From contig JBKHHD010000002.1 in NCBI GenBank assembly GCA_046539325.1, positions 53,425 through 117,424 on the forward strand: a stretch of DNA of 64,000 bases. The letters are read 5' to 3'. The translations under genes were made by a program, and so were the position numbers. Below the pieces are notes generated by a model. That model ran no database searches and had not been told where the DNA came from. It saw nothing but the letters and a program-made list of their open reading frames with translations. Of this stretch, positions 1-64,000 are shown one piece after another (within the stretch, counting starts at the first letter, position 1; each line of letters starts with the position of its first letter). The DNA comes from Candidatus Aenigmatarchaeota archaeon. GTDB lineage: Archaea > Aenigmatarchaeota > Aenigmatarchaeia > PWEA01.

Positions 1-678
1 GACATCGGACTTGGCAAGGAGGAAAGTGAGAGGATAGAGGAGCTCACCTCTATCAGCGGGCCGATTGGACAGAAGCTGGGGGAGGTAGAAGAGCTTGTAT
101 CAGAGGATAACAAAGCTCTGGAGAGGATGATGGAGCTGAAGGAAATTCTCAAGAGCTACGGTGTTCTTGACAAGGTAAAGCTGGACATGTCGATAGTCCG
201 CGGCTTGGACTACTACACAGGCCTCGTGTTCGAAGTTTTTGATAAGAAAGGTGAGCTGCGCGCTATATGCGGCGGTGGTAGGTACGACGAGCTTGTTGAG
301 CTTTTCGGCGGTGAAAGTGTTCCTGCAGTTGGCTTCGCGATAGGGGACGCGGTTATCGAGGAGCTTATGAGAAGAGAAGATGTTTGGCCTGAGGAAGAGC
401 TAGAAACGGACGTGTACGTGCTTCCTGTATCTGATGAAATCCGCGAGGAAGCTACGGACATTGTCAGAAAGTTGAGGGACGAAGAGCTGATTGTTGAAAC
501 CGACCTCAAGAACAGGAACGTTTCGGCGCAGCTGAACTACGCTAATTCGATAGGCGCAGACAAGGTAATTATAGTTGGTGAAAGGGACCTGAAAGAAGGT
601 AAGGTAACAGTAAAAGACATGGAGTCGGGAGACGAAAAACTAATAAGTTTGGAGGAAGTAGTTGAGAAAGTCAAATAA
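1..678 (+). CDS. hisS: Histidyl-tRNA synthetase, C-terminal part (5' truncated)
   Basis: Frame open from base 1; RGLDYYTG and GGGRYD motifs, class II anticodon-binding domain. Confidence 0.95.
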   Translation, partial: DIGLGKEESERIEELTSISGPIGQKLGEVEELVSEDNKALERMMELKEILKSYGVLDKVKLDMSIVRGLDYYTGLVFEVFDKKGELRAICGGGRYDELVELFGGESVPAVGFAIGDAVIEELMRREDVWPEEELETDVYVLPVSDEIREEATDIVRKLRDEELIVETDLKNRNVSAQLNYANSIGADKVIIVGERDLKEGKVTVKDMESGDEKLISLEEVVEKVK

Positions 679-683
679 CGTGT

Positions 684-757
684 GGCCGGGATGGTGTAGC
701 GGTTTAGCACGAGGGCCTGTGGAGCCCTTAGCCCGGGTTCGAATCTCGGTCCCGGCC
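684..757 (+). tRNA. tRNA-His(GTG), intronless, encoded G-1
   Basis: GCCGGGA/TCCCGGC acceptor, AGGGC-CT-GTG-GA-GCCCT anticodon arm, TTCGAAT T-loop, C discriminator. Confidence 0.95.
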
Positions 758-769
758 CTTTTTCTTGAC

Positions 770-838
770 CTTTAAATAGTTCCAATGTTAATCTAGAGCT
801 GCGCGGTTTTTGGTGGGGTTGCCGTAAGATATTTAAAC
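770..838 (+). promoter_or_regulatory. TATA boxes upstream of rRNA operon
   Basis: CTTTAAATA (~770) and ATTTAAAC (~831) precede the structured leader. Confidence 0.5.
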
Positions 839-2481
839 CTCACTCTGAATTACTTTACGCTGTTAAGGCGTGCCGGCGTAGTTGAGCCTTGGACGTTCTG
901 ACGTCCAGCGATGACCAAAATTCCAGGCACGAACAAATGATGAGGAAGGGAGTTCAATCTCTTCTGATGTAGGAAACCCGAGAATGAAACCGAGAGGTTT
1001 CAGTAGCCAAATGTAGTTGGTGTGACGCGAGGACTAGTTTACTCTCTTACCAATTCCGGTTGATCCTGCCGGAGGCTACCGCTATCGGGATTCGATTTAG
1101 CCATGCGAGCCGAGGGTGGTTTATCCGCCCGGCGGACTGCTCAGTAACACGTAGTCAACCTCCCCTCAGGACGAGTATAACCCCGGGAAACTGGGACTAA
1201 TACTCGATAGGAAAGGGATACTGGAATGTTCCCTTTCTGAAATGTTCCGACGCCTGAGGATGGGACTGCGGTGGATTAGGTCGTTGGGGGTGTAACGGAC
1301 CTCCAAGCCTATAATCCATACGGGCGTTGAGAGACGGAGCCCGGAGACGGACTCTGAGACACGAGTCCGGGCCCTACGGGGCGCAGCAGGCACGAAACTT
1401 TTACAATGCGTGAAAGCGCGATAAAGGGATCCCGAGCGCCTTGGCATTGCCAAGGCTTTTTTGGAGTGTAAAAAGCTCCACGAATAAGGGGTGGGAAAAA
1501 CGGGTGCCAGCCGCCGCGGTAATACCCGTGCCCCAAGTGGTGACCACGATTATTGGGCCTAAAGCGTCCGTAGCCGGCCGGATGGGTCCTCAGTGAAATC
1601 CTGCGCTAAAACGTAGGACTTGCCGGGGAAACTATTCGGCTTGGGACCGGGAGAGGTCGGGGCTATTCCTGGGGTAGCGGTAAAATGCTGTAATCCCAGG
1701 AAGAGCGCCTGTGGCGAAAGCGCCCGGCTGGAACGGCTCCGACGGTGAGGGACGAAAGCCAGGGTAGCGAAGGGGATTAGATACCCCCGTAGTCCAGGCC
1801 GTTAACGATGCCCGTTTGGTGTAGCATCTCCTACGTGGAGGCGCTGTGCCGTAGCGTAGGTGTTAAGCGGGCCGCCTGGGGAGTACGTCCGCAAGGATGA
1901 AACTTAAGGGAATTGGCGGGGAAGCACCACAAGCGGTGGAGGCTGCGGTTTAATTGGATTCAACGCCAGGAACGTTACCAGCGCTGACAGCATGATGACG
2001 GTCCGCTTGAAGAGCGTACCTGAAGCGCTGAGAGGTGTTGCATGGCCATCGTCAGCTCGTACTGTGAAGCGTCCGGTTAAGTCCGGTAACGAGCAAGACC
2101 CACATCCCTAGTTGCTATCGTGTCCTTCGGGACGCGAGCACTCTAGGGAGACCGCCTCCGACAAGGGGGAGGAAGGTGTGGGCGACGGTAGGTCTGTATG
2201 GCCCGAATGCGCTGGGCTACACGCGGCCTACAATGGTCGGGGCAGCGGGTTGCGACTCCGAGAGGAGGAGCTAATCCCAAAACCCGGCCTTAGTTCGAAT
2301 CGAGGGCTGAAACCCGCCCTCGTGAAGCCGGAATCGCTAGTAAGCGAGGGTCACTATCTCTCGCTGAATACGTCCCTGCTTCTTACACACACCGCCCGTC
2401 AAGCCATCCGAGTGGAGCCTTGATGAGGCTTGGGAAATTTTCTCAGGTCTAATCAGGGCTCCGCAAGGAGGGCTAAGTCGT

Positions 2482-3295
2482 AAATTAATTGCGACCTCGG
2501 ACCGAAAGGTTCGAGAAAACCCGGCTGTATGCTGGAAACTCCACTCATACCAGGCTGCCGGAATTGTCCTAAGCTTTTTATCAAAAGCACGGGCAATGTA
2601 AGGTAGAGAGGTCTGGTCGTTGTGGACAATCAGCAGGGAAGCTCACTACTCTGACCTGAAAAGGTGAGGTATAGCCCCTCAGAGACTGCACGCCGGCCCC
2701 TAACGGAGCTGATTGGATGTCACAAAGCTACCTCAAGGGAATACTTCACGATGCCACGGAAAGGAAGTACACCTACCGAATTTCACAAAAGAACAAAGAT
2801 TTCATTGAAAAGCTGGCCGAAATGATTCGAGATCTGGGCAAAAAAGCCTGGATTTAAGAAGAAGGCAACCGAGGAATATACGTAGTGGAATTTAGTAAGA
2901 GTGGTCTCAAAAAGCAAGAAATCGAAACAAGACAAGAAAAAAGAGACTATATCCGTGGCTACTTCGACGCTGAAGGAAGCGTTCCAAGGAGTCCTGAAGT
3001 GCGACCTTACATTTACTTCGCACAACAGGACAAAAAAGACCTAAAGAAAGTGAAGAAATTCATTGAGGAGTTTTAAATTGAAACAGGCAAACTCCACAGA
3101 CCCAGTAAGGAGTCTGATCCAGATTACTGGAGATTTTACATCTCCACAAAGGATCACAAAAAATTTGCCAGAGAAATAGGCTCTTGGCATCCAAAGAAAA
3201 ATCAGCTGCTGAGGGAGATGAGACAGTCCACGCCTCGATGCGAGTCGGGGTGACACTTTCAAAGTGTCCGAACACCATTATGGTGTGAGCATGTG
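2482..3295 (+). mobile_element. Group I intron in 16S rRNA at E. coli position 1498 (814 nt)
   Basis: Splits AAGTCGT|AACAAGG; P1 GTCGT/GCGAC with U-G wobble; terminal G; P3 CCGGC/GCCGG, P4 TGCTG/CAGCA, P7 GACTG/CAGTC. Confidence 0.93.
2717..3253 (+). pseudogene. Decayed LAGLIDADG homing endonuclease in intron P8 loop
   Basis: One frame with YLKGILHDAT and YIRGYFDAEGS motifs, broken by TAA at 2855 and 3074. Confidence 0.85.
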
Positions 3296-3336
<41 letters not shown>

Positions 3337-3385
3337 AATTCATACCAACTACAGGCTAAAATTTCGGGTTTCCTAAAGAACATAC

Positions 3386-3594
3386 GGGCCCGTGGTCTAA
3401 TGGCAATGCAGAACCGTGTTCCGATTTACGGTTTGCACCGGAATGACGTCGCCCTTGCAAGGCGAAGACTGTGGGTTCAAAAGAGACCACTTTGGAATGA
3501 AAACACTTTACTGAAAACGGAGTTTTCGTAAAGATCCAAGCTTCGTTTGAAATATTTTCCAAAGGGTTTTCTGGAATTCCCACCGGGTCCACCA
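3386..3594 (+). tRNA. tRNA-Ala(TGC) in ITS with D-loop (~3406-3443) and T-loop (3482-3577) introns, CCA encoded
   Basis: GGGCCCG/CGGGTCC acceptor, TCGCC-CT-TGC-AA-GGCGA; BHB at T-loop restores TTCAAAT. Confidence 0.9.
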
Positions 3595-3786
3595 GTACTG
3601 TTCGCGATTTTAGAAAGTTTTAAATAACTTCACTGTTACAGGACTTTTGAACCTGATACAGGCCTGATAAGATGACTGGAAAGTAAGACTTGAAGGATTA
3701 GTTGCTTACTTCAGTCTGTTCTTTTTCGTTTTGTTGTATAGTTTTAATGTGCAGCTCTCTACCGCAGGTAGAGGGTGAAGAGTGAT

Positions 3787-3866
3787 AAGGGACGATGAAT
3801 TGAGTTTTGTGAACACCCTTTGATCCCGAGAGGGAGATGATAGTAAGACGATCACAAGAGTCCCTT
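3787..3866 (+). ncRNA. Box C/D guide RNA in the 16S-23S ITS (predicted targets 23S U2552 and U1920)
   Basis: Terminal stem AAGGGAC/GTCCCTT, two K-turn motifs, 10- and 11-nt perfect complements to 23S obeying the D+5 rule. Confidence 0.85.
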
Positions 3867-3967
3867 GGATGAGCTGTTATACGTCAAGTCTTGGAAACTT
3901 ATGTTTCCAGTTTGAAATCCGAGAGGATTTCAAGACCCACCAGCCAACTAGGCTGGAATGGGTCTAT

Positions 3968-6922
<2,955 letters not shown>

Positions 6923-7067
6923 CCATGGACGCATTCCAGCCTGGGCTAAAGGTGGATCTTGAAATCAAGGAACACAAACTTAGAAACAGAGGTTTCCAAG
7001 ACTTGGCGTATAGCAGCTGAAGCTCTTTTCTCATAAGATTTAAATTGTTAGAATCAAATGTTCCTAC

Positions 7068-7523
7068 TGTGGTGAGCTGGAGAGGGACCACCGGGATAGT
7101 TTGGATGAGGTTGTTTTCCTTCACAGGAAACACCCTTGTATTCCCGGAGGAAGCTCCTCCCACCCGTTGTGCTGTAAAAGTGCAACGAGGCCCAGGCTCG
7201 CAAGAGTCCGTCCTGAGAGGGAACGGAACAGGGAACAGAAACGATACCCCCGCGCTGGAGCGTTGAAAGCTGAGAAGGCACGGAGGGATGGAACGTACCC
7301 TGATCTGGGTGGTGCAAGACCAAATAGGCTCCGGGAAATGGATGTGCCTTGCACGTCGGTCTCTTGGAGCGGGTAGGTCGCTATTTGGAGTCCGTGAGGG
7401 CTTCAAACTTGGAAGCATCTGCTTCCGAGAAGATGAATGTCCCGAAGACCTGACATGGACGCGGACTTCGTCCACGTCGTTTTTGGGTCCGAACAGAAGG
7501 AGGGCTACTCCCAGCACACCACA
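7068..7523 (+). ncRNA. rnpB: RNase P RNA
   Basis: P4 halves GAGGAAGCTCCTCCCAC and AACAGAAGGAGGGCTAC, AGAAAC and GGTGCAAG motifs, terminal pairing TGTGGTG/CACCACA, TATA at ~7039. Confidence 0.9.
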
Positions 7524-7549
7524 CTATTTTCTCGCTTGGATTTTAGGCA

Positions 7550-7931
7550 CTACAGAACTTTACGCTTTATTCTTCTGTAATATCTGAGGAACAAACCTAT
7601 AATAATCGAAAAGGCAGTAAATATCAGAAAGTAATAAGGTGGAAACAGCTCTTCGGGTGGGGCTGTTGGAGCTGGTCTTGTTTCGAGACCCAAAGTAAGT
7701 TGAAATAAGAGAATAGTGACGAATATAGTTAACAAAATCAAGGCCTTTCTCTGCATCTTGTCGTAACCTGTAAATATAATATAAATTACTAAGACAAGAC
7801 CAGCAAGTGGTAGTATGAGAGTAGAAGTAAAGCCGACAACAGGTCTAAGGGTTGAAGCTATGAAACCAAGTAAAAATAAAAAATCCGAAAACTAAGAAGG
7901 ATTTTCCGGCTTTCTCTGTAAAGTTTCTCAT
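7550..7931 (-). pseudogene. Small membrane protein gene, apparently frameshifted
   Basis: ATG at 7931 is out of frame with a hydrophobic frame that runs into ORF 7550-7756; shift near the A-run at 7872-7883. Confidence 0.5.
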
Positions 7932-8114
7932 AATTATGTTTCAGTGTTTCTATTTAATTAATTTATTAAGGCACTACACTTCCTTAATCTCTATATTCCA
8001 CTCATCTTTAAGCTTACATACAGGTTATCTTCTGTCCTTCCACCCTCCTCAAATAAATACCTAAAATCTCATTGGTTGGTATTTCGCCGGCTTCACATGA
8101 CACTCATAACCAGG

Positions 8115-8366
8115 TTATTCATTCATTCTAATTACTCTTTTTCTACTTGTTGAATACCTCTTGAACCCTGCATAGAGTAAGTTGGCAAGTCCCACTGTCC
8201 ACCATCCCAAGAATAGGAATATCAAGAAGTGTGCTAATCCACTGCCATAAGAATATCTCTCCATCACTACTTTATGGTGAGCATCGGTCTTCACTTTCCA
8301 ACCCTCTTCTATTAGGTCATTCTTCTTGTTTTCTAACTCCTCCTTTGAGTCAACAGTCAGAGCCAT
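8115..8366 (-). CDS. Small membrane protein
   Basis: 83 aa, GAGGTGA SD, hydrophobic segment ending GWWTVGLANLLY. Confidence 0.75.
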   Translation of the reverse strand: MALTVDSKEELENKKNDLIEEGWKVKTDAHHKVVMERYSYGSGLAHFLIFLFLGWWTVGLANLLYAGFKRYSTSRKRVIRMNE

Positions 8367-8723
8367 TTATCTATCACCTCCCCCTTGACTTATCTATCAT
8401 ACTTGCATCTTTTACTAAAAAAGGTACTAAAGATATAAAAGATTAAGTTTCTTAAAATTCTTCTTCTGAACTAGGAAAGAACTAGAATATACGCCCAAAC
8501 CAATACCCATAGAAGAATAAAGGATTTCAAGGACTACAACTTTTAAATAGATTCGTTTGTAAAACTATAGTGGAAGGTAACACAGGCCAGTGATCTAGGC
8601 GGTGAGGTACTTCCAGAAGATTGCACTATTTTCTTTCATGGATTTTAGGCACTACAGGTAGAGCTGCGGTGTTGTCTTCGGGTACCCAATGACTTAAGTA
8701 TCTGTCTTCTTCAATACAAATCC

Positions 8724-9770
8724 ATGGAAAGTGAGAAGGAGTACATCAAGCCCGATATTGTAACATCTTCTGTCAGGAATGTTGAGCCGCTTAAGGAGAA
8801 GGACAAGGTTCCAGTTCTGAAGAAGGATGGAAGTCCGGAGCCTGGAGACGTAGCCGTTGCGAAGGTTGTCGAGGAAGGCGGAAGCTACGACGAGGCAGAG
8901 CTGGAGGGCGGTGAAATGGTAAAGCTGGAAGAGGGTGATTTAATTGTGGGCGTCCTGGGCGTGAGAAAAGCTGTCCGTGGCTTTGCCTCAAGAATACCTG
9001 AAAAACTGGAAAGGGGGGATCCCATCGACTTCGTCTCGTCAGGAGGCGTGATGGCGGAATGTTTGAGCTCGCCTGAAGAGCTCGGTAAGCCCTACCGTCT
9101 GGAGTTCAGAGGCTTCGTTGCAAACGATACAGGTAAGGTAAATATATCCGAATACTCGATAGATCTTCAGGACAAACTAAAGGTGGACTGTCCTGTAGTC
9201 CTTGTTGCAAGCTCTAGAATGGACGCAGGTAAGACCACGTTATGTGCAGGGCTTATTGAAAAGTTCTCTGAAAGAGGTAAAAAGGTCGGAGCTGTAAAAC
9301 TCACAGGGGTTACAAGGCAGAGGGACAACCTCAGCATGAAAGAAGCCGGGGCCATCTGCTCCTACGAGTTTACGGACTGCGGGTTACCTTCTTCGACATG
9401 CAGTGCTGAAAAAGCTGTGAAGGCTAGCAAGGGGCTTATAAGCGAAGCTGCCGAAGGCGCGGACATCGTAGTCGCAGAGTTGGGTGCAGGTCTACTTTCC
9501 TCCTACAATGTTCTGGAAGTTTTGAAGGACGGAGAGATAAAGGAAGCATGTAGCAGCCTTATATTCATGTCCATAGATCCTGTGGGCGCCTACGGAGGCT
9601 TGAGAATACTTAAGGACCATAGCTACAGGCCTGATGTAATCTCCGGGCCCACTACTGATACGGATGCAGGAAGGGAAAACATACGGAGGTTTACTGAAGT
9701 ACCTGTCTTAAACGGGATACACGACATAGACAAAATATCCCAAATCATTTTCGAAAAGGTGTTTTCGTGA
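8724..9770 (+). CDS. DUF1611-like P-loop protein
   Basis: SSRMDAGKTT Walker A, KLTG and FTDCGLPS motifs. Confidence 0.7.
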   Translation: MESEKEYIKPDIVTSSVRNVEPLKEKDKVPVLKKDGSPEPGDVAVAKVVEEGGSYDEAELEGGEMVKLEEGDLIVGVLGVRKAVRGFASRIPEKLERGDPIDFVSSGGVMAECLSSPEELGKPYRLEFRGFVANDTGKVNISEYSIDLQDKLKVDCPVVLVASSRMDAGKTTLCAGLIEKFSERGKKVGAVKLTGVTRQRDNLSMKEAGAICSYEFTDCGLPSSTCSAEKAVKASKGLISEAAEGADIVVAELGAGLLSSYNVLEVLKDGEIKEACSSLIFMSIDPVGAYGGLRILKDHSYRPDVISGPTTDTDAGRENIRRFTEVPVLNGIHDIDKISQIIFEKVFS

Positions 9771-10720
9771 GAAAGGTCGCTGTTCTCTGGGATGAAAGGT
9801 ATATTTCTGAGGATGAAGTTCTCTTTGAAGACGAGAAGCTGAAGAAGACTATGGAATACTTCTGCAAACAAGGAGAAAGAAAAGGGCTGAAGGTCTACGT
9901 TTCGCACTTTTCTTCCTACGACAAAGGTAAGCTTGAACAGGCCTATACTTTTGATGGTCAGTGGAAAGAGGTAAAAAACATAGAGATAGATCTGGTCTTT
10001 GACAAGTTCTACTTCAACGAAGAGACGAAGGAGCTGAAGTACAGGATTGATGAAGAGGTAGGTATATTCAACCAGCCCGAGTTCGAGGAGTTCTGCAAGG
10101 ACAAGTTCAAAGTCTACTGCACCTTCGCTGGTTACGTGCCCAAGACTGTCAGGGCAAATAAAAACGACCTCGATAAACTTCTCGACGAGTTGATAACGGA
10201 AAATATAGTGGTGAAACCACGCTTCGGATCTGGAGGTGAGTCCGTTAAGATCGTGTCTAAGGACAAGGTTTCAAAAGCTCTGGAAGGCTTTGACGACGAA
10301 GAAATAAAGGAAGGTAATGTACTTCTACAGGAGTTCGTAGACTCCTCAAGAGGCATTCCATCCCTCGATGTAAACGGAGTCCATGATCTGCGAATTGTAC
10401 TTGTAGACGGAAAGCCCTCCTATTCCTTTGTAAGGACTCCTGAAAGGGGAAAAATAAGCAACGTGAGCAGAGGCGGAAACATGGAAACTGTTTCCCTGGA
10501 AAACATCCCTGAGAAAACAATGGACGTGGTAAAAGAAATCGACAAAGTGATGTCAGATTACGATGACCGGATTTACTCCATAGACTTCCTGTTCAGTGAA
10601 AGTGGGGAACCTTTCGTAGTGGAACTCAATTCAAAGCCCGGGATAAAGTTCAACGGAGAAGAAGTTACAAAGAGGAAGAAGAAGTTCATCCAGGATATAA
10701 TTCAAGCACTGAGTTCCTAG
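9767..10720 (+). CDS. ATP-grasp ligase (RimK/YheCD-like)
   Basis: KPRFGSGG, QEFVD, DLR, SNVSRGG, ELNSKPG. Confidence 0.85.
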   Translation: MRKVAVLWDERYISEDEVLFEDEKLKKTMEYFCKQGERKGLKVYVSHFSSYDKGKLEQAYTFDGQWKEVKNIEIDLVFDKFYFNEETKELKYRIDEEVGIFNQPEFEEFCKDKFKVYCTFAGYVPKTVRANKNDLDKLLDELITENIVVKPRFGSGGESVKIVSKDKVSKALEGFDDEEIKEGNVLLQEFVDSSRGIPSLDVNGVHDLRIVLVDGKPSYSFVRTPERGKISNVSRGGNMETVSLENIPEKTMDVVKEIDKVMSDYDDRIYSIDFLFSESGEPFVVELNSKPGIKFNGEEVTKRKKKFIQDIIQALSS

Positions 10721-11601
10721 ACCTCCTGGGCGGAAAGGGCCTTCTGTTTAACGAAGGTTACCATCTCCTCGGGTATATCGACACCCACCACTTCCGAAGT
10801 CTCCTCAGTTATTCCAGGAGAAGCGTTTATCTCAACTATAAAGCCTTCCTCGTCGGAGCTTATTATATCAACGCCGCAGATATCAAAGCCCGTGAGCTTT
10901 GAGGCCTTTACTGCCATCTCCCTCATCCACTCTGGTGCATCGAACTCCTCGCGGTTACCGCCTCTGGAGATGTTAGAACGCCACTCTTTCTCCAAGCCTA
11001 TCCTCTTGTAGGAGTAGGTTTCTTCTCCTATCACCAAGATCCTTATATCTTCGCCGGGGTTCTCTATAAAGTCCTGTAAGCATATATCCTGTTCAAACAC
11101 CTCCAATGTATCGATTATAGGGCGAAGCTCTGATTCGTCCTTGGCTCTCATTATTCCCTTTCCACCGTAGCCGGAAATGAGCTTTATAGTTACAGGATAG
11201 CCTATGTCCTTCGCGGCATCGGTCGCTGCCTCAGTGGAAAGCGTATATATGGACCTCGGAACCTTCACCTCGCTTCCACTGAGCTCTTTGACCGTGGAGA
11301 ACTTGTTCGAGGATATTGAAAAGGAATCAGAATCCATGTGTACGTAGGAGTCCGATTCGTTGAGTATCTCTATTAACTGCTCCGAAAACAGAAGGTCCTC
11401 CCCCGAAAGCCTTGGAAAGACAACATCAAAGTCTGTGAGTTCCGTGTTTTTGTACATAACCCTTGGACTTCCATCGAATCTATATTCGTACCTCACACCT
11501 TCTATCGGAACTGCAAGCACGCTTTCAAAGTACTCCTCTGCCTTCTCGATGATGTAAGGATGCTGCTCAAGGAACGGAGTATATATTATTGCAAACTTCA
11601 T
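10717..11601 (-). CDS. RimK/LysX-family ATP-grasp ligase
   Basis: GYGGKG, DIR, WRSNISRGG, GVD, EINASPG all intact. Confidence 0.9.
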   Translation of the reverse strand: MKFAIIYTPFLEQHPYIIEKAEEYFESVLAVPIEGVRYEYRFDGSPRVMYKNTELTDFDVVFPRLSGEDLLFSEQLIEILNESDSYVHMDSDSFSISSNKFSTVKELSGSEVKVPRSIYTLSTEAATDAAKDIGYPVTIKLISGYGGKGIMRAKDESELRPIIDTLEVFEQDICLQDFIENPGEDIRILVIGEETYSYKRIGLEKEWRSNISRGGNREEFDAPEWMREMAVKASKLTGFDICGVDIISSDEEGFIVEINASPGITEETSEVVGVDIPEEMVTFVKQKALSAQEV

Positions 11602-12437
11602 CTTTCCTCACCTTCTCCTTCAGGCTTTAACATATCAGCTATCTTTTCGAAACTGTTCTTCCCTGAAACCTTCATGAACCTCTCCACATCAGGATTCATG
11701 TGCATATCAACAACCTTGGAATCAACCAGCCTTACCGAGCAGAACTGGGAGCCTATCGCTTCGGCAGCGTTTTCCACAATTTCAGCAACATCTGAGGGAG
11801 GTTTATGGTATTTCTCGCTGGAGCTATCCCTCTTTGGTGACTTTCTCCATGAGTCGCTGCTTATCTTCGTCGAAATGATGTCACCGTCTATGTAAAGACA
11901 GTCGTAAACTTCACCCTCAATGAACTCCTGAACAACCATATAGTTCTTTCCGTGCTCAAGGCTCTCGGAAAAGGCCTCTATGCTGTCTGGATCCTCTGTC
12001 TTCATTATATCCTTCCTTTCAAAGCCCTCGAATTTCTTGCAGACAACATCACCGTCAAACTCCTTCTTGACACCGTTTATTGACTTTTCTGAAGACACGA
12101 CAAAGGTCTTCGGGACAGGTATATTCTTCTCAGTAAGCACTTTGAAGAGGTATGGCTTCTTCGCTATTATGTAGTAGGAAGTACCGTCCATAACCGTGTT
12201 TATATCCTTCTCCATTATACTTTCAAGAAATATTCTTGTGAAAGTCAGGGCCTTCGGAGTAGGTCTTATGAAAAGCGCATCGTAGTCCTCGACCCTTCTT
12301 CCACCGACGTAAGAAACAACTTCCTCCTGGTTCGCATCTATCTTTACGTCTTCTATAGAGTAGTTGTGAAGCTCCTCGAAGTAGTCCTCGAACTTCTCCC
12401 CCAACGACTGATCCTCAGTTATCGTCAATAAATTCAT
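11598..12437 (-). CDS. Degenerate RimK-like ATP-grasp protein
   Basis: IPVPKT, VQEFIEG and WRK retained; glycine loop and ExN motif lost. Confidence 0.75.
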   Translation of the reverse strand: MNLLTITEDQSLGEKFEDYFEELHNYSIEDVKIDANQEEVVSYVGGRRVEDYDALFIRPTPKALTFTRIFLESIMEKDINTVMDGTSYYIIAKKPYLFKVLTEKNIPVPKTFVVSSEKSINGVKKEFDGDVVCKKFEGFERKDIMKTEDPDSIEAFSESLEHGKNYMVVQEFIEGEVYDCLYIDGDIISTKISSDSWRKSPKRDSSSEKYHKPPSDVAEIVENAAEAIGSQFCSVRLVDSKVVDMHMNPDVERFMKVSGKNSFEKIADMLKPEGEGEER

Positions 12438-13992
12438 CTAAACCCCCCTCTTCGTCTTCCTCCTCCGGAACCCAAATCCTCCTGACTTTTTCCTCCGACC
12501 TCCAGTCCTCGGCGAACTTGCTTACGGAGCTTGGTATAACCTCCTTCAGTATGTTCCCCTTTCTTGCTATCTTTGAAAGCTGGACCTCCAAACTCTTTGA
12601 AAGCTTGTCGTAGAGCTTCGGATGTGAGTATACAAGGCCTTCCTTCAACCTCCAGTAGGCCGTGGTTCCTTTCGGAGCAAGCGGTATATAGCCCCTGGAC
12701 TTATCGTACTCCTTCATTGCCTCCTGCATGTCACTGTAGCTTACGTAGTAGACCCCTCCGCTCTTTGAGCTCGGATCCATGACAAGGATCTCGTCGCCTT
12801 CAACACCCAAACATAGAACGTAGTGGCCTGTGGTCGCATCAGGGAATATGACAGGCTTCATGAAGTGTAGTACAACCAAAGCGCCATCGTTCAGCCAGAC
12901 CTTGAGCTCCCTCTTCAGGTTGCTTATCTCCTCGTATGAAATGTAGCTTGCATAGACCTCGCCGTTTGTAAGGCTTTCAACTGAATCAGCAAGATCCTCA
13001 CCCTCCGTTCCTCCGTCCAGCTTTGTACCTGCTTCCTCGCCTATCTCTTCCTGACTCACGTCGTATCCGAAGATCGCTAGAGCCATTTCTGCCGAAGCAG
13101 GCCCGCAGTACGCGGGATTCTGCGCCCGAAAGTAGTCGGTTACTTCGTCCAACGTCTCCACATCGGCCTTAGTCCTTTTGAAGTAAACCTCTCCGTCCAT
13201 GGCCTCGCTGTTAGGTACAAACATGAAGTAGCCCGAGTCCGTGGAAATCGTAGTTCCGAACTTAGTTATATCACGTATCTCACCGGACTCTTCCTTGAAC
13301 TTCACCTTCCTTCCCTTCTTAAACATATTCGAGCTCTTGAGGTAGAATCCGGCGGCGTAGTTGACCACAAGATCCTTGAATCCAAAGAAAAGTATCAACG
13401 CGACCACGAAGACAATGGCATAGGCTGCAGCCTTTAGCGTCTCCTCCAGAAGGTAGGACGAAACGCCTGCCTGTACAACTGCCATCTGTACCACAAGGAC
13501 GTAGAGGAATATCCTGAATACCTTAAGTATTATGTCCACGGCCCTTGGGCTCAGGCCAAAGTCCTCTGTAAACTCACCCATGTCTATGGCCTCGAAGAAC
13601 CTTCTAAGGAGGTCCATCACCAGGTTTACGACTATGAAACCAAGTACTATTATCAGAACCGTGGATATAAGGGTTGGAAGGTTGTCAAGTGTTTGTACAA
13701 TTATATTGTTGGTCATGGGTGCATTGAGGAAAAGCAGGGCGATGAGTATAACAAATATAAGGGCTATGTACTCCACTATCTTCGACGGCTCTGACTTCCT
13801 TTTCTTGATACTTTCAACTGCATCCTCCCCAGAAGTCCTCCTCATAGTCACATGCCGCGAAAGCTTTGAGATAAGCTTGGTTAGAAAGATACCGACCAAA
13901 AGGATTAGTATAGTACCTATTATCCTCCCTTCAGTAGGCTCAAGGAAGAAATCTACAAGTGCGCCAAAAGAATTTTCCAACATTGTAATCAT
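12415..13992 (-). CDS. MscS-family membrane domain fused to a C39-like cysteine peptidase
   Basis: Multiple TMs, FKDLVVNYAAG and MscS beta-domain, then QNPAYCGPAS, GHYV and MDP (Cys-His-Asp). Confidence 0.85.
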   Translation of the reverse strand: MITMLENSFGALVDFFLEPTEGRIIGTILILLVGIFLTKLISKLSRHVTMRRTSGEDAVESIKKRKSEPSKIVEYIALIFVILIALLFLNAPMTNNIIVQTLDNLPTLISTVLIIVLGFIVVNLVMDLLRRFFEAIDMGEFTEDFGLSPRAVDIILKVFRIFLYVLVVQMAVVQAGVSSYLLEETLKAAAYAIVFVVALILFFGFKDLVVNYAAGFYLKSSNMFKKGRKVKFKEESGEIRDITKFGTTISTDSGYFMFVPNSEAMDGEVYFKRTKADVETLDEVTDYFRAQNPAYCGPASAEMALAIFGYDVSQEEIGEEAGTKLDGGTEGEDLADSVESLTNGEVYASYISYEEISNLKRELKVWLNDGALVVLHFMKPVIFPDATTGHYVLCLGVEGDEILVMDPSSKSGGVYYVSYSDMQEAMKEYDKSRGYIPLAPKGTTAYWRLKEGLVYSHPKLYDKLSKSLEVQLSKIARKGNILKEVIPSSVSKFAEDWRSEEKVRRIWVPEEEDEEGGLDEFIDDN

Positions 13993-14094
13993 GTTGTAGT
14001 TTTTGTTTGCCCCAGGACAGTTTTACACTTATCTAATTTAAAACTAACCCCTGTTTTTGGAGTAAAAAGCATCTTGCGGAGCATATCCAACACA

Positions 14095-14235
14095 TTAGAA
14101 GACTCCGTGGCCGTCGAACCTGTCCCTTTCCTTTCTAAGCTTCACATAGCAGTCCGTACAGAGAATTCTTCCGCCATCCTCGAACCTCCTGCTAGACCGC
14201 TTCCAGAAAGTCCCGCACTCATCACATATGGGCAA
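14095..14235 (-). CDS. 46-aa CxxC-CxxC zinc-finger microprotein (not in ORF track)
   Basis: TTG start after GGTGA SD; PICDECGTFWKRSSRRFEDGGRILCTDCYVKLRKERDRFDGHGVF. Confidence 0.65.
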   Translation of the reverse strand: MPICDECGTFWKRSSRRFEDGGRILCTDCYVKLRKERDRFDGHGVF

Positions 14236-14342
14236 GCTCTCACCAACAGACCTTTCCTGAGAACGAAGGTTTATAAAAATTTCCCGAGGCGTGGAGACAA
14301 GTTTTAAATATATAAAGGATAAACTTAAGGAAGTGTTTTGAA

Positions 14343-14507
14343 ATGGAACTGATGTGTAACTCTTGTGGCACGAACCTCATAGGGGAAGACGACTTCGTCA
14401 GGTTTGACTGTCCGAACTGTGGAGAGTCAACAGTGATAAGGTGCAGGAAGTGCCGCAGGAAGAAGAACCCTTACAAGTGTGAGGAGTGCGGTTTCGAAGG
14501 ACCGTGA
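14343..14507 (+). CDS. Zn-ribbon protein, DUF1610/HVO_2753 family (not in ORF track)
   Basis: MELMCNSCG...FDCPNCGE...IRCRKCR...YKCEECGFEGP. Confidence 0.9.
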   Translation: MELMCNSCGTNLIGEDDFVRFDCPNCGESTVIRCRKCRRKKNPYKCEECGFEGP

Positions 14508-14550
14508 CCTTTATATTACTAAGGTTCCGAAAATAGGTATGGTGTCTTAA

Positions 14551-14976
14551 ATGCCCGGAATGTTTGCAGCGAGAAAGCTCAAAAAAGATAGGAAGAAGTT
14601 CCGCTGGAAGGAGAAGGACTACAAGGACAGAATGACCCAGTTCAAGAAGAAGAGAGGTCCCCTTGAAGGAGCCCCACAGGGTAAAGGGATTGTCCTGGAA
14701 AAGCGGGTAGTTGAAGCTATGCAGCCCAACTCAGCACTGAGAAAATGTGTAAGGGTACAGCTTCTGAAGAACGGCAAGCGTGTAACGGCTTTCTGCCCAG
14801 GCGACGGAGCGATAGAGCATATTGACGAGCATGATGAAGTTCTTATAGAAGGACTGGGCGGTTCAGGAAAGGGAGCCAAGGGTGATATTCCTGGTGTAAG
14901 GTGGAAGGTAATCCAGGCCAACGGTGTTTCACTCAAAGAGCTGGTCAGAGGAAACAAGGAGAAACCAACGAGATGA
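14551..14976 (+). CDS. rps12: Ribosomal protein uS12
   Basis: [24 protein letters not shown]. Confidence 0.98.
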
Positions 14977-14982
14977 TAAACT

Positions 14983-15576
14983 ATGAAGATGTTTGGAAAG
15001 TGGGACGTTGAAGGAATTGAAACCGAGGATCCTGGACTGAAGGACCAGATCAATCTTGAACCAATGCTAGCTCCTAAGAAGTCACATGGAAGACATGCAG
15101 GCAATCGCTTCTCAAAAAACGAGGTCAACCTCATTGAGAGGCTCATGAACCACCTTATGGGGCCTGGGCACAGAGGAGATAAGCATAAGATAAGCTCAGG
15201 TAGGTGCGGCGGCGATTCAGACAGTGCATGGAAGATAATGAAGGAATCCTTGGAGATAATAGAGGAAAGGCAGGACAGTAATCCTATAAAGGTTCTGCTT
15301 GAAGCTGTGGAAAATACTGCCCTTGTAGAAGAAGTTTCTTCGTATCAGGTCGGTTCGATAATAAAGAGAAAGGCCGTTGTAACGGCCCCGCAGAGGCGCG
15401 TGGACCTATCGTTGAGACATATGGCACAGGGAGCATACTCCAACTCCGTCGGATCAAACAAGGATATGTCCGAATGCTTGGCTGATGAGATAATCGCCGC
15501 CTACAACAAAGAAAGGGAGTCCTACGCTGTAAGGCAGAAGGAAAGGTTTGAAAGGGAAGCAGAGGGAGCAAGATAA
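14983..15576 (+). CDS. rps7: Ribosomal protein uS7
   Basis: PQRRVDLSLR, ECLADEII; position. Confidence 0.97.
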   Translation: MKMFGKWDVEGIETEDPGLKDQINLEPMLAPKKSHGRHAGNRFSKNEVNLIERLMNHLMGPGHRGDKHKISSGRCGGDSDSAWKIMKESLEIIEERQDSNPIKVLLEAVENTALVEEVSSYQVGSIIKRKAVVTAPQRRVDLSLRHMAQGAYSNSVGSNKDMSECLADEIIAAYNKERESYAVRQKERFEREAEGAR

Positions 15577-15594
15577 AAATACTAAGTGATTGTT

Positions 15595-17781
15595 ATGGCA
15601 AAGGATCTATCGGAACGTGTAAAGAAGCTGATGAGGAAGCAAAAACACATAAGGAATATAGGCACAGCTGCACATATAGACCACGGTAAGACAACGCTCA
15701 CGGACAATCTTCTTGCCGGTGCCGGAATGATATCCGACGAGCTGGCAGGTGAACAGCTTTTCATGGACTACGACGATCAGGAGCAGGAGCGTGGAATCAC
15801 TATTTATTCTGCAAATGTTTCAATGGTCCATGACTTCGAAAACGAAGACTATCTAATTAACCTTATAGACACACCAGGCCATGTGGACTTCGGAGGAGAC
15901 GTCACGAGAGCGATGAGAGCTGTGGACGGAGTTATAGTTCTCGCCTGTGCTGTAGAAGGCGTTATGCCTCAGACTGAAACTGTAATACAGCAGGCACTGA
16001 AGGAAAGGGTCAAGCCGGTTCTGTTCATAAACAAGGTCGACAGGCTGATAAATGAGCTGGAGATGGACGCAAAGGGAATGCAGGAGAAGTTCATGAAGAT
16101 AATAAGGGAGGTGAACAACCTGATAAGGAAGTACGCGGAAGACGAGTACAAGGACAAATGGACCGTTTCCGTAGACGACGGAAGCGTCATGTTTGGCTCA
16201 GCACTGAAGAACTGGGCGATTTCAAAGCCATATATGGAAGAGAGTGGAATTACTTTCAAGGATATACAGGAGAAATGTTCAGAGCAGGAACATAAGGAGC
16301 TGTGGAAGGAAGCTCCGCTGCACCGTATAGTTCTAAACGGTATAATAAGACACCTGCCTAATCCCAAGAAGGCACAGAACTACAGAATACCTAAGATCTG
16401 GCCAGGAGACGCAGAGTCGGAGGCTGGGAAGGATATGAGGGAGTGTAATGCAGAAGGAAAGCTGGCTGCTATAACCACAAAGGTATACGACGACCCACAT
16501 GCCGGTTCTGTCGCAACAGGTAGAATTTTCTCAGGAAGTCTGACCGAAGGACAGGAAGTACACCTTGTAGGCCAGCATAAGGACGAGAGGATGCAGCAGG
16601 TATGCGTCTACAAGGGACAGGAAAGAGTTCCCATGGACAGCGTACAGGCAGGAAACATAATAGGTCTTGTAGGAGTTCCTGATGCCTTTTCAGGAGAGAC
16701 TATATGCAATCCGGACTACAAGATAGATCCCTTCGAGGAGATAAAGCATGTCTTTGAGCCTGTTGTGACCAAGGCTGTAGAGGCAAAGAAGACGAAGGAT
16801 CTTCCGGACCTGGTTCAGTTCCTCAGAAAGGTGAGCAGAGAGGACCCGACGCTGGAGGTAGAGATAGATGAGGAAACCGGTGAGCATCTGGTTTCGGGTC
16901 TGGGCGAACTACATATACAAGCAAAGGTCGAGAAAGGACTCAAAGACGAAGGAATTCCTATAGATAGCTCCCAACCCATCGTTGTTTACAGGGAAACCGT
17001 AAAGAACGAAAGCGATACGTTTGAGGGCAAGAGCCCGAACAAACATAATAAGTTCTACTTTGAGGTAGAGCCCCTCGCTGACGAGATATACAAGGCTATA
17101 GCCAAAGGCGAGATAGATGAAGGAGAGTACAAGGGAAAGAGCAGCGACCTAGCAAACGAGTTAAAGGACCTTGGAATGGACGACGACGATGCAGAGGGCG
17201 TAGAGCTAATAAAGGAGAAGAACATTTTCACGGACGCCACCAAGGGAATCCAGTACCTTAACGATACAATAGAACTTGTCAGGGAAGCAATAAGTGATCT
17301 GATAGACGAAGGTCCTCTCGCAAGAGAGCCGTGCTCAAAGCTTCTCATCAGGCTCGTGGATGCAAAGCTACACGAAGACGCTATACACAGAGGACCTGCA
17401 CAGGTCACACCTGCTGTAAGGTTCGCCGTAAACAACGCAATACTTAGCTCCAACGCCACACTTCTGGAGCCGAAGCAGATTCTAAGGGTTGAATCACCCC
17501 AGGAACATATGGGAGACGTTATGACAGAGGTACAGAACAGAAGAGGCGAGGTAATGAACGTTGATACGGAGGAAGGTACAGCAGTCCTTACAATAAAGCT
17601 CCCAGTAGAAGAGATGTTTGGATTTGAAGGAGAGCTCAAGTCCGCAACCGAAGGTAAAGGTTTCTACTACCTAAAGGATGTTCTCTTCGAATACATGCCG
17701 GACAACCTGAGAAAGGACAGGATCAAGGATATCAGAGAAAGGAAGGGACTAGGAAGAGAAATACCACAGCCAGAGGCATGA
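15595..17781 (+). CDS. fusA: Elongation factor EF-2
   Basis: AHIDHGKTT, DTPGHVDF, HEDAIHRG diphthamide loop. Confidence 0.99.
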   Translation: MAKDLSERVKKLMRKQKHIRNIGTAAHIDHGKTTLTDNLLAGAGMISDELAGEQLFMDYDDQEQERGITIYSANVSMVHDFENEDYLINLIDTPGHVDFGGDVTRAMRAVDGVIVLACAVEGVMPQTETVIQQALKERVKPVLFINKVDRLINELEMDAKGMQEKFMKIIREVNNLIRKYAEDEYKDKWTVSVDDGSVMFGSALKNWAISKPYMEESGITFKDIQEKCSEQEHKELWKEAPLHRIVLNGIIRHLPNPKKAQNYRIPKIWPGDAESEAGKDMRECNAEGKLAAITTKVYDDPHAGSVATGRIFSGSLTEGQEVHLVGQHKDERMQQVCVYKGQERVPMDSVQAGNIIGLVGVPDAFSGETICNPDYKIDPFEEIKHVFEPVVTKAVEAKKTKDLPDLVQFLRKVSREDPTLEVEIDEETGEHLVSGLGELHIQAKVEKGLKDEGIPIDSSQPIVVYRETVKNESDTFEGKSPNKHNKFYFEVEPLADEIYKAIAKGEIDEGEYKGKSSDLANELKDLGMDDDDAEGVELIKEKNIFTDATKGIQYLNDTIELVREAISDLIDEGPLAREPCSKLLIRLVDAKLHEDAIHRGPAQVTPAVRFAVNNAILSSNATLLEPKQILRVESPQEHMGDVMTEVQNRRGEVMNVDTEEGTAVLTIKLPVEEMFGFEGELKSATEGKGFYYLKDVLFEYMPDNLRKDRIKDIRERKGLGREIPQPEA

Positions 17782-17863
17782 AGCTTATAAACAAGTATTT
17801 ATAAAAGAAGAGTACATACTACAAAAGGGGTATTAATCCCATAATTTCAAAGGAGGTGTGAAT

Positions 17864-19132
17864 ATGGCAGACAAACCACATTTGAACCTAGTCACGATAG
17901 GTCATGTAGACCACGGTAAGTCCACGTTAGTGGGACACCTGCTCTACGACACAGGAAACCTACCGGACAAGGAGTACAAGAAGCTTGAAGAAGCTGCAGA
18001 GGAAGCAGGAAAGGAAACCTTCGGGTTCGCTTTTGCTATGGACAGCCTGAAGGAAGAAAGGGAAAGAGGAGTTACCATCGATGTAGCTCACACAGAGTTC
18101 GACACGGACAACTACCACTTTACAGTGATCGATGCTCCAGGACATAGAGACTTCGTCAAGAACATGATTACAGGAGCTTCACAGGCCGACGCCGCGATCC
18201 TTGTTGTTTCAGCCAAGGACGGCGTACAGGACCAGACCAAGGAGCATAGCTACCTTGCAAAGGTTCTAGGTGTAGGTGAAATCATAGTAGCGGTCAACAA
18301 GATGGACACAGTAGACTACTCAGAGGACAAGTTCGAAGAGGTCAAGAAAGAGACGCAGGACCTTCTGAAGAGCATTGGCTTCAAGCCTGGCGACATTCCA
18401 TTCGTACCTGTCTCAGCTTTCTACGGCGACAACGTAGCTGAGCCAAAGGACGAGATGGACTGGTACGACGGTCCGACCATCTACGAGCTTCTTGACGATC
18501 TAGAAGAACCAACGAAGCCAGTAAACAAGTCCATGAGAATTCCTATCCAGGACGTTTACACCATCACAGGTGTAGGTACGGTTCCTGTAGGAAAGGTAGA
18601 GACAGGTCAGATCAAGAAGGGCGACAAGGTTCTCTTCTTACCTTCCGACGTAACCGGAGAAGTGAAGTCAATAGAGATGCATCACGAAGAGGTAGATGAA
18701 GCTCAAGCTGGTGACAACATCGGTTTCAACACGAGAGGAATTTCAAAGGAAGACATAAGAAGAGGAGACGTAGCCTGTGATCCAGACGATCCCGTGACAG
18801 TAGCGAAGGAGTTCAGAGCTCAGATAATCGTCATGGAACATCCCAACGTTATCGCAGAGGGATATACGCCTGTTTTCCACTGCAACACCGCACAGGTAGC
18901 TTCGAAGTTCGTAGACCTCGAGAAGAAGGTCGACTCGAAGACCGGTGAGACAAAGGAAGAGAATCCGGACTACCTCAAGACAGGTGACTCAGCAGTGGTC
19001 AAGATCAGGCCCACAGAACCAATGGCGATTGAAGAACAGGGTGAGTTCCCAGAACTGAGCAGATTCGCTATTAGGGACATGGGCAAGACCGTGGCCGCAG
19101 GAATCTGTATAGAAGTGACTGAAGAGGCCTAA
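17864..19132 (+). CDS. tuf: Elongation factor EF-1 alpha
   Basis: [29 protein letters not shown]. Confidence 0.99.
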
Positions 19133-19235
19133 AACCTCTCCTAATTTTTATTTTCATCTTAATTATTTATTTTAGGTTCTACCAACCAAAAGCTATTTAA
19201 ATTCTAACCATCCAAAGTCGTATGCCGGTGTTAAT

Positions 19236-19559
19236 ATGCCAGGAAAGGCCAGAATAAATTTAGCAGGTAAGGACCATGAGGTCCTTGAAGAGATCTGCAA
19301 AGAGATTACGGGTATCGCAGAGAAGTACGGAGTAGCTTACTCCGGTCCGGTTCCACTGCCAACCAAAAAGCTCAAGGTTCCTGTGATGAGAACGCCTTCT
19401 GGGCAGGGAACTGGCCACGGAAACGCAACATGGGACCACTACGAGCTCAGAATCCACAAAAGACTCATAGAGATGGAAGCCAACAAGCGCGCTCTAAGAA
19501 GGATAATGGGAACGGATATTCCTGAAGAGGTCAACATAGAGATAGAACTGGATGAGTAG
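19236..19559 (+). CDS. rps10: Ribosomal protein uS10
   Basis: SGPVPLPT, ELRIHKRLI. Confidence 0.97.
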   Translation: MPGKARINLAGKDHEVLEEICKEITGIAEKYGVAYSGPVPLPTKKLKVPVMRTPSGQGTGHGNATWDHYELRIHKRLIEMEANKRALRRIMGTDIPEEVNIEIELDE

Positions 19560-19623
19560 TTCTTCTCCTCAAACTAATTTAAACTTCAATGATAATTTCT
19601 CATGGAGAGGCAACTACGAAGTA

Positions 19624-19765
19624 GCCGGGGTAGCGAAGCCAGGTCCACCGCGCCAGCTTGGAGCTTTCGACTGAAAAGCTGGTGGGCGTCAAGGGGCCAA
19701 AGGACGTAGTCGAAGACTACGTCGTTCCAACGAAGCCCGCGTGGGTTCAAATCCCACCCCCGGCG
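19624..19765 (+). tRNA. tRNA-Ser(GGA) with 37/38 intron (19664-19676) and variable-arm intron (~19693-19733)
   Basis: GCCGGGG/CCCCGGC acceptor, CCAGC-TT-GGA-G..A-GCTGG, G discriminator. Confidence 0.88.
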
Positions 19766-20079
19766 CTCGTAAGTTCTACATTTTTCTCTGGGAAAATTCT
19801 TAACCTTTAAATACCTTAGCTTCCTAATTATGGTTGTCTCTCAACGTACCGTTTGGGAAGACCGTCTTCCCGTCTGAAAGGTGACTTTCAGAGCTTGTAA
19901 AAGACCTGATCCGCTTCTAGATCGTGGGCTCCCCATCGGAAAGGTATATAAATATACGGAACAGTTAAAGTTCCGTGTTCGACCCACAGGTTTTAAAAGG
20001 TTTACATTGTAAAAGTTTGCGATAAGAAATCGCAAATAATGGAAGCTTTGCTTCCAGTAAATAGAGGTTAAGTGGTAAC

Positions 20080-21039
20080 ATGCCGGAACCAAGCAGACCG
20101 AAAAAAGGCTCTACAGGAATGTGGCCCAGGAAACGGGCTAGCCGTATGTATCCCTCAGTAAATTCCTGCGTGGATACAGATGAGTGTAAGCCTCTGCTGT
20201 TTGCTGGTTACAAGGCCGGCATGACCCAGGTCACTATGAAGGACCTGAGAAAGACCTCGCCAACAAAAAACCAGATTATTTCTGCTCCTGTAACTGTTCT
20301 CGACATACCTCCTCTCCTTGTTATCGGTGCACGCTCCTACAAAGATACTGTAGAAGGGCTTACTGTCGTGGAGGATGTAGGCGCTGAAGAGGAAGATATT
20401 CCAAAGAAGGTGAGGGAAAGGGTACATATACCAGAAAGGGACAGCTTTGAAAAGGAAGGTGATTTAATAAGGTTTATTGTTTCAATGCAGCCGCAGAGAA
20501 GCGGTCTCGGAAAGAAGGAGCCAGAGGTGTTTGAGGTTCCGATTGGCGGAAGCTTTGAGGAACAAGAGGAATACGCAGAAGAGAAGCTTGGAGAGGAGCT
20601 TAAGGTTGAAGACGTCTTTGAAGAGGGAGAGTTCCTTGACGCTATAGCTATAACTAAAGGTAAAGGATACGAAGGTCCTGTGACAAGGCACGGAGCTAAG
20701 ATAGACAGGAGGAAGGACGAAGCTCCACGAAGAATTGGAAGTATGGGAGCAAGAGGCCAGGGAAGAGTTCTACATACGACTCCGCAGCCAGGCCAGCACG
20801 GCCTACACAGGAGAACGGACGAGTGCAAACATTTCCTTGGTTCCTTTGATCCGGAAGAGATAAATCCTGAAGACGGCTTCGGTAACTATGGCCTCGTAAA
20901 GGAAAACTCATTGCTTATCAAGGGAAGTGTACCTGGTCCAAAAAAGAGGCTTGTAATGCTGAGGAAAAGTATTAAGGATCAGTCAAAGCTTCCTGTGGAA
21001 ATAAAGGATATAAATACTTCAAGCCAGCAGGGTGTATGA
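20080..21039 (+). CDS. rpl3: Ribosomal protein uL3
   Basis: GYKAGMT, TKGKGYEGPV, KGSVPGPKKR. Confidence 0.97.
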   Translation: MPEPSRPKKGSTGMWPRKRASRMYPSVNSCVDTDECKPLLFAGYKAGMTQVTMKDLRKTSPTKNQIISAPVTVLDIPPLLVIGARSYKDTVEGLTVVEDVGAEEEDIPKKVRERVHIPERDSFEKEGDLIRFIVSMQPQRSGLGKKEPEVFEVPIGGSFEEQEEYAEEKLGEELKVEDVFEEGEFLDAIAITKGKGYEGPVTRHGAKIDRRKDEAPRRIGSMGARGQGRVLHTTPQPGQHGLHRRTDECKHFLGSFDPEEINPEDGFGNYGLVKENSLLIKGSVPGPKKRLVMLRKSIKDQSKLPVEIKDINTSSQQGV

Positions 21040-21040
21040 C

Positions 21041-21838
21041 ATGGTCAAAGTACATAATGTAAAAGGTGAGGAGAAGAACGAGGTCAGTCTGCCAGAAGTA
21101 TTTGACGAACATTACAGGCCTGACCTGATAAAGAGAGCAGTTCACCACTACCAGTCCAGGAGGAGGCAGAGCTACGGCGCTGACAAGAGAGCTGGTATGA
21201 AGACTTCAGCGCATTACGAAGGCTCCAGACATGTCGACAACAGCTCGCAGATGATGAACAGAGAAATGTCAAGAATGCCCAGAGAACATGGCGATACGGC
21301 CAGAAGGTTCAGAGCACTGCTTGCTCCCCACGCTGTAGGAGGTATGAAGGCGCATCCTCCGAAGGCTGACAAAAAGTTTGACAAGGGGCTCAACAAGAAG
21401 GAGAGGAAGAAGGCGACGAGGAGCGCTATAGCTTCAACCGCCAACGAAGAAGCTGTAAAGGAAAGAAACCATAAGTTTGAAGGTGAGCTTCCGCTTGTAG
21501 TCGAGGATAAAATAGAAAGTATGGAAAGGACAAACGATGTGGAGGAGGCCCTGGTTAAGCTTGGCTTGGAGGAAGAGCTGCAGAGAGCTAAGAAAAAGAA
21601 GGTGAGGTCAGGAAAGGGAAAGAACCGTGGTAGGAAATACAAGACAAAGAAATCCGTGCTTATAGTTGTTGGTGAAGACGAAGGTATTAAAAGAGCCGCG
21701 AGAAATATTCCGGGTGTCGAAGTAAGGAAGGTCGATGAGCTAAATGCCGAGCTGCTCTCGCCGGGAGCACATGGCTCAAGGCTTACAGTTTACAGCGAAT
21801 CCGCTCTTGACGTTATAGAGAAGAGGTGGGAGAGATGA
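21041..21838 (+). CDS. rpl4: Ribosomal protein uL4
   Basis: RPDLIKRAV, AHPPK, RNIPGV. Confidence 0.97.
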   Translation: MVKVHNVKGEEKNEVSLPEVFDEHYRPDLIKRAVHHYQSRRRQSYGADKRAGMKTSAHYEGSRHVDNSSQMMNREMSRMPREHGDTARRFRALLAPHAVGGMKAHPPKADKKFDKGLNKKERKKATRSAIASTANEEAVKERNHKFEGELPLVVEDKIESMERTNDVEEALVKLGLEEELQRAKKKKVRSGKGKNRGRKYKTKKSVLIVVGEDEGIKRAARNIPGVEVRKVDELNAELLSPGAHGSRLTVYSESALDVIEKRWER

Positions 21839-22098
21839 AGAGGCCAATGGACGTAATAAGATATCCACACCTGACAGAAAAGTCCGTAAGTATGGTAGAG
21901 GAAGAGAACAAGCTTGTATTTATAGTTCAAGATTCGGCAAACAAAAACGAAGTTAAGTGGGCCGTAGAGGAGGAGTTCGGCGTTGGCGTAGTAAAGGTAA
22001 ATACTTTAAACACGATGAAAGGTAACAAAAAAGCTATAGTTCAGCTGTCCGGGGACGACAACGCTATAGATATAGCAACAAGACTCGGAATGCTGTAG
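21835..22098 (+). CDS. rpl23: Ribosomal protein uL23
   Basis: TEKS, ENKLVFIV, KKAIV. Confidence 0.96.
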   Translation: MKRPMDVIRYPHLTEKSVSMVEEENKLVFIVQDSANKNEVKWAVEEEFGVGVVKVNTLNTMKGNKKAIVQLSGDDNAIDIATRLGML

Positions 22099-22117
22099 AC
22101 TATGGATATGGTGTGAT

Positions 22118-22810
22118 ATGCCTAACAAAACGAGAGCACAGAGGAAAGGAAGCAGCAGAAATATAAGGACACCTAGCCATCGCTATGATAAAAAGGCAGA
22201 CTTCGACGACGTAGAAGGAGAGATTGTAGATATAGTCCACGATCCATCGAGGTCTGCTCCTCTGGCAAAGGTAAAGCTTGAGGACGGCGAGGAAAGGTTT
22301 ATAATAGCGCCACAGGGATTGGAGACAGGTGATAAAATAAAATGCGGTATATCCGCGCCCATAGAACCTGGAAACAGACTTAAGCTGGCTGAAATTCCCG
22401 AAGGAGTTCCGATTCATTCTATAGAAATCAAGCCCGGTGAAGGAGGTAAGCTGGCAAGGTCTTCAGGTACCTATGGGACCGTAAAGATGCACGATATAGA
22501 TAAAACTGTTGTGGAGCTTCCCTCAGAGAAGACGAAAAACCTGAATCCGGAATGCAAAGCTACTGTGGGGGTTGTTGCAGGAAGCGGAAGAAAGGAGAAG
22601 CCCTTCGTCAAGGCAGGAAGCAAACACAAGGCTATGAAGGCAAGAGGAAAGAAATATCCAACGGTTTCCGCAGTGTCTATGAACCCCGTGGACCATCCGT
22701 TCGGAGGTTCCACTAAACCCGGTAAACCAAAAACCACAAAATCAACGGCACCGCCTGGCCAGAAGGCTGGTTCATTCGGTGCAAAATCTTCCGGTAAGAG
22801 GGAGGATTAA
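22118..22810 (+). CDS. rpl2: Ribosomal protein uL2
   Basis: [18 protein letters not shown]. Confidence 0.98.
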
Positions 22811-22812
22811 AT

Positions 22813-23193
22813 ATGGCAAAAGATTTTACGTTCAGAGGCAAAACGGTCGAAGAGCTTCGTGAGCTGGATCTGACGGAGTTCGCCGAGCTGCTGGACTCAA
22901 GGAAAAGAAGAAGTCTACTCAGAGGTCTTACTGACGCTCAGAAGGATCTACTTGAAGGCGTCAGGGAAGGCGAAGACTACGTCAAGACCCAGGCCAGAGA
23001 CATGGTAATTCTACCTGAGATGGTAGGAACTAGGATAGGAGTTCACAACGGAAAGGACTTCGTTGACGTAGAGATCGAGCCTGAGATGATAGGACACTAC
23101 CTTGGCGAGTTCGCAAAAACGAGAAAGAAGGTCGACCATTCAGCGCCAGGACTCGGAGCTACAAGAACCTCGAAGCACGTGCCTCTGAAGTAG
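22813..23193 (+). CDS. rps19: Ribosomal protein uS19
   Basis: [10 protein letters not shown]. Confidence 0.98.
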
Positions 23194-23207
23194 TAAGGTG
23201 AAAAAAT

Positions 23208-23597
23208 ATGACAGGATATCCGGTTCAGGTTGAGGAAGAAGACGTGAAGGCAGCAGGCATAGATCTCAGGATTTCAAGAAAGAAGGCACATAAAATCTGC
23301 AAGGAAATAAACAACAAGAAGATGAAGCTGAACAGAGCAAAGGAGTTCGCCGAGAACCTCGTCGAAGGCGACGAGAATATAGGAGGTAAAACGTACAAGA
23401 AAGCTGCGGAAGGCGTACTTGAGGTACTGAACAACGCAGAAAACAACGCAGAGTTCAAGGGAATTGACACTGGAAAGCTGAGAATCAAAACAATAACAGC
23501 AGAACCCGGAAGCACGCTCCGAAGAATGAGAAGGAGAAGGGATTTTGGAAACAGGTTAAAAACAGCTAACGTAAAAGTCGTACTTGAGAGAGGATAA
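23208..23597 (+). CDS. rpl22: Ribosomal protein uL22 (short form)
   Basis: LRISRKK, LNNAENNAEFKG; position. Confidence 0.92.
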   Translation: MTGYPVQVEEEDVKAAGIDLRISRKKAHKICKEINNKKMKLNRAKEFAENLVEGDENIGGKTYKKAAEGVLEVLNNAENNAEFKGIDTGKLRIKTITAEPGSTLRRMRRRRDFGNRLKTANVKVVLERG

Positions 23598-23598
23598 A

Positions 23599-24429
23599 AT
23601 GACACTTGAAAGAGAGTTTATCAAGAAAGGCATAAACAAGAACCAGCTGGAGGACTTTTTTGAAAGAGAGTACCCGAGAGCTGGCTACACAGGCTGTGAT
23701 ATTAAAAGAACACCTATGGGAGTTAAGATAACGATATATGCCGATAAGCCTGGTCTTATAATCGGCAGAGGTGGCGGAAGAATCGACGAGATCACAGAAA
23801 AGCTAGAGGAAGACTTCGGCTTTGAGGACCCGCAGATAGATGTAGATGAAATCGAGAAGCCTGAACTCGACGCGAAAATAATGGCAAAGGAGATAAAAAA
23901 CGCTATCGAGAACGGCGCCAGCTACAAGAGAGTTGCTGGAGGAGTTTTAAGAAGTATAATGAACAGAGGGGCTGCCGGAGCTGAGATAAAGATATCCGGC
24001 AAGCTTTCAGGAGCAAGAGGAAGGACGGAAAGGTTCCAGGATGGATATATGAAAAGCTGTGGTGAACCTGCGAAAAGACTTGTGGACAAGGCTGTGATGC
24101 ATGCAAAGACCAAGCCCGGTACAATAGGAGTAAAGGTAAAGATAATGGAAGAGAAGCCGGACGAAGGGCTGAAGGACGTGGAAGAGGAGACGGAAGAAGA
24201 GGAGAAAGAAGAGGAGACGGAAGAAGAGTTTGACCTTACAGAGGAAAAGGTAAATGAAATAATTGACTCATCGATTTCAGGGGCAAAGGACAAGATAAGG
24301 GAAATTGAAGACGAACTGGACCTCGAGGACTATAAGAAGATACTCGATTACGAAATGGACGACAAGAAGAGGAAGGGCATGATGAAGTTCCTGAAGAAAA
24401 AAGTGGATGAATTCAGCGAGGAGGAATAA
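23599..24429 (+). CDS. rps3: Ribosomal protein uS3 with acidic C-terminal extension
   Basis: PGLIIGRGG KH motif, GTIGVKVKI. Confidence 0.97.
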   Translation: MTLEREFIKKGINKNQLEDFFEREYPRAGYTGCDIKRTPMGVKITIYADKPGLIIGRGGGRIDEITEKLEEDFGFEDPQIDVDEIEKPELDAKIMAKEIKNAIENGASYKRVAGGVLRSIMNRGAAGAEIKISGKLSGARGRTERFQDGYMKSCGEPAKRLVDKAVMHAKTKPGTIGVKVKIMEEKPDEGLKDVEEETEEEEKEEETEEEFDLTEEKVNEIIDSSISGAKDKIREIEDELDLEDYKKILDYEMDDKKRKGMMKFLKKKVDEFSEEE

Positions 24430-24430
24430 T

Positions 24431-24625
24431 ATGGCGATACTGACTACGGAAGAAATGGAAGATATGAGCAAGGATAACCTGGAGGAAAGGCTTGACGAGC
24501 TTCAGCTGGAGCTCGCAAAGGAAAAGGCACAGGTCAAAATAGGCGGTGTACCGGAAAATCCAGGTAAGATGAACGAGATGAAAAGGACCATAGCAAGGAT
24601 AAAAACAAAACTTTCCGAGATGTGA
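24431..24625 (+). CDS. rpl29: Ribosomal protein uL29
   Basis: ENPGKM..MKRTIARIKT. Confidence 0.95.
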   Translation: MAILTTEEMEDMSKDNLEERLDELQLELAKEKAQVKIGGVPENPGKMNEMKRTIARIKTKLSEM

Positions 24626-24636
24626 GGTGAAAATAA

Positions 24637-24942
24637 ATCGCTAACTGTCCCGACTGTGGTATGCCGGAGGAACTCTGTGTCTGCGATACCATAGCAAAGG
24701 AAGAGGAAAAGATAGAGGTTCGCAAGACAAGGAGGAGCTACGGAAAGGAACTCACCATAGTAGAAAACGTTTCGGAAGATATGAACCCTGAGGAACTCGC
24801 AAAGAAGTTAAAGAAAAACCTTGCGTGTGGCGGAACTTATAAGGAAGGTAGGATAGAACTACAGGGCGACCACCTACGGAGGATAAAGGACATCCTCATC
24901 GAGGAGGGCTTCCCTGAAGGCAAGATAGAAATAAAGAACTGA
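24637..24942 (+). CDS. sui1: Translation initiation factor aIF1 (SUI1), probable ATC start
   Basis: LACGGT, IELQGDH; N-terminal CPDCG lies upstream of the first ATG. Confidence 0.92.
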   Translation: MANCPDCGMPEELCVCDTIAKEEEKIEVRKTRRSYGKELTIVENVSEDMNPEELAKKLKKNLACGGTYKEGRIELQGDHLRRIKDILIEEGFPEGKIEIKN

Positions 24943-24943
24943 T

Positions 24944-25222
24944 ATGAGAAAGGTCGAAAACCTCCCCAGGCACGAGCTGATCGGTCTGGAGATGGAGGTA
25001 GTTGAAAGCGAGAATACGTCGGAGGAGGGCATACACGGGAAGGTGGTGGACGAACACAAAAGTGTTTTAAAAGTTGAGTGCGAAGGTGATGAGAAAACCT
25101 TGAGGAAAAGGGGACGCGTGTTTAAGTTCGAGCTCCCTTCAGGAAAAAAGTGCAAGATCGAAGGTGAACTCCTGGAAGGACGTCCCGAGGAAAGAATAAA
25201 GAAAAAATTGAGGAAATGGTGA
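24944..25222 (+). CDS. rnp1: RNase P protein component 1 (Rpp29)
   Basis: HELIGL, GKVVDE, GRPEERIK. Confidence 0.93.
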   Translation: MRKVENLPRHELIGLEMEVVESENTSEEGIHGKVVDEHKSVLKVECEGDEKTLRKRGRVFKFELPSGKKCKIEGELLEGRPEERIKKKLRKW

Positions 25223-25226
25223 AAAA

Positions 25227-25544
25227 ATGGCACTAGGACTAGGCGTGAAGGCTCCAGAGAAGGAGTGCGAAGACAAAAACTGTCCGTTCCACGGACAGCT
25301 TCCGGTTAGAGGTAGAACCTTTGAGGGTGTAGTTACCTCAAAGAACGGAAAAACCGTGACTGTGAAATGGCAGTACCATCACCATGTACCGAAGTACGAG
25401 AGGTATATGAGAAGAAACACAAAGGTCATGACACACTGTCCGCCGTGTATGGATATTGAGGAAGGCGATGAAGTCAAGATAGGTGAAACCAGACCCATAT
25501 CAAAAGGTAAAAGCTTCGTCGTGATTGAAAAGCTAGGTGAATAA
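25227..25544 (+). CDS. rps17: Ribosomal protein uS17
   Basis: CPFHG, PKYERY, GETRPISK. Confidence 0.97.
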   Translation: MALGLGVKAPEKECEDKNCPFHGQLPVRGRTFEGVVTSKNGKTVTVKWQYHHHVPKYERYMRRNTKVMTHCPPCMDIEEGDEVKIGETRPISKGKSFVVIEKLGE

Positions 25545-25545
25545 A

Positions 25546-25944
25546 ATGAGAGCTGTTGGGAGCAAAGTTACAAGAGGAATAGGAGTTGGCGCAAAGCTCG
25601 AGTGTGTAGACAACACTGGAGCAAAGTTGTTGAAGGTAGCTTCAGTTGTAAACTATAAGGGGACAAGACAGAGACAGCCTAAGGCGGGAGTGGGCGACGT
25701 TGTAAGATGTTCCGTGGTAAAGGGCTCGCCTGATATGAGGGAGGAAACACCCCTCGCAGTAATCGTAAGACAGAAAAAGGACTGGAGAAGACCCAGTGGA
25801 AGGAGGGTCAAGTTCAATGACAACGCAGCCGTACTGATAAATGAAAGGAACGAGCCACGTGGAAGCGAGGTAAGGAGAGCAATAGCAAAGGAGGTAGTCG
25901 AAAGGTTCCCTGAGATAGGAAAGGTTGCAAGAGTTGTGGTATAA
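25546..25944 (+). CDS. rpl14: Ribosomal protein uL14
   Basis: DNTGAK, FNDNAAV. Confidence 0.97.
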   Translation: MRAVGSKVTRGIGVGAKLECVDNTGAKLLKVASVVNYKGTRQRQPKAGVGDVVRCSVVKGSPDMREETPLAVIVRQKKDWRRPSGRRVKFNDNAAVLINERNEPRGSEVRRAIAKEVVERFPEIGKVARVVV

Positions 25945-26468
25945 TGAAAACAAAGAAACCTGACAAACAAAGGAAAAGAGCTGCAGAAGCTCCGATGCAC
26001 AGGAGACAGAAGAAGGTCTCGGCTATACTTGAAAAGGATCTTAGGGACGACTTTGGAAGAAGGAGTTTGCCTCTCAGGAACGGCGACGAAGTAAAGGTAA
26101 TGAGGGGAGACTTTAAAGGAAAAGAAGACGAGGTCCGCGGAGTAGATCTTAAAAATATGAAGGTCACCCTAGAAAATCTTGAAAATGAAAAGGTAGACGG
26201 TACAGAGGTAAGGCCCAAAATAGATCCATCGAACTTAATGATACTGGAACCTGATCTCTCGGACAGGGAAAGGGAAGAAATAATCAAAAGGTCGGGCGGC
26301 GAGGTCTCGGAAGAGTTTAAGAAGACAGAAGAGGAAGAAGTGGAGGAAGAGGAAGAAAAGACGGAGGAAGAAGGGTTCAAATGTGAGATATGTGGAGACA
26401 CATTCGACTCAAAACAAGGACTTAATGTACACAAAGGAAAGGCACATCCAGACTACATGAAGTCGTGA
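25944..26468 (+). CDS. rpl24: Ribosomal protein uL24 with C-terminal C2H2 zinc finger
   Basis: GDEVKVMRGDFKG KOW motif; tail CEICGDTFDSKQGLNVHKGKAH. Confidence 0.95.
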   Translation: MKTKKPDKQRKRAAEAPMHRRQKKVSAILEKDLRDDFGRRSLPLRNGDEVKVMRGDFKGKEDEVRGVDLKNMKVTLENLENEKVDGTEVRPKIDPSNLMILEPDLSDREREEIIKRSGGEVSEEFKKTEEEEVEEEEEKTEEEGFKCEICGDTFDSKQGLNVHKGKAHPDYMKS

Positions 26469-26478
26469 GGTAGATATT

Positions 26479-27183
26479 ATGACAAGACACCAAAAAGCGT
26501 TATCTTCACCGAAAACTTACCCAATAAAGAGAAAGGAAAGAAGCTGGGCGATAAAGCCTAGTCCAGGTCCACATTCCGAAGAGAACTGTGTACCGCTAGG
26601 TATAATTGTAAGGGACGTTCTTGGATACGCGGAAACTGTAAGTGAAGTTAAGGGAATTCTAGAGGAAGATAAATGCAGCGTTGATGGAAGAAAGGTAAGG
26701 GACCACAGATTCCCTCTTGGAATCTTCGACTCACTGAGACTTGGTGATGAATACTTCCGTCTGGTTCCATCGAAAAAAGGTTTCGAGCTTGTAAGGATAG
26801 ACAAACAGGAAGCTGGAAAGAAGCTTTGCAGAGTAGAGGATAAAAATGTACTGAAAGGCGGGGAAATTCAGCTGGCTTTGAATGACGGAAGGACAGTTGT
26901 AGCGGACGGGGAACTGAAGGATATAGATACAGGATCTTCCCTTATACTTTCACTGGAAGATAACGAATGTGACAATATACTGAAGCTGGAAGAAGGACAG
27001 GACGTAATGATAATGGGAGGTAAGAACAGGGGCGAGTTTGCCTCTTTCATAGAAAAGAAGATCCTCAAGGGAAGCAGGGAAGACAGAGTACTTATCGAGC
27101 AGGACGGCGAGGAGATAGATCTTCCACAAAGCCTTGTAATACCCATAGATAAAGACGAAATAAAGATAGAAGCCGAAGAGTGA
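26479..27183 (+). CDS. rps4e: Ribosomal protein eS4
   Basis: PSPGPH, VDGRKVRD. Confidence 0.95.
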   Translation: MTRHQKALSSPKTYPIKRKERSWAIKPSPGPHSEENCVPLGIIVRDVLGYAETVSEVKGILEEDKCSVDGRKVRDHRFPLGIFDSLRLGDEYFRLVPSKKGFELVRIDKQEAGKKLCRVEDKNVLKGGEIQLALNDGRTVVADGELKDIDTGSSLILSLEDNECDNILKLEEGQDVMIMGGKNRGEFASFIEKKILKGSREDRVLIEQDGEEIDLPQSLVIPIDKDEIKIEAEE

Positions 27184-27187
27184 AAAT

Positions 27188-27703
27188 ATGTCTGAGGAAA
27201 ATCCAATGAGAGAGATCGAACTTCAGAAGGTAGTCCTCAATATAGGTACAGGAGGTCCAGGTGAAGAGCTCGAAAAGGCTAAAAACCTTCTAGAGGACCT
27301 AACAGGAAGAGAAGCAAAGGTCACAGAGGCGAAGAGCAGGAGCGCTTTCGGTGTATCAAAGGGAAGGGATATAGGCGTTATGGTAACACTCCGTGGTGAG
27401 GAAGCCGAAGAGTTCCTTGAAAGAGCGCTTAAGGCCAGGGACCACAAGCTAAAAAGAAGTAGCTTCGACGACCAAGGAAACTTTTCAGTAGGGATTCAGG
27501 AACATATAGACCTTCCTGGAACCGACTACGATCCAGAAGTCGGCATATTCGGTATGGATATAACAGCTACGCTTGAAAGACCTGGATTTTCCATAAAGAG
27601 AAAAAAGATACCCAAAAAGATAGGAGAAAATCATAAAATAACAAAGCAAGAGGCTATAGATTTCATGAAAGAAAAATTCAACATTGAAATAACTGGTGAA
27701 TAA
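27188..27703 (+). CDS. rpl5: Ribosomal protein uL5
   Basis: NPMREI, VTLRG, GIFGMD. Confidence 0.97.
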
Positions 27704-27704
27704 A

Positions 27705-27836
27705 ATGGCAAAGAAAGAAGTTCCAAAATGCAGAAGGTGCGGTAACAACTGGGGAATAATAAGGAAGTACGATCTGTATATATGCAGGCAGTGCTTCAGA
27801 GAGGTAGCTGAGGAACTTGGATTTGAAAAATACTAG
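27705..27836 (+). CDS. rps14: Ribosomal protein uS14 (not in ORF track)
   Basis: [20 protein letters not shown]. Confidence 0.95.
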
Positions 27837-27844
27837 GTGTTAAA

Positions 27845-28231
27845 ATGAAGCAATCAATACTTTCAGACTGCATGTCAACAATAAAGAACGCAGAAAACGT
27901 TGGCAAGGATAGATGCACTGTAGAGTCTTCAAAAATAGTACTTGAAGCCCTGAAGACACTCCAGAAAGAGGAATACATCGGCGAGTTCGAAAAGATAGAG
28001 GACAACAGAGGAGACAAGTTCAGGATAGAGCTACTGGGAACCATAAACGACTGCAACGCAATAAGGCCAAGGTTTTCGGTGAAGAAGGACGAATACGAGG
28101 ACTGGGAGAAGAGGTATCTACCTGCCAAAGGAATGGGCTTCCTCATAGTCAGTACTTCAAGAGGCATAATGACGCATGAAGAGGCGAAGTCCAAAGGAAT
28201 AGGCGGAAAGCTCGTAGCTTACGTTTACTGA
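27845..28231 (+). CDS. rps8: Ribosomal protein uS8
   Basis: STSRGIMTHEEA. Confidence 0.97.
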   Translation: MKQSILSDCMSTIKNAENVGKDRCTVESSKIVLEALKTLQKEEYIGEFEKIEDNRGDKFRIELLGTINDCNAIRPRFSVKKDEYEDWEKRYLPAKGMGFLIVSTSRGIMTHEEAKSKGIGGKLVAYVY

Positions 28232-28238
28232 TGATAGT

Positions 28239-28772
28239 ATGAAGAGAAAAATCGATGTACCAGAAGACATGGAAGTAGAGGTCACAGACACAGGTGTAGA
28301 TGTCAAAGGCGATGGTGATGAGGTAAACGTCGAGATCAACCATCCACTTATCGATATAAGCTCTGGGAATGGATCTGTCGTTATAGAAACGAAGAAGGAA
28401 ACTAAAAAGACTGGCAGCATTTCAAAGACATTCGAATCAAAGATAGAGAACGCTATAAAGGGGATAAAGGAAGGTTACGAATACAAGCTAAAGGTAATAT
28501 ACAAACATTTCCCAATGGAAGTTAGGGAACAAGGCAACAAGCTCGTGGTCTCAAACTTCCTTGGCGAGAAAAAGGACAGAGAAGCTGACATACTGGACGG
28601 TGTGGAAGTCGAAGTGGACGGCGAAGATATATTTGTAAGGGGTGCCGACAAAGACAAGGTCGGTCAAACAGCTGCAAACATAGAAAGGGATATGCAGGCA
28701 CCGAACAAGAAGGATAGAAGAGTTTTCGAGGACGGAATATATATAGTTGAAAAACCCTCCACGGAGAACTGA
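28239..28772 (+). CDS. rpl6: Ribosomal protein uL6
   Basis: HFPM, NFLGEK, DRRVFEDGIY. Confidence 0.97.
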   Translation: MKRKIDVPEDMEVEVTDTGVDVKGDGDEVNVEINHPLIDISSGNGSVVIETKKETKKTGSISKTFESKIENAIKGIKEGYEYKLKVIYKHFPMEVREQGNKLVVSNFLGEKKDREADILDGVEVEVDGEDIFVRGADKDKVGQTAANIERDMQAPNKKDRRVFEDGIYIVEKPSTEN

Positions 28773-28776
28773 TAAG

Positions 28777-29091
28777 ATGTCGGACAAAAAATTCAAAAGG
28801 CAGAACTCGAGCAGAAAGCTCAACGATTCATGGAGAAAGCCAAAGGGCCACCACTCCTCCATGAGGAAAAAGAAGGGAGGTCAGGGAAAGATGCCCTCAC
28901 CAGGCTACGGAAGCGAAAACAAAGGTATGCACCCTTCAGGCTACTACGAGGTCCTCGTACGTAATATAGACGACCTGGAAGAAATAGACAAAGACGAGGA
29001 AGCGGCCAGAATAAGCTCAAAACTGGGGAAAAGGAAAAAGGAGGAAATAGTTGAAAAAGCCGAAGAAATGGAAATAAAGGTTTTGAACTGA
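28777..29091 (+). CDS. rpl32e: Ribosomal protein eL32
   Basis: FKRQ, WRKPKG, HPSG. Confidence 0.95.
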   Translation: MSDKKFKRQNSSRKLNDSWRKPKGHHSSMRKKKGGQGKMPSPGYGSENKGMHPSGYYEVLVRNIDDLEEIDKDEEAARISSKLGKRKKEEIVEKAEEMEIKVLN

Positions 29092-29100
29092 GGAGGTAAA

Positions 29101-29262
29101 ATGTTTTTGAGATTTGAGGAAACTAAATGTCCTCTTTGTGGGACTTCAGGAAAGGACTCGGACATAGAAGAGCTTTCGGACTGCCCTAAATGTGGGGCAA
29201 AGTTCAACGAGTTCGGAGTTGTACACGCTCCACAAACAGAGAGAAATATCCACTGGACATGA
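29101..29262 (+). CDS. 53-aa CPxC-CPxC zinc-ribbon protein (not in ORF track)
   Basis: GGAGGT SD; MFLRFEETKCPLCGTSGKDSDIEELSDCPKCGAKFNEFGVVHAPQTERNIHWT. Confidence 0.85.
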   Translation: MFLRFEETKCPLCGTSGKDSDIEELSDCPKCGAKFNEFGVVHAPQTERNIHWT

Positions 29263-29272
29263 GGTGTTGAGA

Positions 29273-29728
29273 TTGGACCTATCCACACAGAAAGAAATGG
29301 CAGCAGACGTCTTGGACTGCGGGAAGAACAAGGTATGGATAGACTCGGAAAGGCAAGAAGAAGTAGTGGACGCTATAACTAAGGCCGATATAAGAAGGCT
29401 TGTCCAGAAAGGTATAATAAAGGAAAAGGAAAGCAACGGACAGTCAAGGTCCAGAACAAGAAAGAAACAAGCACAGAAGAAGAAAGGCAGGAGGAAGGGA
29501 CATGGCAGAAGAAAGGGCTCGACGAAAAAAAGAAAGAAGAAATGGATAAGCAGGATAAGGGCCCAGAGGAAGCTGCTAAAAGAGTTAAGAGACAATGGTA
29601 AAATTGATAGGTCCACGTACAGAAGCCTTTACAAAAAGTCAAAGGGCGGAAGATTCGATTCGAAAAAACAGTTAAAAAACTTTATCAAGAAAGAAGGTAT
29701 GCTGAAACAAGGTGAGGATCTTGAATAA
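29273..29728 (+). CDS. rpl19e: Ribosomal protein eL19 (TTG start)
   Basis: KVWID, GHGRRKG, YKKSKGG. Confidence 0.95.
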   Translation: MDLSTQKEMAADVLDCGKNKVWIDSERQEEVVDAITKADIRRLVQKGIIKEKESNGQSRSRTRKKQAQKKKGRRKGHGRRKGSTKKRKKKWISRIRAQRKLLKELRDNGKIDRSTYRSLYKKSKGGRFDSKKQLKNFIKKEGMLKQGEDLE

Positions 29729-30281
29729 CGACATTAAAAGAAGGAGGAAGGAGAAGAAGACCGACTACAACCAGAGGCTCAAGCTTCTGAAGAGCGGCGA
29801 GCCTAGGTTGGTAGTAAGGAAAAGCAATAACCATACGAGAATCCAGCTCACTGCATGGAAGGAAGATGGAGACGAAGTTTTAGCTAGAGGCGCAACAGAT
29901 GAGCTCGAGGAGTTCGGCTGGAAAGGACATACAGGAAACCTACCCGCAGCTTATCTGGCAGGATACCTTATGGGTCAAAGAGCGCAGGAGAAAGGTATAG
30001 ATAAATGTATACTTGATATCGGATTACAGAAGAACACGCAGGAAAACAGAATATATGCCGCCGTAAAAGGTGTTAGAGATGCAGGAGTTGAAGTTCCCGT
30101 AAGCGAGGAAATGATCCCTTCAGAAGAGAGAATTCAAGGAAAACATATAGAAGAACACGCCTCTGAAATGAACGAAGGCGAGAAGAAAGAAAAGTTTTCA
30201 GGCCTTATAGAAAAAGGCTTTGATCCAGAGAAGATAACCCAAAACTTTGAAAACGTTAAACAAAATATAGGTGAAGAATAA
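29721..30281 (+). CDS. rpl18: Ribosomal protein uL18
   Basis: KTDY..RL.LLKS, PAAYLAG. Confidence 0.96.
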   Translation: MNNDIKRRRKEKKTDYNQRLKLLKSGEPRLVVRKSNNHTRIQLTAWKEDGDEVLARGATDELEEFGWKGHTGNLPAAYLAGYLMGQRAQEKGIDKCILDIGLQKNTQENRIYAAVKGVRDAGVEVPVSEEMIPSEERIQGKHIEEHASEMNEGEKKEKFSGLIEKGFDPEKITQNFENVKQNIGEE

Positions 30282-30988
30282 TGCCAGAAGAACAAACAAA
30301 GGACTGGACGCCACAGACAGAACTCGGCAAAGAAGTCGTAGACGGTAAGATAACCTCAGTAGATGAAGTATTTGAGCAGGGCAGGAAGATAATGGAGCCT
30401 GAAATAGTAGATATTCTCCTTCCGAACCTCGACCATGAGCTTGTACTTGTAGGTGGTTCACCTGGCAAAGGTGGTGGAATAAGAAGAACACCCGCCAAAA
30501 GAACGGCAAAGATGCATAAAAGTGGAAGGAAGTACAAGATGACAGCCCTAGCTGTAATAGGAAACAGAAACGGTTACGCCGGAATAGGAGAAGGGCAAGC
30601 TTCTGGCTCAGGAGCTTTCCGAACAGCTATACAGAAGGCTATAAGCAACTCAAAGCTAAATATAATACCTGTCAGAAGGGGCTGCGGTTCATGGGAGTGC
30701 GAATGTGCCTCGCACCACTCCATACCCACACAAGTAGAAGGTAAGTCAGGAAGCGTGAGAGTAGTGCTGAAGCCAGCCCCAAGAGGTGTAGGCCTTGTAG
30801 TCTCAGATGAAGTCAAGAAGTTCCTACAGCTAGCTGGAATAGAGGACTGCTGGGCAAAGACGTTTGGAAAGACTAGAACAAGAGGGAATCTGATAAAGGC
30901 TGTATACAACGCCCTGAGGAACCTCAACCAGCTCAAAATTAACGACGAGTTCAAGGAAAAATCAGGAAGTTTGATAGGTGAAGCATGA
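30281..30988 (+). CDS. rps5: Ribosomal protein uS5
   Basis: RGCGSWEC, PAPRGVGL. Confidence 0.97.
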   Translation: MPEEQTKDWTPQTELGKEVVDGKITSVDEVFEQGRKIMEPEIVDILLPNLDHELVLVGGSPGKGGGIRRTPAKRTAKMHKSGRKYKMTALAVIGNRNGYAGIGEGQASGSGAFRTAIQKAISNSKLNIIPVRRGCGSWECECASHHSIPTQVEGKSGSVRVVLKPAPRGVGLVVSDEVKKFLQLAGIEDCWAKTFGKTRTRGNLIKAVYNALRNLNQLKINDEFKEKSGSLIGEA

Positions 30989-31386
30989 TGTACGCAGCAG
31001 TTAGAATAAGGGGTGAGGTTGGCGTAAACAAGGAGTTAGAGGATACTCTAAAGATGCTTAACCTGAACAAAAAGTTCAGCTGCACTCTGCTACCTGAAAC
31101 GGAAGACTACGAAGGTATGCTTAAGAAGGTAAAGAGCTTCGTTGCATGGGGACAGGTCGATAAAGAAGTCACAGAAGAGATACTTGAAAAGAAAAGCGTT
31201 GAAGAGGCAGAGGAAGTAGTAGAGGCCCTCGAAGAAGGAGAAAGTCTCAGTAAGATCGGCGCGAAAAGGAGCTTCCCGCTTTCGCCACCCTCAGGAGGGT
31301 TCAGTAAAAGTACAAAGAAGCTCTATCCAAAGGGTGAAGCAGGCAAAAGAGACGATATCAACAAGCTACTTGAGAGGATGATTTAG
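30985..31386 (+). CDS. rpl30: Ribosomal protein uL30
   Basis: AVRIRG, LSPPSGG. Confidence 0.94.
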   Translation: MMYAAVRIRGEVGVNKELEDTLKMLNLNKKFSCTLLPETEDYEGMLKKVKSFVAWGQVDKEVTEEILEKKSVEEAEEVVEALEEGESLSKIGAKRSFPLSPPSGGFSKSTKKLYPKGEAGKRDDINKLLERMI

Positions 31387-31387
31387 T

Positions 31388-31804
31388 ATGGGTAAAAAGA
31401 AAAAGCACAGAGGTTCAGGAACACACGGCGGAGGTTCAAAGAAGAAGAGAAGGGGAGCAGGAAACCGTGGCGGACGAGGTAAGGGTGGTGGCAAGCATAG
31501 GAAGATCAAATACCAGAAAGAAAAGAAAGTTGAAAAAGGTTTCAAGAGACCTGGAGCAGTTAAGGACAGTAAAAGGGGTATAAATATAAAGGAGCTTGAG
31601 GGGAGGCTCAAGGAGTTTATAGAAATAGGTGCCTGTGAGAAAGAAGATGGTGTTTATAAAATAAACTTAAAGGAAGCAGGCTACGATAAGCTTCTTGGCT
31701 CCGGAAAGATTACAGAGAAACTAGAAGTGGAAGCCGAAGACTTCTCAAAAAAGGCCAAGGAAAAACTGGAGGAAAGAGGAGGAAGCGTAATTGAACTATC
31801 GTGA
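31388..31804 (+). CDS. rpl15: Ribosomal protein uL15
   Basis: RGSGTHGGG, KLLGSG. Confidence 0.95.
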   Translation: MGKKKKHRGSGTHGGGSKKKRRGAGNRGGRGKGGGKHRKIKYQKEKKVEKGFKRPGAVKDSKRGINIKELEGRLKEFIEIGACEKEDGVYKINLKEAGYDKLLGSGKITEKLEVEAEDFSKKAKEKLEERGGSVIELS

Positions 31805-33197
31805 CTTACTTTCCATTGTTCCTGGTGTTGAAGACCCAAAGAAGAGGCTTAACTTCAACGACAAGTTGAAGTGGACAGGAATAATAATCATTGTATACTT
31901 CATAATGGGAAACATAACTGTCTGGGGGGTTTCTCCGGTCGGCTTGGAGAGGTTTCAATTTCTGCAGACAATCGTTGCTTCCGAGTTCGGTTCTCTCATA
32001 ACCCTTGGAATTGTCCCTATAGTTAATGCATCTATCATACTACAGCTTCTAACAGGAAGCGATATACTTCAGTGGGATACCAACACGCCTGAAGGAAAGA
32101 AGCTATTCATGGGTACACAGAAGCTTCTGGCAGTAGTATTCTGTTTAGTTCAGGCCACGGCCTTCGTTTCTTTCGGTGCAATACCTGCACAGACAGGGAT
32201 GACCGCCTTTGTAATAGCACAGATCGCAGCAGGTGGAATACTGATCGTGCTCATGGACGAAGTGATCTCAAAGTGGGGCTTCGGATCAGGCGTTTCGTTG
32301 TTCATTGCTTCCGGCGTTTCAATGGAAATAGTTCAGAGGTTGTTCAACCCACTGACTGCTCAAGGAACACTACCTACGGCTGCTGAGGGTGCTGCAGGTT
32401 ACATACCTCAAGTTTTCCAAACACTTGCAGTAGGAAACTTAGTCGAAACTGTCGCAGCTCTCATACCTATGATCTTCACCGTGCTTGTATTCTTCCTTGT
32501 AATATACCTTAACGGTATGAAGGTCGAAATACCACTCGCATTCGGCCAGGTAAAGGGCTTCGGTCAGAGGTATCCACTGAACCTTCTTTACACTAGCGTA
32601 ATTCCTATAATATTTACACATGCACTACTGGCCAACTTGAATATAATGGGTCAGATGCTGGCCGAGAGGGGCATGCCAATCCTAGGAAGGTTCGGGGAGG
32701 AAGGAATACCGGAATCTGGCCTCCTTTACTGGATATACAGTCCCCAGGCGGCCACACCCAGAGACGGCCTACTCACAGAGATTGTGGTTAGCAGAATAAC
32801 CGATGCCCCGCTGCCAGAAGTAACGATAGCCTGGATACCCTACGTAGCCACTGTATGTCTGCTAACTATAGTATTTTCTGTTTTCTGGATGAAGACGTCC
32901 GGCCAGGACTCACAAACCGTCGCTGAAAGAATCCACAACATGGGAATGTCTGTACCTGGATACAGAAGGGACAAAAGGATAATAAAGAGGATACTGGATA
33001 GATATATACCCTACCTTGCAGTCCTTTCAGGACTATTTATCGGAATGCTGGCTGTGTTTGCGGATTTCTTTGGAGCGGTGGGCGGAGGAATAGGCATACT
33101 GCTGGCCACAATGATAATATACAGGTTGTACGAAGAGCTTGCACAGCAGCATATGGAAGACATGCATCCAGCTCTGCGGCAGTTCATTGGAGAATAA
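31791..33197 (+). CDS. secY: Preprotein translocase SecY
   Basis: LGIVPIV, SKWGFGSGVSLFI, multi-TM. Confidence 0.98.
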   Translation: MNYRDLLSIVPGVEDPKKRLNFNDKLKWTGIIIIVYFIMGNITVWGVSPVGLERFQFLQTIVASEFGSLITLGIVPIVNASIILQLLTGSDILQWDTNTPEGKKLFMGTQKLLAVVFCLVQATAFVSFGAIPAQTGMTAFVIAQIAAGGILIVLMDEVISKWGFGSGVSLFIASGVSMEIVQRLFNPLTAQGTLPTAAEGAAGYIPQVFQTLAVGNLVETVAALIPMIFTVLVFFLVIYLNGMKVEIPLAFGQVKGFGQRYPLNLLYTSVIPIIFTHALLANLNIMGQMLAERGMPILGRFGEEGIPESGLLYWIYSPQAATPRDGLLTEIVVSRITDAPLPEVTIAWIPYVATVCLLTIVFSVFWMKTSGQDSQTVAERIHNMGMSVPGYRRDKRIIKRILDRYIPYLAVLSGLFIGMLAVFADFFGAVGGGIGILLATMIIYRLYEELAQQHMEDMHPALRQFIGE

Positions 33198-33238
33198 ACT
33201 TTTAACCGAAGAAACAAAGGTTATTATGGTGTGGAAAA

Positions 33239-33871
33239 ATGGTATTTGAGAACGCAGTTACAGGGGTCTTTTTGATATCAGTAGCCATAAGCTTCGTAAT
33301 TTCGCTCCTGTACAAGGTTCTGATGGACCAGGAAGAACTTAAAGAAATAAAGGAAAAGATGAACGAGCTACAGGAGAAGTCCAAAGAAGCAAGGGAAGAA
33401 GGTAACGAAGAAGAGGCAATGGAGTACACACAGAAGACTATGAAGCACAGTAAAAAGCAGATGAAGATGCAGTTCAAGCCTATGATGGCTACTTTCATAA
33501 TAATAATCCCTATATTCTGGTTTGTAATGCCAGGCCTCTATCCTTCAGCAACTGTAAACCTGGCTGAAACGAATACGCTTGAGTACGGAGGACTGGAAAA
33601 GACTGTAACCCTTGAAAACGAGGATCCCCTTGAAGTGACCGTGGACGGTGAGACCTTACAGGAGAACGGGGTTGTGAGGATAAACGACCACAGGCTGAAG
33701 CTGACCGAGTACAGAGCCGGTCAAGAACAACTGGAGTTTTCAAGGGTAGCTGTTCAGCTTCCTGTTTCTCTGCCGTTCTGGGGCAGCGCCTTAGGCTGGC
33801 TTGGATGGTACATTCTAATTTCTCTTGGAGTATCACAGGTATTCAGAAAGCTTATGGGAGCAAGACCATGA
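33239..33871 (+). CDS. EMC3/TMCO1 (DUF106) membrane insertase-family protein
   Basis: TM plus coiled coil, FKPM, GWLGWYI; follows secY. Confidence 0.88.
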   Translation: MVFENAVTGVFLISVAISFVISLLYKVLMDQEELKEIKEKMNELQEKSKEAREEGNEEEAMEYTQKTMKHSKKQMKMQFKPMMATFIIIIPIFWFVMPGLYPSATVNLAETNTLEYGGLEKTVTLENEDPLEVTVDGETLQENGVVRINDHRLKLTEYRAGQEQLEFSRVAVQLPVSLPFWGSALGWLGWYILISLGVSQVFRKLMGARP

Positions 33872-34827
33872 GACGCGAGTTCAAGTTCAAGGAAGCAGTA
33901 GTCTCCGACGCCCGTTTCGGTAACTACCCTAGTTCTCGGGATACGAAAGAGATGATACAAAGAGGTGTGGTAGTTCTAGACAAGCCAAAGGGCCCGACAT
34001 CGCACCAGGTAACGGGTTGGGTAAAGGATATCTTCGGTATAGATAAGGCAGGACATACCGGAACCTTGGACCCAAAGGTTACAGGCGTACTTCTCATCGC
34101 GCTAAGCAAGTCCACGAAGGCTATGCCTGTTCTGAACAAGCTGGACAAGGAATACGTTGCAGTAGTCGTTCTTCATGAGGAATCGGAGAAAGAAGAGGTG
34201 GAGGAAGTTTTAAACAGCTTTCGCGGTGAAGTAAAGCAGGTTCCGCCTAAGAAGTCGGCCGTTAAGAGGAGGGAAAGAACAAGAGAAATCAAAAATCTGG
34301 AGCTTCTTGAAAAGACCGGAAAGGACCTGTTGCTGAAAATAAACTGTGAGGCAGGAACCTACATACGTAAGCTCGCGCACAACATCGGCGAAGAGCTGGG
34401 TTGTGGAGCACATATGAAGGAACTGAGGAGGACCGCCGTGGGGCCCTTTACCGAACAAAAGGCTGTAAAGCTTCAGACATTGAAGGACGACTACGTTTTT
34501 TTCAAGGAAGATGAAAACGAAAATATAAGGAAGGATATACTGCCCGCTGAGGTCTGCGCGGACGTTTCACCCTGCATAGTCGTCAAGGACACAGCTATCG
34601 AAGCACTGTGCAACGGGGCAGACCTAGGAGTGGGCGGCGTGTCCGCAGTAGAAAGGTCTATAGAAGCCGGTGATAAACTTTCTATCCTTTCAGGAAAAGG
34701 CGAACTGGTTGCTGTAGGTGAAGCAGAGATGGACGCCAAGAAGATATACCAGAAGAAGAACGGGAAAGCGGCTTCGTTGATAAACGTTATGATGGAACGC
34801 GGCACATATCCGAAGGGATGGAACTAG
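33868..34827 (+). CDS. cbf5: Pseudouridine synthase Cbf5
   Basis: DKPKGPTSHQV, HTGTLDPKVTG, GTYIRK, PUA domain. Confidence 0.96.
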   Translation: MRREFKFKEAVVSDARFGNYPSSRDTKEMIQRGVVVLDKPKGPTSHQVTGWVKDIFGIDKAGHTGTLDPKVTGVLLIALSKSTKAMPVLNKLDKEYVAVVVLHEESEKEEVEEVLNSFRGEVKQVPPKKSAVKRRERTREIKNLELLEKTGKDLLLKINCEAGTYIRKLAHNIGEELGCGAHMKELRRTAVGPFTEQKAVKLQTLKDDYVFFKEDENENIRKDILPAEVCADVSPCIVVKDTAIEALCNGADLGVGGVSAVERSIEAGDKLSILSGKGELVAVGEAEMDAKKIYQKKNGKAASLINVMMERGTYPKGWN

Positions 34828-34871
34828 AAAACTGGAAAGATTTAAAAAGGTTTGGATTCATAAGAGTTGTG

Positions 34872-35048
34872 ATGTCTTCCCCCGGAAACGTGGAGGAAAT
34901 GATGGAAGTACTCGCCTGTCCAAAGTGCAAAGGCGACGTAAAGCTTAATAAAAAGGAAAACAAGATAGTTTGCCACGACTGCCGGCTCAGGTTTTCCGTC
35001 GAAGACGGCATACCAAATATGCTGTTGGATGAAGCGGAAAGCTTTTGA
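34872..35048 (+). CDS. Trm112-family methyltransferase activator
   Basis: LACPKCKG..C..C..F.VEDGIPNML. Confidence 0.88.
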   Translation: MSSPGNVEEMMEVLACPKCKGDVKLNKKENKIVCHDCRLRFSVEDGIPNMLLDEAESF

Positions 35049-35054
35049 ACGGAG

Positions 35055-35255
35055 GCCGGGGTAGCGAAGCCAGGTCCAACGCGCCGGATTTGAGAACGGA
35101 TCTATTGACGAGAGGATGATATAACTGTTTCAAGAGATCCGGTGGGCCGCGTAAGGTCCTGTATCTGTGGAAGTCCACGTGGGTTCAAAAGAGAACGCTT
35201 TGGAAGTGAAAACACCTTTTCCAAAGGGTTTCTGAAAGTCCCACCCCCGGCGCCA
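35055..35255 (+). tRNA. tRNA-Ser(TGA) with three introns (35095-35136, 35154-35171, 35190-35238), CCA encoded
   Basis: CCGGA-TT-TGA-G..A-TCCGG; BHB motifs at anticodon, variable arm and T-loop. Confidence 0.9.
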
Positions 35256-35273
35256 CATAAAAAAGGTGAAAAA

Positions 35274-35744
35274 ATGGTTGAAGAAAGGAAAAACATATTA
35301 AGAATTTTCAGGACGGACATTCCCGGAGACTGGAAAATAGGTGAAGGTCTGAGACAGCTAAAGGGTGTTAGCTTTTCAACAAGCAAGCCCATACTGAAAA
35401 AAGCAGATGTAGACCCTACCAAGGCCGCAGGGGATATAACTGATGAGGAAAAAGAATCTATAAAGGAAGTTATAAAGTCAGGACAGATCCCCTCGTACCT
35501 ACTCAACAGAAGGAAGGATCCAGAAATAGGAGAAGATAGAATGCTTACCTCAAACGACCTGGAAATTCAGGAGAGACAGGATATAGAGGATATGAAGAAG
35601 CTCGGCAGCTACAGAGGAATGCGTCACAGACATGGACTTCCGGTGAGAGGTCAGAAGACACAGTCCAGCTTCAGAGGAGACAGCTCTGTCGGTGTAGCTA
35701 CAGCTGAAATAAAGGCAGAAAAATCAGGGGAAGAAGGTGAATAA
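35274..35744 (+). CDS. rps13: Ribosomal protein uS13
   Basis: YRGMRH..GLPVRGQKT. Confidence 0.97.
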   Translation: MVEERKNILRIFRTDIPGDWKIGEGLRQLKGVSFSTSKPILKKADVDPTKAAGDITDEEKESIKEVIKSGQIPSYLLNRRKDPEIGEDRMLTSNDLEIQERQDIEDMKKLGSYRGMRHRHGLPVRGQKTQSSFRGDSSVGVATAEIKAEKSGEEGE

Positions 35745-35745
35745 A

Positions 35746-36228
35746 ATGGGGGATCCAAAGAAACAGAGAAAGAAGTATGAGAAGCCTCTTATACCCTGGG
35801 ACGAGAGAAGAATAGAGAACGACAAGGATATTATGAAGAACTACGGACTGAAAAGAAAGGAAGAGATACTCAAGATGGAAAGCTTTTTGAGAAAGCTGAG
35901 AAGGAGAGCAAGGGATGCTGCCGCAGGATCCTCCGAGAAGGAGAGAAATGAACTGCTTCAAAGGTGTAGGAACATCGGACTCATTGGCGAAGACGATGAT
36001 GTTGGACAGATCCTGCGAATCGAGCTGAAGGACGTACTTGAAAGAAGGCTTCAGACGCTTGTCGCAAAGATAGATGGCGTAAGAAGTCCTGGGCACGCAA
36101 GGCAGCTTCTGACACATGGCCATGTAAAAGTAGACGAAAAGGTAATGACTTCGTCTTCGTTCTTCGTTCCAAAGGATCTCGAGGACAAAATATCCGTAGA
36201 TAAAAAGGCACTGGTGATGGACGAATGA
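35746..36228 (+). CDS. rps4: Ribosomal protein uS4
   Basis: [21 protein letters not shown]. Confidence 0.97.
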
Positions 36229-36611
36229 GTCAGAGAAAAGGTCTAGCAAGAATACACTCGTCCGAGAACAACACTATCATACATATAACTGATATGAGCG
36301 GCGCAGAAACTATAAGCAGATACTCTGGTGGAATGGCTGTGGATCAGGACAGGGACAAAGGCGAGCCGTTTGCTGCTATGCAAGCAGCAAAGAAGGCAGC
36401 CAAAGAGGCAAAGGAAAAGGGAATTGACAAGGTAGATATAAAGGTAAGAGCTCCAGGCGGACACGGCTCAAAGAGCCCAGGTCCGGGAGCACAGCCTGCT
36501 ATCCGTGCTATAGCCAGAGCCGGAATGAAAATAGGCAAGATTGAAGATATAACTCCAGTGCCACATGATTCAACGAGAAGGCCTGGAGGCAAAAGAGGAA
36601 AGAGGGTCTGA
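36225..36611 (+). CDS. rps11: Ribosomal protein uS11
   Basis: [16 protein letters not shown]. Confidence 0.98.
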
Positions 36612-36613
36612 TT

Positions 36614-37396
36614 ATGGAATTTGAAAAGATTGAGGAGGACGACAAGAAGCTTAAATTTGTTACAAAGGATACAAATCCAGCTATGATGAACGCTTTGAGA
36701 AGGATCTCGATGAACTACATTCCTGTGCTTGCAATAGAGGACGTCGGAGTAAAGGAAAACAGTTCGCCGATATTCGACGAAGTTATAGCCCAGAGGCTGG
36801 GGCAGGTACCGCTTGTCTTTGATCCAGACAAGTTTACGTTGAAGGGAGAATGCGACTGTGAAGACGGCTGTCCTAACTGTGAGGTTGACTTCACGTTTGA
36901 AGGCGAAGGACTTGGAAGGCTTTACTCGAAGGACCTCGTCTGTGAGACGGGCGATATCGAGGTACTATATGACGAGATACCTATAACAGAGATGGATGAA
37001 AATCAGAGGGTCGAGCTTGAAGCAACCGCAGTATTATCGAAGGGAAAAGATCACTCGAAACATCAGGCAGCTATTTCCTCGTACCAGTACTACCCTATAA
37101 TCGATATAGACAACGATGAGCTCACGAAAGAAGAAAAGGGTCGCTGCGTCGAGGTGTGCCCAAAGGATGTTTTTGAGCTCGATGGCGGCGACCTGAAGGT
37201 TTCAGAGGAAAAGAAATGTACTGTATGCAAAGAATGCGTCAACGAAGTGGATACAGGCGTAGTAGTTACAGGCGACGAGGAGAAGTTCATATTCACCATA
37301 GAGTCTACCTGTTCACTAAGCCCCCAAGAAATAATTGAGAAGGCCGCTGACATACTTGAGAAGAAGTCCGAGAAGGTAGTCGAAAAGTTAAGCTAG
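36614..37396 (+). CDS. rpoD: RNA polymerase subunit D (Rpo3) with ferredoxin-like insert
   Basis: NALRR, CDCEDGCPNC, CPK..CTVCKEC. Confidence 0.96.
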   Translation: MEFEKIEEDDKKLKFVTKDTNPAMMNALRRISMNYIPVLAIEDVGVKENSSPIFDEVIAQRLGQVPLVFDPDKFTLKGECDCEDGCPNCEVDFTFEGEGLGRLYSKDLVCETGDIEVLYDEIPITEMDENQRVELEATAVLSKGKDHSKHQAAISSYQYYPIIDIDNDELTKEEKGRCVEVCPKDVFELDGGDLKVSEEKKCTVCKECVNEVDTGVVVTGDEEKFIFTIESTCSLSPQEIIEKAADILEKKSEKVVEKLS

Positions 37397-37538
37397 CGGG
37401 GGTAACCAAGCGGTCAAGGTAAAGATACGACTAAAGGTGCAGGACTTAAGCTCTCAGCTTAAGTATTGAGGCCCATTGGGCGATGATAAGAAATCCTGTG
37501 GCTTAGTGCCTTCGTCGGTTCGAATCCGGCCCCCCGCA
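37396..37538 (+). tRNA. tRNA-Leu(TAA) with D-loop (37418-37434) and 37/38 (37451-37492) introns
   Basis: GCGGGGG/CCCCCGC acceptor, CAGGA-CT-TAA-G..A-TCCTG, BHB motifs. Confidence 0.9.
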
Positions 37539-37558
37539 TCAACAAAGAGGTTTTGGAT

Positions 37559-37912
37559 ATGGAAAAAACGAACCCGGTACTGAAGAAGACTGTAAGCAGG
37601 CTCGAGGAGAAAGGCAGAAAGGAAGAGTTAGATTTATGGAAGGATCTCGCCAAGAGGCTGAAGAAGCCAAGAAGGAACAAAAGTTCGGTAAATATCTCAA
37701 AGATAAACAGACATGCAAAGGAAGGCGAAACTGTAGTCGTTCCAGGAAAAGTAACAGGCTACGGTAGCTTGGATAAGGATGTGGACGTTGCTGCATTTGA
37801 TTTTTCAAAAAGCGCAAAGGAGAAGGTGGAGGAAGGGGGCAAGGTTATGAGTATACTGGATCTAGCTGAGGAAAATCAGGAAGGCGAAAACGTAAGGATA
37901 ATGGAGGGTTAA
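37559..37912 (+). CDS. rpl18e: Ribosomal protein eL18
   Basis: VNISKINR, VVVPGKV. Confidence 0.96.
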   Translation: MEKTNPVLKKTVSRLEEKGRKEELDLWKDLAKRLKKPRRNKSSVNISKINRHAKEGETVVVPGKVTGYGSLDKDVDVAAFDFSKSAKEKVEEGGKVMSILDLAEENQEGENVRIMEG

Positions 37913-37913
37913 A

Positions 37914-38312
37914 ATGATCGTTGATGCAGAAAACCAGGTTATGGGGAGACTATCTTCGGAAGTAGCTTCGTTGTTGCTTGATGGGAAGGAAGTCAAGGTT
38001 ATCAACTCAGAGAAGGCAATCAAAACTGGCAAGCCTGAGGATACCGTAAAGAAATACCTTAAAAAGAAAAGTATCGGCGATCCGAGACACGGACCATATT
38101 CCTCGCTAAGGCCGGAAAACATACTCAGGGACTCGATAAAGGGAATGCTGCCCACGGAAAAGGAAATAGGAAGGCAGGCTCTTAAGAGATTGGTAATAGT
38201 TCAGGGGAACAGTGGTGAGGAAGGAAAAGCTATCTCAAAGAGCGCCGAGGATCTGACAACAAATTATATAACTCTTGAAGAGTTATCAGAAAGGATAGGT
38301 GGAAAACAATGA
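37914..38312 (+). CDS. rpl13: Ribosomal protein uL13
   Basis: DAEN.VMGRL, KGMLP. Confidence 0.95.
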   Translation: MIVDAENQVMGRLSSEVASLLLDGKEVKVINSEKAIKTGKPEDTVKKYLKKKSIGDPRHGPYSSLRPENILRDSIKGMLPTEKEIGRQALKRLVIVQGNSGEEGKAISKSAEDLTTNYITLEELSERIGGKQ

Positions 38313-38710
38313 CGATAAACGCTGTAGGTAAAAGAAAGGAAGCCAGGGCACAGGCAAAGGTCACAGAAGGAAGCGGAAATATAAGGATAAACTCAAGGCC
38401 TATCGAAAGCTTCAGCGATGAGATGTTCAGACTAATGATAAAGGAACCGCTGAAACTTGCAGAGGACAGAACAGAAGATGTAGATATAGATGTTGATGTA
38501 AACGGTGGAGGCAAAATGGGACAGGCAGAGGCTGTAAGACAGGCCATAGCTAAAGGACTTGTCGAGTTTACGGGAGATGAAAAGCTTGAGAAGAAGTTCG
38601 AAAACTACGACAGATACCTGCTTGTAAGGGACTCTCGCACGGCCGAACCACACAAACCTTCGGTCTCTTCAAAGGGAGCCAGAAAGCACAAACAGAGGAG
38701 CAAGAGGTGA
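38309..38710 (+). CDS. rps9: Ribosomal protein uS9
   Basis: GGGKMGQAEAVR, YDRYLLV. Confidence 0.96.
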   Translation: MTINAVGKRKEARAQAKVTEGSGNIRINSRPIESFSDEMFRLMIKEPLKLAEDRTEDVDIDVDVNGGGKMGQAEAVRQAIAKGLVEFTGDEKLEKKFENYDRYLLVRDSRTAEPHKPSVSSKGARKHKQRSKR

Positions 38711-38714
38711 CAAG

Positions 38715-38906
38715 ATGCTGATACCTGTAAGGTGTATAAGTTGCGGCAAGCCGGTAGGCCATCTATGGGAGGAGTTCAAAGAAAGAGAAGGAGAGGAAGA
38801 CACGAAGGAAGTTCTTGACGACCTCGGCCTCGAGAGGTACTGCTGCAGAAGCCTTTTCATAACACACACAGATTTAGCTGGAAAGGCATCAAAGTTCAAG
38901 AAGTAG
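38715..38906 (+). CDS. rpoN: RNA polymerase subunit N (Rpo10)
   Basis: IPVRCISCGK, RYCCR. Confidence 0.97.
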   Translation: MLIPVRCISCGKPVGHLWEEFKEREGEEDTKEVLDDLGLERYCCRSLFITHTDLAGKASKFKK

Positions 38907-38942
38907 CGCTAATATTTATTTATAATAAGTACAAGACTATTA

Positions 38943-40349
38943 GTGGTGACTATATTGAAGAAGATTTTACCCCTCCTGTCGGCATTCATTCTATTGTCGA
39001 TCTCAATGCCTACAGCAGCTGCACACCTGGAAGTAAGTTTCGAGGAGGAGGGTTCCTGTAAGATTTTGCCGCATACATACGAGATAAATATAACAAACAC
39101 ACACGATTCAGAGGATCTGATCCGGCTTAGCAGACCACGCGAGTTCTCAAGATGGATGTCTCTGTCGAGAAGTATTATGAGGATACAGGCAGGCGAGACC
39201 GAAACAACTGAGTTAACTATTGAAGCTCCGAGAAACGTTGAACTTGGCGAATACCAGACTAACTTTTCTATATTTTCCGAGGACTACGAAGATGTTTCAA
39301 CAACCGGAGAACTTTGCTTCATAGTTCTTAGAGACTATTCAATGATCGTCAGGGACTTTGCCGTAGACAAAGAGGAATACGGACCCATGGACCAGGTTAA
39401 CTTCTCTGTAACAGTTGAGAACGACGGTACAAAGGACTTCGACGACGGCGAGTTCAGAATAGAAGTAACTAAGGAAGGTGAGCAAATTGCAACTGATCTC
39501 GAGAAGTTCGAACTGGAAACAGGGAAAGGTAAAACTGTGGCCAGTTCAATAAACCTCAAGGAACATCAGGCACCAGGAACCTACGACGTAATGTACGAGG
39601 TAAGAGGTGCTGGCCACAAGATACAGTCCGGTGAAGCTAGCTTTGAAGTAATGGAGATGGCCAACTACGAGATAAGCGAAGAGTCGGATGGAAGATACAT
39701 CATAAGAACAAACACAATAAATGCAGAAAACAGAGGCAATATATTAGAACAAAAGGAAATAAATAGAACTGCAGTATTTCCTTTATCGCTGCTGACCACG
39801 GCCGAGGGGGCAGATGTGACCCGGGAAGGTCTCCATACAGTTTACAGCTGGAACATTGAACTTGAACCAGGTCAGTCCACACAGCTAAGTTATCAGATAA
39901 ACTACTGGCCTCTGTACATTCTAATAATACTTCTGGCTCTCATAGCGTTCAGGCTGTTCCTTTACATGAAAGCACCTGTCGTGAAGAAGGAGGTAGTCAA
40001 AAGCGAAATATCCGAAGACAAAAGGGTCCTCACCATATCGCTTCACGTCAAAAACCGGTTCTTCGGAAAAGCCAAAAACGTTATACTGGAGGACTCTGTG
40101 CTTTCCGTGACAAGAGTTCTGGACGAGTTCGATACGGTCAAACCAAACATTGAAAGGAAGGACGACGAAACAACGCTCAGGTGGAAGCTTGGTGAGATGT
40201 TGGCCGGAGACGATAGAGTTATACATTACAAGGTCAAAGTTCTTGTTGAATCCGTTGATGAGCTTGTCTTTCCTCCAGCCAAGGTAAGGGGTGCAGTAGG
40301 AAAGAGAACTTTCGAAAGATCTTCTTCCAAGGTAAAGCTTGGTGTTTAA
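38943..40349 (+). CDS. Secreted/membrane protein with Ig-like (CARDB-type) repeats
   Basis: Signal peptide, beta-rich repeats, one TM, C-terminal beta domain. Confidence 0.7.
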   Translation: MVTILKKILPLLSAFILLSISMPTAAAHLEVSFEEEGSCKILPHTYEINITNTHDSEDLIRLSRPREFSRWMSLSRSIMRIQAGETETTELTIEAPRNVELGEYQTNFSIFSEDYEDVSTTGELCFIVLRDYSMIVRDFAVDKEEYGPMDQVNFSVTVENDGTKDFDDGEFRIEVTKEGEQIATDLEKFELETGKGKTVASSINLKEHQAPGTYDVMYEVRGAGHKIQSGEASFEVMEMANYEISEESDGRYIIRTNTINAENRGNILEQKEINRTAVFPLSLLTTAEGADVTREGLHTVYSWNIELEPGQSTQLSYQINYWPLYILIILLALIAFRLFLYMKAPVVKKEVVKSEISEDKRVLTISLHVKNRFFGKAKNVILEDSVLSVTRVLDEFDTVKPNIERKDDETTLRWKLGEMLAGDDRVIHYKVKVLVESVDELVFPPAKVRGAVGKRTFERSSSKVKLGV

Positions 40350-40398
40350 CGTTACTCCAAAGAAAAGATTTAAAAAGTTTGGATTCAACGACTAGTAA

Positions 40399-40514
40399 GG
40401 CTGGCGGCCAAAGCGGAGGGGCAACTCCCGTACCCATCCGAACACGGAAGAAAAGTCCTCCAGCGATTTGGTCAGTATCCTCAATCCGAGGAGAACTCCA
40501 GGACGCTGCCAGCC
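40399..40514 (+). rRNA. rrf: 5S rRNA (unlinked from 16S-23S)
   Basis: GGCTGGC/GCCAGCC helix I, CCCGTACCCATCCGAACACGGAAG core. Confidence 0.92.
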
Positions 40515-40578
40515 GCTATTTATTCTCCGGGCTAAGCATAAATACTTAAAAGGTTTGTCACAAGAATGTTATGTCGTT

Positions 40579-40676
40579 GCCGCGATGGTGTAGCGGCTCA
40601 ACTCTCGAAGAGAGGGGGCCAAGCATAGAGCCCTGTCGAGGCTCTGACCCGGGTTCAAATCCCGGTCGCGGCGCCA
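40579..40676 (+). tRNA. tRNA-Asp(GTC) with D-loop intron (~40601-40622), CCA encoded
   Basis: GAGCC-CT-GTC-GA-GGCTC; BHB GGCT/GGCC. Confidence 0.9.
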
Positions 40677-40691
40677 TTCCCGAGGTATAAG

Positions 40692-40895
40692 ATGTCAGTA
40701 TCCAGCTGCCCAAGTCTACAGGATAATAAGGAGGAGTGCAGCTGCGCGTATTCAGGCTGTCCCAGAAAAGGCAAGTGTTGCGAATATATCAGGTACCATA
40801 AGAAAAGAGGAGAAGTCCCTGGTTGTTTGTTTCCCGAAGGGGCAGAGGGAAGCTACGACAGGTCCATAGAAAGGTTCGTGAAGGCAGTGAGCTAA
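40692..40895 (+). CDS. Small Cys-rich protein (DUF6485-like)
   Basis: CSCAY..CPRKGKCCE..YH..P.C.F..YDRS pattern. Confidence 0.75.
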   Translation: MSVSSCPSLQDNKEECSCAYSGCPRKGKCCEYIRYHKKRGEVPGCLFPEGAEGSYDRSIERFVKAVS

Positions 40896-40899
40896 GCAG

Positions 40900-41019
40900 G
40901 GGTCCGTAGCTCAGCCTGGCAGAGCACTGGGCTTTTAACTTAATATGTTAAAAGAGCTAGACGTTATGTCGATGATGAAAGAAACCCAGGAGTCGCGGGT
41001 TCAAATCCCGTCGGACCCA
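40900..41019 (+). tRNA. tRNA-Lys(TTT) with 37/38 intron (40938-40983)
   Basis: CTGGG-CT-TTT-A..A-CCCAG. Confidence 0.92.
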
Positions 41020-41157
41020 TAACAACCCATTCGTCAATAGTCTATAAAAAAACACCAAAACCTTTATAAACGTTAAGTTATAATGGAGTTTACCAGCTTA
41101 TGTGCTTTTCTCCGAAGATAGGGTGCGATATTTCGTATAAAATGTGATGGGGAGATT

Positions 41158-41403
41158 ATGGCAAAAGACTACAGCGTTACAGACCACAAGAGAGTACCGG
41201 AACATGAGGTTTTGGGGGACGAGGAAAAGGAAGAGCTTCTTGAAGAGCTGGGTGTAAAGGAACAGCAGCTTCCAAAGATATACGACACTGACCCCGTTGT
41301 CAAAGAGATAGACGCTTCAGTCGGTGACGTTCTTAAAATCAAAAGAAACAGTCTAACAGCAGGCAAGGCTTTGTACTATAGGCTAGTAATAGAGAAAAAA
41401 TAA
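41158..41403 (+). CDS. rpoH: RNA polymerase subunit H (Rpo5)
   Basis: VPEHEVL, LPKI..DPV, YYRLV. Confidence 0.97.
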   Translation: MAKDYSVTDHKRVPEHEVLGDEEKEELLEELGVKEQQLPKIYDTDPVVKEIDASVGDVLKIKRNSLTAGKALYYRLVIEKK

Positions 41404-41411
41404 CAGATAAA

Positions 41412-42902
41412 ATGAAAGGTAAAAAACTCCAGGCGCTTCTAAAGGCGTTCAAATCCGAGAAAGGGTTCGCAAAGTATCAGATAGAGGCCTACAATAGATT
41501 TGTAGACGAAAGGCTACAGGAGATAATAGACGGTATAGGAGAAATAGAGCCCGAGTCCGAGAAGCTGGGCGACTTCAAGATAGAGCTTGGCGAGGTGAGG
41601 GTTGGGGAACCTTCGGTAAAGGAGGCGGACGGAAGTCTAAGGCAGATACTCCCCAAGGAAGCGAGGTTAAGGGATATAACATACTCTGCGCCGATATTCC
41701 TTGAAATGACAACAAAGGCAGACGGTGAAGTTCATGAACAAAAGGAGGTAAAGATCGGTGAGCTTCCTGTAATGGTTAGGTCAAAGAAATGTCCGCTATC
41801 TGATATGACCGACGAAGAGCTTATAGAGGCAGGTGAAGACCCGCAGGATCTCGGCGGATACTTCCTTATAAACGGCACTGAAAGAGTTCTAATGCTTCTC
41901 GAGGAAGTGGCTCCAAACAGAGTCATTGTAGAGAAAAAGGACAAGAAGAAGGTAGAATACGCTGCAAGAATAAACTCTGAGAGGAGTGGTTGGGGTCAAA
42001 GGCATACTATAAACAAGAAAAGGGACGGTCTTCTAACAATTTCCTTTGCAAACGCACGAAAAGTCCCATTGGTCGTGGTTATGAGGGCGCTAGGACTCGA
42101 GACGGATAAAGATATCGTACAGGCAATAACCGAAGAGGAAGAGTATCAAGAGGAAATCTACGCGAACCTCTACGAAACAGAAGTCTCCGACACAGAGGAA
42201 GCTCTGAGCTATATAGGTAAGGGCATGAATGTATCGGAGGAAGAATATAGGAAAGAAAGGGCAGCAGAAGTAATAGACAAATATCTCCTGCCGCATATAA
42301 GTCAGGACGAAGAAGGTAGGATGGACAAGGCAATGTACCTCGGAAGATGCGCAAAAAAGATACTATACGTTGCAAACGGAGACCTTGAGCCAGATGACAT
42401 AGACCACTACAGAAACAAGAGGATAAGAACAAGCTCCGAGCTCCTGGAAATACTTATAAGGAGTAAGCTACTAGGAAGAGTTGGCTTGATTTCAAGGATA
42501 AAGTACAACTACAAGAAGATAGCCAGAAGAGGTAAGGTGCCAACTATAAATACTGTAGTCGAGTCCGATATGCTGACGGGGCAGATCCAGTCCGCTTTTG
42601 CAACCGGTCTATGGGTAGGTGGAAGGAGCGGTGTTTCACAGAGGCTGGAGAGAACGAACTACATAAAGACGCTCTCACATCTGAGAAATGTTACATCCCC
42701 GCTTTCAACCCAGCAGGAGCATTTCGACGCAAGGCAGCTCCATGCAACACACTGGGGAAGACTTGGAGCTACACAGACACCTGAAGGACCAACGATCGGC
42801 CTGAGGAAATACCTGGCGCTCATGGCGTCAATTTCCACAGGACTTCCGAAGGACGAAACAGAACAGTCCCTGGAAACTCTGGAAACTGAGATAAAGAGGT
42901 AA
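41412..42902 (+). CDS. rpoB2: RNA polymerase subunit B'' (Rpo2N)
   Basis: GGYFLINGTERV, DDIDHY.NKR, TPEG. Confidence 0.97.
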   Translation: MKGKKLQALLKAFKSEKGFAKYQIEAYNRFVDERLQEIIDGIGEIEPESEKLGDFKIELGEVRVGEPSVKEADGSLRQILPKEARLRDITYSAPIFLEMTTKADGEVHEQKEVKIGELPVMVRSKKCPLSDMTDEELIEAGEDPQDLGGYFLINGTERVLMLLEEVAPNRVIVEKKDKKKVEYAARINSERSGWGQRHTINKKRDGLLTISFANARKVPLVVVMRALGLETDKDIVQAITEEEEYQEEIYANLYETEVSDTEEALSYIGKGMNVSEEEYRKERAAEVIDKYLLPHISQDEEGRMDKAMYLGRCAKKILYVANGDLEPDDIDHYRNKRIRTSSELLEILIRSKLLGRVGLISRIKYNYKKIARRGKVPTINTVVESDMLTGQIQSAFATGLWVGGRSGVSQRLERTNYIKTLSHLRNVTSPLSTQQEHFDARQLHATHWGRLGATQTPEGPTIGLRKYLALMASISTGLPKDETEQSLETLETEIKR

Positions 42903-42907
42903 ATGAT

Positions 42908-44706
42908 ATGACGGACGTATTTTTGAACGGAAAGTTCGTAGGAGAAACAGAAGAACCCAAGGAGCTTGTGAGAGAAGTCAGAGAGAAAAGAAGAGAAGGA
43001 GCTCTGCCCGAAGAGTTCAACGCAAGGTACAACAGGGACGAGGAGAATATAAGGATAAATACTGATTCTGGCAGGGTTAGGAGACCTCTTGTAAGAGTGG
43101 AAGACGGGGAATCTCTTCTTACAGAAGAACATATAGAAAAAGTAGAAGAAGGTGAAATGAGCTGGAGCGATCTCGTCGAGGAAGGTATAATCGAATGGAT
43201 AGATGCTTCAGAGGAAGAGGATCTGCTTGTGGCTCCAAGGAAAGAAGAGCTTACGGACAAGCATACACATATCGAAATACACCCTGCCAACATCCTTGGT
43301 ATAAATGCTTCTCTGGTTCCTTTCCCTGAATACAACAGAGGTGACCGTATCAGCTACGGAGCCAAGATGATAGGACAGACACTTGGATTCTACAGCGCCA
43401 ACTACCCTCTGAGAGCGGACACTAAAAGCAACATATTATCTTATCCTCAGACACCGCTAGTGACCACACAGACAGAAGAAGCAGTCGAGCTGGAAAAACA
43501 TCCCACAGGACAGAACGTTGTTGTAGCTCTCATATCTTACAAGGGATTTAATATAGAGGACGCTCTGATTGTAAACAAAAGTAGTGTCGAAAGAGGCTTC
43601 GCAAGAAGCTACTTCTTCAGGACCTACGATGCCGAAAAGCAAAGATACTCCGGCGGACAGGAAGACGAGATAGGAATCCCCGACAAGGATGTAAGAGGCT
43701 ACAGGTCTGAAGACGCATACTCAGACCTGTCCGAGGACGGGATTGTCCCACCGGAGGTAGATATAGAGAGCGGTGACGTTCTCGTTGGAAAGACCTCGCC
43801 GCTCCGTTTCATGGGCACAGGTGAGTTTGTAACAGGCATGCAGAACAGAAGGGAAACTTCAGTAACAGTAAGACATGGCGAAGGTGGAGTTGCCGATAAG
43901 GTTCTTTTATCCGAAACTGAAGACGGAAACAAGCTCGTTAAGGTTACCTTAAGGGAAAAGAGGGTTCCTGAGCTCGGTGACAAGTTTGCAACAAGGCACG
44001 GACAGAAGGGTGTAATAGGTCTTATGGAACCTGAGGAAAACCTGCCCTTCACAAAGGACGGCGTAACACCTGATGTAATATTAAACCCTCACGGCATACC
44101 TTCAAGGCAGACAGTAGGACAGCTTCTAGAGGTGCTCGGAGGTAAAGTCGGTGCGCTAAGCGGAAAGAAGGTAGATGCCACTCCTTTCACAGGCGAAGAG
44201 GAAGAAGATCTAAGAGAAAGGCTAAGGGACCTGGGCTTCAGATCGGACGGCAAGGAAGTTCTTTACAACGGAACAACGGGAGAGATGGTGGAAGCAGAGA
44301 TATTCCAGGGTATTGTATATTACGAGAAGCTGGAGCATATGGTTTCCAACAAGATACATGCAAGGTCCAGGGGACCCGTCACATTACTGACCAAGCAGCC
44401 TACAGAAGGAAGGGCCAAAGAAGGTGGTTTAAGGCTTGGTGAAATGGAAAAGGACTGCTTTATAGGACACGGAGCTTCCATGACACTCAAGGAAAGGTTC
44501 TCCTCGGACGAAGTAACACTGCCGATCTGCAAGGAGTGTGGAGTAATAGCTGTAGAAGATGAGAGCAAAGGTGAAGTAAGATGTCCGATGTGTGAGAAAA
44601 GCGAGGACGTAGAGGAAGTTGAGATGAGCTACGCCTTCAAGCTTCTGCTTGACGAACTAAAATCCATGACAATATATCCAAAACTCAATATAGAGGAGTC
44701 GGTATA

Positions 44707-44707
<1 letters not shown>
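42908..44707 (+). CDS. rpoB1: RNA polymerase subunit B' (Rpo2C)
   Basis: GDKFATRHGQKG, GGLRLGEME. Confidence 0.98.
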
Positions 44708-48337
<3,630 letters not shown>

Positions 48338-48338
48338 G

Positions 48339-48743
48339 ATGAAGAAAAAGTTTGACAAGGAAGCAATACAGGCCATAAATCTCTTTGAGGAAGAAACCGA
48401 CGTTGAGGTCAGGGACTTCATACACGACGACGAGTCCGCTTATTTTTTGGTAGAAGAAGGTAAAGCAGGATTAGCTATAGGTAAGAACGGCAAAAATATA
48501 AAGAACATTGGCGAGATGCTCGGGAAAAGGATCAAAGTATTCGAAAACGAAAAGGACGACAAAAAGCTTGTGAAAAACATGGTCATGGAGTCTAACTCCG
48601 TAAAGATAGAAGGCGACACTGCCTACGTAGATGTAGATGAGGAAGACAGAGGTAGGGTAATAGGTGCAAACGGCAGTAATATAGAAAAGGTAAGGACTCT
48701 GCTTAGAAGAAACAGCGATCTTAAGGATCTGAAGCTAGAGTAA
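48339..48743 (+). CDS. nusA: Archaeal NusA
   Basis: AIGKNGKN and VIGANGSN KH motifs. Confidence 0.93.
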   Translation: MKKKFDKEAIQAINLFEEETDVEVRDFIHDDESAYFLVEEGKAGLAIGKNGKNIKNIGEMLGKRIKVFENEKDDKKLVKNMVMESNSVKIEGDTAYVDVDEEDRGRVIGANGSNIEKVRTLLRRNSDLKDLKLE

Positions 48744-48783
48744 AGGAAAGCTTTATAATTTTATTCCGACCAGTACATTTCTA

Positions 48784-48887
48784 GGGTCCGTAGCTCAGTT
48801 GGCAGAGCGTCAGGCTCTTAACGTTTGGGGCTAACGTCCTGGAGGAAAGAAACCTGAAAGTCGCGGGTTCAAATCCCGTCGGACCCA
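48784..48887 (+). tRNA. tRNA-Lys(CTT) with 37/38 intron (48821-48851)
   Basis: TCAGG-CT-CTT-A..A-CCTGA. Confidence 0.92.
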
Positions 48888-48930
48888 TTCTACACTTTGT
48901 TCACTTTATAGATTTAACCCAGCAAAGAAA

Positions 48931-49185
48931 TCAAAGAAGAGAAACGTTCTCGACTTCAACTGAAGTCACGCCTTCCATGTCGCCTATACCGTTCTCTATA
49001 TCGTCGGTTCCTCCTTCGTCTTCGTTTCTAACAACTAAAAGCTTTAGAGCCGTTAGGCCAAAACCTATTTCCTCCCTTTCGGAGTCCTCCACAGGAAACT
49101 CCTCAGAAATTCTGTCCTTAAGTTCATCTAGATCAACTTCAGTTCCTTCCGGTGTCACCTTAAGCCAAATAGCTACATCTCCCAT
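48931..49185 (-). CDS. ef1b: Elongation factor 1-beta
   Basis: MGDV..LKV.P, EEIGFGL.AL. Confidence 0.95.
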   Translation of the reverse strand: MGDVAIWLKVTPEGTEVDLDELKDRISEEFPVEDSEREEIGFGLTALKLLVVRNEDEGGTDDIENGIGDMEGVTSVEVENVSLL

Positions 49186-49189
49186 TTTA

Positions 49190-49375
49190 TCAGTCCTTTC
49201 TTTCGCCTGTTATCTTTTTATTCTTCCAGCTTTCGCTCTTCAGTTTCTTGGTCTTCCCGAAACCACAAGCTGAGCACTGTCCCTTGGAGCGGTTGAAGGA
49301 TTTTCTGCCGCATCTTCTACAGACTCCGTGGGTCTGCTTCTTCTTCTTTCCTGCAGATGGTGTGCCCTTTGACAT
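49190..49375 (-). CDS. rpl37e: Ribosomal protein eL37
   Basis: KGTPS, CRRCG, CSACGFG. Confidence 0.96.
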
Positions 49376-49405
49376 CTAAATCACGCCTCAAGGAATCAGA
49401 TAGTT

Positions 49406-49636
49406 CTATTCGGGCGAGGCAAAAATCACGTTGTCTCCTCGTACAACTATGGTCCCTAGCTTGGTCTTGTTTCCGTCCTTGCCCATTTTCTCAGCGTTTT
49501 CTAGCCAAAGGTTAAGATGCAGGTCGAAAGCTACAAGCTTTCCAGCTATCTTCTCACCGTTTTTTAGGTTAGCGATGACCCTGTCTCCTCTGGCATTTTC
49601 GAGCGCATCCAATGGTCTTTTACCGTCTTCACCCAT
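49406..49636 (-). CDS. Sm-like (Lsm) protein
   Basis: FDLHLNL, VRGDNV; next to rpl37e. Confidence 0.95.
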   Translation of the reverse strand: MGEDGKRPLDALENARGDRVIANLKNGEKIAGKLVAFDLHLNLWLENAEKMGKDGNKTKLGTIVVRGDNVIFASPE

Positions 49637-49719
49637 GGTATCACGTTTTCTTTTATTGAAAGAGTATTTAAAGGTATGGGTCGAAAATATTTAAGTGATG
49701 AACTAAAAGGTGTGATGAT

Positions 49720-50094
49720 ATGTTAAGAAACAGGTCAAGAAGAAGATTAACCGGTGGCAAGAGAAAAAGCAAGAGGAAGTTCAGGAAGCACGAGCTGAAG
49801 AGAGAAAGTATCCTTTGCAAGGTAGGGAACAAGGAACGCAAGAAGAGAATAAACGTTAGGGGCAACCAGGAAAAAGTGAGAGCAAGGACAGTCGGAAAGT
49901 TAAACGTAGCCGACAGTGAAGGAGATACGAACATGGTAAAGATAGAGGACGTGCTCGAAAATGAGGCCAACTCCCATTTCGTCAGAAGGAGTGCACTGAC
50001 AAAGGGGACAGTAGTCAAGACGGAAAACGGCAAGGCAAAGATAACATCAAGGCCTGGTCAAGAAGGTATTGTAAACGCTGTAAGGATAGAGTAA
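49720..50094 (+). CDS. rps8e: Ribosomal protein eS8
   Basis: TSRPGQEGIVNA. Confidence 0.96.
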   Translation: MLRNRSRRRLTGGKRKSKRKFRKHELKRESILCKVGNKERKKRINVRGNQEKVRARTVGKLNVADSEGDTNMVKIEDVLENEANSHFVRRSALTKGTVVKTENGKAKITSRPGQEGIVNAVRIE

Positions 50095-50694
50095 CTACCT
50101 CCTCTCAAACCTGTAGAACCTCACCTTTACATTTTCTTTTTCCTCTTCATGCCAAGGCATAGTTCTTTTCAGAGGAAAGACAAGTTCCTTGCTTAAAGTC
50201 ACTTTACCGCCACACTTCCTGACGTATTTTCTTACAAAATCGTCGGTCTTGGACATATGGAATGAGTAGACAAGGGGCGCTATCTCCAATGATTTCTCTA
50301 TGAACGGCCTATCGCTTCCTCTTTTCTGGGATCCAAAGGGTGGGTTCTGGATAACCAGATCACCTTCGCCATCAACCCCTCTCACGTCCTTGTTCTTGAA
50401 AGTTATATCTACGTCTACCTTGTCTGCGTTTTCCCTTGCAACCCTTATAACTTTCTCGTCTATGTCCACACAAACTACCTCCCCGGCACCAAGTAGCTTA
50501 GCCCCTATTCCCAAGGTTCCTGTTCCACAGCCCAGATCATAAACTTTACTGCCTTTAAATTCTCCTTTCATATAGATGTTCCAGAGAACCGAAGAAGCTA
50601 ATTCAGGCGGAGTTCTGTACTGCTCTAGCTCCGCGCTTGGACTTTCAAAGCTCTCAAGACTCTGCAGTTTAATCTGAAGCTCTTTCATGTTCAT
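50095..50694 (-). CDS. METTL5-like RNA methyltransferase
   Basis: LEQY.TP, DLGCGTG, NPPFG. Confidence 0.9.
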   Translation of the reverse strand: MNMKELQIKLQSLESFESPSAELEQYRTPPELASSVLWNIYMKGEFKGSKVYDLGCGTGTLGIGAKLLGAGEVVCVDIDEKVIRVARENADKVDVDITFKNKDVRGVDGEGDLVIQNPPFGSQKRGSDRPFIEKSLEIAPLVYSFHMSKTDDFVRKYVRKCGGKVTLSKELVFPLKRTMPWHEEEKENVKVRFYRFERR

Positions 50695-50753
50695 ATTTCT
50701 GAATTAGGTTACAATTTTTATATAATTCCATGAAACTATTTTTACGGGGTAAA

Positions 50754-50897
50754 ATGTCAGCTCGTTTACTTGGGAGTATAGATATAGTAGGCGGCTTTCT
50801 TCTCATACTTGCAAGGAGTCACTACCCAACGTTTTCAACTCTTTTCCTCATCTTTGGAATAATTTTAATAGGCAAAGGCCTTTACTCAATGTTATGA
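50754..50897 (+). CDS. 47-aa two-TM membrane protein (not in ORF track)
   Basis: MSARLLGSIDIVGGFLLIL...IGKGLYSML; stop overlaps next start (ATGA). Confidence 0.65.
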   Translation: MSARLLGSIDIVGGFLLILARSHYPTFSTLFLIFGIILIGKGLYSML

Positions 50898-51451
50898 TCC
50901 TTGATAAAGACTTCTACTGCAGAGATCCCGCAGAGGTTGCAAAGGATATACTAGGTAAGAAGCTTGTCAAAGGAAATCTGCAAGGAAAAATAGTAGAAAC
51001 TGAAGCATATTACGGTGAAGATGACCCCGCTTCACATGCATCAAACGGAAAGACTCAGAGGAACAGGCTAATGTTTGGACAAGGTGGAAGGGTCTATGTC
51101 TATCTATGCTACGGCATGTACCACTTGCTTAACTTTACAACAGGGGAAGAAGGTAAGCCAGGAGCGGTCCTTATAAGGGCTGTTGAACCTCTACAAGGCC
51201 TGGAAAAAATGAAAAGTAATAGAAATACTTCGGAGGAAAATCTGACAACGGGCCCAGGAAAGCTTACGGAGGCCTTTGGAATAACAAACAAAGAAAACGG
51301 AGAGGATGCAACCCAAGAGGCTTCGGTAATAACTGTGGAAGGTCTGGGTAATTGCAGTGAAATAAAAAGCACAAAGAGGATAGGAGTAAGTGAACAGCAT
51401 AAAAGGGATCTACGGTTCGTATGCAAGGGCTCAGATTTCCTCAGCAGGTAA
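50894..51451 (+). CDS. mpg: 3-methyladenine DNA glycosylase (MPG/AAG family)
   Basis: IVETEAY, YVYLCYG, AVLIRAVEP, GPGKL. Confidence 0.95.
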   Translation: MILDKDFYCRDPAEVAKDILGKKLVKGNLQGKIVETEAYYGEDDPASHASNGKTQRNRLMFGQGGRVYVYLCYGMYHLLNFTTGEEGKPGAVLIRAVEPLQGLEKMKSNRNTSEENLTTGPGKLTEAFGITNKENGEDATQEASVITVEGLGNCSEIKSTKRIGVSEQHKRDLRFVCKGSDFLSR

Positions 51452-51484
51452 TAATTTTTTAAGTTAGAAACTCTTACTTATACT

Positions 51485-53095
51485 ATGCGGGGGACGAAGT
51501 GGGTTTTTATATCAGGAGGAGTTCTTTCTGGTCTCGGAAAGGGCCTTGTATCTGCTTCTGTGGGAAGGTTTATGCAGTCCAGAGGCTACGAAGTCGTCCC
51601 TATAAAATGTGACGGCTACCTGAACGTGGACCCCGGGACTATGAACCCAATAGAGCACGGCGAAGTATTCGTATTAAACGACGGCGGTGAGGTGGATATG
51701 GATTTCGGGCACTACGAAAGGTTTCTAGGAATTGAAACAAAGTTCGACTGGAACTTGACCTCAGGCAAAATATTCCAATCCGTTATCGAAAAGGAGCGTG
51801 ACGGAGAGTATCTTGGTAAGACTGTGCAGATGATACCGCACGTAACCGATGAAATAAAGGGAAGGTTAAAGAGCGCGGCCGAAGAAGAGGATGCTGATGT
51901 AGTTCTAGTTGAGATAGGCGGAACGGTCGGCGACATGGAAAATATGATATTTCTTGAGGCTGCTAGACAGATGCAGCTCGAACTACCGGAGGAAGATACC
52001 TGCCTTGTCCACGTGACTCTTGTTCCCTGGCTCGAGGCTGTAGGAGAACAGAAAACCAAGCCAACGCAGCATTCTATAAAGGAGCTCGAATCAATGGGCC
52101 TTGAAGCCAATGTCATAGTCGGAAGGGCAGAAGACAGTCTGGAAGACAAAACAAAGGATAAGATATCACTGTTCTGCAACGTTCCGAAAAAGCACGTCGT
52201 ATCTAATCCCGATGTCGAGGAAGTCTATAGAATACCTTTGAACCTGAAGGAGGATGACCTAGACGATGTCGTCTCCGACGAACTTGAACTGAGAAGCGAA
52301 GAGGTTCACATGGAAAGATGGAGGGAACTTGTAGAAAACCTGGAGGATCCTGAAGAAGAAGTAGAAATAGCTATATGTGGAAAGTATACAAAGCTCGAGG
52401 ACTCTTATGTATCGATAAAGGAAGCCTTGAACCACTGCTCCGCGCATCTAAAAACAGAGATGAGTTACAACTTTATAGAAACCACGGAAATAGAAAATGG
52501 CGAGAAAACTGTCAAAGAAGTGCTGGAAGGATCAGACGGTGTAATAATTCCAGGTGGTTTTGGAAGAAGAGGAGCAGAAGGTAAGATAAAGGTTGCTGAA
52601 TACTGCCGGAAGAACGGAGTTCCTATCCTTGGTCTCTGCTACGGGCTTCAACTCATGGTCACTGAGTTCGCAAGAAACAAATGCAACTTAGAAGGAGCTA
52701 ACAGCACTGAAGTAGATGAAGACACAGAAAATCCAGTTATAGATTTAATACCTGAGCAGAAAAACGTCGAGGCCAAAGGAGGTACTATGAGGTTGGGAGG
52801 GCAGGTAACAGAAATAAAGAAGGGGTCTATGGCTGAAGATATTTACGGCAAGAACAAAATAGAGGAAAGGTTCAGACACAGGTACGAAGTGAATCCAAAA
52901 TACCATGACTGTCTCAAAGAAAACGGCCTAAAGCTTACAGGTGTAGCGGAAAAGGAGAATCATATAGTCCAGATAGTAGAGCTGGAGGAACATCCCTTTT
53001 ACTTCGCGACACAGTTCCATCCGGAGTTCACTTCGCAGTTCGAAGAACCCAACCCTGTTTTCATGGAATTCGTAAAATCTTGCAAGGGAAGGTAG
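51485..53095 (+). CDS. pyrG: CTP synthase
   Basis: GGVLSGLGKG, KTKPTQ, CYG, QFHPEF. Confidence 0.98.
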   Translation: MRGTKWVFISGGVLSGLGKGLVSASVGRFMQSRGYEVVPIKCDGYLNVDPGTMNPIEHGEVFVLNDGGEVDMDFGHYERFLGIETKFDWNLTSGKIFQSVIEKERDGEYLGKTVQMIPHVTDEIKGRLKSAAEEEDADVVLVEIGGTVGDMENMIFLEAARQMQLELPEEDTCLVHVTLVPWLEAVGEQKTKPTQHSIKELESMGLEANVIVGRAEDSLEDKTKDKISLFCNVPKKHVVSNPDVEEVYRIPLNLKEDDLDDVVSDELELRSEEVHMERWRELVENLEDPEEEVEIAICGKYTKLEDSYVSIKEALNHCSAHLKTEMSYNFIETTEIENGEKTVKEVLEGSDGVIIPGGFGRRGAEGKIKVAEYCRKNGVPILGLCYGLQLMVTEFARNKCNLEGANSTEVDEDTENPVIDLIPEQKNVEAKGGTMRLGGQVTEIKKGSMAEDIYGKNKIEERFRHRYEVNPKYHDCLKENGLKLTGVAEKENHIVQIVELEEHPFYFATQFHPEFTSQFEEPNPVFMEFVKSCKGR

Positions 53096-53100
53096 TTTCT

Positions 53101-54222
53101 ATGGATATGAACTGGATACTCATACGTTATGGAGAAATAGGTCTCAAAAGCGACTACGTTCGCAGAAGCTTCGAGGACAGACTTATCAACAACATAAGAC
53201 AGGGTCTAGAAGAAAGGGGAATCAATGGAAAGGTGCAAAGAGGCTACTACGGAAGGATCTTCATCAGTACCGAAGAGGTAGAAAAGGCCTCAGAAGTATT
53301 AGAAAGGACCTTTGGTGTAGTTAGCTTCTCTCCTTGCAAAAAAATTTCCACGGAGCTTGAAGAAATTACAGATGAGCTTTCAAGACTGGGACAAGAGGTT
53401 TTGCAGGAAGGTGAAAGTTTTGCTGTGAGAGCGAGGAGGACAGGCGACCACTCCTTCTCCTCAAAGGACGTTGAAGAAAGAGCTGGCTCTAAGATACTTG
53501 AAAGTAAAAACGTCGAAGTGGACCTTGACGATCCGGACAAAAAGGTAATGGCTGACATAAGACAGGGCCAGAGCTACATATTCAATGAAAAAAGAAAGGG
53601 TCCCGGAGGCCTGCCTATAGGAACACAGGGCAAAGTTCTTTCACTCTTCCGAGGAGGCTGCAGCTCCTTGCTGGCTACATGGATGATGATGAAAAGGGGT
53701 TGCTCCGTTACTATTTTACACGGAAAGATGGAGCCTTACTCGGATGACGAAAACTTTGAAAGGTCCTTTGAAGTACTGAAAAACTGGAACCATGGCTCTT
53801 CCTTGGAAGTACTTGAGTTCGATCTAGGAAGTAAGATATTCCAGTTTTCGGAAGAAGGCGAAAAGGGCTACAACTGCGCTCTGTGCAGAAGATTTTTGCA
53901 CAGGCTTGCTTCAAAGGTCACCGAGGAAACAGGCTGTAAGGCGATAGTAACAGGAGACTATATAAACGGGCGCTTCGATCAGTTCCACCTGTACGACGCC
54001 GTTACTCGTACACCGATAATAAGGCCTCTTGTAGGGATGGACAAGGAGGAGATAAATAAAAGGTGTGGTGAAATAGCTCCTGATACAGAGTTCAGAGGTA
54101 GCTGCGAGGCCAAAGATAAGGGAATTTCTGAGGTAAAACAAGAAAGGCTCGAAGAGCTTGAAAAAAAGATTGATATTGAAAAATTGGTTGAAGAAGTAGG
54201 AAAAGAGGTGGTTGAGGATTAA
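53101..54222 (+). CDS. thiI: ThiI-like THUMP protein with degenerate PP-loop
   Basis: IRYGEIGLK, GPGGLP.GTQG, MMKRG; SGGIDS replaced by RGGCSS. Confidence 0.85.
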   Translation: MDMNWILIRYGEIGLKSDYVRRSFEDRLINNIRQGLEERGINGKVQRGYYGRIFISTEEVEKASEVLERTFGVVSFSPCKKISTELEEITDELSRLGQEVLQEGESFAVRARRTGDHSFSSKDVEERAGSKILESKNVEVDLDDPDKKVMADIRQGQSYIFNEKRKGPGGLPIGTQGKVLSLFRGGCSSLLATWMMMKRGCSVTILHGKMEPYSDDENFERSFEVLKNWNHGSSLEVLEFDLGSKIFQFSEEGEKGYNCALCRRFLHRLASKVTEETGCKAIVTGDYINGRFDQFHLYDAVTRTPIIRPLVGMDKEEINKRCGEIAPDTEFRGSCEAKDKGISEVKQERLEELEKKIDIEKLVEEVGKEVVED

Positions 54223-54604
54223 AATACCCAACGAAGAGCTTGTTGAGAGAATAATAAAGCAGAAGCTTAAGGAGAAGGGTGTAGTAAGAAGTCAGGAGGA
54301 GTTAGGAGAGATTGTTGAAAAGGAGTTGAAGGAAATAGACGATTCCTTTCAAATTTCACCAGAAAGAACTAGGAGAATAGCACTAAACGTCTCCGGCGTA
54401 GACGTAACCGTGGAGACAAAGAGATCAGGGGCAAGTAAGCCTGAAAAGTGTCCTGTATGTAACGAAGAGTTGAAGGGTCTATACGCAAAAAACCTTGAAG
54501 GAGAGAGGACACAGGTTGGATTTCGATGCGATAACTGCGGCTACCACGGTGACGTCGAAGAGTTTATGCCTATGAGGTATGAGTTCAAGCTCATCAAGGA
54601 TTAA
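54212..54604 (+). CDS. Hypothetical Zn-ribbon protein
   Basis: CPVC..CDNCGY, terminal P.RY.F. Confidence 0.7.
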   Translation: MRIKIPNEELVERIIKQKLKEKGVVRSQEELGEIVEKELKEIDDSFQISPERTRRIALNVSGVDVTVETKRSGASKPEKCPVCNEELKGLYAKNLEGERTQVGFRCDNCGYHGDVEEFMPMRYEFKLIKD

Positions 54605-54637
54605 ATTCTTATAGATCAAAACAGTTTCGTTAAGTGC

Positions 54638-54854
54638 GCCGGTGTGGCCGAGTCAGGCTCAAGGCGGTGGATTCGAGTCTGGATGTGTTGAGCAAACGCG
54701 ATGAAAGAGAAACATCCACTGGGCGTTAAGGACAAGTACGTAGGCCTTTGCCTACGTCGGTCGACTAGGCCCGCGCAGGTTCAAAAGAAAACCCTTTCGA
54801 AAAGTGTTTTCATTCCCAAAGAAAGGTTTTCGGAAAATCCTGCCGCCGGCGCCA
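54638..54854 (+). tRNA. tRNA-Ser(CGA) with three introns (54678-54713, ~54730-54767, 54786-54837), CCA encoded
   Basis: GCCGGTG/CGCCGGC acceptor, GTGGA-TT-CGA-G..A-TCCAC. Confidence 0.88.
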
Positions 54855-54862
54855 TATTCATA

Positions 54863-55585
54863 TCACTCATCTCTATCAGTGAAATCAATCTCGGATAGCA
54901 TATTATAATCCTCATTCTCTATAGGACTGAAGGTAACCTCTAGACTATAAAAATCAGCTATCTTGCTTACTATTCTCTCCTCAAACTTCAGATTATCCCA
55001 ATCTTTAGGCAGTGAAGAATAGGATGTCTCCAATCCATTGTCTTTGATTTCGAACTGGCCTTGATCGCCTTTCGCTATTTCTTTTACCTTCAATTCACTT
55101 GCTCCGTAGTTCTCTATCCTCGAGTCAATCAAGTTTTCCGTGAGATTATTAAGATGAATTTGGTTCATGTAAACCCTTATTTCATCGCTTGGTTCAAAAT
55201 CAATATTAACTCTTCTGTTTCTCCTCCTTATCTCTTCTATGGAACCTTCAATCGACAGAGAAAGTGGGAAAAAACCCCTTCTTGATTTTAGCTCCTCATT
55301 GGTAAGCCTCATCTTTTCGCTTAGAGCCTCCAACCTTCCAATAGTTTCCAAAGTCCGGGAGCTATACTCATCCCTTGCATCTACACAGTCCTCCTGACAT
55401 GCCAACTTCAAGTAACCTTTCAAAATTCCAATCAAATCAACACCTCGGGTGTATATTTCCTCCAGATCTCCCTTGTAAGAATGTACTTCCTGGTACTTCT
55501 CTTTAAATTCTTCAAAGTCTTCCCTATCAAATTCTTCAAAGTCCTTCTCCAAAATCTCATCTTTTTTGAACATATAAACCTCCAT
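54863..55585 (-). CDS. Degenerate histidine-kinase-like (HATPase) protein
   Basis: NL.ENLI and IKDNG remnants; no clear H-box or G2 box. Confidence 0.5.
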   Translation of the reverse strand: MEVYMFKKDEILEKDFEEFDREDFEEFKEKYQEVHSYKGDLEEIYTRGVDLIGILKGYLKLACQEDCVDARDEYSSRTLETIGRLEALSEKMRLTNEELKSRRGFFPLSLSIEGSIEEIRRRNRRVNIDFEPSDEIRVYMNQIHLNNLTENLIDSRIENYGASELKVKEIAKGDQGQFEIKDNGLETSYSSLPKDWDNLKFEERIVSKIADFYSLEVTFSPIENEDYNMLSEIDFTDRDE

Positions 55586-55685
55586 TTGACAATAGAAGCA
55601 AGTCTAGATTTGTTTTCAAAGCTTTTATTCGTACGAAGTTATTGAAGACGGAAAACTCTTTAATAGGAAAGTGTTAAGAGATTGT

Positions 55686-56351
55686 ATGTCTATGAGAAAC
55701 TTAAAGGCTATCATATTCGACATGGACGGGGTTCTTGTAGACAGTATGGAATACCATGTCCGCTCCTTTGACAAGTCTCTAAAGGAAGTTGGAATAGATA
55801 TCGATGAAAAGGACGTCTACAGGTTGGAGGGCAAAGGCTCAAAGCTAGTCATAAAGGGACTTCTTGAAGAGGAAGGGATGGAAGTCAAGAAAGAGATACT
55901 AGACGAGCTTGTGGAGAGAAAAAGAGAGATATTTGACGAGATAGAAAGAATCAAGATCTTCCCTGAAATCAAAGAACTGTTGGAGGAACTGAAGAGTATC
56001 TTTGACCTCGGACTTGTAACAGGAAGTAACAGAGAGACTGTCGAGAGCTTCCTTGATAAATACTTTCAAGGGATATTCGATATTGTTGTCACAGAAGAAG
56101 ACACTAAAGAAAAGAAGCCTGATCCTGCTCCATTTATGAAAGGCCTTAAAAAGCTGGGAAGGAAAAAGGAAGAGATCATAGTGGTGGAGAACGCGCCCCT
56201 CGGCGTTGAGTCTGCAAAGAACGCAGGCCTTGAATGCTGGGCTGTAGCTACTTACTTGGAAGCTAACTTACTTAAAGAAGCTGGGGCAGATAAGGTCTTC
56301 GAAGACCACGAAAACCTTGTTAAGTATATGAAGGAAAAACTACTCAACTGA
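55686..56351 (+). CDS. HAD-superfamily phosphatase
   Basis: FDMDGVLVD, KKPDP, VVENAPLG. Confidence 0.93.
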   Translation: MSMRNLKAIIFDMDGVLVDSMEYHVRSFDKSLKEVGIDIDEKDVYRLEGKGSKLVIKGLLEEEGMEVKKEILDELVERKREIFDEIERIKIFPEIKELLEELKSIFDLGLVTGSNRETVESFLDKYFQGIFDIVVTEEDTKEKKPDPAPFMKGLKKLGRKKEEIIVVENAPLGVESAKNAGLECWAVATYLEANLLKEAGADKVFEDHENLVKYMKEKLLN

Positions 56352-56405
56352 AGGCTTTCGGCTCACAAAAGCTTTATATTTTTAGACAGCAAATTTACGT
56401 ACCGA

Positions 56406-56517
56406 GCGGTTGTGGTCTAGTGGCTAGGGATTGACGTAGGCGGAAAACCTACGTCCTCAGCTAAGACACGGCCCTGCCACGGCCGTAGCCCGGGTTCAAA
56501 TCCCGGCAACCGCACCA
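56406..56517 (+). tRNA. tRNA-Gly(GCC) with D-arm intron (~56428-56464), CCA encoded
   Basis: CGGCC-CT-GCC-AC-GGCCG; BHB GGCT/AGCT. Confidence 0.9.
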
Positions 56518-56527
56518 TTTTAAAACC

Positions 56528-57196
56528 ATGGCTCTGAGGAATATTCTGGCGGAAAGGAGAAGGGAAATTCCTTTTCTGATATTCATATCTTTTTTGCTTT
56601 CCTTTTTAGCTGCAAGGATATACGTCTACCTCCTTGTCCCTGGCTGGGCAGGCGGGGATATATTTCCCTAGGAAAAATACATAATACACCACTTCTACTA
56701 TGGAATAGCTTTGATTATAATAGCAGGATGGATATCACTTGACCATAAAAACAAGAACCTGGAAAGGCTTAGTGCTATCCTTTACGGCCTTGGTCTGGGT
56801 ATTTTCTTTGATGAAATAGGCTTGCTGCTTACAGAGTTCACAGACTACTGGGCAGGGATCACCTACACGTCAGTGGTTACAATCTCACTGTTCATGCTAA
56901 ACTTCATATTTTTTAAAGACTTCTAGGAGGAAGTTAGCTCTGAAATAAACGCGTTCGCGAAAAAACAAAATCTAGACCATGGTCCCTTGAATTTGATGGG
57001 ACTGGCCGATGTCTTAGACGAGGTGGAAGAAAAAATGCCAAGGACTAGCAAGGTAACAGCCGGTGCAATGGGCTTAATTCTGCTCGCTGGAGGAATACTA
57101 GTTATATGGTATCCTGAACTGATACGGTACTGGGTTGGAGGAGCCTTCCTGCTAAGTGGAATATCACAGCTGATCCGGACGGCAAGAGGGGACTAG
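56528..57196 (+). pseudogene. Membrane protein (IHHFYYG/DE type) broken by two in-frame TAG codons
   Basis: Single frame from ATG 56528; TAG at 56669 and 56924. Confidence 0.75.
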
Positions 57197-57231
57197 CAAG
57201 AAATTTAAATCTTGAAAAGAGAAGGTAGTGT

Positions 57232-57768
57232 ATGGGGCAAGAGTTTACTGGGGAGATTTATTCTGACTGGATGAAGTCCACTCAGGAGAAAAAGTACAGG
57301 GAAATCATCTTAGAGTTTATACTTCCCATCAAGGATAAAATAGATCTGAGCAGTGACAGAGTACTGGATGTAGGGGTAGGTAAAGGATGGTTCGAGAAGA
57401 AGCTACACGAAAGAGAGATTGAATCAAGTATTACAGGTCTGGATGTCGATAAAACGGACTTGGCGATTGAAGGAATCGACTTTGTAGTAGGTGATGGGAA
57501 CAGAATGCCCTTTGAAGACTCTAGCTTTGATTTTGTGATCTCATTCGATACAATCCATCTTCTAAAAAGGCCAAAGGAAATAGAGAGAGTAGTTTCAGAA
57601 GGAGGCTATGCTCTGATCTCGACATACTGCAACGAAAGAAATTTTAAAAGTAGAGGCGACAAAGTTAAATCATTGTTCGACATGGAAATATTGAAGGAGG
57701 GCGTAGTTGGTGATCCAAGCCACGAAATGAGCTACGTGGTGCTTTTCAGAAATGGGTCCGTGGTCTAG
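57232..57768 (+). CDS. Class I SAM-dependent methyltransferase
   Basis: VLDVGVGKG, MPFEDSSFDFV. Confidence 0.88.
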   Translation: MGQEFTGEIYSDWMKSTQEKKYREIILEFILPIKDKIDLSSDRVLDVGVGKGWFEKKLHEREIESSITGLDVDKTDLAIEGIDFVVGDGNRMPFEDSSFDFVISFDTIHLLKRPKEIERVVSEGGYALISTYCNERNFKSRGDKVKSLFDMEILKEGVVGDPSHEMSYVVLFRNGSVV

Positions 57769-57881
57769 TGGCTAAGAACCTTTTCCGCTGACGCGCAAAA
57801 CGTTCACGAAAAGGATTGTCCACAAATGACGTCGCCTTGACATGGCGAAGGTCCCCCGTTCAAATCGGGGCGGACCCACCA
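57754..57881 (+). tRNA. tRNA-Val(GAC) with D-loop intron (~57774-57825), CCA encoded
   Basis: GGGTCCG/CGGACCC acceptor, TCGCC-TT-GAC-AT-GGCGA. Confidence 0.9.
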
Positions 57882-57924
57882 CTCCTCTCTACAATACTGA
57901 AGAAAAGCAATGAAAGCTAAGCCA

Positions 57925-58821
57925 TTAAATTTCTTCCTGAACCTTGACTGAAGTCTGGTCGTCTATGTAGTATCCGTAGTCGAGGTCCACATCGATCGGA
58001 ATCTCTTCGAAGTCTGAGTCACCCGTGTAATTGGCCTCGCAAATGACCTGGAAATCATCGCCATCTCTGACCGTTACATCCCCACTGCAATCCTCATCAT
58101 TTATCCAATCGACATTGTCCGGCAGATCAATACTGACGTTTATATCGTGTAGATCATCACTATCTGGACTTGCATGGCCATCGGTATGGTAGGGAACGCC
58201 CTTTCCCTTGTTCTTTCCTTCTATGTAGAACCTGAAGTCCTTTGCACCCGATTTATCCTCAACAAGCGTCGGTGAGGCACCATCTATGCTTACAGAAAAC
58301 GGTCCATCGGATACTCTGGATACACCCATGCTAGGTATTTCATCGCCTGCCCGAGACCTCTCCTTGTACTCGTCCTTCATCATTACAGGAAGTAAAACTC
58401 TAGCGTTGGTGTTATACTTATAATAAACTCTGCTCTTTATATCGAGGTTCTCGGGACCTACGGATATTTCAGGAGCGTTCATCTCCGCATCAAACGTGTG
58501 CATCTCCCCCTCAAAGTCCTGTGAGGGAGGATCAAGGTTTATTGTGGTAGTAGTATCTAAGTCACCCTCTGTCGCTCCGCTTTTCTGCGTTATCTCGGCC
58601 TGAACATCCTCGGCGGTCACGCCTCCCACGTTCTTGACATCCAGGAGAAGGTCAAAGGAATCACCCGAAAAGACTTCGGAAGGTATGGACTCAAAAGAAG
58701 TTATCTTTAACCCTTGGCCAGTCTCTTCCTCACTACCTCCGCCGAACTCAATACAGCCAGAGGAAAATACTAGGGAAGCCGCGAGCAAAACAATCAGAAA
58801 ACCCTTTTTTACCGAAGCCAT
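57925..58821 (-). CDS. Putative lipoprotein with Ig-like domains
   Basis: Signal ending SSGC; paralogous to next two ORFs. Confidence 0.75.
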   Translation of the reverse strand: MASVKKGFLIVLLAASLVFSSGCIEFGGGSEEETGQGLKITSFESIPSEVFSGDSFDLLLDVKNVGGVTAEDVQAEITQKSGATEGDLDTTTTINLDPPSQDFEGEMHTFDAEMNAPEISVGPENLDIKSRVYYKYNTNARVLLPVMMKDEYKERSRAGDEIPSMGVSRVSDGPFSVSIDGASPTLVEDKSGAKDFRFYIEGKNKGKGVPYHTDGHASPDSDDLHDINVSIDLPDNVDWINDEDCSGDVTVRDGDDFQVICEANYTGDSDFEEIPIDVDLDYGYYIDDQTSVKVQEEI

Positions 58822-58897
58822 ACTACCTTAAGATAAGGTTTGACTCTCTTATTTATAAACTTTGTCCTTTATCTACCTTTCCATCCACTTGTTCAAT

Positions 58898-59794
58898 CTA
58901 TGGTTCCAAACTAACGGTATAACTTCCGTCCTTCACGTACGTATAGCCAACATCTATATGAAATGTTCCCGTCACCGATGTGTCTATACTGTCTTCCAAA
59001 GAGAACTTACAGGAGGTTTTTGCTGTCCCACCGTCTCTGATATCGGTCTCATGAAAGTAAATTTTATTTCCATTTTTCGTTGAACTTCTTCCTTGGCAAC
59101 TCTCCAGACTCAATATATCCTGTGGATACGACATAATGATGTCTCCTTCATCTATAGCTCTACCCCGGACGAATCCATCACCCTTGTTTTCCAGATGGAA
59201 ATGAACTAAAAAATCATCTCCTGCCATCATCGGCTGTTCCTCGGAAACATTGGCCATTATCTCTACAGGCGTTTTTGTTTTTTCGTAACGAACGTCGGAA
59301 AGTTTGTCGAGGTCTCCTGCCTTCTCGCGGAGAATATACTCATCTTCGCTGAGTGCTCTTACATTGAAAACCGCCCTGGCCATTGAGTCGTAGGATACTC
59401 TATATCTCATATCACAGGTCCTTCCCATGTTAATATCATTAGGTGCACTAAAGTTCCAGTTAACCGTCCTTTTCTCACCTGATTCGATGTTATTTGCGGG
59501 GATCTCATCAAGTTTTCCCTCACTGAATACACAGCTATCTACGCTCTCCAGACTGACGTTTTCAAGAGTAGTATTCCCGGTGTTCGCCACATCGAAGAAG
59601 GCCTCCATTCGCCTTCCAGGACGGACGGTCGATGGAGATGGATTCACATTCACAGAGATCTCTTCACGAAGGATGTATTCCGGTTCACCCAGCCCCAGAA
59701 GGCCTACCTCGGAAAAACTAAGTTTGGATGTACTTACACAACCAGAAATAGCCAAAGTAGAAGCAAAAAGCATTAAGAGAGCTATCTTTTTCAT
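58898..59794 (-). CDS. Putative lipoprotein with Ig-like domains
   Basis: Signal ending ISGC; N.G..L.NV and Y.Y motifs. Confidence 0.75.
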   Translation of the reverse strand: MKKIALLMLFASTLAISGCVSTSKLSFSEVGLLGLGEPEYILREEISVNVNPSPSTVRPGRRMEAFFDVANTGNTTLENVSLESVDSCVFSEGKLDEIPANNIESGEKRTVNWNFSAPNDINMGRTCDMRYRVSYDSMARAVFNVRALSEDEYILREKAGDLDKLSDVRYEKTKTPVEIMANVSEEQPMMAGDDFLVHFHLENKGDGFVRGRAIDEGDIIMSYPQDILSLESCQGRSSTKNGNKIYFHETDIRDGGTAKTSCKFSLEDSIDTSVTGTFHIDVGYTYVKDGSYTVSLEP

Positions 59795-59802
59795 CCTATC
59801 CT

Positions 59803-60768
59803 CTAAAGTGTGGGCTCTACGGTCACAGATTTCTCTCCGTAAAGCGTGTACCTGTAATTATCAATATCAACCTTTACCTGGAAGCTGCTAAGTGGCTCAC
59901 TGAAGGGATAACCCTTATTGTCATTGTTCAACTCGTTCTCCGGGTACAGTCTGCAGCTTATCGGAGGCGTCTCGCCATCAATGAAGGGGAGATTTTTGTT
60001 ATCTCCTCCGAGGGAATGTCTACAACCAGTCCTCCAATCTCCGTCATCTTCTAAATTACCTTCTAAATAAGAATTCTTACCAAGTTGATATTCATCGGTA
60101 TTGTTATAACTTATATTGATGCTGACATCTTCAGGGCTGATGTCCTCTAGCTTCCCAGCACCGGCATTTCTGAGTCTGACCTGGAAAGGTATCGAGCTGC
60201 TATTTCTAAAGGGTTGTGACCCTGAAAACTCTACATCCACCTTCAACGGACCTCTAGCCTTTCTTGTCGAAGGAGAAACCTGTGCCACATCGTCATCGCT
60301 TGAAACGTCTTCATCGACAACATAAAGATCGGCACGGCTGTGTGCCTCGAAGTCATACTCAACGTAGTACTTAAGCGGGCAAGCACCGGTCATATCTCCA
60401 AGCTCATCATTGGAAGGTGCTTCAAGACTCCACTCCATGACCCTGGTCGATTCTTCAAAAATATTTTGTTCGCCATCCAGACCTGGTTGATCATTAATAT
60501 CACACTTACCTGTGTCGTAGAGGTCTACCTTAACGTTTTTGGCACTCTCCCGCTGAAACAGGTTCTCCAACTGAAAGGAGAACTCAAAAACATCTCCTCC
60601 ATTTACAGTAGAAGGATCTACAACAGGATCTTCTATAGACAAAACATCATCAGGCTCCTCCGTTTCCTGAGCACCTGCACCCATGAGATCACCCAGGTTG
60701 GTACCTTCAACACAACCGGAAATAAAGAGGACAAGAGAAATGAAAAGTACTAGAATCGCAGCCTTTTT
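59803..60768 (-). CDS. Putative lipoprotein with Ig-like domains
   Basis: MKKAA..ISGC signal; GPL.V, N.G.G and YRY motifs shared with paralogs. Confidence 0.75.
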   Translation of the reverse strand, partial: KKAAILVLFISLVLFISGCVEGTNLGDLMGAGAQETEEPDDVLSIEDPVVDPSTVNGGDVFEFSFQLENLFQRESAKNVKVDLYDTGKCDINDQPGLDGEQNIFEESTRVMEWSLEAPSNDELGDMTGACPLKYYVEYDFEAHSRADLYVVDEDVSSDDDVAQVSPSTRKARGPLKVDVEFSGSQPFRNSSSIPFQVRLRNAGAGKLEDISPEDVSINISYNNTDEYQLGKNSYLEGNLEDDGDWRTGCRHSLGGDNKNLPFIDGETPPISCRLYPENELNNDNKGYPFSEPLSSFQVKVDIDNYRYTLYGEKSVTVEPTL

Positions 60769-60846
60769 CATACAATCACTATCCACACTTACATTCCGTG
60801 ACAATATAAATGTTTGGGATTTGATACTTTGTAAAAGGTCTTTCCA

Positions 60847-63414
60847 TTATTCCTCCTCGTCGTCATACATAACCTCTATACTACTTGTTGTCTCCATTGC
60901 ATACCTGTAACTCATATCGATGCGGAGATCATAGGTTCTTGAAGGAACATCAGAAAGTTCATCGACCTCGACATCACAGCTAACGGTGATACTATTATAC
61001 TCCTTGTCCTTGGCTTGTAGGCCTTCGGCGTCTATCTTATCAAATTCTTTCTCCAGTTTATCCTTGATATTACACTCATCCAGTTCGTCTTCGCCATCTT
61101 TTAGCCACTCGGCATTCGACGTGGTTATATCGATATCCTCCAACTTGGAAAGGGGCATATATCCACTGTCCCTGTTCTTCAAGGTTACTGTGAGGGAAAT
61201 GGATTCATCCCCCTCTATGGGTTGTTGACGAGACGCAGCCATTCCAATTTCAATCGGTCCCCATTCGTAAGTAGATTCCGGGTTGCGAAAATCGATCTCA
61301 TCTCTGGCAGATCTGTCCATAAATTCAGAACTGTTCATTATCTCAACATCCAAGACAGAGGAAGTATTGACATTATATTCCGCCTCTACTCCATACTTAA
61401 GCTGATCACCGGCAGGACTTTCCTTGAAATGCTTCTTTAGATATTTGACCCTGTACTGGTGTTCGACTCCGGGGTCCAATCTATCTATGTCACACTCTCC
61501 ATCATCATTACAGTGCGGGCCTACTATATCACCTCTTTCTGTAGCGGTATCCTTCTCGGATCTCCCTATGAACTCTGCTTTTTTTGCCTTTAAATCCAGA
61601 TCTCGAATAACAGGAGAATTAATGTATTCGTCGCTCTCTAATGCATTTTTTATGCTAAACGTAGAGCTGAAAGCTGTGGACTCTGGCTCATCGAGCTCGG
61701 TCACATCACTTACGCGCCCGATACCTATAGGGTCAAGTCTGCTTATCCCCAGCGCTTGATATTCCTTCTCCACTTCACCCTCCGCTTCGTACATCCTGTA
61801 ACATTCTACAGGGGACGAAAGACATGTCCAACCCTTGCCAAGTGTACCCTGAACCTCAGTAAATTCGCTCATAGCAGGGCTTGCTGTCTTCTGTACCTCC
61901 TGCATCTTGGCATTTACGGTAGGCCACCACTCCCCGAACACGGACTCACCCATTACATCGGGATAGCTGGCAGTCATCGCCATGAGGGCTATAGGCAATA
62001 TAATCACACCCATAATAGGCCTTGCCTCGGGAATAGGAATCGCAACCATAAGTCCCGTAGATACTACTACCAAGAAAAGAACCATGCCGATAGGACTGCT
62101 CGACACAGCAATAATCCCGGAAACCAGGCCTGCGAGACCAGCGAGGCCGTTGAATCCATTCTTCGGAGCCTTTCTCGCCACCCCGATAAATACATAAAGA
62201 CCTAAAACAAAGCCACCTATACCAATAGAAAGCTTAACTTCTGCACTTCTTCCAAGAAGAGCAAGGACAGGGGGAAGGAAAATAACAGAAATAAAAAAAG
62301 TCCAAAGAACCCGATGCCCCCAAGAACTATCCCCATCAGGAAGTTTTTTCTGAAGCCCATCACCCAGACCCTCGCCTGCTTCTTGAAAGGCCTTTGCTAT
62401 TTCCTCGCTCTGACTCCCCGTGAAGCCGCTATCACTATCAGTAATATTCTTCACATCTGGGACAATAAAGAAAAATGCAAATATCAAAGAACCGAGAGAA
62501 AGCATTAGGGCGGGATTGCCAGAAGTAAAGGCAGATGAAAAGGTCACCGCAAACATAAAGCCAACTGCACCAGAATAAACAGTTCTCATCAAAGTCATGA
62601 AAGCCTCGAACTGTCTTTCGTCTGCCTTACTTGAAGAGACCGTAGAAGGGAACAAAAGGACGCCAACAGCACCAATTATGAGCGGTATTAGATTAAATAT
62701 GGGCCTATTACCAACAAAAAACTTGACTCCTACCATAAGGGACAAAAAGCCCATCGTCTTAAACGCTGCCCTTATAAATCCGTAGGGCTTTTCCATGGGA
62801 AAAAATCTCTTCAGAGTCAGTAGAATCACACCACCAAGGATCCCTCCATAGGCGATTCCACCAACACCTAGAAGCGGTAAAACTACTGCAGCAATAGCTA
62901 TAACGCCCAAACTAGTCCCTACCTCTGTGGCAGAACCAGTGATGAGCATCCTTCCTTTACCTTTATCCGGCTCATCGAATGTATGACCACAATCTAAACA
63001 TATATACTCATTTCTAATACCCTTCTTTATGTTGCCTTCTTCGTCATTCTCATCCTTTTCCTTCTTTCTTCCAGATAAATCTGAAGGGCTGTCCAAAACT
63101 CCTTCATCATCCCTAACGGAGTCATGAATACTTCCAGTCATATTAAAGAAATCTTCTTCCTCCTCGTCCATGTCCTCAGAAGAAGAGCCCGAGTCTCCTT
63201 CTGCATCCATCATCTCCGGATCCTTCTTCTCAGAAACTTTTCTTGAGCCCTTCTTAGCCCCCTTGTACACCGTACTGGCCATCTTCCGTACATAATCAGA
63301 ACTGACGTCAGTAAACATCTTAGAAGTCTTCCTGACGGCCTCTTCGGCACTGTGACCTCTCTCCTTGTACTTCTCAACTGCCTTCCTTATCTTTTCTTTC
63401 GCATCGTCCGACAA
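60847..63414 (-). CDS. Large polytopic membrane protein with acidic N-terminus and extracellular beta domain
   Basis: CLDCGH knuckle, about 12 hydrophobic segments, C-terminal GPI.I / N..SG / YRY domain. Confidence 0.75.
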   Translation of the reverse strand: MSDDAKEKIRKAVEKYKERGHSAEEAVRKTSKMFTDVSSDYVRKMASTVYKGAKKGSRKVSEKKDPEMMDAEGDSGSSSEDMDEEEEDFFNMTGSIHDSVRDDEGVLDSPSDLSGRKKEKDENDEEGNIKKGIRNEYICLDCGHTFDEPDKGKGRMLITGSATEVGTSLGVIAIAAVVLPLLGVGGIAYGGILGGVILLTLKRFFPMEKPYGFIRAAFKTMGFLSLMVGVKFFVGNRPIFNLIPLIIGAVGVLLFPSTVSSSKADERQFEAFMTLMRTVYSGAVGFMFAVTFSSAFTSGNPALMLSLGSLIFAFFFIVPDVKNITDSDSGFTGSQSEEIAKAFQEAGEGLGDGLQKKLPDGDSSWGHRVLWTFFISVIFLPPVLALLGRSAEVKLSIGIGGFVLGLYVFIGVARKAPKNGFNGLAGLAGLVSGIIAVSSSPIGMVLFLVVVSTGLMVAIPIPEARPIMGVIILPIALMAMTASYPDVMGESVFGEWWPTVNAKMQEVQKTASPAMSEFTEVQGTLGKGWTCLSSPVECYRMYEAEGEVEKEYQALGISRLDPIGIGRVSDVTELDEPESTAFSSTFSIKNALESDEYINSPVIRDLDLKAKKAEFIGRSEKDTATERGDIVGPHCNDDGECDIDRLDPGVEHQYRVKYLKKHFKESPAGDQLKYGVEAEYNVNTSSVLDVEIMNSSEFMDRSARDEIDFRNPESTYEWGPIEIGMAASRQQPIEGDESISLTVTLKNRDSGYMPLSKLEDIDITTSNAEWLKDGEDELDECNIKDKLEKEFDKIDAEGLQAKDKEYNSITVSCDVEVDELSDVPSRTYDLRIDMSYRYAMETTSSIEVMYDDEEE

Positions 63415-63425
63415 TTACCTCACCG

Positions 63426-64000
63426 TCAAGAGTGATATCTGATTTCCTTAAGATCACTTTCCTCAAGATTTTCTACCTTGTCTATATTTTTAGAACCACA
63501 TCTGGGGCACTTGCCCTCAGGCCCATCAGAGTCCATACCTGTATGGAACTTCGACCAACCTCTCTTTGGCGCGCCCGCAATTTTCTTAAGAGCACTACCG
63601 GCCTTACCAGAAAGGCCTCTATCAGTCAAGAAGCCACCTTTTTTAATATTCCCTTCATTATCGACTGGAGAATAGAGAGCCTCTGAAACACTACTTTCCT
63701 GAAGCCTTCTTTTCTTTTTATTAGCTCTCATCAGAAGCTTATCCATGTAGTCCTTCTGAGGATAGGTTGTTTTTTCTCCTTCAAACGCCTTTTGAATATC
63801 CTTTATTATTTTGTTTAACTCTTCAACACTTGTAGCATTGCTGATTCTACGGTTAAATTTGTTAAATTTTTTATATACATGATCTTTTCGAAAGACGGAT
63901 GCTCTCTCACCACCAACTTCACCTTGATTTTTAAGGTCGCTTTTCCACTTCCTAAGCCAATCCTTTGTCTCGTCATCCTCCACGTTCTTAATCTTCTGCT
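63426..64000 (-). CDS. Hypothetical protein with CPRCGS knuckle (probably 5' truncated)
   Basis: Frame open to window edge; adjacent to downstream gene. Confidence 0.6.
   Translation of the reverse strand, partial: QKIKNVEDDETKDWLRKWKSDLKNQGEVGGERASVFRKDHVYKKFNKFNRRISNATSVEELNKIIKDIQKAFEGEKTTYPQKDYMDKLLMRANKKKRRLQESSVSEALYSPVDNEGNIKKGGFLTDRGLSGKAGSALKKIAGAPKRGWSKFHTGMDSDGPEGKCPRCGSKNIDKVENLEESDLKEIRYHS

Follow-up and report, generated by a model that had tools for sequence, protein, structure and literature searches.

Families of transposed tRNA introns have been described in the Thermoproteales, where near-identical BHB introns occupy different tRNA species and different positions (Fujishima et al. 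2010, as summarized in PMC4090602, PMC4033280 and 10.64898/2026.10.13.758758). According to reviews, archaeal tRNA introns are gained at the DNA level by a mechanism that is not known (PMC4090602, PMC4033280), and the way in which they are gained and moved is still termed unknown (PMC4090602). For one route, Sugahara et al. 2012 (PMC3293823) describe a mobile element's integration at a tRNA gene, which leaves duplicated tRNA ends. In the DPANN archaeon Candidatus Micrarchaeum acidiphilum (ARMAN-2), 59/60 introns with strict or relaxed BHB motifs occur together with a three-unit epsilon2 EndA (PMC3239211).

The intron family analysed here, defined by a module that we call E1, resembles those of the Thermoproteales in residing in different isotypes and at different tRNA positions. 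It differs from them in belonging to the Aenigmatarchaeota (DPANN), in consisting of a single hairpin cassette that also occurs outside tRNAs, and in that one pair of its members is reverse-complemented, whereas the available text of the Thermoproteales papers mentions no antisense copies. With ARMAN-2 it shares the DPANN affiliation, 59/60 T-loop introns and a single-chain EndA with extra units (here of 388 aa), but neither a sequence family nor an orientation switch is reported for ARMAN-2 in the available part of its description (PMC3239211). A literature search, which did not cover Fujishima et al. 2010, retrieved no report of reverse-complemented tRNA introns. The new element of this analysis is an orientation switch at an orthologous intron site.

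The window, a stretch of 64,000 nt of contig JBKHHD010000002.1 from a Candidatus Aenigmatarchaeota archaeon (assembly GCA_046539325.1; host genome, G000), contains three tRNA genes whose 59/60 introns have in common the ~36-nt E1 module:

3386..3594, plus strand: tRNA-Ala(TGC) gene in the 16S-23S spacer, CCA encoded (read by eye)
3482..3577, plus strand: 96-nt BHB intron at 59/60 of tRNA-Ala(TGC), containing E1 flipped (orientation B) (BHB check)
3490..3509, plus strand: first part of the flipped E1 in Ala, tail complement plus hairpin 5' arm (CTTTGGAATGAAAACACTTT), based on a 16-nt exact opposite-strand match to the Ser(CGA) intron
3510..3554, plus strand: 45-nt insert in the E1 hairpin loop of Ala, with a small hairpin of its own, GAAAACGGAGTTTTC (fold)
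3555..3572, plus strand: second part of the flipped E1 in Ala, hairpin 3' arm (TTTTCCAAAGGGTTTTCT), matching the opposite strand of nucleotides 1-18 of the Ser(CGA) intron at 17 of 18 positions
35055..35255, plus strand: tRNA-Ser(TGA) gene, CCA encoded (anticodon read by eye)
35190..35238, plus strand: 59/60 BHB intron of tRNA-Ser(TGA), 49 nt (BHB check)
35198..35233, plus strand: E1 in the flipped (B) orientation in Ser(TGA), matching the reverse complement of the Ser(CGA) interior at 36 of 41 aligned positions
54638..54854, plus strand: tRNA-Ser(CGA) gene, CCA encoded (anticodon read by eye)
54786..54837, plus strand: 59/60 BHB intron of tRNA-Ser(CGA), 52 nt (BHB check)
54786..54821, plus strand: E1 in the common (A) orientation in Ser(CGA), made of 1 nt, the hairpin GAAAACCCTTT-CGA-AAAGTGTTTTC and the tail ATTCCCAAAG

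An earlier note on this DNA had delimited the three introns at 3482-3577, 35190-35238 and 54786-54837, all of them correctly, and had ascribed to the Ala copy an extra insert of ~45 nt, which we located at 3510-3554; this insert has no further copy in the genome above 12-13-mers. All three genes carry additional interruptions. Besides its G3:U70 pair, tRNA-Ala(TGC) has a D-region intron; tRNA-Ser(TGA) is split a second time by a canonical intron at 37/38 (by eye, about 35095-35136), and its long variable arm is probably interrupted too; tRNA-Ser(CGA) likewise combines an intron at 37/38 (by eye, about 54678-54713) with a variable arm that is interrupted. With 0 differences, the flipped intron of Ser(TGA) recurs on a contig of another sample from the same study.

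Each 59/60 intron is preceded by the T-loop sequence TTCAAA and followed by T60 and the 3' strand of the T-stem. ARAGORN called none of the three intron-bearing genes and all three at full length when the 59/60 intron alone was removed, such that excision restored a standard tRNA in 3/3 cases, as is characteristic of archaeal BHB introns; tRNA-Ala(tgc) was called once the T-loop intron had been removed and one deletion made in the D region (331 of 2614 variants). Among the three genes, the Rfam tRNA model produced only a weak partial match to Ala. The consequence for annotation is that all three genes are missed by ARAGORN and that Rfam offers a weak hint of a single one. After intron removal, the T-stems have 5/5 and the acceptor stems 7/7 base pairs in all three tRNAs. 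The central helix pairs TTCA with TGGA in Ala (4/4; bulges AAA and ATT), with TGAA in Ser(TGA) (4/4; bulges AAA and AGT) and with GGAA in Ser(CGA) (3/4; bulges AAA and AAT; inner helix GAAAACC/GGTTTTC). All three introns therefore display the two 3-nt bulges, 4-bp helix and flanking helices of the BHB motif, with an inner helix of at least 4 consecutive pairs, although the weak 4-bp central helix is not predicted in the minimum-free-energy fold. They are most simply regarded as ordinary, predicted EndA/BHB-spliced introns at T-loop position 59/60. The EndA of the host genome is encoded by a single 388-aa ORF (contig C6, 26431-27597) with two tRNA_int_endo domains (two catalytic-type units) and an extra N-terminal unit, and matches EndA chains in the PDB, including 4fz2 (E 2e-18). 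This is the build reported for broad-specificity enzymes in the available part of PMC3239211.

Local alignment scores in forward and reverse-complement sense, respectively, were 36 and 22 for Ala with Ser(TGA), 23 and 41 for Ala with Ser(CGA), and 21 and 46 for Ser(TGA) with Ser(CGA). The better score was reached by 0/2000 dinucleotide shuffles and 0/2000 hairpin-preserving shuffles, and the difference between the two senses in 0/2000 shuffles. The earlier note had proposed a single 59/60 family, a claim to be abandoned if the similarity was no better than that of shuffled hairpins; with scores beyond all 2000 + 2000 shuffles, it stands. The 16-nt exact match between introns exists on the opposite strand only. 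In Ser(CGA) the hairpin has on its 3' side a 10-nt non-palindromic tail, ATTCCCAAAG, whose complement, CTTTGGAA(G)T, is located on the 5' side of the hairpin in Ala and Ser(TGA), so that the orientation call is independent of the palindromic stem. Compared with the reverse complement of the common-orientation introns of G001, G005, G006 and Ser(CGA) of the host genome, the flipped interiors agree at 32-39 of 40-41 positions, with scores of 16-24 versus 10-15.5 in forward sense. All copies nevertheless keep in forward sense the first intron nucleotide (A) and a last-six block able to pair with T54-A57. That one orientation is the reverse complement of the other with the BHB preserved, as had been suggested, is thus borne out by scores and geometry alike. 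In both flipped copies the tail has the derived state GG instead of GGG, and a derived CC replaces the CG or TG of the common form; these shared states point to one origin.

A genome-wide search of G000 found the E1 module in four copies, all in tRNA introns, namely those of Ala(TGC), Ser(TGA), Ser(CGA) and Ala(CGC), in the last case in an anticodon-arm intron at 38/39 (by eye). Elsewhere, E1 introns occur in Thr, Arg, Asp, Lys and Trp tRNAs. Most copies of the family are at 59/60, with a 37/38 position in Asp(GTC) of G263 and anticodon-loop positions in G019 and contig L065. Among the 23 tRNA-intron copies from the host genome, its relatives and metagenomes, 21 share one orientation, with the hairpin beginning 0-2 nt past the 5' splice site. 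Because Ser(CGA) carries this orientation, it represents the usual form of the family, and not the inverted copy for which it had been taken; the flipped pair is formed by Ala(TGC) and Ser(TGA).

The orthologues of Ala(TGC) and Ser(TGA) in the sister genome G001 and of Ala(TGC) in G006 have the common orientation at the identical site. In a tree of 5 linked proteins (1012 columns), G001 and G006 fall in two different clades and the host genome is nested beside the G006 clade. No Ala(TGC) gene is assembled in G002, G003, G004, G005 or G007, where the 4 pattern matches (0 in G003) are chance hits in coding DNA. Orientation parsimony on Ala(TGC), with three genes only, is weak because introns at these sites turn over very rapidly. 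In all seven other genomes of the family with an assembled T-arm, the 59/60 slot of Ser(TGA) is occupied, with seven different contents; in G003, the closest relative (protein identity about 80-94%), the intron in this slot is unrelated. Thr(CGT) and Arg(CCT) carry the E1 intron in G005 and contig L062 and lack it in the host genome. Intron and host arm can be identical between genes: Ala and Ser(TGA) of G001 have an identical 73-nt block of T-arm plus intron, Thr(CGT) of G005 and a metagenomic Arg(CCT) have 52 identical nt in common, and over 44 nt, from the end of the T-arm into the first part of the intron, Ser(CGA) of the host genome does not differ from tRNA-Thr(CGT) of G005. Recent copying of T-arm-plus-intron blocks between tRNAs is apparent from these identities. 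Eight T-loop introns with E1 are linked to genus g1 (7 from its genomes, 1 from a metagenome contig), and 7 of these 8 reside in tRNAs with a GTGGG/CCCAC T-stem.

Reverse splicing that keeps orientation cannot yield reverse-complemented introns, so a DNA-level step is required, as the earlier note had argued. We tentatively favour, at somewhat less than an even chance, a single flip in place in the DNA followed by copying through identical T-arms. The ancestral state would be E1 in the usual orientation with its hairpin 1 nt past the 5' splice site, as in Ser(CGA), and the Ala(TGC) and Ser(TGA) introns would be one derived form in which the interior between the splice-site bulges is entirely reverse-complemented. 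The flip would have been a single DNA-level event within a 59/60 intron that already existed, probably driven by the terminal inverted repeat of the intron (GAAAACCC ... GGGGTTTC) through template switching or recombination between the repeat arms. The flipped cassette could then have moved between Ala(TGC) and Ser(TGA), in a direction that we can only infer, by gene conversion via the identical T-arms (GTGGGTTCAAA ... TCCCACC). Splicing would survive the flip because EndA presumably reads only four terminal features, namely the T-stem, the 4-bp helix in which T54-A57 take part, both 3-nt bulges and the inner helix next to them, the last of which the reverse-complemented hairpin would rebuild. 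This model builds on the established family membership, reverse orientation, BHB geometry and common orientation at orthologous sites. Similar events are known as minute inversions at chloroplast non-coding hairpins and as template-switch mutations at bacterial quasi-palindromes, in which a segment flips and the stem is kept. Here too the segment lies between short inverted repeats, but it would be the interior of a predicted spliced intron, filtered by the splicing motif. The terminal inverted repeat of just 7-8 bp speaks against the flip, and its product has the same sequence as those of the insertion and arm-loss routes considered below. Contigs of four DNA runs contain no strand-changing joint at the introns, but contigs drop rare variants and are thus uninformative on flipping.

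The best-surviving alternative, which we consider rather unlikely, is that E1 is a small mobile palindromic DNA element (MITE/REP-like) that entered or replaced the Ala(TGC)/Ser(TGA) 59/60 intron in reverse, selection keeping only BHB-compatible outcomes. MITEs and REP/BIME-type repeats are short and structured, have several copies in both orientations and often lie at gene borders, as does E1. A search for copies outside tRNAs, advocated by the earlier note to recognize a mobile element, had a divided outcome: in the host genome the module is confined to tRNA introns, and in relatives it occurs outside them in both orientations, which fits a mobile element. Eight of these copies abut start codons (1 nt away) on the opposite strand; genes with E1 in this position include EF-1alpha, rpoH, cdc48, eIF2alpha and mcm. 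Two copies lie behind tRNA 3' ends, one behind the radA stop codon, where roughly 35 nt of the radA 3' end are duplicated (by eye), and one in frame within a Pth2-like ORF. In addition, a 23S rRNA gene contains a 145-nt insertion made of two facing E1 copies (~45 nt each) with the direct repeat GTACA at its flanks. The differing presence of introns in orthologous Thr(CGT) and Arg(CCT) and the different content of one intron slot in every genome also agree with mobility, and terminal inverted repeats like those of MITEs are present, E1 itself being a hairpin and the copies in the 23S insertion facing each other. However, insertion at random in both senses does not predict that 21 of 23 copies are co-oriented and start 0-2 nt from the splice site. 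Moreover, the flipped copies have no second host arm after the cassette, whose own end serves as inner helix. No target duplication flanks them or any of the three introns, and the duplications at the 23S (GTACA) and radA copies differ in length. E1 also departs from MITE/REP elements in its low copy number, 1-4 matches per genome across 371 genomes, and in its strong orientation bias inside tRNA introns. No Y1/HUH transposase was found in the host genome (91% complete), in which PF01797, the mark of REP/RAYT systems, had 0 matches.

A second DNA-level alternative, improbable in our view and absent from the options of the earlier note, dispenses with inversion. The ancestral 59/60 intron would have consisted of two facing E1 copies (A ... 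B) that suffered different deletions, the common form retaining the 5' copy and the last 8-10 nt of the 3' copy, and the form in Ala and Ser(TGA) of the host genome the 3' copy and the first 7-11 nt of the 5' copy. Such a dimer exists in the 23S insertion, in the common form the short 3' arm (AAAGGTTTTC / GGGGTTTC) is the same as the end of a B copy, in the flipped form the short 5' arm (GAGAACGCTTT / GAGACCACTTT) agrees with the start of an A copy at 9/11 and 8/11 positions (by eye), and CTTT and AAAG microhomologies lie at the predicted deletion joints. Yet no facing-copy intron was found at any tRNA site in the 9 genomes of the family, a long palindrome would have had to survive while the genus radiated, and arms would have had to be lost independently at least two or three times.

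Very improbable is an RNA route, reverse splicing of the excised intron and copying back into DNA: it would account for the fact that 21 of 23 copies keep their orientation and begin at the 5' splice site, but the two flipped copies contradict it, since no reverse-complemented intron can arise in this way, and E1 also resides in DNA contexts antisense to genes. That unrelated A/T-rich hairpins under BHB constraints came to resemble each other by chance or convergence is practically negligible: every BHB intron needs an inner helix and, at 59/60, a 3' end pairing with TTCA, and near-palindromes also give many forward matches, but none of the 2000 hairpin-preserving shuffles reached the scores or the orientation difference, and neither the 16-nt exact antisense match nor the recurrence of the module across families of the class is explained.

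Beyond the flip itself, E1 is a conserved hairpin whose outer pairs covary and whose C·T mismatch is invariant (pairs were counted by anchoring in a script, since MAFFT misplaces the 5' arm when loop length varies), which, in comparison with MITE/REP repeats, suggests a fold under constraint. With five E1-bearing loci, Rfam at a permissive threshold gave 23S rRNA and chance-level matches only; E1 fits no known RNA family. The 36-nt module recurs in several families of the class and, as read from these genomes, E1 proliferates in Aenigmatarchaeota. It is possible, if on the doubtful side, that E1 is a class-wide, self-propagating DPANN hairpin cassette that creates or overwrites BHB introns at the DNA level, is orientation-blind to EndA and acts additionally as gene leader and tRNA trailer; with EndA recognizing no more than the terminal helix and bulges, either orientation would be possible. 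The leader would stand before highly expressed genes and the trailer behind tRNAs. Two other readings were set aside. E1 resembles the BRE/TATA region of the host genome (AAACC-TTTT...), but in the start-codon copies the A/T block lies ~16-19 nt upstream of ATG, too close for a TATA box of that gene given the usual archaeal spacing, and in the other direction no gene follows these copies. The flipped copy (GUGAAAA ... CUGA), compared by eye with the C/D-box and K-turn consensus, deviates from it.

If E1 is such a cassette, the long-unknown DNA mechanism of archaeal intron gain and turnover would be documented directly in sequence by the flipped introns of Ala and Ser(TGA). Both orientations in one slot of sister genomes exclude an RNA-only route for that step, and a reversed interior is apparently tolerated by the splicing machinery; a cassette lying backward in two tRNAs means that these predicted protein-spliced introns are reshuffled at the DNA level. 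Because intron content turns over within a genus and blocks are copied between tRNAs, these DPANN genomes offer a natural system in which gain, loss and rearrangement of introns can be followed event by event.

With regard to the route of Sugahara et al. 2012, no integrase or long insert occurs at Ala(TGC), Ser(TGA) or Ser(CGA). The host genome holds two further items outside tRNA introns. One E1 variant lies directly behind a tRNA, and the tRNA-Arg(TCT) gene, as in that route, is followed by a family-like intron remnant and then a duplicated tRNA 3' end.

The archaeal genome studied here (G000; 715 kb in 10 contigs) contains ~40 tRNA genes according to a simple acceptor/T-arm finder, the majority of them with one to three interruptions at non-canonical places. 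The Rfam tRNA model, applied to the whole genome with E values up to 10, retrieved 26 matches, with tRNA-Ala(TGC) as a weak partial match only. In the window, positions 53425-117424 of contig C2, which also carries an rRNA operon, the RNase P RNA and a 5S rRNA, ARAGORN detected tRNA-His and tRNA-Asp only and missed three intron-bearing genes:

3386-3594, tRNA-Ala(TGC), with the G3:U70 pair; T-loop (59/60) intron at 3482-3577
35055-35255, tRNA-Ser(TGA), anticodon read by eye with the canonical 37/38 intron taken out; 59/60 intron at 35190-35238
54638-54854, tRNA-Ser(CGA), anticodon read by eye with the canonical 37/38 intron taken out; 59/60 intron at 54786-54837

The intron coordinates proposed in the earlier note were exactly right. 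ARAGORN called none of the three full genes and all three as full-length tRNAs once the 59/60 intron alone was removed, naming tRNA-Ala(tgc) when a D-region insertion was also taken out. The insertion site is the same in all of them, right after T54-A59 (TTCAAA) and followed by T60 and the 3' T-stem, and the T-stem is complete (5/5 bp). T54-A57 can form a 4-bp central helix with intron positions n-5 to n-2 (4/4 bp in Ala and Ser(TGA), 3/4 in Ser(CGA)), with two 3-nt bulges and an inner helix beginning at the second intron base in each intron. Judged from these pairings, a bulge-helix-bulge (BHB) splicing motif fits all three introns, in agreement with the claim that it is preserved. The extra insert of ~45 nt described for the Ala copy is indeed 45 nt long (3510-3554) and lies within the hairpin loop.

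These introns had been proposed to form one family with members in opposite orientations. Local alignment of Ala with Ser(TGA) scored 36 forward and 22 in reverse complement, whereas the scores were 23 and 41, respectively, for Ala with Ser(CGA), and 21 and 46 for Ser(TGA) with Ser(CGA). The better score of every pair was reached by none of 2000 dinucleotide shuffles. Because the hairpin resembles its own reverse complement, we added a second shuffle that kept the fold by permuting base pairs and loop bases; again, 0 of 2000 reached the observed score and 0 of 2000 the observed forward-versus-reverse difference. Chance resemblance was excluded by both tests, and the similarity, better than that of any shuffled hairpin, upholds a single family in two orientations. 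We regard three asymmetric features as decisive for orientation: a 10-nt tail (ATTCCCAAAG) that in Ser(CGA) is located 3' of the hairpin, whereas Ala and Ser(TGA) have its complement on the 5' side; a stem mismatch; and a 16-nt exact match between introns found on the opposite strand only.

The common element is a ~36-nt hairpin cassette, E1. In its common orientation (A sense, as in Ser(CGA)) it consists of one base, the hairpin GAAAACCCTTT-loop-AAAGTGTTTTC, and then ATTCCCAAA(G/A). Among 22 copies examined from G000, its relatives and metagenome contigs, the outer hairpin pairs covary (GAAAAC/GTTTTC, GGAAAC/GTTTCC, CCAAAC/GTTTGG, CAAAAC/GTTTTG, ACAAAC/GTTTGT, AAAGAC/GTCTTT) and 21 of them retain a C·T mismatch (CCC against GTG). 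This covariation and the retained mismatch indicate constraint on the fold or dyad and set E1 apart from random A/T-rich hairpins. A variant, GAACCTTTTTCGAAAAAAGGTTCATCAAAAAGG, present in other introns of G000 and its genus, could be aligned by eye to E1 over its full length.

We searched relatives with the three genes and scanned genome and metagenome collections with a motif. A 20-base pattern (≤3 mismatches) applied to 371 genomes of the class was noisy, with a reversed-pattern control also matching often, so we inspected the context of 45 matches. In tRNA introns, 21 copies are in A sense (16 in T-loop and 5 in anticodon-region introns), with the hairpin always beginning 0-2 nt past the 5' splice site, and only two, those of G000 Ala(TGC) and Ser(TGA), are in the flipped, reverse-complemented B sense (both strands were scanned in every search); since the copies are related to each other, this 21 versus 2 count is a tally and not a test. 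The fourth copy detected by blastn-short in G000 belongs to the A-sense set (90.6% over 32 nt) and lies in the anticodon-arm intron of tRNA-Ala(CGC) on contig C3. This gene, outside the window (C3:28992-29185, locus L038), has three introns, in the D-region, in the anticodon arm (~38/39) and at 59/60; the second begins with E1 and the third is unrelated to it.

As for copies outside tRNAs, whose absence would, by the earlier note, have argued against a mobile element, relatives have them whereas G000 does not, its four copies all being in tRNA introns. Eight lie next to start codons on the opposite strand, all eight at a spacing of exactly 1 nt (loci L098, L100-L103, L123, L125 and L126, in genomes G263, G266, G265, G023, G220 and G221), at genes for rpoH (twice), cdc48, eIF2alpha, mcm, peroxiredoxin, EF-1alpha and one unknown protein; there, the hairpin would be part of the leader and base-pair with AAGGG, 7-11 nt ahead of the AUG. 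Two further copies sit directly behind tRNA 3' ends, one follows a stop codon and one is in frame within a Pth2-like ORF. In a Candidatus Pacearchaeota record (L051), the radA stop codon is followed by E1 and a second hairpin module, both enclosed by two copies of the final ~35 nt of radA; more tandem copies of this end lie upstream. Finally, the 23S rRNA gene of an uncultured archaeon has a 145-nt insertion (L057, 159-303; same sequence in L061), bordered by a GTACA direct repeat, that consists of two facing E1 copies around two small central hairpins. In G000, a cassette variant (GAACCTTTTT...AAAAACGTTCGCGAAAAAGG; C1:45721-45747, minus strand) begins where a tRNA gene ends, immediately past its encoded CCA.

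The polarity of the flip had to be corrected: it is not Ser(CGA), in A sense, that is inverted, as first claimed, but Ala(TGC) and Ser(TGA). The orthologous Ala(TGC) site holds E1 in A sense in two relatives, G001 and G006, and G001 also has A-sense E1 at Ser(TGA) 59/60. FastTree analysis of five linked proteins (1012 columns; supports 0.80-1.00; rooted with G008) yielded the topology ((G005,G006),((G000,G003),(G004,G007))),(G002,G001), so that lineages on either side of G000 have the A state at Ala(TGC). When aligned to the reverse complement of A introns (G001, G005, G006 and Ser(CGA) of G000), the flipped interiors match at 32-39 of 40-41 positions and score 16-24 versus 10-15.5 forward. 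The first intron base and a last-six block that can pair with T54-A57 remain in forward sense. Derived states common to both flipped copies suggest a single origin.

Contigs of the likely source runs agree with the window. At the Ser(TGA) locus, a 269-base contig assembled from a different sample of that study spans 35136-35404, the complete flipped intron included, with 0 differences. The source samples also contain a relative similar to G001 that has A-type and variant introns. At the Ser(CGA) gene, source-run contigs break or branch (54673-54705 and 54789-54821), and loose contig ends run into G001-type introns at a depth above that of G000; the samples harbour a sister species whose intron content differs.

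Introns turn over fast. All seven other family genomes in which the Ser(TGA) T-arm is assembled have the 59/60 slot of this gene filled, with different content each time, including an unrelated intron in G003, the closest relative; Thr(CGT) and Arg(CCT) carry the E1 intron in relatives and lack it in G000. Identical stretches recur between tRNAs: G001 Ala(TGC) and Ser(TGA) have an identical 73-nt block (T-arm plus intron), and Thr(CGT) of the relative G005 has 52 identical bases in common with a metagenome Arg(CCT). Among eight E1-bearing T-loop introns linked to genus g1 (seven in its genomes, one on a metagenome contig), seven are in tRNAs that share the T-stem GTGGG/CCCAC, which fits orientation-keeping DNA copying by recombination through the T-arm.

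The observation is thus confirmed, and the DNA-level step deduced in the earlier note is sound. Our tentative preference is for a flip in place and subsequent copying between the Ala(TGC) and Ser(TGA) genes. The termini of A introns form an inverted repeat (GAAAACCC ... GGGGTTTC), the BHB inner helix, so that template switching or recombination between its arms would reverse the interior and rebuild that helix. We favour this route because the A state is orthologous in two clades and the flipped introns show no target duplication and no second host arm. The fast turnover weakens the parsimony argument and leaves some weight to two other routes. Arrival of a mobile cassette in reverse sense appears somewhat less probable. 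Less likely still is an ancestor with two facing E1 copies that lost different arms in different lineages, even if such a pair exists in the 23S insertion, the short arm of each form corresponds to the terminus of the copy that is missing, and the expected joints show CTTT/AAAG microhomologies. All three routes are DNA-level and give the same product; reverse splicing is rejected, as it cannot yield an antisense copy.

Splicing should tolerate the flip because the endonuclease recognises the BHB and not the intron interior (PMC4090602, PMC3239211). G000 encodes a single splicing endonuclease (EndA; 388 aa) in which an extra N-terminal unit accompanies two units of catalytic type. It resembles the ARMAN-2 enzyme, which has three units and cuts 59/60 introns (PMC3239211).

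Intron families common to different tRNAs and positions are known in Thermoproteales, where PMC4090602, PMC4033280 and a 2026 preprint read them as DNA-level transposition of unknown mechanism; 59/60 introns are known from a DPANN archaeon (PMC3239211). A reverse-complemented pair within a tRNA intron family may be new: the literature searched, with the original 2010 Thermoproteales study outside it, yielded no report of such a member or of the E1 cassette.

Three further features of G000 deserve mention. Its tRNA-Arg(TCT) (C6:35742-35980, minus strand, outside the window) is intron-less and followed, ~90 nt behind, by an intron-like hairpin remnant of the E1 family and then by a second 3' T-stem and acceptor strand with one base different; this duplicated end looks like a scar of DNA-level replacement or integration, similar to the replacement modelled by Sugahara et al. 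(PMC3293823). The RNase P RNA match (window 7072-7519; 85.7 bits, gathering cut-off 84) spans 448 nt versus 288 model positions, and the gene probably contains insertions. In many tRNAs, GATGA(A/T) recurs close to the 3' end of the canonical-position introns (e.g., CGATGATGAAAGAAACC and GCGATGAAAGAGAAAC; in the window, 35095-35136 and 54678-54713); this motif may be a K-turn or C-box-like element.

Follow-up and report, generated by a model that had tools for sequence, protein, structure and literature searches.

The archaeal DNA analyzed here (the window, a stretch of 64,000 nucleotides) carries at positions 3787-3866 an element that we take, with good confidence, to be a true dual-guide box C/D sRNA of the archaeal type, located within the leader of the 23S rRNA precursor. 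Comparison with related sequences indicates that the element probably functions in guiding the methylation of the 23S rRNA encoded downstream of it, at the A-loop and at helix 69. A sequence-only reading had proposed a two-guide box C/D RNA at this site, and that proposal was supported by the conservation of the element upstream of 23S, by the covariation of its stems and of its guides with their targets, and by the presence of the C/D proteins in the genome. The source of the DNA is probably a DPANN archaeon of the Aenigmatarchaeota, and since the host is an archaeon, a C/D guide as such is expected. The novelty is the conserved placement of the guide in the pre-23S leader, given that C/D guides and guides for U2552 are already known.

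An archaeal rRNA operon was identified by Rfam at the start of the window. This comprised tRNA-His (685-758), 16S rRNA (starting at 1053), 23S rRNA (3963-6928) and RNase P RNA (7072-7519). As the Rfam match to 16S ends at 2526 while the true 16S 3' end, i.e., GGATCACCTCC, lies at 3326-3336, the 16S rRNA contains an insertion of approximately 760 nt, and the real 16S-23S spacer extends from about 3338 to 3962 (625 nt). The genome from which the window derives (G000) consists of 715 kb in 10 contigs, is 91% complete and yielded a single 23S match; it was assembled from a metagenome, as was every genome with which it was compared.

All of the features listed in the sequence-only reading, i.e., the stem, C-like box, guides, box D', hairpin and box D, were present where it had placed them, on the forward strand. 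The element is enclosed by a terminal stem formed by AAGGGAC (3787-3793) and GUCCCUU (3860-3866; GTCCCTT in the DNA), all seven pairs of which change on both sides among 21 homologues. The 5' strand of this stem is followed at 3794-3801 by a K-turn bulge (G3794-A-U3796) and box C, AUGAAUU (3795-3801), recognized by its sequence and retaining UGA in 19/21 homologues; the same box in its C-like form, ATGAAT, occupies 3795-3800. The register of box C was set by means of the K-turn rules for box C/D RNAs (PMC3608112), and in this register G3797 and A3798 could form sheared pairs with A3859 and G3858. An 18-nt spacer (3802-3819) holds the D' guide (3809-3819), with A3815 as its N+5 nucleotide, and leads to box D', UUGA (3820-3823), for which NUGA was found in all 21 homologues. 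The C'/D' motif is closed by a hairpin, UCCC-GAGA-GGGA (3824-3835), in which 4/4 pairs covary, UCCC/GGGA in the window being replaced in relatives by CCCC/GGGG, GCGC/GCGC or GGCU/AGCC. After the hairpin, positions 3836-3843 provide a GAU bulge and box C', AUGAUAG (3837-3843), likewise recognized by its sequence, with UGA in 18/21 homologues. Here, G3839 and A3840 stand opposite A3823 and G3822, U3841 faces U3821, and the canonical G-C pair of C'/D' is replaced by A3842-U3820. Finally, a 12-nt spacer (3844-3855) holds the D guide (3844-3854), with A3851 as its N+5 nucleotide, and is followed by box D, AAGA (3856-3859). This box is degenerate, only its GA being canonical; GA is present in 19/21 homologues, and the two without it at these columns have CUGA two columns off.

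The internal C' and D' boxes are thus both present, whereas the outer boxes depart from the RUGAUGA/CUGA consensus at 3/7 positions in box C and 2/4 in box D, with tandem G-A pairs and a GAU bulge nevertheless possible. Given that the terminal stem and the hairpin directly adjoin the boxes, a K-turn requires the GAU nucleotides to bulge. By its predicted structure, the C'/D' hairpin forms a true K-turn in place of the usual K-loop. When folded in isolation, the RNA was predicted to form the terminal stem and the internal hairpin and to leave the guides mostly open (centroid structure, z = -1.8). Archaeal box C/D sRNAs have been described in terms of these boxes, the N+5 rule and spacers of 10-12 nt (PMC3608112). 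Most homologues, including both same-genus relatives, have a D' spacer of 12 nt, as opposed to 18 nt in G000, and, both spacers being 12 nt in the two same-genus relatives, the difference corresponds to a 6-nt insertion beside box C in G000. The region 3600-4000 of the window was identical in two public DNA sets, which are possibly its source and so do no more than argue that the 18-nt spacer is not an error of assembly. A C-to-D' spacer of this length, against the archaeal norm of 10-12 nt, could lower the activity of the D' guide.

The D' guide, GTGAACACCC (3809-3818), which is followed by T3819 and TTGA, is a perfect complement of 6579-6588 (10 bp), with an extra G-U pair possible between U3819 and G6578. 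A3815, the fifth nucleotide upstream of box D', pairs with U6582. The D guide, TAAGACGATCA (3844-3854), followed by C3855 and AAGA, is a perfect complement of 5943-5953 (11 bp), and A3851, the fifth nucleotide upstream of box D, pairs with U5946. Both guides, therefore, combine complementarity to rRNA with a target nucleotide paired at the fifth position upstream of D or D'. The first target (6578-6588, forward strand) lies in helix 92 of 23S rRNA, i.e., the A-loop, and the second (5943-5953, forward strand) in the 3' strand of helix 69. They are 640 nt apart in one molecule, and 2.7 and 2.1 kb, respectively, downstream of the guide. In alignments to annotated E. coli 23S rRNA, U6582 was opposite the first U of the A-loop motif UGUUC, and U5946 was aligned with the C directly after UAUAA in helix 69. 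We take these E. coli positions to be U2552 and C1920 of the standard numbering; the names rest on motif alignment together with that numbering, since counting along the E. coli strain used gives nominal positions that are off by 1-3 nt.

The Um2552 of the A-loop is among the few nearly universal rRNA modifications. It is made by RlmE/RrmJ, a homologue of which occurs in H. volcanii (PMC2584109), and Cm1920 is made by TlyA in bacteria (PMC7317525). The suggestion that both targets are known 2'-O-methyl sites held for 2552, whereas for 1920 it applies only to the site of bacterial TlyA as described in PMC7317525.

It had also been argued that two guides directed at known sites are unlikely to arise by chance. 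This argument was weaker than claimed. Within the 625-nt spacer, four 10-mers were complementary to the rRNAs, as compared with a mean of 1.95 in 2000 shuffles, meaning that complementarity over 10 nt is not rare. The combined motif, on the other hand, was specific. A strict motif, comprising an RUGA box, a 10-18 nt spacer, a 9-mer antisense to the A-loop and placed in the N+5 register, and finally NNGA, occurred once in 1.43 Mb (both strands of the genome), at the 3787-3866 locus. A scan of the genome for the full architecture returned 18 candidates, against four in the reversed genome, among which only the 3787-3866 locus had perfect guides in both slots; a half-mer scan of the genome gave six matches, against five in the null. 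A crude genome-wide search, the scope of which was stem-bearing sRNAs with rRNA rather than tRNA targets, found no further C/D sRNAs. Moreover, no Rfam match over the sRNA was obtained, either at the gathering threshold or at E values of up to 10. A chance resemblance, or a decaying and functionless relic, would account for the lack of an Rfam match, for the degenerate boxes and for complementarities of the length seen. Such an origin is nonetheless contradicted by the conservation of the element and the covariation of its stems and guides reported below, as well as by the single occurrence of the strict motif and by a control across genomes in which the pattern written backwards was found in two genomes as compared with 29. 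We consider it extremely improbable.

By BLAST, the element was detected in two genomes of the same genus and in one of another family, each time before 23S. A covariance model (R1) was built from four sequences, i.e., the window element and its BLAST relatives, and a sample of 151 genomes from the class yielded matches in 21. All 21 matches preceded the 5' end of 23S by approximately 50-130 nt and were on the same strand, the window element itself being 96 nt upstream. A 16S 3' end was present within 1.5 kb upstream at only 7/21 loci, indicating that the element travels with 23S and not with the spacer as such. Its assignment to the rRNA internal transcribed spacer was thus correct for the window, in which the element does lie in the spacer, but it is better described as a 23S leader element.

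An assembled 23S 5' region was available for 95 of the 151 class genomes. In families f1, f3, f4, f9, f19 and f25, the genomes with an R1 match were exactly those with a 23S 5' region. The strict A-loop half-mer pattern was present in 29/151 genomes, versus two for the backwards control, and 25 of the 29 matches were within about 320 nt upstream of a 23S match, the others being on another contig (two) or in genomes without a 23S match (two). By one or other criterion, i.e., R1 or the half-mer, the element was found in 33/95 genomes from 11 families, and by neither strict criterion in the remaining 62. When 20 leaders were taken from genomes without a default R1 match, the strict motif was present in eight in the sense orientation and in none in antisense. 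Looser versions of the motif were visible by eye in several more leaders. Three of eight f22 leaders, all from one genus, had no visible A-loop guide. A possible second guide in family f17, CATAGGCGAG.. after a C'-like box, was rejected, as it pairs with the 3' trailer and so represents the processing stem. In a pattern scan of public genomes, 16 archaeal and 24 bacterial records matched, the archaeal ones being labeled Candidatus Aenigmatarchaeota archaeon (10), uncultured archaeon (three), archaeon (one), Nanoarchaeota archaeon (one) and Halorubrum (one). When applied to these loci, R1 matched 15/16 of the archaeal records, i.e., all but Halorubrum, and 0/24 of the bacterial ones.

Covariation in relatives, one of the checks suggested by the sequence-only reading, was observed both in the stems and between the guides and their targets. 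In an alignment of 21 sequences, 11/11 pairs of the two helices changed on both sides. Paired cells amounted to 94.8%, in an alignment fitted to the model structure and hence favoring that structure, as compared with 60.4% in shuffles (0/500 of which reached the observed value) and no more than 51.3% in slid controls. The size of this effect, together with the visibly different stems, makes the helices secure despite the model-fitted alignment.

The guides were compared with helix 69 sequences from 17 element-carrying genomes and A-loop sequences from 13. In eight genomes of the window's order, helix 69 reads UGAUCGUCUU, with U at 1920, and 6/8 guides have A at N+5; in nine genomes of other families, it reads UGACCGUCUU, with C at 1920, and 5/9 guides have G at N+5. 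No crossed combination of N+5 and 1920 was found among the guides that still pair with helix 69 in these 17 genomes. The remaining guides were degenerate (G006, G018, G123 and G143, the first of which is from the same genus as the window and is mismatched at N+5 itself) or different (G045 and G114, the unrelated D guide of which places A at N+5 opposite C). The D guide was, therefore, well matched to helix 69 in 11/17 relatives, and degenerate or replaced in 6/17. For the D' guide, no variation was seen among 13 genomes either in the A-loop target, GGUGUUCAC, or in the core of the guide, and N+5 was A:U in 13/13. A loss of complementarity in relatives, which had been put forward as evidence against the two guides, thus applied in part to the D guide, while the register of the D' guide was kept in all 13 relatives compared.

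Changes in the A-loop were also accompanied by changes in the guide. At position 2549, the genus of the window has a G:C pair and family f19 an A:U pair. The A-loop of family f22 reads UGCCC in two genomes and UGUCC in four; in the four f22 genomes for which guide and target are both known, C2555 faces a G of the guide in 4/4 cases, as C2554 does in 1/2. This covariation of guides with targets is, at the level of comparative sequence analysis, the strongest evidence for function, with the proviso that the relatives are not independent, so that each covariation may reflect one or a few events.

The proteins expected for a C/D sRNA were all detected above their Pfam cut-offs, i.e., fibrillarin (273 bits) and Nop5 (202 bits), encoded adjacently on the same contig as each other, and L7Ae (107 bits), on another contig. 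A second suggested check concerned the absence of rlmE and tlyA. In accordance with that expectation, no match to PF01728 (FtsJ), the family of both RlmE and TlyA, was found in the 91%-complete genome, whereas 14/14 control genomes gave a match; this absence rests on an incomplete metagenome-assembled genome from a class in which weak and partial FtsJ-like matches are common. Across the class, some PF01728 match was present in 133/151 genomes, although full-length strong matches occurred in only two (200 and 187 bits). The other matches scored at most 66 bits and mostly covered part of the model, suggesting that they represent other methyltransferases. Neither of the genomes with a real FtsJ (G058 and G075) has an assembled 23S 5' region. 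With no FtsJ/RlmE-type enzyme found in the window genome, the near-universal Um2552 is likely to be made there by the sRNP of the element, which probably substitutes for RlmE.

Immediately after the end of the sRNA (3866), the RNA was predicted to enter the processing helix of 23S rRNA, in which 3867-3974 co-folds with 6918-7023, both on the forward strand, at -134.7 kcal/mol. The helix consists of about 100 bp of near-continuous pairing and includes a reverse-complement match of 3872-3898 to 6992-7018. No canonical bulge-helix-bulge motif could be placed with confidence in this co-fold. A K-turn at the base of the helix, formed by GGAUGAG (3867-3873) and CUGA (7017-7020), was considered and rejected, the CUGA not being conserved in the same genus. 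As the helix begins at the nucleotide following the sRNA, there is no promoter between the two, which places the sRNA on the pre-23S transcript. A TATA/BRE-like element, AAAGTTTTAAATAA (3612-3630, forward strand), was invariant in three same-genus spacers amid variable sequence. It may be an internal promoter of a unit composed of the sRNA and 23S, in which case transcription independent of 16S would be possible. Similar AT-rich boxes were seen by eye upstream of leaders in relatives.

We propose the following sequence of events. The sRNA would be transcribed as part of the pre-23S RNA, and its two K-turns (C/D and C'/D') would be bound by L7Ae, with Nop5 and fibrillarin assembling on them. 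Pairing of the D' guide with the A-loop would direct fibrillarin to 2'-O-methylate U6582 (E. coli U2552), and pairing of the D guide with the 3' strand of helix 69 would direct the methylation of U5946 (E. coli 1920). Co-transcription would supply one guide per 23S molecule and would place that guide on the nascent transcript ahead of its targets, which are made only later, 2.1 and 2.7 kb downstream. The sRNP may also work in trans once the processing helix has been cleaved, and both modes of action are compatible with the arrangement as we envisage it.

Box C/D RNAs of the U3 and U8 type pair with rRNA without methylating it, and so provide a model for an alternative in which the leader RNP acts purely as a chaperone or tether, pairing with helix 69 and the A-loop for folding or processing and without methylation. 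Consistent with such a role, the element adjoins the processing helix, its two targets are well separated in one molecule, its D box is degenerate and its D' spacer is unusually long. In family f17, moreover, what follows the C'-like box belongs to the processing stem itself, as its 5' strand, and pairs with the 3' trailer, and a chaperone role has been proposed for dual guides (PMC4644070). Pairing alone, however, would not demand that N+5 be kept on U2552, as it was in 13/13 relatives, and no protein enzyme for this near-universal modification was detected in the genome, which retains fibrillarin. For these reasons, we regard a chaperone function without methylation as improbable. The chaperone and methylation roles are compatible with each other.

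Methylation by the element could instead be that of an ordinary trans-acting guide, for which the rRNA transcript merely ensures expression and the position has no mechanistic meaning. This alternative agrees with our main explanation on the identity of the RNA. Archaeal C/D sRNAs are described as maturing from almost any transcript, with the RNP shielding the body while the flanks are trimmed, and the guide in the pre-tRNA-Trp intron, for which action in cis had initially been proposed, has since been reported as trans-acting or intramolecular (PMC7994747). Set against this, the linkage to the 5' end of 23S was kept across 11 families, with or without 16S upstream, which argues for selection on position. 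We view a purely trans-acting guide as a real possibility, albeit not the one that we favor, and strictly obligate action in cis as rather doubtful. It is at most a tentative suggestion that all of the following hold together: that the leader RNP assembles first and, tethered via the processing helix, acts in cis and at a fixed ratio of 1:1 on its own nascent molecule, methylating helix 69 and the A-loop and also helping them to fold; that it has replaced RlmE; that it was ancestral to the class; that in some families it has expanded into arrays of guides within the leader; and that the C'/D half has in places merged with the processing stem.

Our reading of the element as a methylation guide in the 23S leader can be set beside several known systems. 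U2552 is a predicted sRNA target in 5/7 archaeal species, and helix 69 a predicted hotspot (PMC4644070). The archaeal C/D sRNAs for the A-loop share with the window element the type of RNP, the dual-guide layout, the N+5 rule and the target. The window element differs from them in its location in the pre-23S leader, its real C'/D' hairpin, its degenerate boxes and its lack of an Rfam family. The genomic contexts that a 2021 review gives for archaeal C/D sRNAs are overlaps with open reading frames, linkage to tRNAs, tRNA introns and intergenic regions, with no mention of rRNA spacers (PMC7994747). The pre-tRNA-Trp guide is likewise a C/D guide within the precursor of the RNA that it modifies (PMC7994747). 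It is, however, a tRNA intron that is excised at a bulge-helix-bulge and has targets a few nucleotides away, whereas the window element is in the leader of a 3-kb rRNA and has targets that are kilobases distant. RlmE (FtsJ/RrmJ) and TlyA act on the same target nucleotides but are stand-alone protein enzymes, in place of which the window genome, with no PF01728 match, would use an RNA-guided enzyme.

A further comparison is with the 16S-D RNA, reportedly described by Tang et al. in 2002 as consisting of the ligated 16S leader and trailer spacers. This RNA is also C/D-like and also derives from pre-rRNA spacers. A C/D-like structure has been predicted for the ligated spacers, with an in vivo role given as unknown and no established methylation target in the passage describing it (PMC7038931). 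In contrast to this product of ligating the 16S flanks, the window element is contiguous, has two guides, lies beside 23S and has conserved, co-varying targets. In Halobacterium, circular RNAs are reported to arise from the spacer upstream of 23S, with no C/D interpretation attached to them (PMC12558985). Our literature search, in which "C/D" was not a searchable term and which covered articles rather than supplements that catalogue sRNAs (e.g., Additional file 1 of PMC4644070), turned up no account of a C/D sRNA situated in a spacer or leader of archaeal rRNA, nor of one from DPANN archaea. The view that a guide within the pre-rRNA that it modifies is unusual was borne out as regards the conserved pre-23S placement, but not as regards C/D guides or U2552 guides, which are ordinary in archaea.

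In this reading, archaea with tiny genomes and no dedicated enzyme would have built the guide for a near-universal A-loop site into the precursor of their 23S rRNA. This raises the question of whether an rRNA-modification guide can act in cis on its own transcript, and the arrangement would provide a natural model of how a minimal genome couples the supply of a guide to the synthesis of rRNA. The pairs of guide and target that co-vary, including those from lineages in which the A-loop departs from UGUUC, would constitute a rare comparative proof of guide function in uncultured organisms. Furthermore, as the family is without an Rfam model, a new model would improve the annotation of rRNA operons in DPANN archaea.

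The 16S gene and the spacer between it and the candidate dual-guide box C/D sRNA contain several further elements. Near its 3' end, the 16S rRNA gene is split by an insertion of approximately 760 nt (window 2527-3290). The Rfam match to 16S ends at 2526, but the gene's actual 3' end is located at 3326-3336. Within the insertion, broken LAGLIDADG homing-endonuclease reading frames were found as separate short ORFs, e.g., the fragments YLKGILHDATE and IRGYFDAEGSV, each in its own ORF. Downstream, at about 3386-3597 in the rRNA spacer, is what looks like a tRNA-Ala(UGC), with the acceptor stem GGGCCCG/CGGGUCC, which includes G3:U70, the anticodon loop CUUGCAA and a 3' CCA. The candidate carries insertions at the D-loop and T-loop regions, the lengths of which vary among three same-genus genomes, and this segment was matched neither by ARAGORN nor by Rfam.

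A second, weaker C/D-like arrangement was identified at window 3647-3693 (UUGAACC, 10 nt, CUGA, UAAG, AUGACUG, 11 nt, UUGA). Its D'-loop-C' core is kept in both same-genus relatives, and no rRNA target was found for it at one mismatch or fewer. A T-rich run (3715-3745) lies 3' of this arrangement. Directly 5' of the sRNA is a hairpin, CUCUCUAC-CGCA-GGUAGAGGG, followed by UGAAGAGUGAU (window 3750-3786). The motif GCAnCUCC, hairpin, GGGGUGAAGAGUG was seen again in the 23S leaders of distant families, e.g., at the retrieved loci L090, L092, L093, L098 and L100.

On the other side of the sRNA, a conserved AUGA stands 5' of the 23S processing stem (GGAUGAG, window 3867-3873). Likewise, families f17 and f22 of the class have a conserved AUGAnnn box with the stem's 5' strand immediately after it, as at L114 from genome G128 (leader 326-350, trailer about 3472) and at L110 (321-342 and 3701-3722). 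In f17, a CUGA comes after the 5' strand, so that the strand stands where a D guide would. Approximately 50 nt past the processing helix, on the same strand as 23S, is an RNase P RNA gene (window 7072-7519) that may share a transcript with the rRNA operon. Its match scores 85.7 bits, where the gathering threshold is 84, and places 448 nt on a 288-position model.

Few genomes of the class carry a full-length FtsJ/RlmE-type gene: only 2 of the 151 sampled gave strong matches, whereas such a gene was found in all 14 reference bacteria and archaea (14/14). At helix 69 (window 5934-5948 and relatives), the loop reads AACUCUG, and the 1910:1920 pair is A:U in the window's order but G:C in other families of the class.

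The U2554 and U2555 equivalents of the 23S A-loop are highly conserved outside f22. In this family, these are the nucleotides altered, the usual UGUUC being replaced by UGCCC in two genomes and UGUCC in four (L110 3258-3384, L115, L116, L118-L120). Furthermore, in f22 leaders (L090, L092, L093, L098, L100, L121-L123) an extra C/D unit of canonical appearance separates the A-loop guide from the processing stem, with the layout UGAUGA..CUGA, an A-rich loop and GAUGAAG..UUGA/AAGA. In this unit, the D guide GCGAACUGUC is complementary to GACAGUUCG, a stretch of 23S domain V. Given this additional unit beside the A-loop guide, the f22 leaders hold arrays of putative guides.

Follow-up and report, generated by a model that had tools for sequence, protein, structure and literature searches.

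An MscS-like membrane protein with a papain-like domain is encoded with a RimK-family ligase and its degenerate paralogue in nano-archaea

The window, that is, the whole stretch of 64,000 nucleotides analysed here, comes from contig JBKHHD010000002.1 of a Candidatus Aenigmatarchaeota archaeon, a salt-loving nano-archaeon. Three minus-strand ORFs lie in it as an overlapping series (Table 1): the gene of a fusion protein overlaps that of a RimK paralogue by 23 nt, which in turn overlaps the gene of a RimK-family ligase by 4 nt. ORF, Pfam and NCBIfam analyses confirmed the architecture described by an earlier note on this DNA, namely an MscS-C39 fusion encoded with one active and one dead RimK-like ligase.

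Table 1. Features of the locus (coordinates are window positions; residue numbers refer to the fusion protein)
Feature	Position	Strand	Description
Convergent two-gene unit	8724-10720	plus	lineage-variable
DUF1611-like P-loop protein	8724-9770	plus	weak MobB/CbiA P-loop matches; DUF1611 clusters among atlas neighbours
Third ATP-grasp ligase	9767-10720	plus	ATPgrasp_ST, GSH-S and RimK matches
Intact RimK-family alpha-L-glutamate-type ligase	10717-11601	minus	294 aa
Dead RimK paralogue (pseudo-ligase)	11598-12437	minus	279 aa, catalytically degenerate
Fusion gene	12415-13992	minus	525 aa: MscS-like membrane part, papain/C39-like domain, docking helices, acidic tail
Membrane part, residues 1-215	13348-13992	minus	five predicted TM helices; N-terminus outside, C-terminus inside
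TM3b and MscS beta domain, residues 207-271	13180-13374	minus	PF00924 at 207-264, above cut-off
Papain-like (C39 / phytochelatin-synthase / PeiR-like) domain, residues 278-443	12664-13161	minus	Pfam, Foldseek, VIA-align; predicted cytoplasmic
Q291 codon	13120-13122	minus	catalytic position
C296 codon	13105-13107	minus	catalytic position
H390 codon	12823-12825	minus	catalytic position
D406 codon	12775-12777	minus	catalytic position
Helical extension, residues 441-507	12472-12672	minus	invariant columns; predicted ligase-pair docking site
Disordered acidic tail, residues 508-525	12418-12471	minus	pLDDT about 34

Comparison with related loci revealed that the fusion, the dead paralogue and the RimK gene follow one another on one strand and in the same order at 61 of 63 loci, and this arrangement is therefore far beyond chance. 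At one of the two exceptions (L044) the contig ends inside the fusion gene; the other (L060) has a RimK-like gene only, with 29% identity and on the opposite strand. The linkage of the fusion to two ATP-grasp genes, for which the earlier note had proposed a neighbourhood check, is thus conserved, and co-occurrence across genomes agrees with it. Among 70 genomes from the phylum of a genome titled Nanohaloarchaea M3_22 (G210), 64 have the fusion and 65 the dead paralogue; the fusion is likewise missing from all five genomes in which the paralogue is absent, and a single genome carries the paralogue alone. Hence nearly all Nanohaloarchaeota carry the operon, and in the window's own phylum, Aenigmatarchaeota, the fusion was found in one of 119 genera sampled. 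We collected 135 fusion homologues at 0.55-1.75 times the length of the protein, and those listed are nearly all 490-535 aa long. Literature searches found no published description of the three-gene operon.

The membrane part of the fusion is related to MscS. Residues 108-270 align to residues 31-176 of E. coli MscS (phmmer), residues 95-274 of the model match MscS chains with Z 12 (VIA-align), and Pfam detects MS_channel_1st_1 at residues 95-137 (30.6 bits, cut-off 22) and MS_channel_2nd at residues 207-264 (28.2 bits, cut-off 20.2), with zero matches to the third (alpha-beta) domain of MscS. The last three TM helices correspond to TM1-TM3 of MscS. Hydropathy and the positive-inside pattern of lysines and arginines (nine in residues 41-75, ten in residues 206-270 and none in the outside loops) predict a cytoplasmic C-terminal half, on the side of the membrane where the ligases are. 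The stretch around TM3b and the beta domain is invariant (F202, K206, D207, L208, N211, G215), and every full-length row has an aromatic residue at position 203, the counterpart of gate residue L109. G101, G104 and G108 of the E. coli pore helix correspond to F195, A198 and F202 (invariant) in the fusion. With the Gly/Ala pattern gone from its pore helix, the fusion may have ceased to gate or conduct. A canonical MscS paralogue in the same genome retains the full length and a Gly/Ala-rich pore helix, and three complete Nanohaloarchaeota genomes also carry separate canonical MscS genes.

The C-terminal half carries the papain-like domain, in which Pfam recognizes Peptidase_C39_2 at residues 290-407 (E 5.6e-12) and Peptidase_C39 at residues 289-424 (E 2.6e-6); Phytochelatin scores 23.6 bits, under its cut-off of 24.9. 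The AF2 model of the fusion has pLDDT 80-93 across this domain, which superposes on solved papain-like enzymes with Z 15-19 over 130-157 residues at 16-23% identity (VIA-align). The closest matches are PeiR (Z 19.1, rmsd 2.5, 150 aligned), Alr0975 (Z 17.6) and ComA/PCAT1 (Z 15-16.5), and the nearest subfamily among PeiR, PCS-like and C39 proteins is left as a tie because the rows lie within 1 Z unit. The fold and the Q..C, H and D catalytic residues read earlier from the sequence are thus both present, the latter as Q291, C296, H390 and D406. The triad Cys or His is absent in 24 of 63 scorable orthologues from several clades, in which the operon persists, and the domain was scored as active, on its residues, in 39 of 64 rows. 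Peptidase activity is thus outside the invariant core. A profile of the C-terminal half, searched against 1.84 billion proteins, gave 103 matches at E<=1e-3, of which 62 reach E<=1e-10; among these 62, 45 are 436-544 aa long with the domain in their C-terminal half, the remaining 17 are shorter and probably fragments, and the weaker matches (E>1e-8) are only generic C39-like proteins. By these matches, the domain is essentially confined to this fusion.

The last gene of the operon encodes an intact RimK-type enzyme (PF08443, E 7.9e-33; TIGR00768, 161 bits against a cut-off of 143.4), which among solved structures is closest to the E. coli RimK chains 5zct and 4iwx (E about 1e-26). It retains K140, the Gly loop, R187, R208-S-N210, D245, E257 and N259, and conservation across 61 orthologues is 90-100% at every catalytic position. 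Its R64, R187 and N259 align with R64, R189 and N262 of RimK, which, in the available part of the source, contact the bound poly-Glu chain (PMC10092738). The distal acceptor-binding residues S7, R8 and S14 of RimK are Y7, G8 and H14 in this family, so that an acceptor other than a poly-Glu chain is conceivable. In NCBIfam, the paralogue matches MptN (E 2e-17) and rimK_fam (E 2.5e-15) only with scores under their cut-offs. In 62 orthologues it lacks the Gly loop, R187, R208-S-N210, G214-G215 and D245, and K140, E257 and N259 are weakly retained; on these residues the paralogue is predicted to be catalytically dead throughout the family.

Behind the papain-like domain, the helical extension contains invariant W447, R448, Y455, Y461, K466, E469, R477 and W507. 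Its pLDDT is 49-57 in the AF2 monomer and 80-83, as a partner chain, in a predicted complex with both ligases, where residues 441-483 form the interface and pack against a surface to which the dead and the active ligase both contribute. The complex scored ipSAE 0.91, 0.87 and 0.91, with 0.00 for the best of three controls; 58 of 80 solved complexes and 2 of 110 mismatched pairs attain the score mark, a calibration that is only rough here since our own alignments and three chains were used. The score is the model's own confidence. The runs share at least 96% of contacts, with partner pLDDT of at least 79, and replacing RimK in the prediction abolished the score. In the predicted complex, invariant K466 contacts residues 86, 100 and 227-229 of the dead paralogue, beside its invariant G229, and invariant R477 contacts RimK residues 90, 235-236 and 238 (invariant G238). 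G229 and G238 occupy one alignment column, and therefore the helix would lie on a pseudo-two-fold surface. Thus, the docking helix appears to hold the active and dead ligases as a pair. The structure prediction of the ligase pair suggested by the earlier note hence supports a physical coupling to the membrane protein, which that note had not foreseen. The acidic tail after the last Trp has 3-27 residues across 63 orthologues and ends in N (21), E (16), K (6) or one of S, D, R, Q, T, I and G (20).

The genes around the operon are more variable. The third ATP-grasp gene and the RimK gene converge so closely that their stop codons overlap by 4 nt. Across the 63 loci, the P-loop gene occurs in 23, a third ATP-grasp gene in 29 (1-3 copies) and both in 5; a GCS2 glutamate-cysteine-ligase family gene is found in 12 and an AstE/AspA deacylase gene in 9, and 16 loci have no accessory gene. 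The earlier note had overlooked these convergent extra ligase genes, as well as the docking segment and how nearly universal the operon is in Nanohaloarchaeota. Upstream lie the K+ uptake genes trkH (41 of 63 loci) and trkA (34 of 63), with aIF2-gamma between trkAH and the fusion in 47 loci, and the gene of S6e, which has an acidic C-terminus, in 26. The closeness of trkAH may be plain synteny in small genomes.

We tentatively propose, at somewhat below even confidence, that the operon encodes a membrane-tethered peptide-ligase complex forming glutamyl peptides, probably tied to osmotic K+/glutamate homeostasis. The fusion would be derived from an MscS mechanosensitive channel that kept its TM helices and beta domain and exchanged the alpha-beta domain for a papain-like amidase domain followed by the docking segment. 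This segment would bind a heterodimer of the active ATP-grasp ligase and the dead paralogue, the latter as an adaptor, so that glutamate, or a similar acidic residue, could be added to a carboxylate acceptor in an ATP-dependent manner directly beneath the membrane protein. Where the triad is intact, the Cys peptidase domain could trim or turn over the product on site. Such a complex might control the pool of glutamate or oligo-glutamate, the counter-ion of K+ in salt-in halophiles, according to osmotic conditions or membrane tension. The ligase/peptidase architecture described in the earlier note is supported, but its write/erase module cannot be the conserved core, since 24 of 63 scorable orthologues have a broken triad. 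Its osmotic control finds an analogue in Pseudomonas RloABC, for which the available part of PMC11957051 describes a hypo-osmotic phenotype. The loss of the MscS pore pattern makes channel activity questionable.

Unlikely, in our estimate, is a pathway of synthesis and release, in which the ligase pair and the variable neighbouring ligases and deacylases make an acidic peptide or glutamyl metabolite, which the MscS-like pore exports and the papain-like domain processes. The variable downstream region always encodes amide-bond enzymes (ATP-grasp, DUF1611-like P-loop, GCS2, AstE/AspA), and the enzymes closest in fold, the isopeptidase PeiR and gamma-Glu-Cys transpeptidase-like Alr0975, have non-standard peptide bonds as their targets. 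MscS-type channels such as MscCG export glutamate, as far as the accessible text of PMC6110860 and PMC12541555 goes. However, the accessory genes vary by lineage and are absent at 16 of 63 loci, and so do not point to one product; the pore helix departs from the usual MscS pattern, and neither an exported product nor a precursor gene was found.

A little less probable again is that the ligase pair adds Glu to a protein C-terminus, either the fusion's own tail or that of a translation protein encoded nearby, and the Cys peptidase removes it. RimK and LysX-type enzymes modify acidic C-termini, according to the part of PMC11957051 available, and the disordered acidic tail directly follows the docking helices. 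The S6e and aIF2-gamma genes upstream would offer further acceptors, but translation genes are common neighbours in any genome so small. Furthermore, the varying length and last residue of the tail do not match a defined C-terminal acceptor, the tail has no confident placement in the complex, whose interface stops at residue 483, and the putative eraser is dead in many orthologues. The acceptor bS6 is, to our knowledge, absent from archaea.

We also judge it improbable that the MscS-derived part, without mechanosensing, only oligomerises and anchors the enzymes for a task unrelated to osmosis, such as envelope or lipid-linked modification. The loss of both the pore pattern and the alpha-beta cage domain, and the separate canonical MscS genes, are consistent with it; but a passive anchor is unexpected because the residues of TM3b and the beta domain that couple to gating are strongly constrained. 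The graspetide-like (RiPP) pathway raised in the earlier note, with ATP-grasp enzymes that cyclise a ribosomal precursor and a C39-like domain that removes its leader before export as C39 domains do in PCAT exporters, is very improbable, since both ligases are RimK-family, the MvdC-type model TIGR04185 matches only the dead paralogue (E 0.0011; 18 bits, cut-off 425), no conserved small ORF appears among the 25 largest clusters of neighbouring genes (ORFs >=60 aa) at the 63 loci, an ABC transporter is absent and the peptidase is often dead.

The membrane-tethered ligase complex that we favour resembles several known systems in part. RimK adds Glu to the ribosomal protein bS6, and RimB removes it. 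This substrate is missing in archaea as far as we know, and the distal acceptor residues differ (Y7/G8/H14 here, S7/R8/S14 there). The Pseudomonas RimK-RimB(-RimA) system likewise pairs a RimK-family ligase with a peptidase, and the catalytic and three poly-Glu contact residues of RimK are kept here. In the available parts of PMC11957051 and PMC10092738, RimK physically associates with a co-transcribed peptidase that opposes or adjusts its action; that partner is a soluble retropepsin-like aspartic protease, whereas here a membrane protein carries the partner as a papain-like Cys domain, and the dead paralogue is part of the archaeal module only.

RloABC of Pseudomonas consists of a polyglutamate-cleaving peptidase (a retropepsin), a 7TM protein with an inactive papain-fold (transglutaminase) domain and a RimK-like ligase, and mutants that have lost the three RloA peptidases together cannot cope with hypo-osmotic stress, as stated in the accessible part of PMC11957051. 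Both systems thus encode a membrane protein with a papain-fold domain, always inactive in RloB and often so here, together with a RimK-related ligase. Here, in contrast, the membrane part has five TM helices and is MscS-derived, the papain-fold domain is predicted to be cytoplasmic and often active, and Pfam found no retropepsin among six window proteins scanned; a sequence relationship is undetectable beyond the superfamily level. With the MscS family, including MscCG, the fusion has the TM1-TM3 and beta-domain core in common, whereas it has an enzyme domain and docking segment in place of the alpha-beta domain and C-terminal barrel, carries two additional TM helices at its N-terminus and has lost the Gly/Ala pore pattern. 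The archaeal operon lacks the ABC transporter and double-Gly substrate of PCAT/ComA. It shares with the C39 domains of PCAT/ComA, Alr0975 and PeiR the papain-like fold and the Gln-Cys...His...Asp arrangement, and with PCATs the fusion of a peptidase domain to a membrane transport-type protein.

The operon that encodes the fusion protein, a degenerate RimK paralogue (the dead ligase) and a RimK-family ligase is lineage-defining. The fusion combines an MscS-derived membrane part with a papain-like domain on the cytoplasmic side, and a pair of RimK proteins, one active and one dead, is encoded with it. Consecutive genes of the operon overlap by 23 nt and 4 nt. The source genome of the window is 715 kb in 10 contigs and 91% complete. 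Close to the locus, an rRNA operon and the RNase P RNA gene are found on its upstream side and the S12-S7-EF2-EF1alpha genes on its downstream side. A P-loop protein and a third ATP-grasp ligase are encoded as a convergent pair, and the P-loop protein has no sequence match among PDB structures. The 5S rRNA gene is located 33 kb from the other rRNA genes. Three candidate tRNA matches probably contain introns, because they span 104-142 nt, which far exceeds a mature tRNA. A further RimK-family gene was found elsewhere in the genome (G000:C1:29846-30283, minus strand; 299-aa ORF, PF08443 E 1.7e-11).

Features of the window, with positions and strands
Feature	Position	Strand	Remark
16S and 23S rRNA genes, then directly RNase P RNA	1053-7519		
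RNase P RNA	7072-7519		
P-loop protein	8724-9770	+	DUF1611-like by Atlas neighbours; member of convergent pair
Third ATP-grasp ligase	9767-10720	+	Member of convergent pair; end 4 nt inside RimK gene
RimK-family ligase gene	10717-11601	-	ORF, 294 aa
Dead ligase gene	11598-12437	-	ORF, 279 aa
Fusion gene	12415-13992	-	ORF, 525 aa
Candidate tRNA match	19624-19765		Probable intron
5S rRNA	40400-40514		
Candidate tRNA match	40900-41019		Probable intron
Candidate tRNA match	48784-48887		Probable intron

A search of the protein database found 135 homologues of the fusion at E<=1e-3. Among the 120 matches listed, almost all are 490-535 aa long, and those that are named in their source have generic names, 'mechanosensitive ion channel' or 'C39 family peptidase', and come from Nanohaloarchaea. 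The genome scan revealed that the genes for the fusion, the dead ligase and RimK are consecutive on one strand in 61 of 63 loci; of the two exceptions, one is at a contig end and the other is a locus titled Woesearchaeota. The neighbourhood check proposed in the earlier note thus confirmed the linkage of the fusion to both ATP-grasp genes. The C-terminal half of the fusion is present in 64, and the dead ligase in 65, of 70 genomes of the Nanohaloarchaeota phylum (taken as the phylum of a complete Nanohaloarchaea genome; completeness of the 70 is not given), and both are absent in five. In the window's own phylum, this C-terminal half occurs in 7 of 201 genomes sampled, all belonging to one genus of 119. 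A profile of the C-terminal half, searched against 1.84 billion representatives, matched 62 proteins at E<=1e-10 (45 full-size fusions and 17 shorter proteins), and beyond these only generic C39-like proteins were found. In a quick maximum-likelihood tree of 58 of the 64 fusion rows, from which six fragments under 450 aa were left out, the window's genus grouped with the Asbonarchaeaceae, Nanoanaerosalina and QJJ set (20 rows, SH-aLRT 100); the tree is unrooted and names no donor lineage. The contrast between its near-universal occurrence in one phylum and its detection in a single sampled genus of the window's phylum suggests either that the operon was exchanged among halophilic DPANN lineages or that the phylum placement of the window's genus is doubtful. 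The records of this genus in the phylum sample are titled Aenigmatarchaeota MAGs. One locus of the genus, L064 (G001:C1:30770-32227), encodes a fusion of only 44-45% identity on a long branch (1.42), and its catalytic set is dead (E-A-N-D); the fusions of the other members are 77-94% identical, with the set intact. A MAG with the title Colwellia polaris, which is a bacterium, also contains a contig with the full archaeal operon (locus L069), probably through a binning error.

The fusion retains the membrane and beta domains of MscS, as the earlier note had claimed. Pfam placed the conserved TM helix of MscS at residues 95-137 and the beta domain at 207-264, with scores exceeding the cut-offs of both models (PF00924 and PF05552). 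Phmmer aligned residues 108-270 to residues 31-176 of E. coli MscS, and VIA-align gave a Z of about 12 for the membrane core against MscS. Hydropathy and positive-inside counts predict five TM helices, an external N-terminus and an internal C-terminus, and therefore the peptidase domain is predicted to be cytoplasmic. Unlike in the MscS family, the cytoplasmic alpha-beta domain and C-terminal barrel are replaced by the papain-like domain: the model of the third (alpha-beta) MscS domain has no Pfam match in the fusion, and residues 278-443 form a papain-like fold where MscS has the alpha-beta domain and C-terminal barrel of its vestibule. In contrast to the MscS family, the Gly/Ala-rich pore-lining helix TM3a is not kept in the fusion, where F195, A198 and invariant F202 align by phmmer with G101, G104 and G108 of E. 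coli MscS; a separate canonical MscS of 301 aa in the window's genome keeps this helix. Three loci (L017, L023 and L070) have an additional MscS-like gene of the ordinary kind, which shares 22-25% identity with the fusion and is located between trkH and aIF2-gamma on the opposite strand, about 2 kb upstream of the fusion gene.

The papain-like domain with Q..C, H and D residues that had been noticed from the sequence was recovered by Pfam as Peptidase_C39_2 (PF13529, residues 290-407, E 5.6e-12) and PF03412 (E 2.6e-6), and the catalytic set in the window's fusion is Q291, C296, H390 and D406. The AF2 model of the fusion has a mean pLDDT of 72.9; residues 290-445 are confident (80-93), helices 458-500 are weak, and the chain is disordered beyond residue 500. 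VIA-align matched the domain to pseudomurein endoisopeptidase PeiR (Z 19.1, rmsd 2.5, 150 aligned residues), phytochelatin-synthase-like Alr0975 (Z 17.6) and the C39 domains of ComA and PCAT1 (Z 15-16.5), values that are too close to name one subfamily, and the Foldseek matches agree. The C39 domain of ABC exporters is N-terminal and cleaves double-Gly leaders, whereas here it follows the MscS-like part on the C-terminal side, and Pfam found no ABC domain in the fusion or its five scanned neighbours. Of 64 fusion rows, 39 have all four Q-C-H-D residues; the Cys is gone in 20 and the His alone in four, one fragment is unscorable, and D406 is unchanged in every scored row. Dead-triad fusions are spread over several clades of the tree and the operon is kept in all of them, and thus the peptidase domain has a role beyond catalysis. 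The persistence of the operon where the triad is incomplete argues against the simple form of the write/erase module suggested earlier. An AstE/AspA deacylase was rejected as a replacement for the dead Cys peptidase; its gene is also found at intact-triad loci and is not specific to dead ones.

The product of the RimK gene matched PF08443 (E 7.9e-33) and TIGR00768 (161 bits; cut-off 143.4), and E. coli RimK chains are its best matches among solved structures (E about 1e-26). It falls under the equivalog cut-offs for MptN, LysX, S6-ligase and CofF, and scored 108.9 bits with equivalog model PRK10446 (cut-off 331). bS6, the ribosomal protein substrate of RimK, is bacterial. Of the poly-Glu contact residues given for Pseudomonas RimK in the available text of PMC10092738, R64, R187 and N259 are kept in the active ligase, and S7, R8 and S14 are Y7, G8 and H14. 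Homology of the dead ligase to RimK is clear (rimK_fam E 2.5e-15). We aligned 61 RimK orthologues with 62 second-gene orthologues and compared catalytic positions. On this alignment the second gene reads as a family-wide pseudo-enzyme, because ATP-grasp catalytic positions are lost across its orthologues. This agrees with the earlier description of one degenerate ATP-grasp protein beside one intact RimK-type ligase.

Catalytic positions (RimK numbering) in orthologues of the two ligases
Position	RimK orthologues	Second-gene orthologues
K140	100%	K in 48%
Gly loop (G144, G146, G147, G149)	100%	Lost
R187	100%	D instead
R208-S-N210	98-100%	Lost
G214-G215	93-100%	Lost
D245	100%	R in 42%
E257	100%	D in 85%
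N259	98%	N in 42%, H in window

Complex prediction connects the fusion to both ligases. A three-chain complex was predicted from the two ligases and a fusion fragment (residues 275-525), with the fragment as the scored partner. The ipSAE was 0.91, 0.87 and 0.91, versus 0.00 in all three controls. The calibration of the score, in which 58 of 80 solved complexes attained the mark, as did 2 of 110 mismatched pairs, is only roughly applicable here. The runs shared at least 96% of contacts, the partner pLDDT was at least 79, and the score was gone when RimK was swapped out. The predicted interface comprises fusion residues 441-483, in the docking segment that follows the peptidase domain and carries invariant W447, R448, Y455, Y461, K466, E469, R477 and W507. 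K466 is predicted to contact residues 86, 100 and 227-229 of the dead ligase, and R477 residues 90, 235-236 and 238 of RimK. Dead-ligase G229 and RimK G238 are both invariant and occupy the same alignment column, suggesting that one helix lies across the pseudo-symmetric surface of a heterodimer. Such a helix would provide a rationale for retaining the dead paralogue. No solved structure matches the docking segment by sequence, and recall of a known complex by the predictor is therefore unlikely. In summary, the model predicts that the fusion docks the active and dead RimK pair via an interface of invariant residues.

The usual gene order in Nanohaloarchaeota is trkA, trkH (opposite strand), aIF2-gamma, fusion, dead ligase and RimK, followed by a variable set: a GCS2-family ligase (12 of 63 loci), one to three copies of the third ATP-grasp (29 of 63), the DUF1611-like P-loop protein (23 of 63), an AstE/AspA deacylase (9 of 63) and a long RimK-like protein. 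Every member of this set forms or cleaves amide bonds on acidic amino acids, and none is constant. The slot filled in the window by the P-loop and third ATP-grasp genes is occupied elsewhere by GCS2, AstE/AspA or up to three tandem ATP-grasp paralogues, and it looks like a hotspot of glutamate-amide enzymes.

We infer that the RimK pair catalyses the ligation of glutamate, or of a similar residue, at the membrane. Glutamate is a counter-ion of K+. Ligation may be tied to the osmotic state, with indirect support from the MscS ancestry of the fusion, this counter-ion role, the existence of MscS-type glutamate exporters and the Rlo analogue. The available texts report that MscS-type channels export glutamate (PMC6110860, PMC12541555) and that a peptidase-less mutant of the Rlo system fails under hypo-osmotic stress (PMC11957051). 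We tentatively propose, at low confidence, that the mechanosensitive-channel scaffold is the subunit that regulates a peptide ligase, and that the two form a mechano-enzymatic osmotic buffer, a Nanohaloarchaeota hallmark that a further halophilic DPANN genus has acquired. The beta domain and docking helix would relay membrane tension to the RimK/pseudo-RimK pair, and the cell would answer osmotic stress directly, by polymerising its pool of glutamate counter-ions or by releasing it. A machine for synthesis and release is another tentative possibility. Glutamylation of a protein tail is somewhat doubtful: the fusion does end in an acidic tail, but this tail varies from 3 to 27 residues and terminates in N in 21 of 63 cases, in E in 16, in K in 6 and in other residues in 20, and thus it represents no defined acceptor. 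The same variation ruled out glutamylation of the fusion's own tail as the leading idea. That the MscS-derived part is a pure membrane anchor is distinctly doubtful. A RiPP pathway, including the graspetide-like one of the earlier note, is unlikely, as graspetide model TIGR04185 matched only the dead paralogue (18 bits; cut-off 425) and no conserved small gene for a precursor peptide was found beside the operon among the 25 largest clusters of ORFs of at least 60 aa in 63 neighbourhoods.

No description of the operon was found in the literature searched on Nanohaloarchaeota RimK, ATP-grasp or mechanosensitive genes or on MscS with peptidase C39. The available text of bioRxiv 10.1101/2023.07.03.547478 describes novel families beside an MscS gene in a different lineage, and 'RimK' and 'glutamate' do not occur in that text; the supplementary Asbonarchaeaceae gene-family tables of this preprint may be relevant to the operon. 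The individual parts of the operon are known families; its novelty lies in how they are combined, in the docking segment and in the adaptor formed by the pseudo-ligase. As tiny obligate symbionts, Nanohaloarchaeota have genomes of about 1 Mb and, to our knowledge, few lineage-specific conserved systems. The operon is likely central to their biology, because it is present in 64/70 genomes and its domain is essentially confined to the fusion among 1.84 billion proteins. The operon is also carried by a single genus of another phylum, one that has hypersaline habitats in common with them, which suggests an adaptation to high salt that can be transferred. The fusion would be the first known MscS-derived protein that carries an enzyme and recruits a ligase, and the dead paralogue would be a clear case of an adaptor in an ATP-grasp heterodimer. 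Unlike the RimK-RimB and RloABC modules, the operon has no retropepsin-like aspartic peptidase partner among the six window proteins scanned with Pfam. As in the fusion, the inactive transglutaminase domain of RloB in Pseudomonas RloABC has a role beyond catalysis. The operon provides a counterpart in archaea of the RimK and Rlo modules of bacteria. These modules are poorly understood, and a link to hypo-osmotic survival has already been made for one of them.

Follow-up and report, generated by a model that had tools for sequence, protein, structure and literature searches.

The window analysed here, a 64,000-nucleotide stretch of the genome of a Candidatus Aenigmatarchaeota archaeon (715 kb in 10 contigs, 91% complete), contains a ribosomal-protein operon in which the gene encoding the initiation factor aIF1 lies between those for L29 and an RNase P subunit (Table 1). 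The Rpp29-type name of the latter was read from the order of the operon. In the ORF list, which was made from canonical starts, aIF1 appears only as a 93-aa protein beginning at the first ATG. From 24637 the letters of the window read ATC GCT AAC TGT CCC GAC TGT GGT ATG, and translation of 24637-24942 gives IANCPDCGMPEELCVCD..., a frame with no internal stop. The first-pass annotation had proposed that aIF1 starts at this ATC, behind a Shine-Dalgarno (SD) sequence, a 6-nt spacer and an in-frame TAA, and every element of that arrangement was found in place.

Table 1. Features of the aIF1 locus and of its presumed rRNA partner (positions in the window)
Feature	Position	Strand	Remark
16S rRNA 3' end, GGATCACCTCC	3326..3336	+	Anti-SD partner; the genome's own 16S
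Ribosomal-protein operon: S3, L29, aIF1, RNase P subunit gene, S17, L14, L24	within window		From the ORF list
L29 gene	24431..24625	+	ATG 24431; stop TGA 24623-24625 overlaps the aIF1 SD
SD, GAGGTGA	24624..24630	+	7-nt complementarity to the 3' end of 16S rRNA
Further in-frame stop, TGA	24628-24630	+	Upstream of ATC, inside the SD region
Spacer, AAATAA	24631-24636	+	6 nt, between SD and ATC
In-frame stop, TAA	24634..24636	+	Directly 5' of ATC
Near-cognate ATC, very probable start codon	24637..24639	+	Third-position mismatch to the CAU anticodon
aIF1/SUI1 coding sequence	24637..24942	+	101 codons plus stop
Zinc knuckle, C4-x2-C7-G-M-P-x3-C14-V-C16	24646..24684	+	From the translation
First canonical ATG (Met9)	24661..24663	+	Where the public 93-aa call begins
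RNase P protein subunit (Rpp29-type) gene	24944..25222	+	ATG start; control neighbour

Two further proteins of the operon carry acidic tails: that of S3 (23584-24429) is about 80 residues long, and that of L24 (25944-26468) is a long C-terminal extension ending in a C2H2-like motif (CEICGDTFDSKQGLNVHKGKAH).

The aIF1 product scored 75 bits with the PF01253 profile (cut-off 25.5), to which it is the single match in this genome, and 122.3 bits with NCBIfam NF002096 (cut-off 98), which carries a YciH name in NCBIfam; residues 3-99 aligned with positions 4-101 of this 102-position model. In the PDB it matched aIF1 of M. jannaschii (4mo0_A, E 5.7e-28, residues 4-100 on 5-102 of the chain) and, second, 5zcy_A (E 5.7e-21). 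A zinc-knuckle motif is present, from which zinc binding is predicted, and its cysteines (C4, C7, C14 and C16) are all invariant in our alignment A1. The parts of PMC6237735 available to us give the archaeal aIF1 knuckle as CX2CGLPX3C(phi)C, found in 64% of 744 sequences. The leucine of GLP is replaced by methionine here; among seven congeners this residue is Leu in five, while G003 has Met and G002 has Gln.

The knuckle region varies elsewhere in the class. In family f28 (L226, L228, L229, L238, L240, L242 and L246) an extra N-terminal CPKCG pair precedes the usual knuckle, giving the six-cysteine pattern M-A-V-CPKCG-x7-CSKCGLP..., and in several genomes of family f29 aIF1 has no knuckle at all.

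Translation of aIF1 very probably initiates at AUC 24637, as had been proposed: the codon is conserved in independently assembled relatives, its distance from the SD is conventional and orthologues from other orders have their ATG at the aligned position. In all eight genomes of the genus the site reads ATC GCT AAC TG(T/C) and is preceded by (G)AGGTG(A/G). Across the order a near-cognate codon (ATC in 17, ATT in one and ATA in four) stands at SD spacing in every one of the 22 genomes examined. The starts (ATC)-A-N-C and (ATC)-T-E-I-C align with M-A-D-T-C and M-T-E-I-C of ATG-starting orthologues, the first cysteine being residue 4 here and residue 5 in M. jannaschii aIF1 (4mo0).

It is hardly credible that the protein begins instead at ATG 24661, or that ATC is an error of the assembly. 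The public gene call is indeed the 93-aa form, which still scores 113.4 bits on NF002096, but this form would lose C4 and C7, the first of the two cysteine pairs of the knuckle, as the first-pass annotation had noted. In addition, the Met9 codon is replaced by one for Leu or Gln (CTA, CTG, TTG or CAG) in six of seven congeners, and on our reading nothing resembling an SD consensus lies at a usable distance 5' of this ATG. The ATC itself is not an assembly error. The letters at 24637-24639, for which confirmation in the reads had been proposed, are identical across the site in contigs from three public sequencing runs, all belonging to one study (two of which are possibly the source assembly, while the third spans 24300-24718 at depth 2), and the remaining seven assemblies of the genus have ATC as well.

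In 18 of the 22 order genomes there is no ATG, GTG or TTG between the preceding stop and the first cysteine. The first canonical codon in these 18 falls at residue 9-11 in four and at residue 22-60 in 14. In the remaining four genomes an ATG (three) or GTG (one) stands directly before the first cysteine, without an SD match at usable spacing, and is not kept in sister genomes. In most relatives, no canonical start would spare the zinc knuckle or the SUI1 domain.

Starts further upstream were considered and rejected. An upstream in-frame start, or a fusion formed by read-through from L29, is excluded because an in-frame TAA precedes ATC. A fusion of L29 to aIF1, whether by read-through or frameshifting, is also at odds with the difference in frame between the two genes and with the stops at 24628 (TGA) and 24634 (TAA), both ahead of ATC; the phase and distance of aIF1 relative to L29 differ among relatives. 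The GTG at 24627, inside the SD, opens a mini-ORF of only five codons that is not kept as such in relatives.

The 16S rRNA of this genome ends in GGATCACCTCC, so that GAGGUGA can form a 7-nt pairing with it. A spacer of 6 nt, as found before ATC, is normal for this genome since its ATG sites lie 4 to 7 nt after GGTGA (50, 25, 17 and 12 sites over that range, 104 in total). A 6- to 9-nt SD match at an aligned spacing of 6 was found in 19 of the 22 order genomes; the exceptions are L011, with a 5-nt match, and L020 and L022, with none of 4 nt or more. When SD length was taken as the longest uninterrupted stretch agreeing with the SD consensus at a usable distance, medians were 7 nt for aIF1 genes starting with ATH (n = 31), 6 nt for CTG (n = 22) and 4 nt for ATG (n = 46). 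The SD is thus longer at near-cognate starts (one-sided Mann-Whitney P = 3.5e-8, a value overstated because the relatives are not independent). The predicted RNA fold of 24595-24700 was no different from that of shuffled sequences (z = -1.31).

The 16S rRNA gene (1053-3336) has an insertion of about 810 nt (2484-3295) near its 3' end, between AAGTCGTAA and CAAGGTAGCC, in all likelihood an rRNA intron. Within the insertion, a short ORF (2885-3076) encodes a GYFDAEGS motif, which we take to resemble those of LAGLIDADG homing endonucleases. The Rfam 16S match stops at 2526, and the true 3' end is at 3336.

Comparison with the class (Aenigmatarchaeota) shows that near-cognate starts on aIF1 extend well beyond this order. 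Of 371 genomes, 349 had an aIF1 match; start regions were taken for 170, drawn from the best matches listed together with the whole of families f28 and f29 and a second order, and 163 were resolved. Sampling in this set is thin or absent for families f12, f13, f14, f18 and f36. The seven loci outside the 163 are L073 and L080 (ambiguous), L271 (no knuckle), L253, L254, L259 and L260. Near-cognate starts account for 56 of the 163 and canonical starts for 107 (98 ATG, six GTG and three TTG). While all 22 genomes of this order have AUH, the 40 sampled from the eight families of the second order have 25 CTG, four ATA, seven ATG, three GTG and one TTG. Family f7 (17 sampled) has five ATA, ten canonical and two ambiguous starts. 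Elsewhere in the class 91 genomes were sampled, of which 86 were resolved, every one with a canonical start. For two of the CTG starts there is no alternative, because a TAG stop directly precedes them.

No near-cognate aIF1 start was seen among 50 loci titled as other archaea, which come from the best 80 loci of a species-level genome collection (42 ATG, five TTG, two GTG and one unassigned). In four loci (L143, L158, L176 and L181, titled Methanomethylicia or Nitrososphaerota) aIF1 has a TTG start behind AGGTGA. TTG is canonical but weak, and such starts may represent the same theme in a milder form. An archaeal-type aIF1 with a zinc knuckle also occurs in L120, a record bearing the name of the bacterium Colwellia polaris; this MAG is probably mislabelled or contaminated.

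A tree of 68 genomes was built from six concatenated operon proteins, including L29 and with the start codon excluded (673 columns, quick IQ-TREE). The two orders form separate clades in it, with SH-aLRT support of 99 for this order and 98 for the second, and the observed codons require at least 15 codon changes and at least seven switches between near-cognate and canonical. As AUC and CUG are two positions apart, separate departures from AUG would be the simplest history. In the second order 11 of 40 starts are canonical (ATG, GTG or TTG) and are nested among CTG lineages; therefore a weak start can be given up. Within this order the third base has changed at least four times and never to G, an outcome expected by chance about one time in five.

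The start codons might simply have drifted in small, reduced genomes, the near-cognate codon being a tolerated defect. The genomes are indeed small (0.6-1 Mb) and the identity of the start codon does differ between lineages, but such decay is a very improbable explanation. Not one of the 22 order genomes has reverted across a deep divergence in which aIF1 identity falls to 58%, the SD is longer at near-cognate starts, and all the near-cognate codons seen differ from ATG by one base, either the first or the third. The genes around aIF1 keep ATG. Control starts were scored in the 22 loci if they fell no more than two codons from the aligned position: S3 had ATG in 22, the Rpp29-type gene had ATG in 21 and TTG in one, and L14 and L24 had ATG in all 19 loci in which each was found. 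In this genome aIF1A also starts with ATG.

A genome-wide scan for near-cognate codons preceded by an SD, each opening a long frame that lacks a nearby canonical start, left three credible genes: aIF1 (ATC), a gene for an NYN-domain protein (ATT) and a gene for a membrane repeat protein (ATT). Most of the scan's candidates were noise. The apparent ATA start of enolase was rejected, as translation places the real start at the ATG of MSKIKNV..., and an ATT start for an ABC transporter and antisense ORFs were dismissed on their translations.

The NYN-domain gene (L192:255-758, + strand, equivalent to G000:C1:47354-47857) has its ATT 4 nt after AGAGGTGA. This ATT is present in all eight genomes of the genus, and an ATG lies near that place in one genome of another family. 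If the first canonical codon were the start, the conserved FVDxQN motif would be cut. The membrane protein (L193:51-575, - strand, equivalent to G000:C6:3100-3624) has three YYLWK..SGH repeats, no NCBIfam family match and an ATT after GAGGTGA; ATT or ATA occupies the same place in the four genus genomes compared (five matches). In this lineage, then, translation does start at AUH, but on few genes, and among the three genes aIF1 is by far the most deeply conserved in its use of a near-cognate start.

Since two unrelated genes keep ATT or ATA, a weak start is not unique to aIF1 and could merely set low expression. The near-cognate codon would then fix a low rate of aIF1 synthesis compared with the ribosomal proteins transcribed alongside it, whatever the level of aIF1. 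The position of the gene inside a ribosomal-protein operon agrees with this, as do the two other genes, whose retained ATT or ATA is what would be expected of weak starts that lower output. However, the long SD at near-cognate aIF1 starts would raise output rather than lower it, and the RNase P subunit gene, for which we assume demand to be low as well, keeps ATG. Moreover, in the accessible text of PMC4705826 aIF1 is reported to reject AUU in vitro, and because of this an AUH start on its own gene would bring some feedback automatically. A fixed low rate without sensing is thus unlikely, though it deserves more weight than the other alternatives.

Ribosomes terminating on L29 might instead restart at AUC, with a relaxed codon requirement. 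In this genome the SD begins within the L29 stop, leaving 11 nt between that stop and ATC, and an L29-type ORF lies 5' of aIF1 in all readable loci of the order (L014 is masked), the upstream ORFs of relatives sharing the C-terminal L29 motif TIARIKT. Against such coupling, the distance from the L29 stop to ATH varies widely, with an overlap in L019 at one extreme and about 45-53 nt in L013, L016, L017 and L023 at the other, and both ATH and SD are retained throughout this variation. The SD is kept at canonical spacing, as in de novo initiation, and reinitiation is accordingly quite improbable.

The first-pass annotation had gone on to suggest that aIF1, as the archaeal factor for start fidelity, controls its own synthesis, and this feedback is the reading we favour, with some reservation. 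In such a model GAGGUGA, 6 nt upstream, would anchor the 30S subunit at AUC 24637, where the ordinary initiator tRNA would pair through its CAU anticodon with a third-position mismatch. The initiator tRNA of this genome has a CAU anticodon, A1:U72 and GGG/CCC in the anticodon stem; the A1:U72 pair and the GGG/CCC anticodon-stem pairs are hallmarks of initiator tRNAs. Because this tRNA is ordinary, AUC must be read by mismatch, and the protein would presumably begin with Met. As aIF1 would destabilize near-cognate initiation complexes, a high level of the factor would suppress translation of its own mRNA and a low level would permit it, giving a negative feedback that may couple the amount of aIF1 to the number of ribosomes.

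The repression step has a biochemical counterpart. According to the portions of PMC4705826 and PMC6237735 at hand, Sulfolobus aIF1 in vitro allows the 30S complex to accept an AUG mRNA and not an AUU mRNA. If the aIF1 of this lineage rejects AUU likewise, repression of its own AUH-initiated mRNA would follow. Feedback is made more plausible by this selective block of AUU and not AUG (PMC4705826, same portions), by the conservation and repetition of near-cognate starts specifically on aIF1 and by the longer SD matches at these starts. It is tempered by the two other genes of the genus that keep ATT or ATA, by the returns to ATG, GTG or TTG inside the second order and by the canonical starts of about two thirds of the resolved class genomes. 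A search for aIF2-beta (PF01873), which matched four archaeal controls, found none in this 91% complete genome.

It is quite possible, though we put it forward tentatively, that selection in Archaea has repeatedly given the proofreader's own gene a near-cognate start, reached separately as AUH in one Aenigmatarchaeota order, as CUG in another and as AUA in a further family. The feedback loop of eIF1 could then be of archaeal ancestry, and the nuclease-like NYN-domain gene and the membrane protein gene, both with AUH starts, may form a small regulon that reports the availability of aIF1. If the feedback itself operates, autoregulation through start stringency would be common to Bacteria (IF3), Eukarya (eIF1) and Archaea.

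There are also consequences for annotation. The public call for aIF1, an essential protein, is 93 aa long and has lost half of the knuckle because gene callers are limited to ATG, GTG and TTG. In relatives such callers would drop 20 to 60 residues or the whole aIF1 gene, and truncated calls distort alignments and marker-gene sets for DPANN archaea.

A full-text literature search found no report of a non-AUG start on an aIF1 gene, and no mention of one was found in the parts of PMC6237735 and PMC4705826 that could be consulted. The same start-codon logic is known from other domains. Section 22 of PMC4705826 and the title of its reference 25, among the portions available, refer to autoregulation of infC through AUU and of eIF1 through poor context, and the eIF1 feedback loop is discussed in the available portions of PMC6237735.

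Compared with aIF1 proteins already characterized (M. jannaschii 4mo0, P. abyssi and S. solfataricus), the protein described here is alike in family, length and zinc knuckle. It differs in its start, since orthologues of other lineages mostly begin with ATG (42 of the 50 loci titled as other archaea).

For bacterial infC, which encodes IF3, Butler et al. are said to have described in 1987 both the AUU start and translational autorepression. The resemblance is close in that the gene for a fidelity factor starts at AUH behind an SD, so that proofreading by its own product can repress it, and a few other genes share the odd start; in E. coli, pcnB is another gene with a start like that of infC. 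The defining feature of the infC type, a conserved non-canonical start on the factor's own gene, is found here in all 22 genomes of the order and in 56 of the 163 resolved for the class. However, IF3 and aIF1 are unrelated proteins, autorepression is experimental for infC and a prediction for aIF1, and the codon on aIF1 varies by lineage (AUC, AUU, AUA or CUG).

Eukaryotic eIF1 is a homologue of aIF1 in the SUI1 family and follows the same logic of a suboptimal start site; its negative autoregulation through an AUG in poor Kozak context was reportedly established by Ivanov et al. in 2010. In eIF1 the signal is the sequence surrounding a true AUG, which a scanning complex reads, whereas in aIF1 the codon itself is non-AUG and the SD context is strong (a 7-nt match at optimal spacing). 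The aIF1 start may therefore work like that of eIF1, even though the cis-signal is not the same. Judged from the genomes compared, a conserved near-cognate start on the gene for the archaeal start-fidelity factor is real, and with it an arrangement of the infC and eIF1 type.

Follow-up and report, generated by a model that had tools for sequence, protein, structure and literature searches.

The persistence of tRNA introns is an old question, and the DNA described here raises it in a concrete form: why does a tiny archaeal genome carry introns in its tRNA genes, and do these serve the tRNAs that they interrupt? Many of them look like miniature guides for ribose methylation of their own tRNA before splicing, and for roughly half of the genome's canonical introns we can predict a concrete function that is tied to the host tRNA and open to test. 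Judging from sequence, we find it highly probable that these introns are cis-acting guides of the box C/D type with a single K-turn, the product being Nm34 or Nm39 on the unspliced pre-tRNA. Positions are 1-based within the window, i.e. the whole 64,000-nt stretch that was analyzed, and "genome" denotes the whole assembly, which is 91% complete.

Anticodon introns of the window

The canonical introns of tRNA-Ser(UGA), Leu(UAA), and Ser(CGA) share one layout: an antisense element, UUGA (D′), a hairpin or loop, and GAUGA (C′). This layout had been proposed in a sequence-only reading of the window, whose coordinates proved exact, with the Ser(UGA) intron starting at 35095 and the Ser(CGA) intron ending at 54713. 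The introns separate nt 37 from nt 38; with introns removed in silico, ARAGORN recognizes the tRNA and anticodon that are expected, and Rfam tRNA matches back Lys, Met, Trp, and Leu(CAA). All tRNA genes of the window discussed below are on the + strand.

The tRNA-Ser(UGA) gene (35055..35255), read by eye, is interrupted at 37/38 by the canonical intron and again in the T loop by a second one (35190-35238), and is called as Ser(tga) once the canonical intron and one more segment are taken out. Its 42-nt anticodon intron (35095..35136) reads CGGAUCUA-UUGA-CGAGAG-GAUGAUA, with the guide at 35097-35104, D′ at 35105-35108, the loop CGAGAG at 35109-35114, and C′ GAUGAUA at 35115-35121. N2-N8 form seven Watson-Crick pairs, their partners being nt 38-42 and the two final bases of the intron, which places N5, the fifth base upstream of D′, opposite U39. 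The tRNA-Leu(UAA) gene (37396..37541) has, besides the canonical intron, 13 inserted nt in its D region (about 37421-37433); Leu(taa) is called when the canonical intron and one more segment are taken out. The 42-nt anticodon intron (37451..37492) has the layout GCUUAAGUA-UUGA-GGCCCAUUGGGC-GAUGAUA (guide 37457-37465, D′ 37466-37469, hairpin 37470-37481, C′ GAUGAUA 37482-37488), and its N2-N10 make nine pairs with nt 31-37 and two intron bases, N5 being opposite U34. The tRNA-Ser(CGA) gene (54638..54854) comprises the canonical intron, a T-loop intron (54786-54837), and probably another insert in the variable arm, and Ser(cga) is likewise called on removal of the canonical intron and one more segment. 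The 36-nt anticodon intron (54678..54713) is laid out as UGGAUGUG-UUGA-GCAAACGC-GAUGAAA (guide 54680-54687, D′ 54688-54691, hairpin 54692-54699, C′ GAUGAAA 54700-54706), with seven pairs at N2-N8 and N5 opposite U39. These three N5 partners (U39, U34, and U39) are those that the sequence-only reading had assigned.

The tRNA-Lys(UUU) gene (40900..41019; 57.6 bits with the Rfam tRNA model) is called as Lys(ttt) on removal of the canonical intron alone. The 46-nt intron (40938..40983) had been described as degenerate, and such it is: the antisense element GUUAAAAGAG (40947-40956) and the C′ segment GAUGAUGA (40971-40978), which follows a spacer (40961-40970), are kept, and the four bases at the place of D′ (40957-40960) read CUAG, the intron lacking a box D element in this genome. 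GUUAAAAG pairs with nt 32-37 and two intron bases, with an A opposite U34 in the N5 register. The place of D′ reads CUAG, CCGA, or CCAA in the host's own family, which counts against a guide, and UUGA in the relatives G009 and G034, where the register is unchanged. In the host genus, the Lys(UUU) D′ box is thus a decayed one.

Guide layout in the canonical introns of the genome

As a criterion for guides, we required NUGA, 3-45 nt, and UGA, an uninterrupted run of 7 or more pairs with no more than 2 G-U, and N5 opposite nt 34 or 39. An antisense element directly upstream of D′ with N5 pairing to its target is present in 8/17 canonical introns of the genome, three in the window and five outside; Lys(UUU) is not among the eight. 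Those outside are Trp (N5 on C34), Met, Leu(CAA), Gln(UUG), and Thr(UGU), and the duplexes of the eight span 7-10 bp. The spread to several tRNAs that the sequence-only reading had postulated is borne out, with a set larger than it had noted: the clear cases number eight genome-wide, and five lie beyond the window. The base opposite N5 is nt 34 for Leu(UAA), Leu(CAA), Met, Trp, Gln(UUG), and, as the ancestral state, Lys(UUU), and it is nt 39 for Ser(UGA), Ser(CGA), and Thr(UGU); in 0/17 canonical introns does N5 meet another exon base within 27-43. When the introns were subjected to 2000 dinucleotide shuffles, the mean number of guide introns was 0.051 and the maximum 2.

The Trp intron, with the layout of the Ser and Leu introns and N5 on C34, serves as an internal positive control, since C34 is the experimentally established target of the Haloferax Trp intron (PMC7994747, PMC4090602). 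In Pyrococcus, the wobble targets of separate C/D sRNAs are Leu(CAA), Leu(UAA), Met, and Trp (PMC7994747), and four nt-34 targets here are exactly those four. Um34 has also been reported for tRNA-Gln(UUG) of S. acidocaldarius (PMC7668247).

When nt 27-43 plus the intron were folded with RNAfold, the minimum-energy structure contained the guide:target duplex for Ser(UGA), Leu(UAA), Lys(UUU), Leu(CAA), Met, and Trp. A bulge-helix-bulge (3-nt bulge, 4-bp helix, 3-nt bulge) drawn by hand fits Leu(UAA) (UAAG against nt 32-35), Ser(UGA) (CAAG), and Leu(CAA) (UGAG); for Ser(CGA), hand drawing gave no canonical one, a point against the guide reading.

Archaeal C/D RNPs have been described as requiring juxtaposed C/D and C′/D′ motifs and guides of ~12 nt. 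The introns carry variants of box C (RUGAUGA) and box D (CUGA), the elements that make up a K-turn with tandem G·A pairs, D′ being UUGA (in relatives also CUGA, AUGA, or GUGA) and C′ being NNUGA. Each has one D′-like and one C′-like box, with no second K-turn and thus not the two-motif C/D plus C′/D′ arrangement. The single K-turn counts against the guide reading, as do several other features: a strict regular expression for dual guides gave 0 matches over the genome, duplexes of 6-10 bp are short, and D′ is UUGA and not the consensus CUGA. Moreover, 9/17 canonical introns are without a clear guide, and the bare K-turn-hairpin motif shows no enrichment genome-wide (54 occurrences vs 39-58 in random genomes). 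Specificity rests on the combination of the motif with the antisense register.

Conservation and covariation in relatives

Comparison with relatives, suggested in the sequence-only reading as a check, shows that D′-box spacing and complementarity are conserved. The exact Leu(UAA) pattern occurs in 87/371 genomes and 59/170 genera of the host's phylum, and the reversed pattern, used as a control, in 0/371 phylum genomes. Among the Leu(UAA) introns of 48 genomes, the first base of D′ and the second base after the GA of C′ (D′1:C′6) form U-A in 30/31 and C-G in 6/6 cases, with mixed partners in the 8 cases where D′ starts with A. The hairpin stems between the boxes also covary, their sequence changing while pairing is kept; in G025, the UGA boxes are gone from this intron. 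The Leu(CAA) guide was found by scanning in 7/9 genus/family loci.

Covariation between guide and target, the other check proposed, was found as well: N5 is A in Leu(UAA) and G in Leu(CAA), and in Ser(UGA) of G001 a change of N3 from C to U is compensated by a change of the last intron base from G to A. As this partner belongs to the intron, the latter case points to the unspliced RNA as substrate. The Ser(UGA) guide, with an NUGA box and a RAUGA box, is present by eye in 9/9 own-family loci, and the antisense element is absent from the sole Ser(UGA) intron recovered in another family (G012). Within the genus, at least 7 bp of the Ser(CGA) duplex can form in the host genome, G003, and G006, and 6 bp in both G004 and G007; G001 has a weakened duplex. 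That the U39 guides were found in the own family only counts against the guide reading.

The Thr(UGU) guide is present in 8/8 family loci, with UCGA as D′ in two. The Met guide, whose N5 register falls on C34, occurs in 7 genomes, two other families included. In Trp, a second antisense element tracks the altered anticodon stem of G006 and G002; contiguous pairs number only 5-6 in G007 and G002, a further point against guiding.

Methylation proteins encoded in the genome

The absence of fibrillarin or Nop5 had been named in the sequence-only reading as fatal to it; both genes were found together with that of L7Ae (fibrillarin PF01269, 273.3 bits; Nop5 PF01798, 202.4 bits; L7Ae PF01248, 106.8 bits), and Nop5 adjoins fibrillarin on contig C2. 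In favor of the guide reading, no match to the FtsJ family (RlmE/Trm7-type), the alternative enzymes, was obtained in the genome, at 91% completeness, nor in 8/8 same-family genomes; the same search was positive in 14/14 control genomes at the default cut-off and in 13/14 at E 1e-5. One SpoU-family methylase gene is present, and its product could serve some Nm site, which counts against the guide reading. The genome also encodes one endonuclease of 388 aa with two catalytic-type domains.

Comparison with known guides

The closest parallel is the guide in the euryarchaeal pre-tRNA-Trp intron (Haloferax volcanii; Pyrococcus sR50), which, like the introns here, is located in the canonical 37/38 intron of its own target, forms duplexes that cross the exon-intron junctions, and targets nt 34 and nt 39 (PMC7994747, PMC4090602, PMC2584109). 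There, methylation has to precede splicing, and the guide and splice folds are mutually exclusive (PMC7994747, PMC4090602, PMC2584109), as we propose for the present introns. The euryarchaeal Trp intron is 65-103 nt long and bears C/D and C′/D′ pairs and two guides, whereas most introns here have 36-57 nt, one D′-like and one C′-like box, and one guide. The principle covers at least 8 tRNAs here, whereas a 2014 review calls Trp "a unique example" (PMC4090602).

The sequence-only reading knew of no description of such guides in other tRNAs, which holds in part only: a C/D-like RNA in the tRNA-Met intron of Nanoarchaeum equitans was reported in 2012 (PMC3491384). This 66-nt elongator tRNA-Met intron, proposed to contain a C/D box sRNA, is a non-Trp case from a DPANN-type archaeon; its RNA, which combines a single box C and a single box D with a stable hairpin, was observed to be stable and abundant (PMC3491384). 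The description that we compare concerns a single tRNA and gives no target or register (PMC3491384), whereas the Met intron here is one of an eight-member family with an explicit N5-to-C34 register and phylum-wide conservation. The present set extends these two cases, the known Trp guide and the proposed Met intron RNA, to many tRNAs of one genome.

Trans-acting C/D sRNAs for the wobble base of Leu(CAA), Leu(UAA), and Met in Pyrococcus and a haloarchaeal Met guide also target nt 34, and the pairing of the Met guide takes in intron bases, which makes the pre-tRNA the substrate, as here (PMC7994747, PMC2584109). They are, however, separate genes with two K-turn motifs, the Met guide being described as "always exonic", i.e. 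not intronic (PMC2584109), whereas here the guide resides in the intron of its own target.

The arrangement of our introns resembles that of the C′/D′ K-loops of archaeal sRNAs and of half-mer C/D RNAs. In both, a D′-type box, a short loop or stem, and a C′-type box make one L7Ae site beside one guide. Half-mer C/D RNAs are laboratory constructs for in vitro and structural work, and in the natural sRNAs that we know to have been described, K-loops never occur without a terminal C/D K-turn.

Proposed mechanism and alternative explanations

In the unspliced pre-tRNA, the intron antisense element of 6-10 nt would pair either with the anticodon loop (nt 31-37 and the first intron bases) or with the anticodon stem on its 3′ strand (nt 38-43 and the last intron bases). 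The D′-like box (usually UUGA), directly 3′ of the antisense element, the hairpin or short loop, and the C′-like box (NNUGA-N-A) would then form a K-turn or K-loop, the expected site of L7Ae, which in turn would recruit Nop5-fibrillarin for ribose methylation of the base opposite N5 (nt 34 or nt 39). An RNP assembled on one K-turn may possibly hold two RNAs per Nop5 dimer. The RNA would subsequently refold into the bulge-helix-bulge splice substrate, in which the C′ region and the intron 3′ end pair with nt 32-35; since the splice fold uses these segments, methylation would precede splicing. The excised intron, probably circular, could keep acting in trans.

The same elements might instead form a folding or splicing device, a pre-tRNA chaperone or a splicing timer, in which L7Ae binds and the anticodon arm is held open with no methylation. 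By hand analysis, the bulge-helix-bulge helix needs bases that also belong to the C′ box and to the 3′ end of the intron, so that binding would control splicing; the minimum-energy folds favor the antisense duplex, and each intron has a single K-turn. Yet this explanation is unlikely, as chaperoning would predict neither N5 exactly 5 nt from D′ in 8/8 introns, always on nt 34 or 39, nor the match to the known C/D-guided wobble sites of Pyrococcus (PMC7994747), and the aim of the Trp control at C34 and the presence of fibrillarin and Nop5 genes also speak against it. Methylation guided mainly in trans, by excised and probably circular introns acting on other pre-tRNA copies or other RNAs, has precedents: a trans mechanism was favored in vitro for Haloferax pre-tRNA-Trp (PMC2584109, PMC7994747) and archaeal tRNA introns are known to circularize (PMC7994747). 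A single K-turn in a circle would, in addition, close a guide-holding loop. The duplexes, however, take in 1-3 intron bases beside the splice sites, one of which covaries with the guide, which indicates the unspliced pre-tRNA as substrate, and a scan for rRNA antisense stayed at noise level, with no convincing rRNA complementarity for the intron guides. We therefore consider this explanation quite unlikely, while cis and trans action on pre-tRNA cannot be separated by sequence alone.

The signs of decay, namely the Lys(UUU) D′ place in the own family, the weakened Ser(CGA) guide of G001, and the lost UGA boxes of the G025 Leu(UAA) intron, would suit relics of C/D sRNA genes once inserted in tRNA introns and no longer functional, all the more as C/D sRNAs have been termed mobile (PMC3491384). 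That the introns as a whole are such relics is very improbable: phylum-wide retention with compensatory changes in the hairpin, in D′1:C′6, and in guide:target pairs indicates purifying selection, and the register is preserved exactly. UGA and GA motifs are common in AU-rich introns, and the bare K-turn hairpin occurs at a random rate, as chance resemblance would have it, but the 8/17 introns against the shuffles and the 87/371 genomes against none for the reversed pattern leave this explanation with next to no credit, and we rejected it on these two controls. Methylation guided in cis by the introns thus remains our preferred reading.

Wider meaning and an rRNA spacer element

Plausible, albeit tentative, is a broader reading for the whole phylum: Nm34, Nm39, and the universally conserved Um of the 23S A-loop may be made through natural single-K-turn "half-mer" guides lodged in the discarded parts of their substrates, tRNA introns and rRNA spacer, in place of the unfound FtsJ/Trm7-type enzymes. 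Guide function would then keep the introns, and a cis guide with one K-turn would represent a minimal, perhaps ancestral, C/D RNP. Such a replacement bears on streamlining, i.e. on how a small genome can lose protein-only methyltransferases yet retain modifications. If one K-turn suffices in vivo, the obligate two-motif picture of archaeal C/D RNPs needs amending, and the introns would offer a natural set of minimal substrates for structural work. Every tRNA with an nt-34 guide decodes the purine-ending part of a split codon box (Leu UUR, Gln CAR, Lys AAR, Met AUG, Trp UGG), for which restricting wobble is important. Such candidate guides will escape gene finders that throw tRNA introns away or look for dual-guide sRNAs alone.

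The element of like layout in the 16S-23S spacer (3809..3842, + strand) reads GUGAACACCCU-UUGA-UCCCGAGAGGGA-GAUGAUA and forms 10 bp with the 23S A-loop, with N5 opposite the U at window position 6582. Alignment to an annotated E. coli 23S gene places this U at base 2553 of the 2905-nt gene, in the motif UGUUC. We count the element as support for the intron guides, given the common design and its aim at the A-loop U. It is also present in G001 and G006, the hairpin of G006 showing a compensatory change.

Anticodon introns of the window share a guide layout

The anticodon introns of tRNA-Ser(UGA), tRNA-Leu(UAA), and tRNA-Ser(CGA) display the layout attributed to them by the sequence-only reading, an antisense guide followed by a D'-like box, a short hairpin, and a C'-like box. 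They read CGGAUCUA-UUGA-CGAGAG-GAUGAUA in Ser(UGA), GCUUAAGUA-UUGA-GGCCCAUUGGGC-GAUGAUA in Leu(UAA), and UGGAUGUG-UUGA-GCAAACGC-GAUGAAA in Ser(CGA). The limits proposed for the set are exact: the Ser(UGA) intron begins at window position 35095 and the Ser(CGA) intron ends at 54713. As had been claimed, the fifth guide base upstream of D' (N5) pairs with U39, U34, and U39, respectively, and it lies within 7, 9, and 7 contiguous pairs, counted from the base adjoining UUGA. The intron of tRNA-Lys(UUU), described as a degenerate member, indeed carries an 8-bp antisense to nt 32-37 and two intron bases, as well as a perfect GAUGAUGA, whereas CUAG occupies the D' place. An Rfam search of the introns gave no match to a C/D family, tRNA being the sole family matched. 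When nt 27-43 were folded together with the intron (RNAfold), the guide:target duplex was present in the minimum-energy fold of Ser(UGA), Leu(UAA), Lys(UUU), Leu(CAA), Met, and Trp.

Genome-wide distribution and chance controls

The window, which holds an rRNA operon, RNase P RNA, 5S rRNA, and numerous tRNA genes, belongs to a genome of 715 kb in 10 contigs, with about 45% G+C and an estimated completeness of 91%. The sequencing runs listed as containing this stretch are all of DNA, from microbial mat and hypersaline lake metagenomes of a single study. Genome sizes in the phylum are DPANN-like, at 0.3-2 Mb. The tRNA genes carry up to three introns each, found by reading the sequences at 37/38, in the D region, the variable arm, the anticodon stem, and the T loop, and for this reason ARAGORN (with or without its intron option) and the Rfam tRNA model overlook or mis-call most of them. 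Once the introns were removed in silico, ARAGORN recovered the expected tRNAs and anticodons. Version 1 of our own tRNA finder was too loose (1626 raw hits); version 2 gave 62 hits, 38 of which were kept by composition and by eye, and one of these (contig C4) was afterwards judged false. The whole-genome annotation comprises 17 canonical introns, located between nt 37 and 38, a number that is a lower bound because tRNA genes with an acceptor- or T-stem intron were perhaps overlooked.

In 8 of these 17 introns the layout is present and N5 falls on nt 34 or nt 39. Besides the Leu(UAA), Ser(UGA), and Ser(CGA) introns of the window, it is carried outside the window by Trp, Met(CAU), and Leu(CAA), with N5 on C34, by Gln(UUG), with N5 on U34, and by Thr(UGU), with N5 on U39. 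Three of the four introns initially proposed thus stand in full layout, and the set is wider than supposed by five. N5 falls on another exon base within nt 27-43 in none of the 17, and after dinucleotide shuffling of the introns, repeated 2000 times, the number passing averaged 0.051, with a maximum of 2. A clear guide is absent from the other nine, Gly(UCC), Thr(GGU), Ser(GGA), Lys(CUU), Pro(GGG), Ile(UAU), Val(CAC), Cys(GCA), and Lys(UUU), the degenerate member. Taken alone, the K-turn-hairpin motif shows no genome-wide enrichment (54 versus 39-58 in random sequence); the signal is the combination of this motif with the antisense register.

Several broader searches were set aside. Two K-turn-hairpin candidates, at C3:64170 and C4:59890, showed complementarity to neither rRNA nor tRNA and look like chance occurrences or coding sequence. 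An rRNA antisense scan with 10-mers adjoining NUGA gave 194 matches, which were taken as noise. Of the 186 matches from a loose genome-wide scan, which looked for an anticodon arm together with a guide, most were false, and the scan was later restricted to homology-identified loci filtered by anticodon.

Conservation and covariation

An exact Leu(UAA) pattern, in which the guide CUUAAGU and NUGA stand in the correct register with the anticodon loop, occurs once per genome in 87 of 371 genomes of the phylum, representing 59 of 170 genera, and in 29 of the 98 genomes that are at least 90% complete. The reversed pattern, used as a control, occurs in 0 of 371. Of 57 loci taken for comparison, 48 gave the full intron by regular expression and 9 did not; a downstream NNUGA is found in 45 of the 48. 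The boxes are separated by a hairpin or else by a short loop rich in A, resembling a K-loop, and the hairpin stem has a lineage-specific sequence with its pairing kept (e.g., GGAAC/GUUCC, GCAGAA/UUCUGC, GUGUGC/GCACAU, and UCGC/GCGA). The first base of D' covaries with the second base after the GA of C': U faces A in 30 of 31 cases and C faces G in 6 of 6, the partner being mixed in the 8 introns with A at this place. This pair is the equivalent of that between C1 of box D and G6 of box C in the C/D K-turn, and it is the reason why UUGA goes with GAUGAUA in the present genome.

Comparison of orthologous introns from relatives, a check proposed with the sequence-only reading, likewise showed D' spacing, complementarity, and guide-target covariation in other tRNAs. 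The Ser(UGA) layout is found in 9/9 own-family loci, the Thr(UGU) layout in 8/8 family loci (D' being UCGA in two), and the Met guide in 7 genomes, two of them from other families of the class. The Leu(CAA) guide was detected by scan in 7/9 genus or family loci and by eye in one order-level genome. The Ser(CGA) duplex has at least 7 bp in 3 genomes of the genus, 6 bp in 2, and is weakened in 1. Loci that gave no readable intron with the patterns were left out of the counts (L061 and L066 for Leu(CAA); L208 and L209 for Ser(CGA)). Lys(UUU) has UUGA in the correct register in G009 and G034, relatives of the same order and the same class, whereas CUAG, CCGA, or CCAA takes its place in the own family; the Lys(UUU) guide therefore looks ancestral, with a D' box that appears to be decaying or tolerant in the own genus.

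Substitutions follow the target. Between the Leu paralogues, N5 tracks the wobble base, being A opposite U34 and G opposite C34. In Ser(UGA) of the relative G001, the third guide base changes from C to U alongside a G to A change of the last intron base; thus, the duplex includes intron bases and is under selection, and the substrate is therefore the unspliced pre-tRNA. The same substrate is reported for Haloferax Trp and Met in passages of PMC2584109. Beyond the own family, a single Ser(UGA) locus was recovered, in another family of the order (G012:C96, L220), and it has no antisense to nt 38-43. Its intron is longer, with boxes GGAUGAG, CUGA, and GAUGAUGA, and may be a different or dual-box guide.

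The Trp intron, 82 nt long (gene G000:C1:116081-116240, minus strand), contains the same guide-UUGA-hairpin-GAUGA unit as the other introns, with N5 on C34, and this layout is kept in all 8 genus genomes. In G007 and G002 its first duplex has just 5-6 contiguous pairs; the G004 guide is the same as that of G007. A second antisense, GGAUGU, is complementary to nt 38-41 together with the final bases of the intron; it is CAGGUUU in G006 and G002, where the anticodon stem differs. Opposite nt 39 stands, in every case, the fifth base upstream of a conserved hairpin, and no NUGA box is found there.

A possible course of methylation and splicing

Fibrillarin and Nop5, whose presence was to be checked, are both encoded, by adjacent genes, and an L7Ae gene was also found. 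The splicing endonuclease is encoded by one gene (388 aa, two catalytic-type domains). Bulge-helix-bulge structures drawn by hand for Leu(UAA), Ser(UGA), and Leu(CAA) pair nt 32-35 with four bases just 3' of, or overlapping, C', and the guide fold and the splice fold are therefore mutually exclusive; for Ser(CGA), no canonical bulge-helix-bulge could be drawn by hand. The primary transcript would thus form the antisense pairing in cis, L7Ae would bind the single K-turn, and Nop5-fibrillarin would be recruited to methylate the base opposite N5. The RNA would then refold and be spliced, freeing an intron that is probably circular. Protein binding, catalysis, and timing are what we infer in this scheme from the sequence-level steps, which are those seen directly. 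The single K-turn is its main departure from described archaeal C/D RNPs; one may speculate that two RNAs on one Nop5 dimer restore the symmetry.

Comparison with known guides

The introns would work like a C/D guide: the K-turn boxes, an antisense element following the N5 rule, and the protein genes are all found, and the two-motif architecture, for which we also looked, is absent. Of the known systems, the nearest is the tRNA-Trp intron of euryarchaea, which in Haloferax guides Cm34 and Um39 (passages in PMC7994747, PMC4090602, PMC2584109). It resembles the present introns in its placement, junction-spanning duplexes, and target positions, but has both box pairs and two guides in 65-103 nt. 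Trp is our internal control, as the sole case of the set with experimental precedent. In Pyrococcus, a passage of PMC7994747 describes four C/D sRNAs targeting the wobble base of tRNA-Leu(CAA), Leu(UAA), Met, and Trp; the same four tRNAs would be guided at nt 34 here, but by their own introns. Um34 is reported in tRNA-Gln(UUG) of S. acidocaldarius (PMC7668247). The nt-34 targets all read purine-ending split boxes, which would be the reason for methylating the wobble ribose.

Trp is termed "a unique example" in a 2014 review (PMC4090602), and according to a 2008 survey (PMC2584109) the guide for Trp invariably lies in the intron and that for Met is invariably a separate gene. One precedent is the 66-nt tRNA-Met intron of Nanoarchaeum equitans, reported in PMC3491384 to yield a stable RNA with box C, box D, and a GC hairpin, proposed as a C/D sRNA. 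The literature covered, which is incomplete and whose supplements may hold more cases, yielded no description of guides carried in introns for Leu, Gln, Ser, Thr, or Lys tRNAs; nor, with the same incomplete coverage, of natural single-K-turn guides. The principle is known; what is new is its spread to half of the canonical introns of one genome, its conservation across the phylum, and the minimal design with one K-turn. Motif, register, chance control, conservation, covariation, and protein genes all support the guide interpretation first made from the sequence, and the introns are likely functional methylation guides, a reading that is directly testable.

A similar unit in the 16S-23S spacer

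The 16S-23S spacer carries the unit GUGAACACCCU-UUGA-UCCCGAGAGGGA-GAUGAUA (window 3809-3842), which forms 10 pairs with the 23S A-loop. Its N5 partner is the U at window 6582, in the motif UGUUC, aligned with base 2553 of the 2905-nt annotated E. coli 23S gene, which we take to be Um2552 in standard numbering. In E. coli, Um2552 is made by RlmE. The unit also occurs in G001 and in G006, with a compensatory hairpin change in the latter, and was matched in 3 of 41 genomes searched, unassembled rRNA operons being frequent. A search for FtsJ-family genes was negative in the present genome, where 91% completeness leaves their absence unproven, and in 8 other family genomes; it was positive in 14/14 control genomes at the default cut-off and in 13/14 at E 1e-5. 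Among 41 relatives, 14 have an FtsJ match, mostly of 24-35 bits, and no correlation with guide presence was drawn from them. One SpoU-type methylase gene is present in the genome.

The spacer from the 16S gene to tRNA-Ala measures 859 nt (window 2527-3385), an unusual length in a genome of this small size. Upstream of the 16S gene, at window 884-916, GAGCCUUGGACGUU-CUGA-CGUCCAGC-GAUGACC has just 8 bp to 23S nt 459, and may be a further guide or chance.

Other introns and tRNA genes

A tRNA with anticodon UAU (Ile), uncommon in archaea, lies at G000:C6:4491-4645 and has a 38-nt canonical intron with no guide. tRNA-Asp(GUC) (window 40579-40673) has a D-loop intron, and ARAGORN without intron handling gives a shifted gene at 40602-40676. 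In the rRNA spacer, tRNA-Ala(UGC) (window 3386-3591) contains a D-loop intron and a 96-nt T-loop intron (3482-3577). The latter has sequence blocks in common with the T-loop (59/60) introns of Ser(UGA) (35190-35238) and Ser(CGA) (54786-54837), namely CUUUGGAA, G or nothing, and UGAAAACAC, and later UUCCAAAGGGUUU, an optional U, CUG, and A or G. All three contain RUGA and CUGA elements and, from these shared blocks, look like a conserved intron family. tRNA-Val(GAC) (window 57754-57878) and tRNA-Val(CAC) (G000:C6:3694-3868) have a near-identical D-loop intron (AACCUUUUCCGCUGACGCGCAAAACGUUCACGAAAAG...). Several other non-canonical introns have AACCUUUU...CGAAAAAGG blocks in common, which suggests that introns may have spread between genes.
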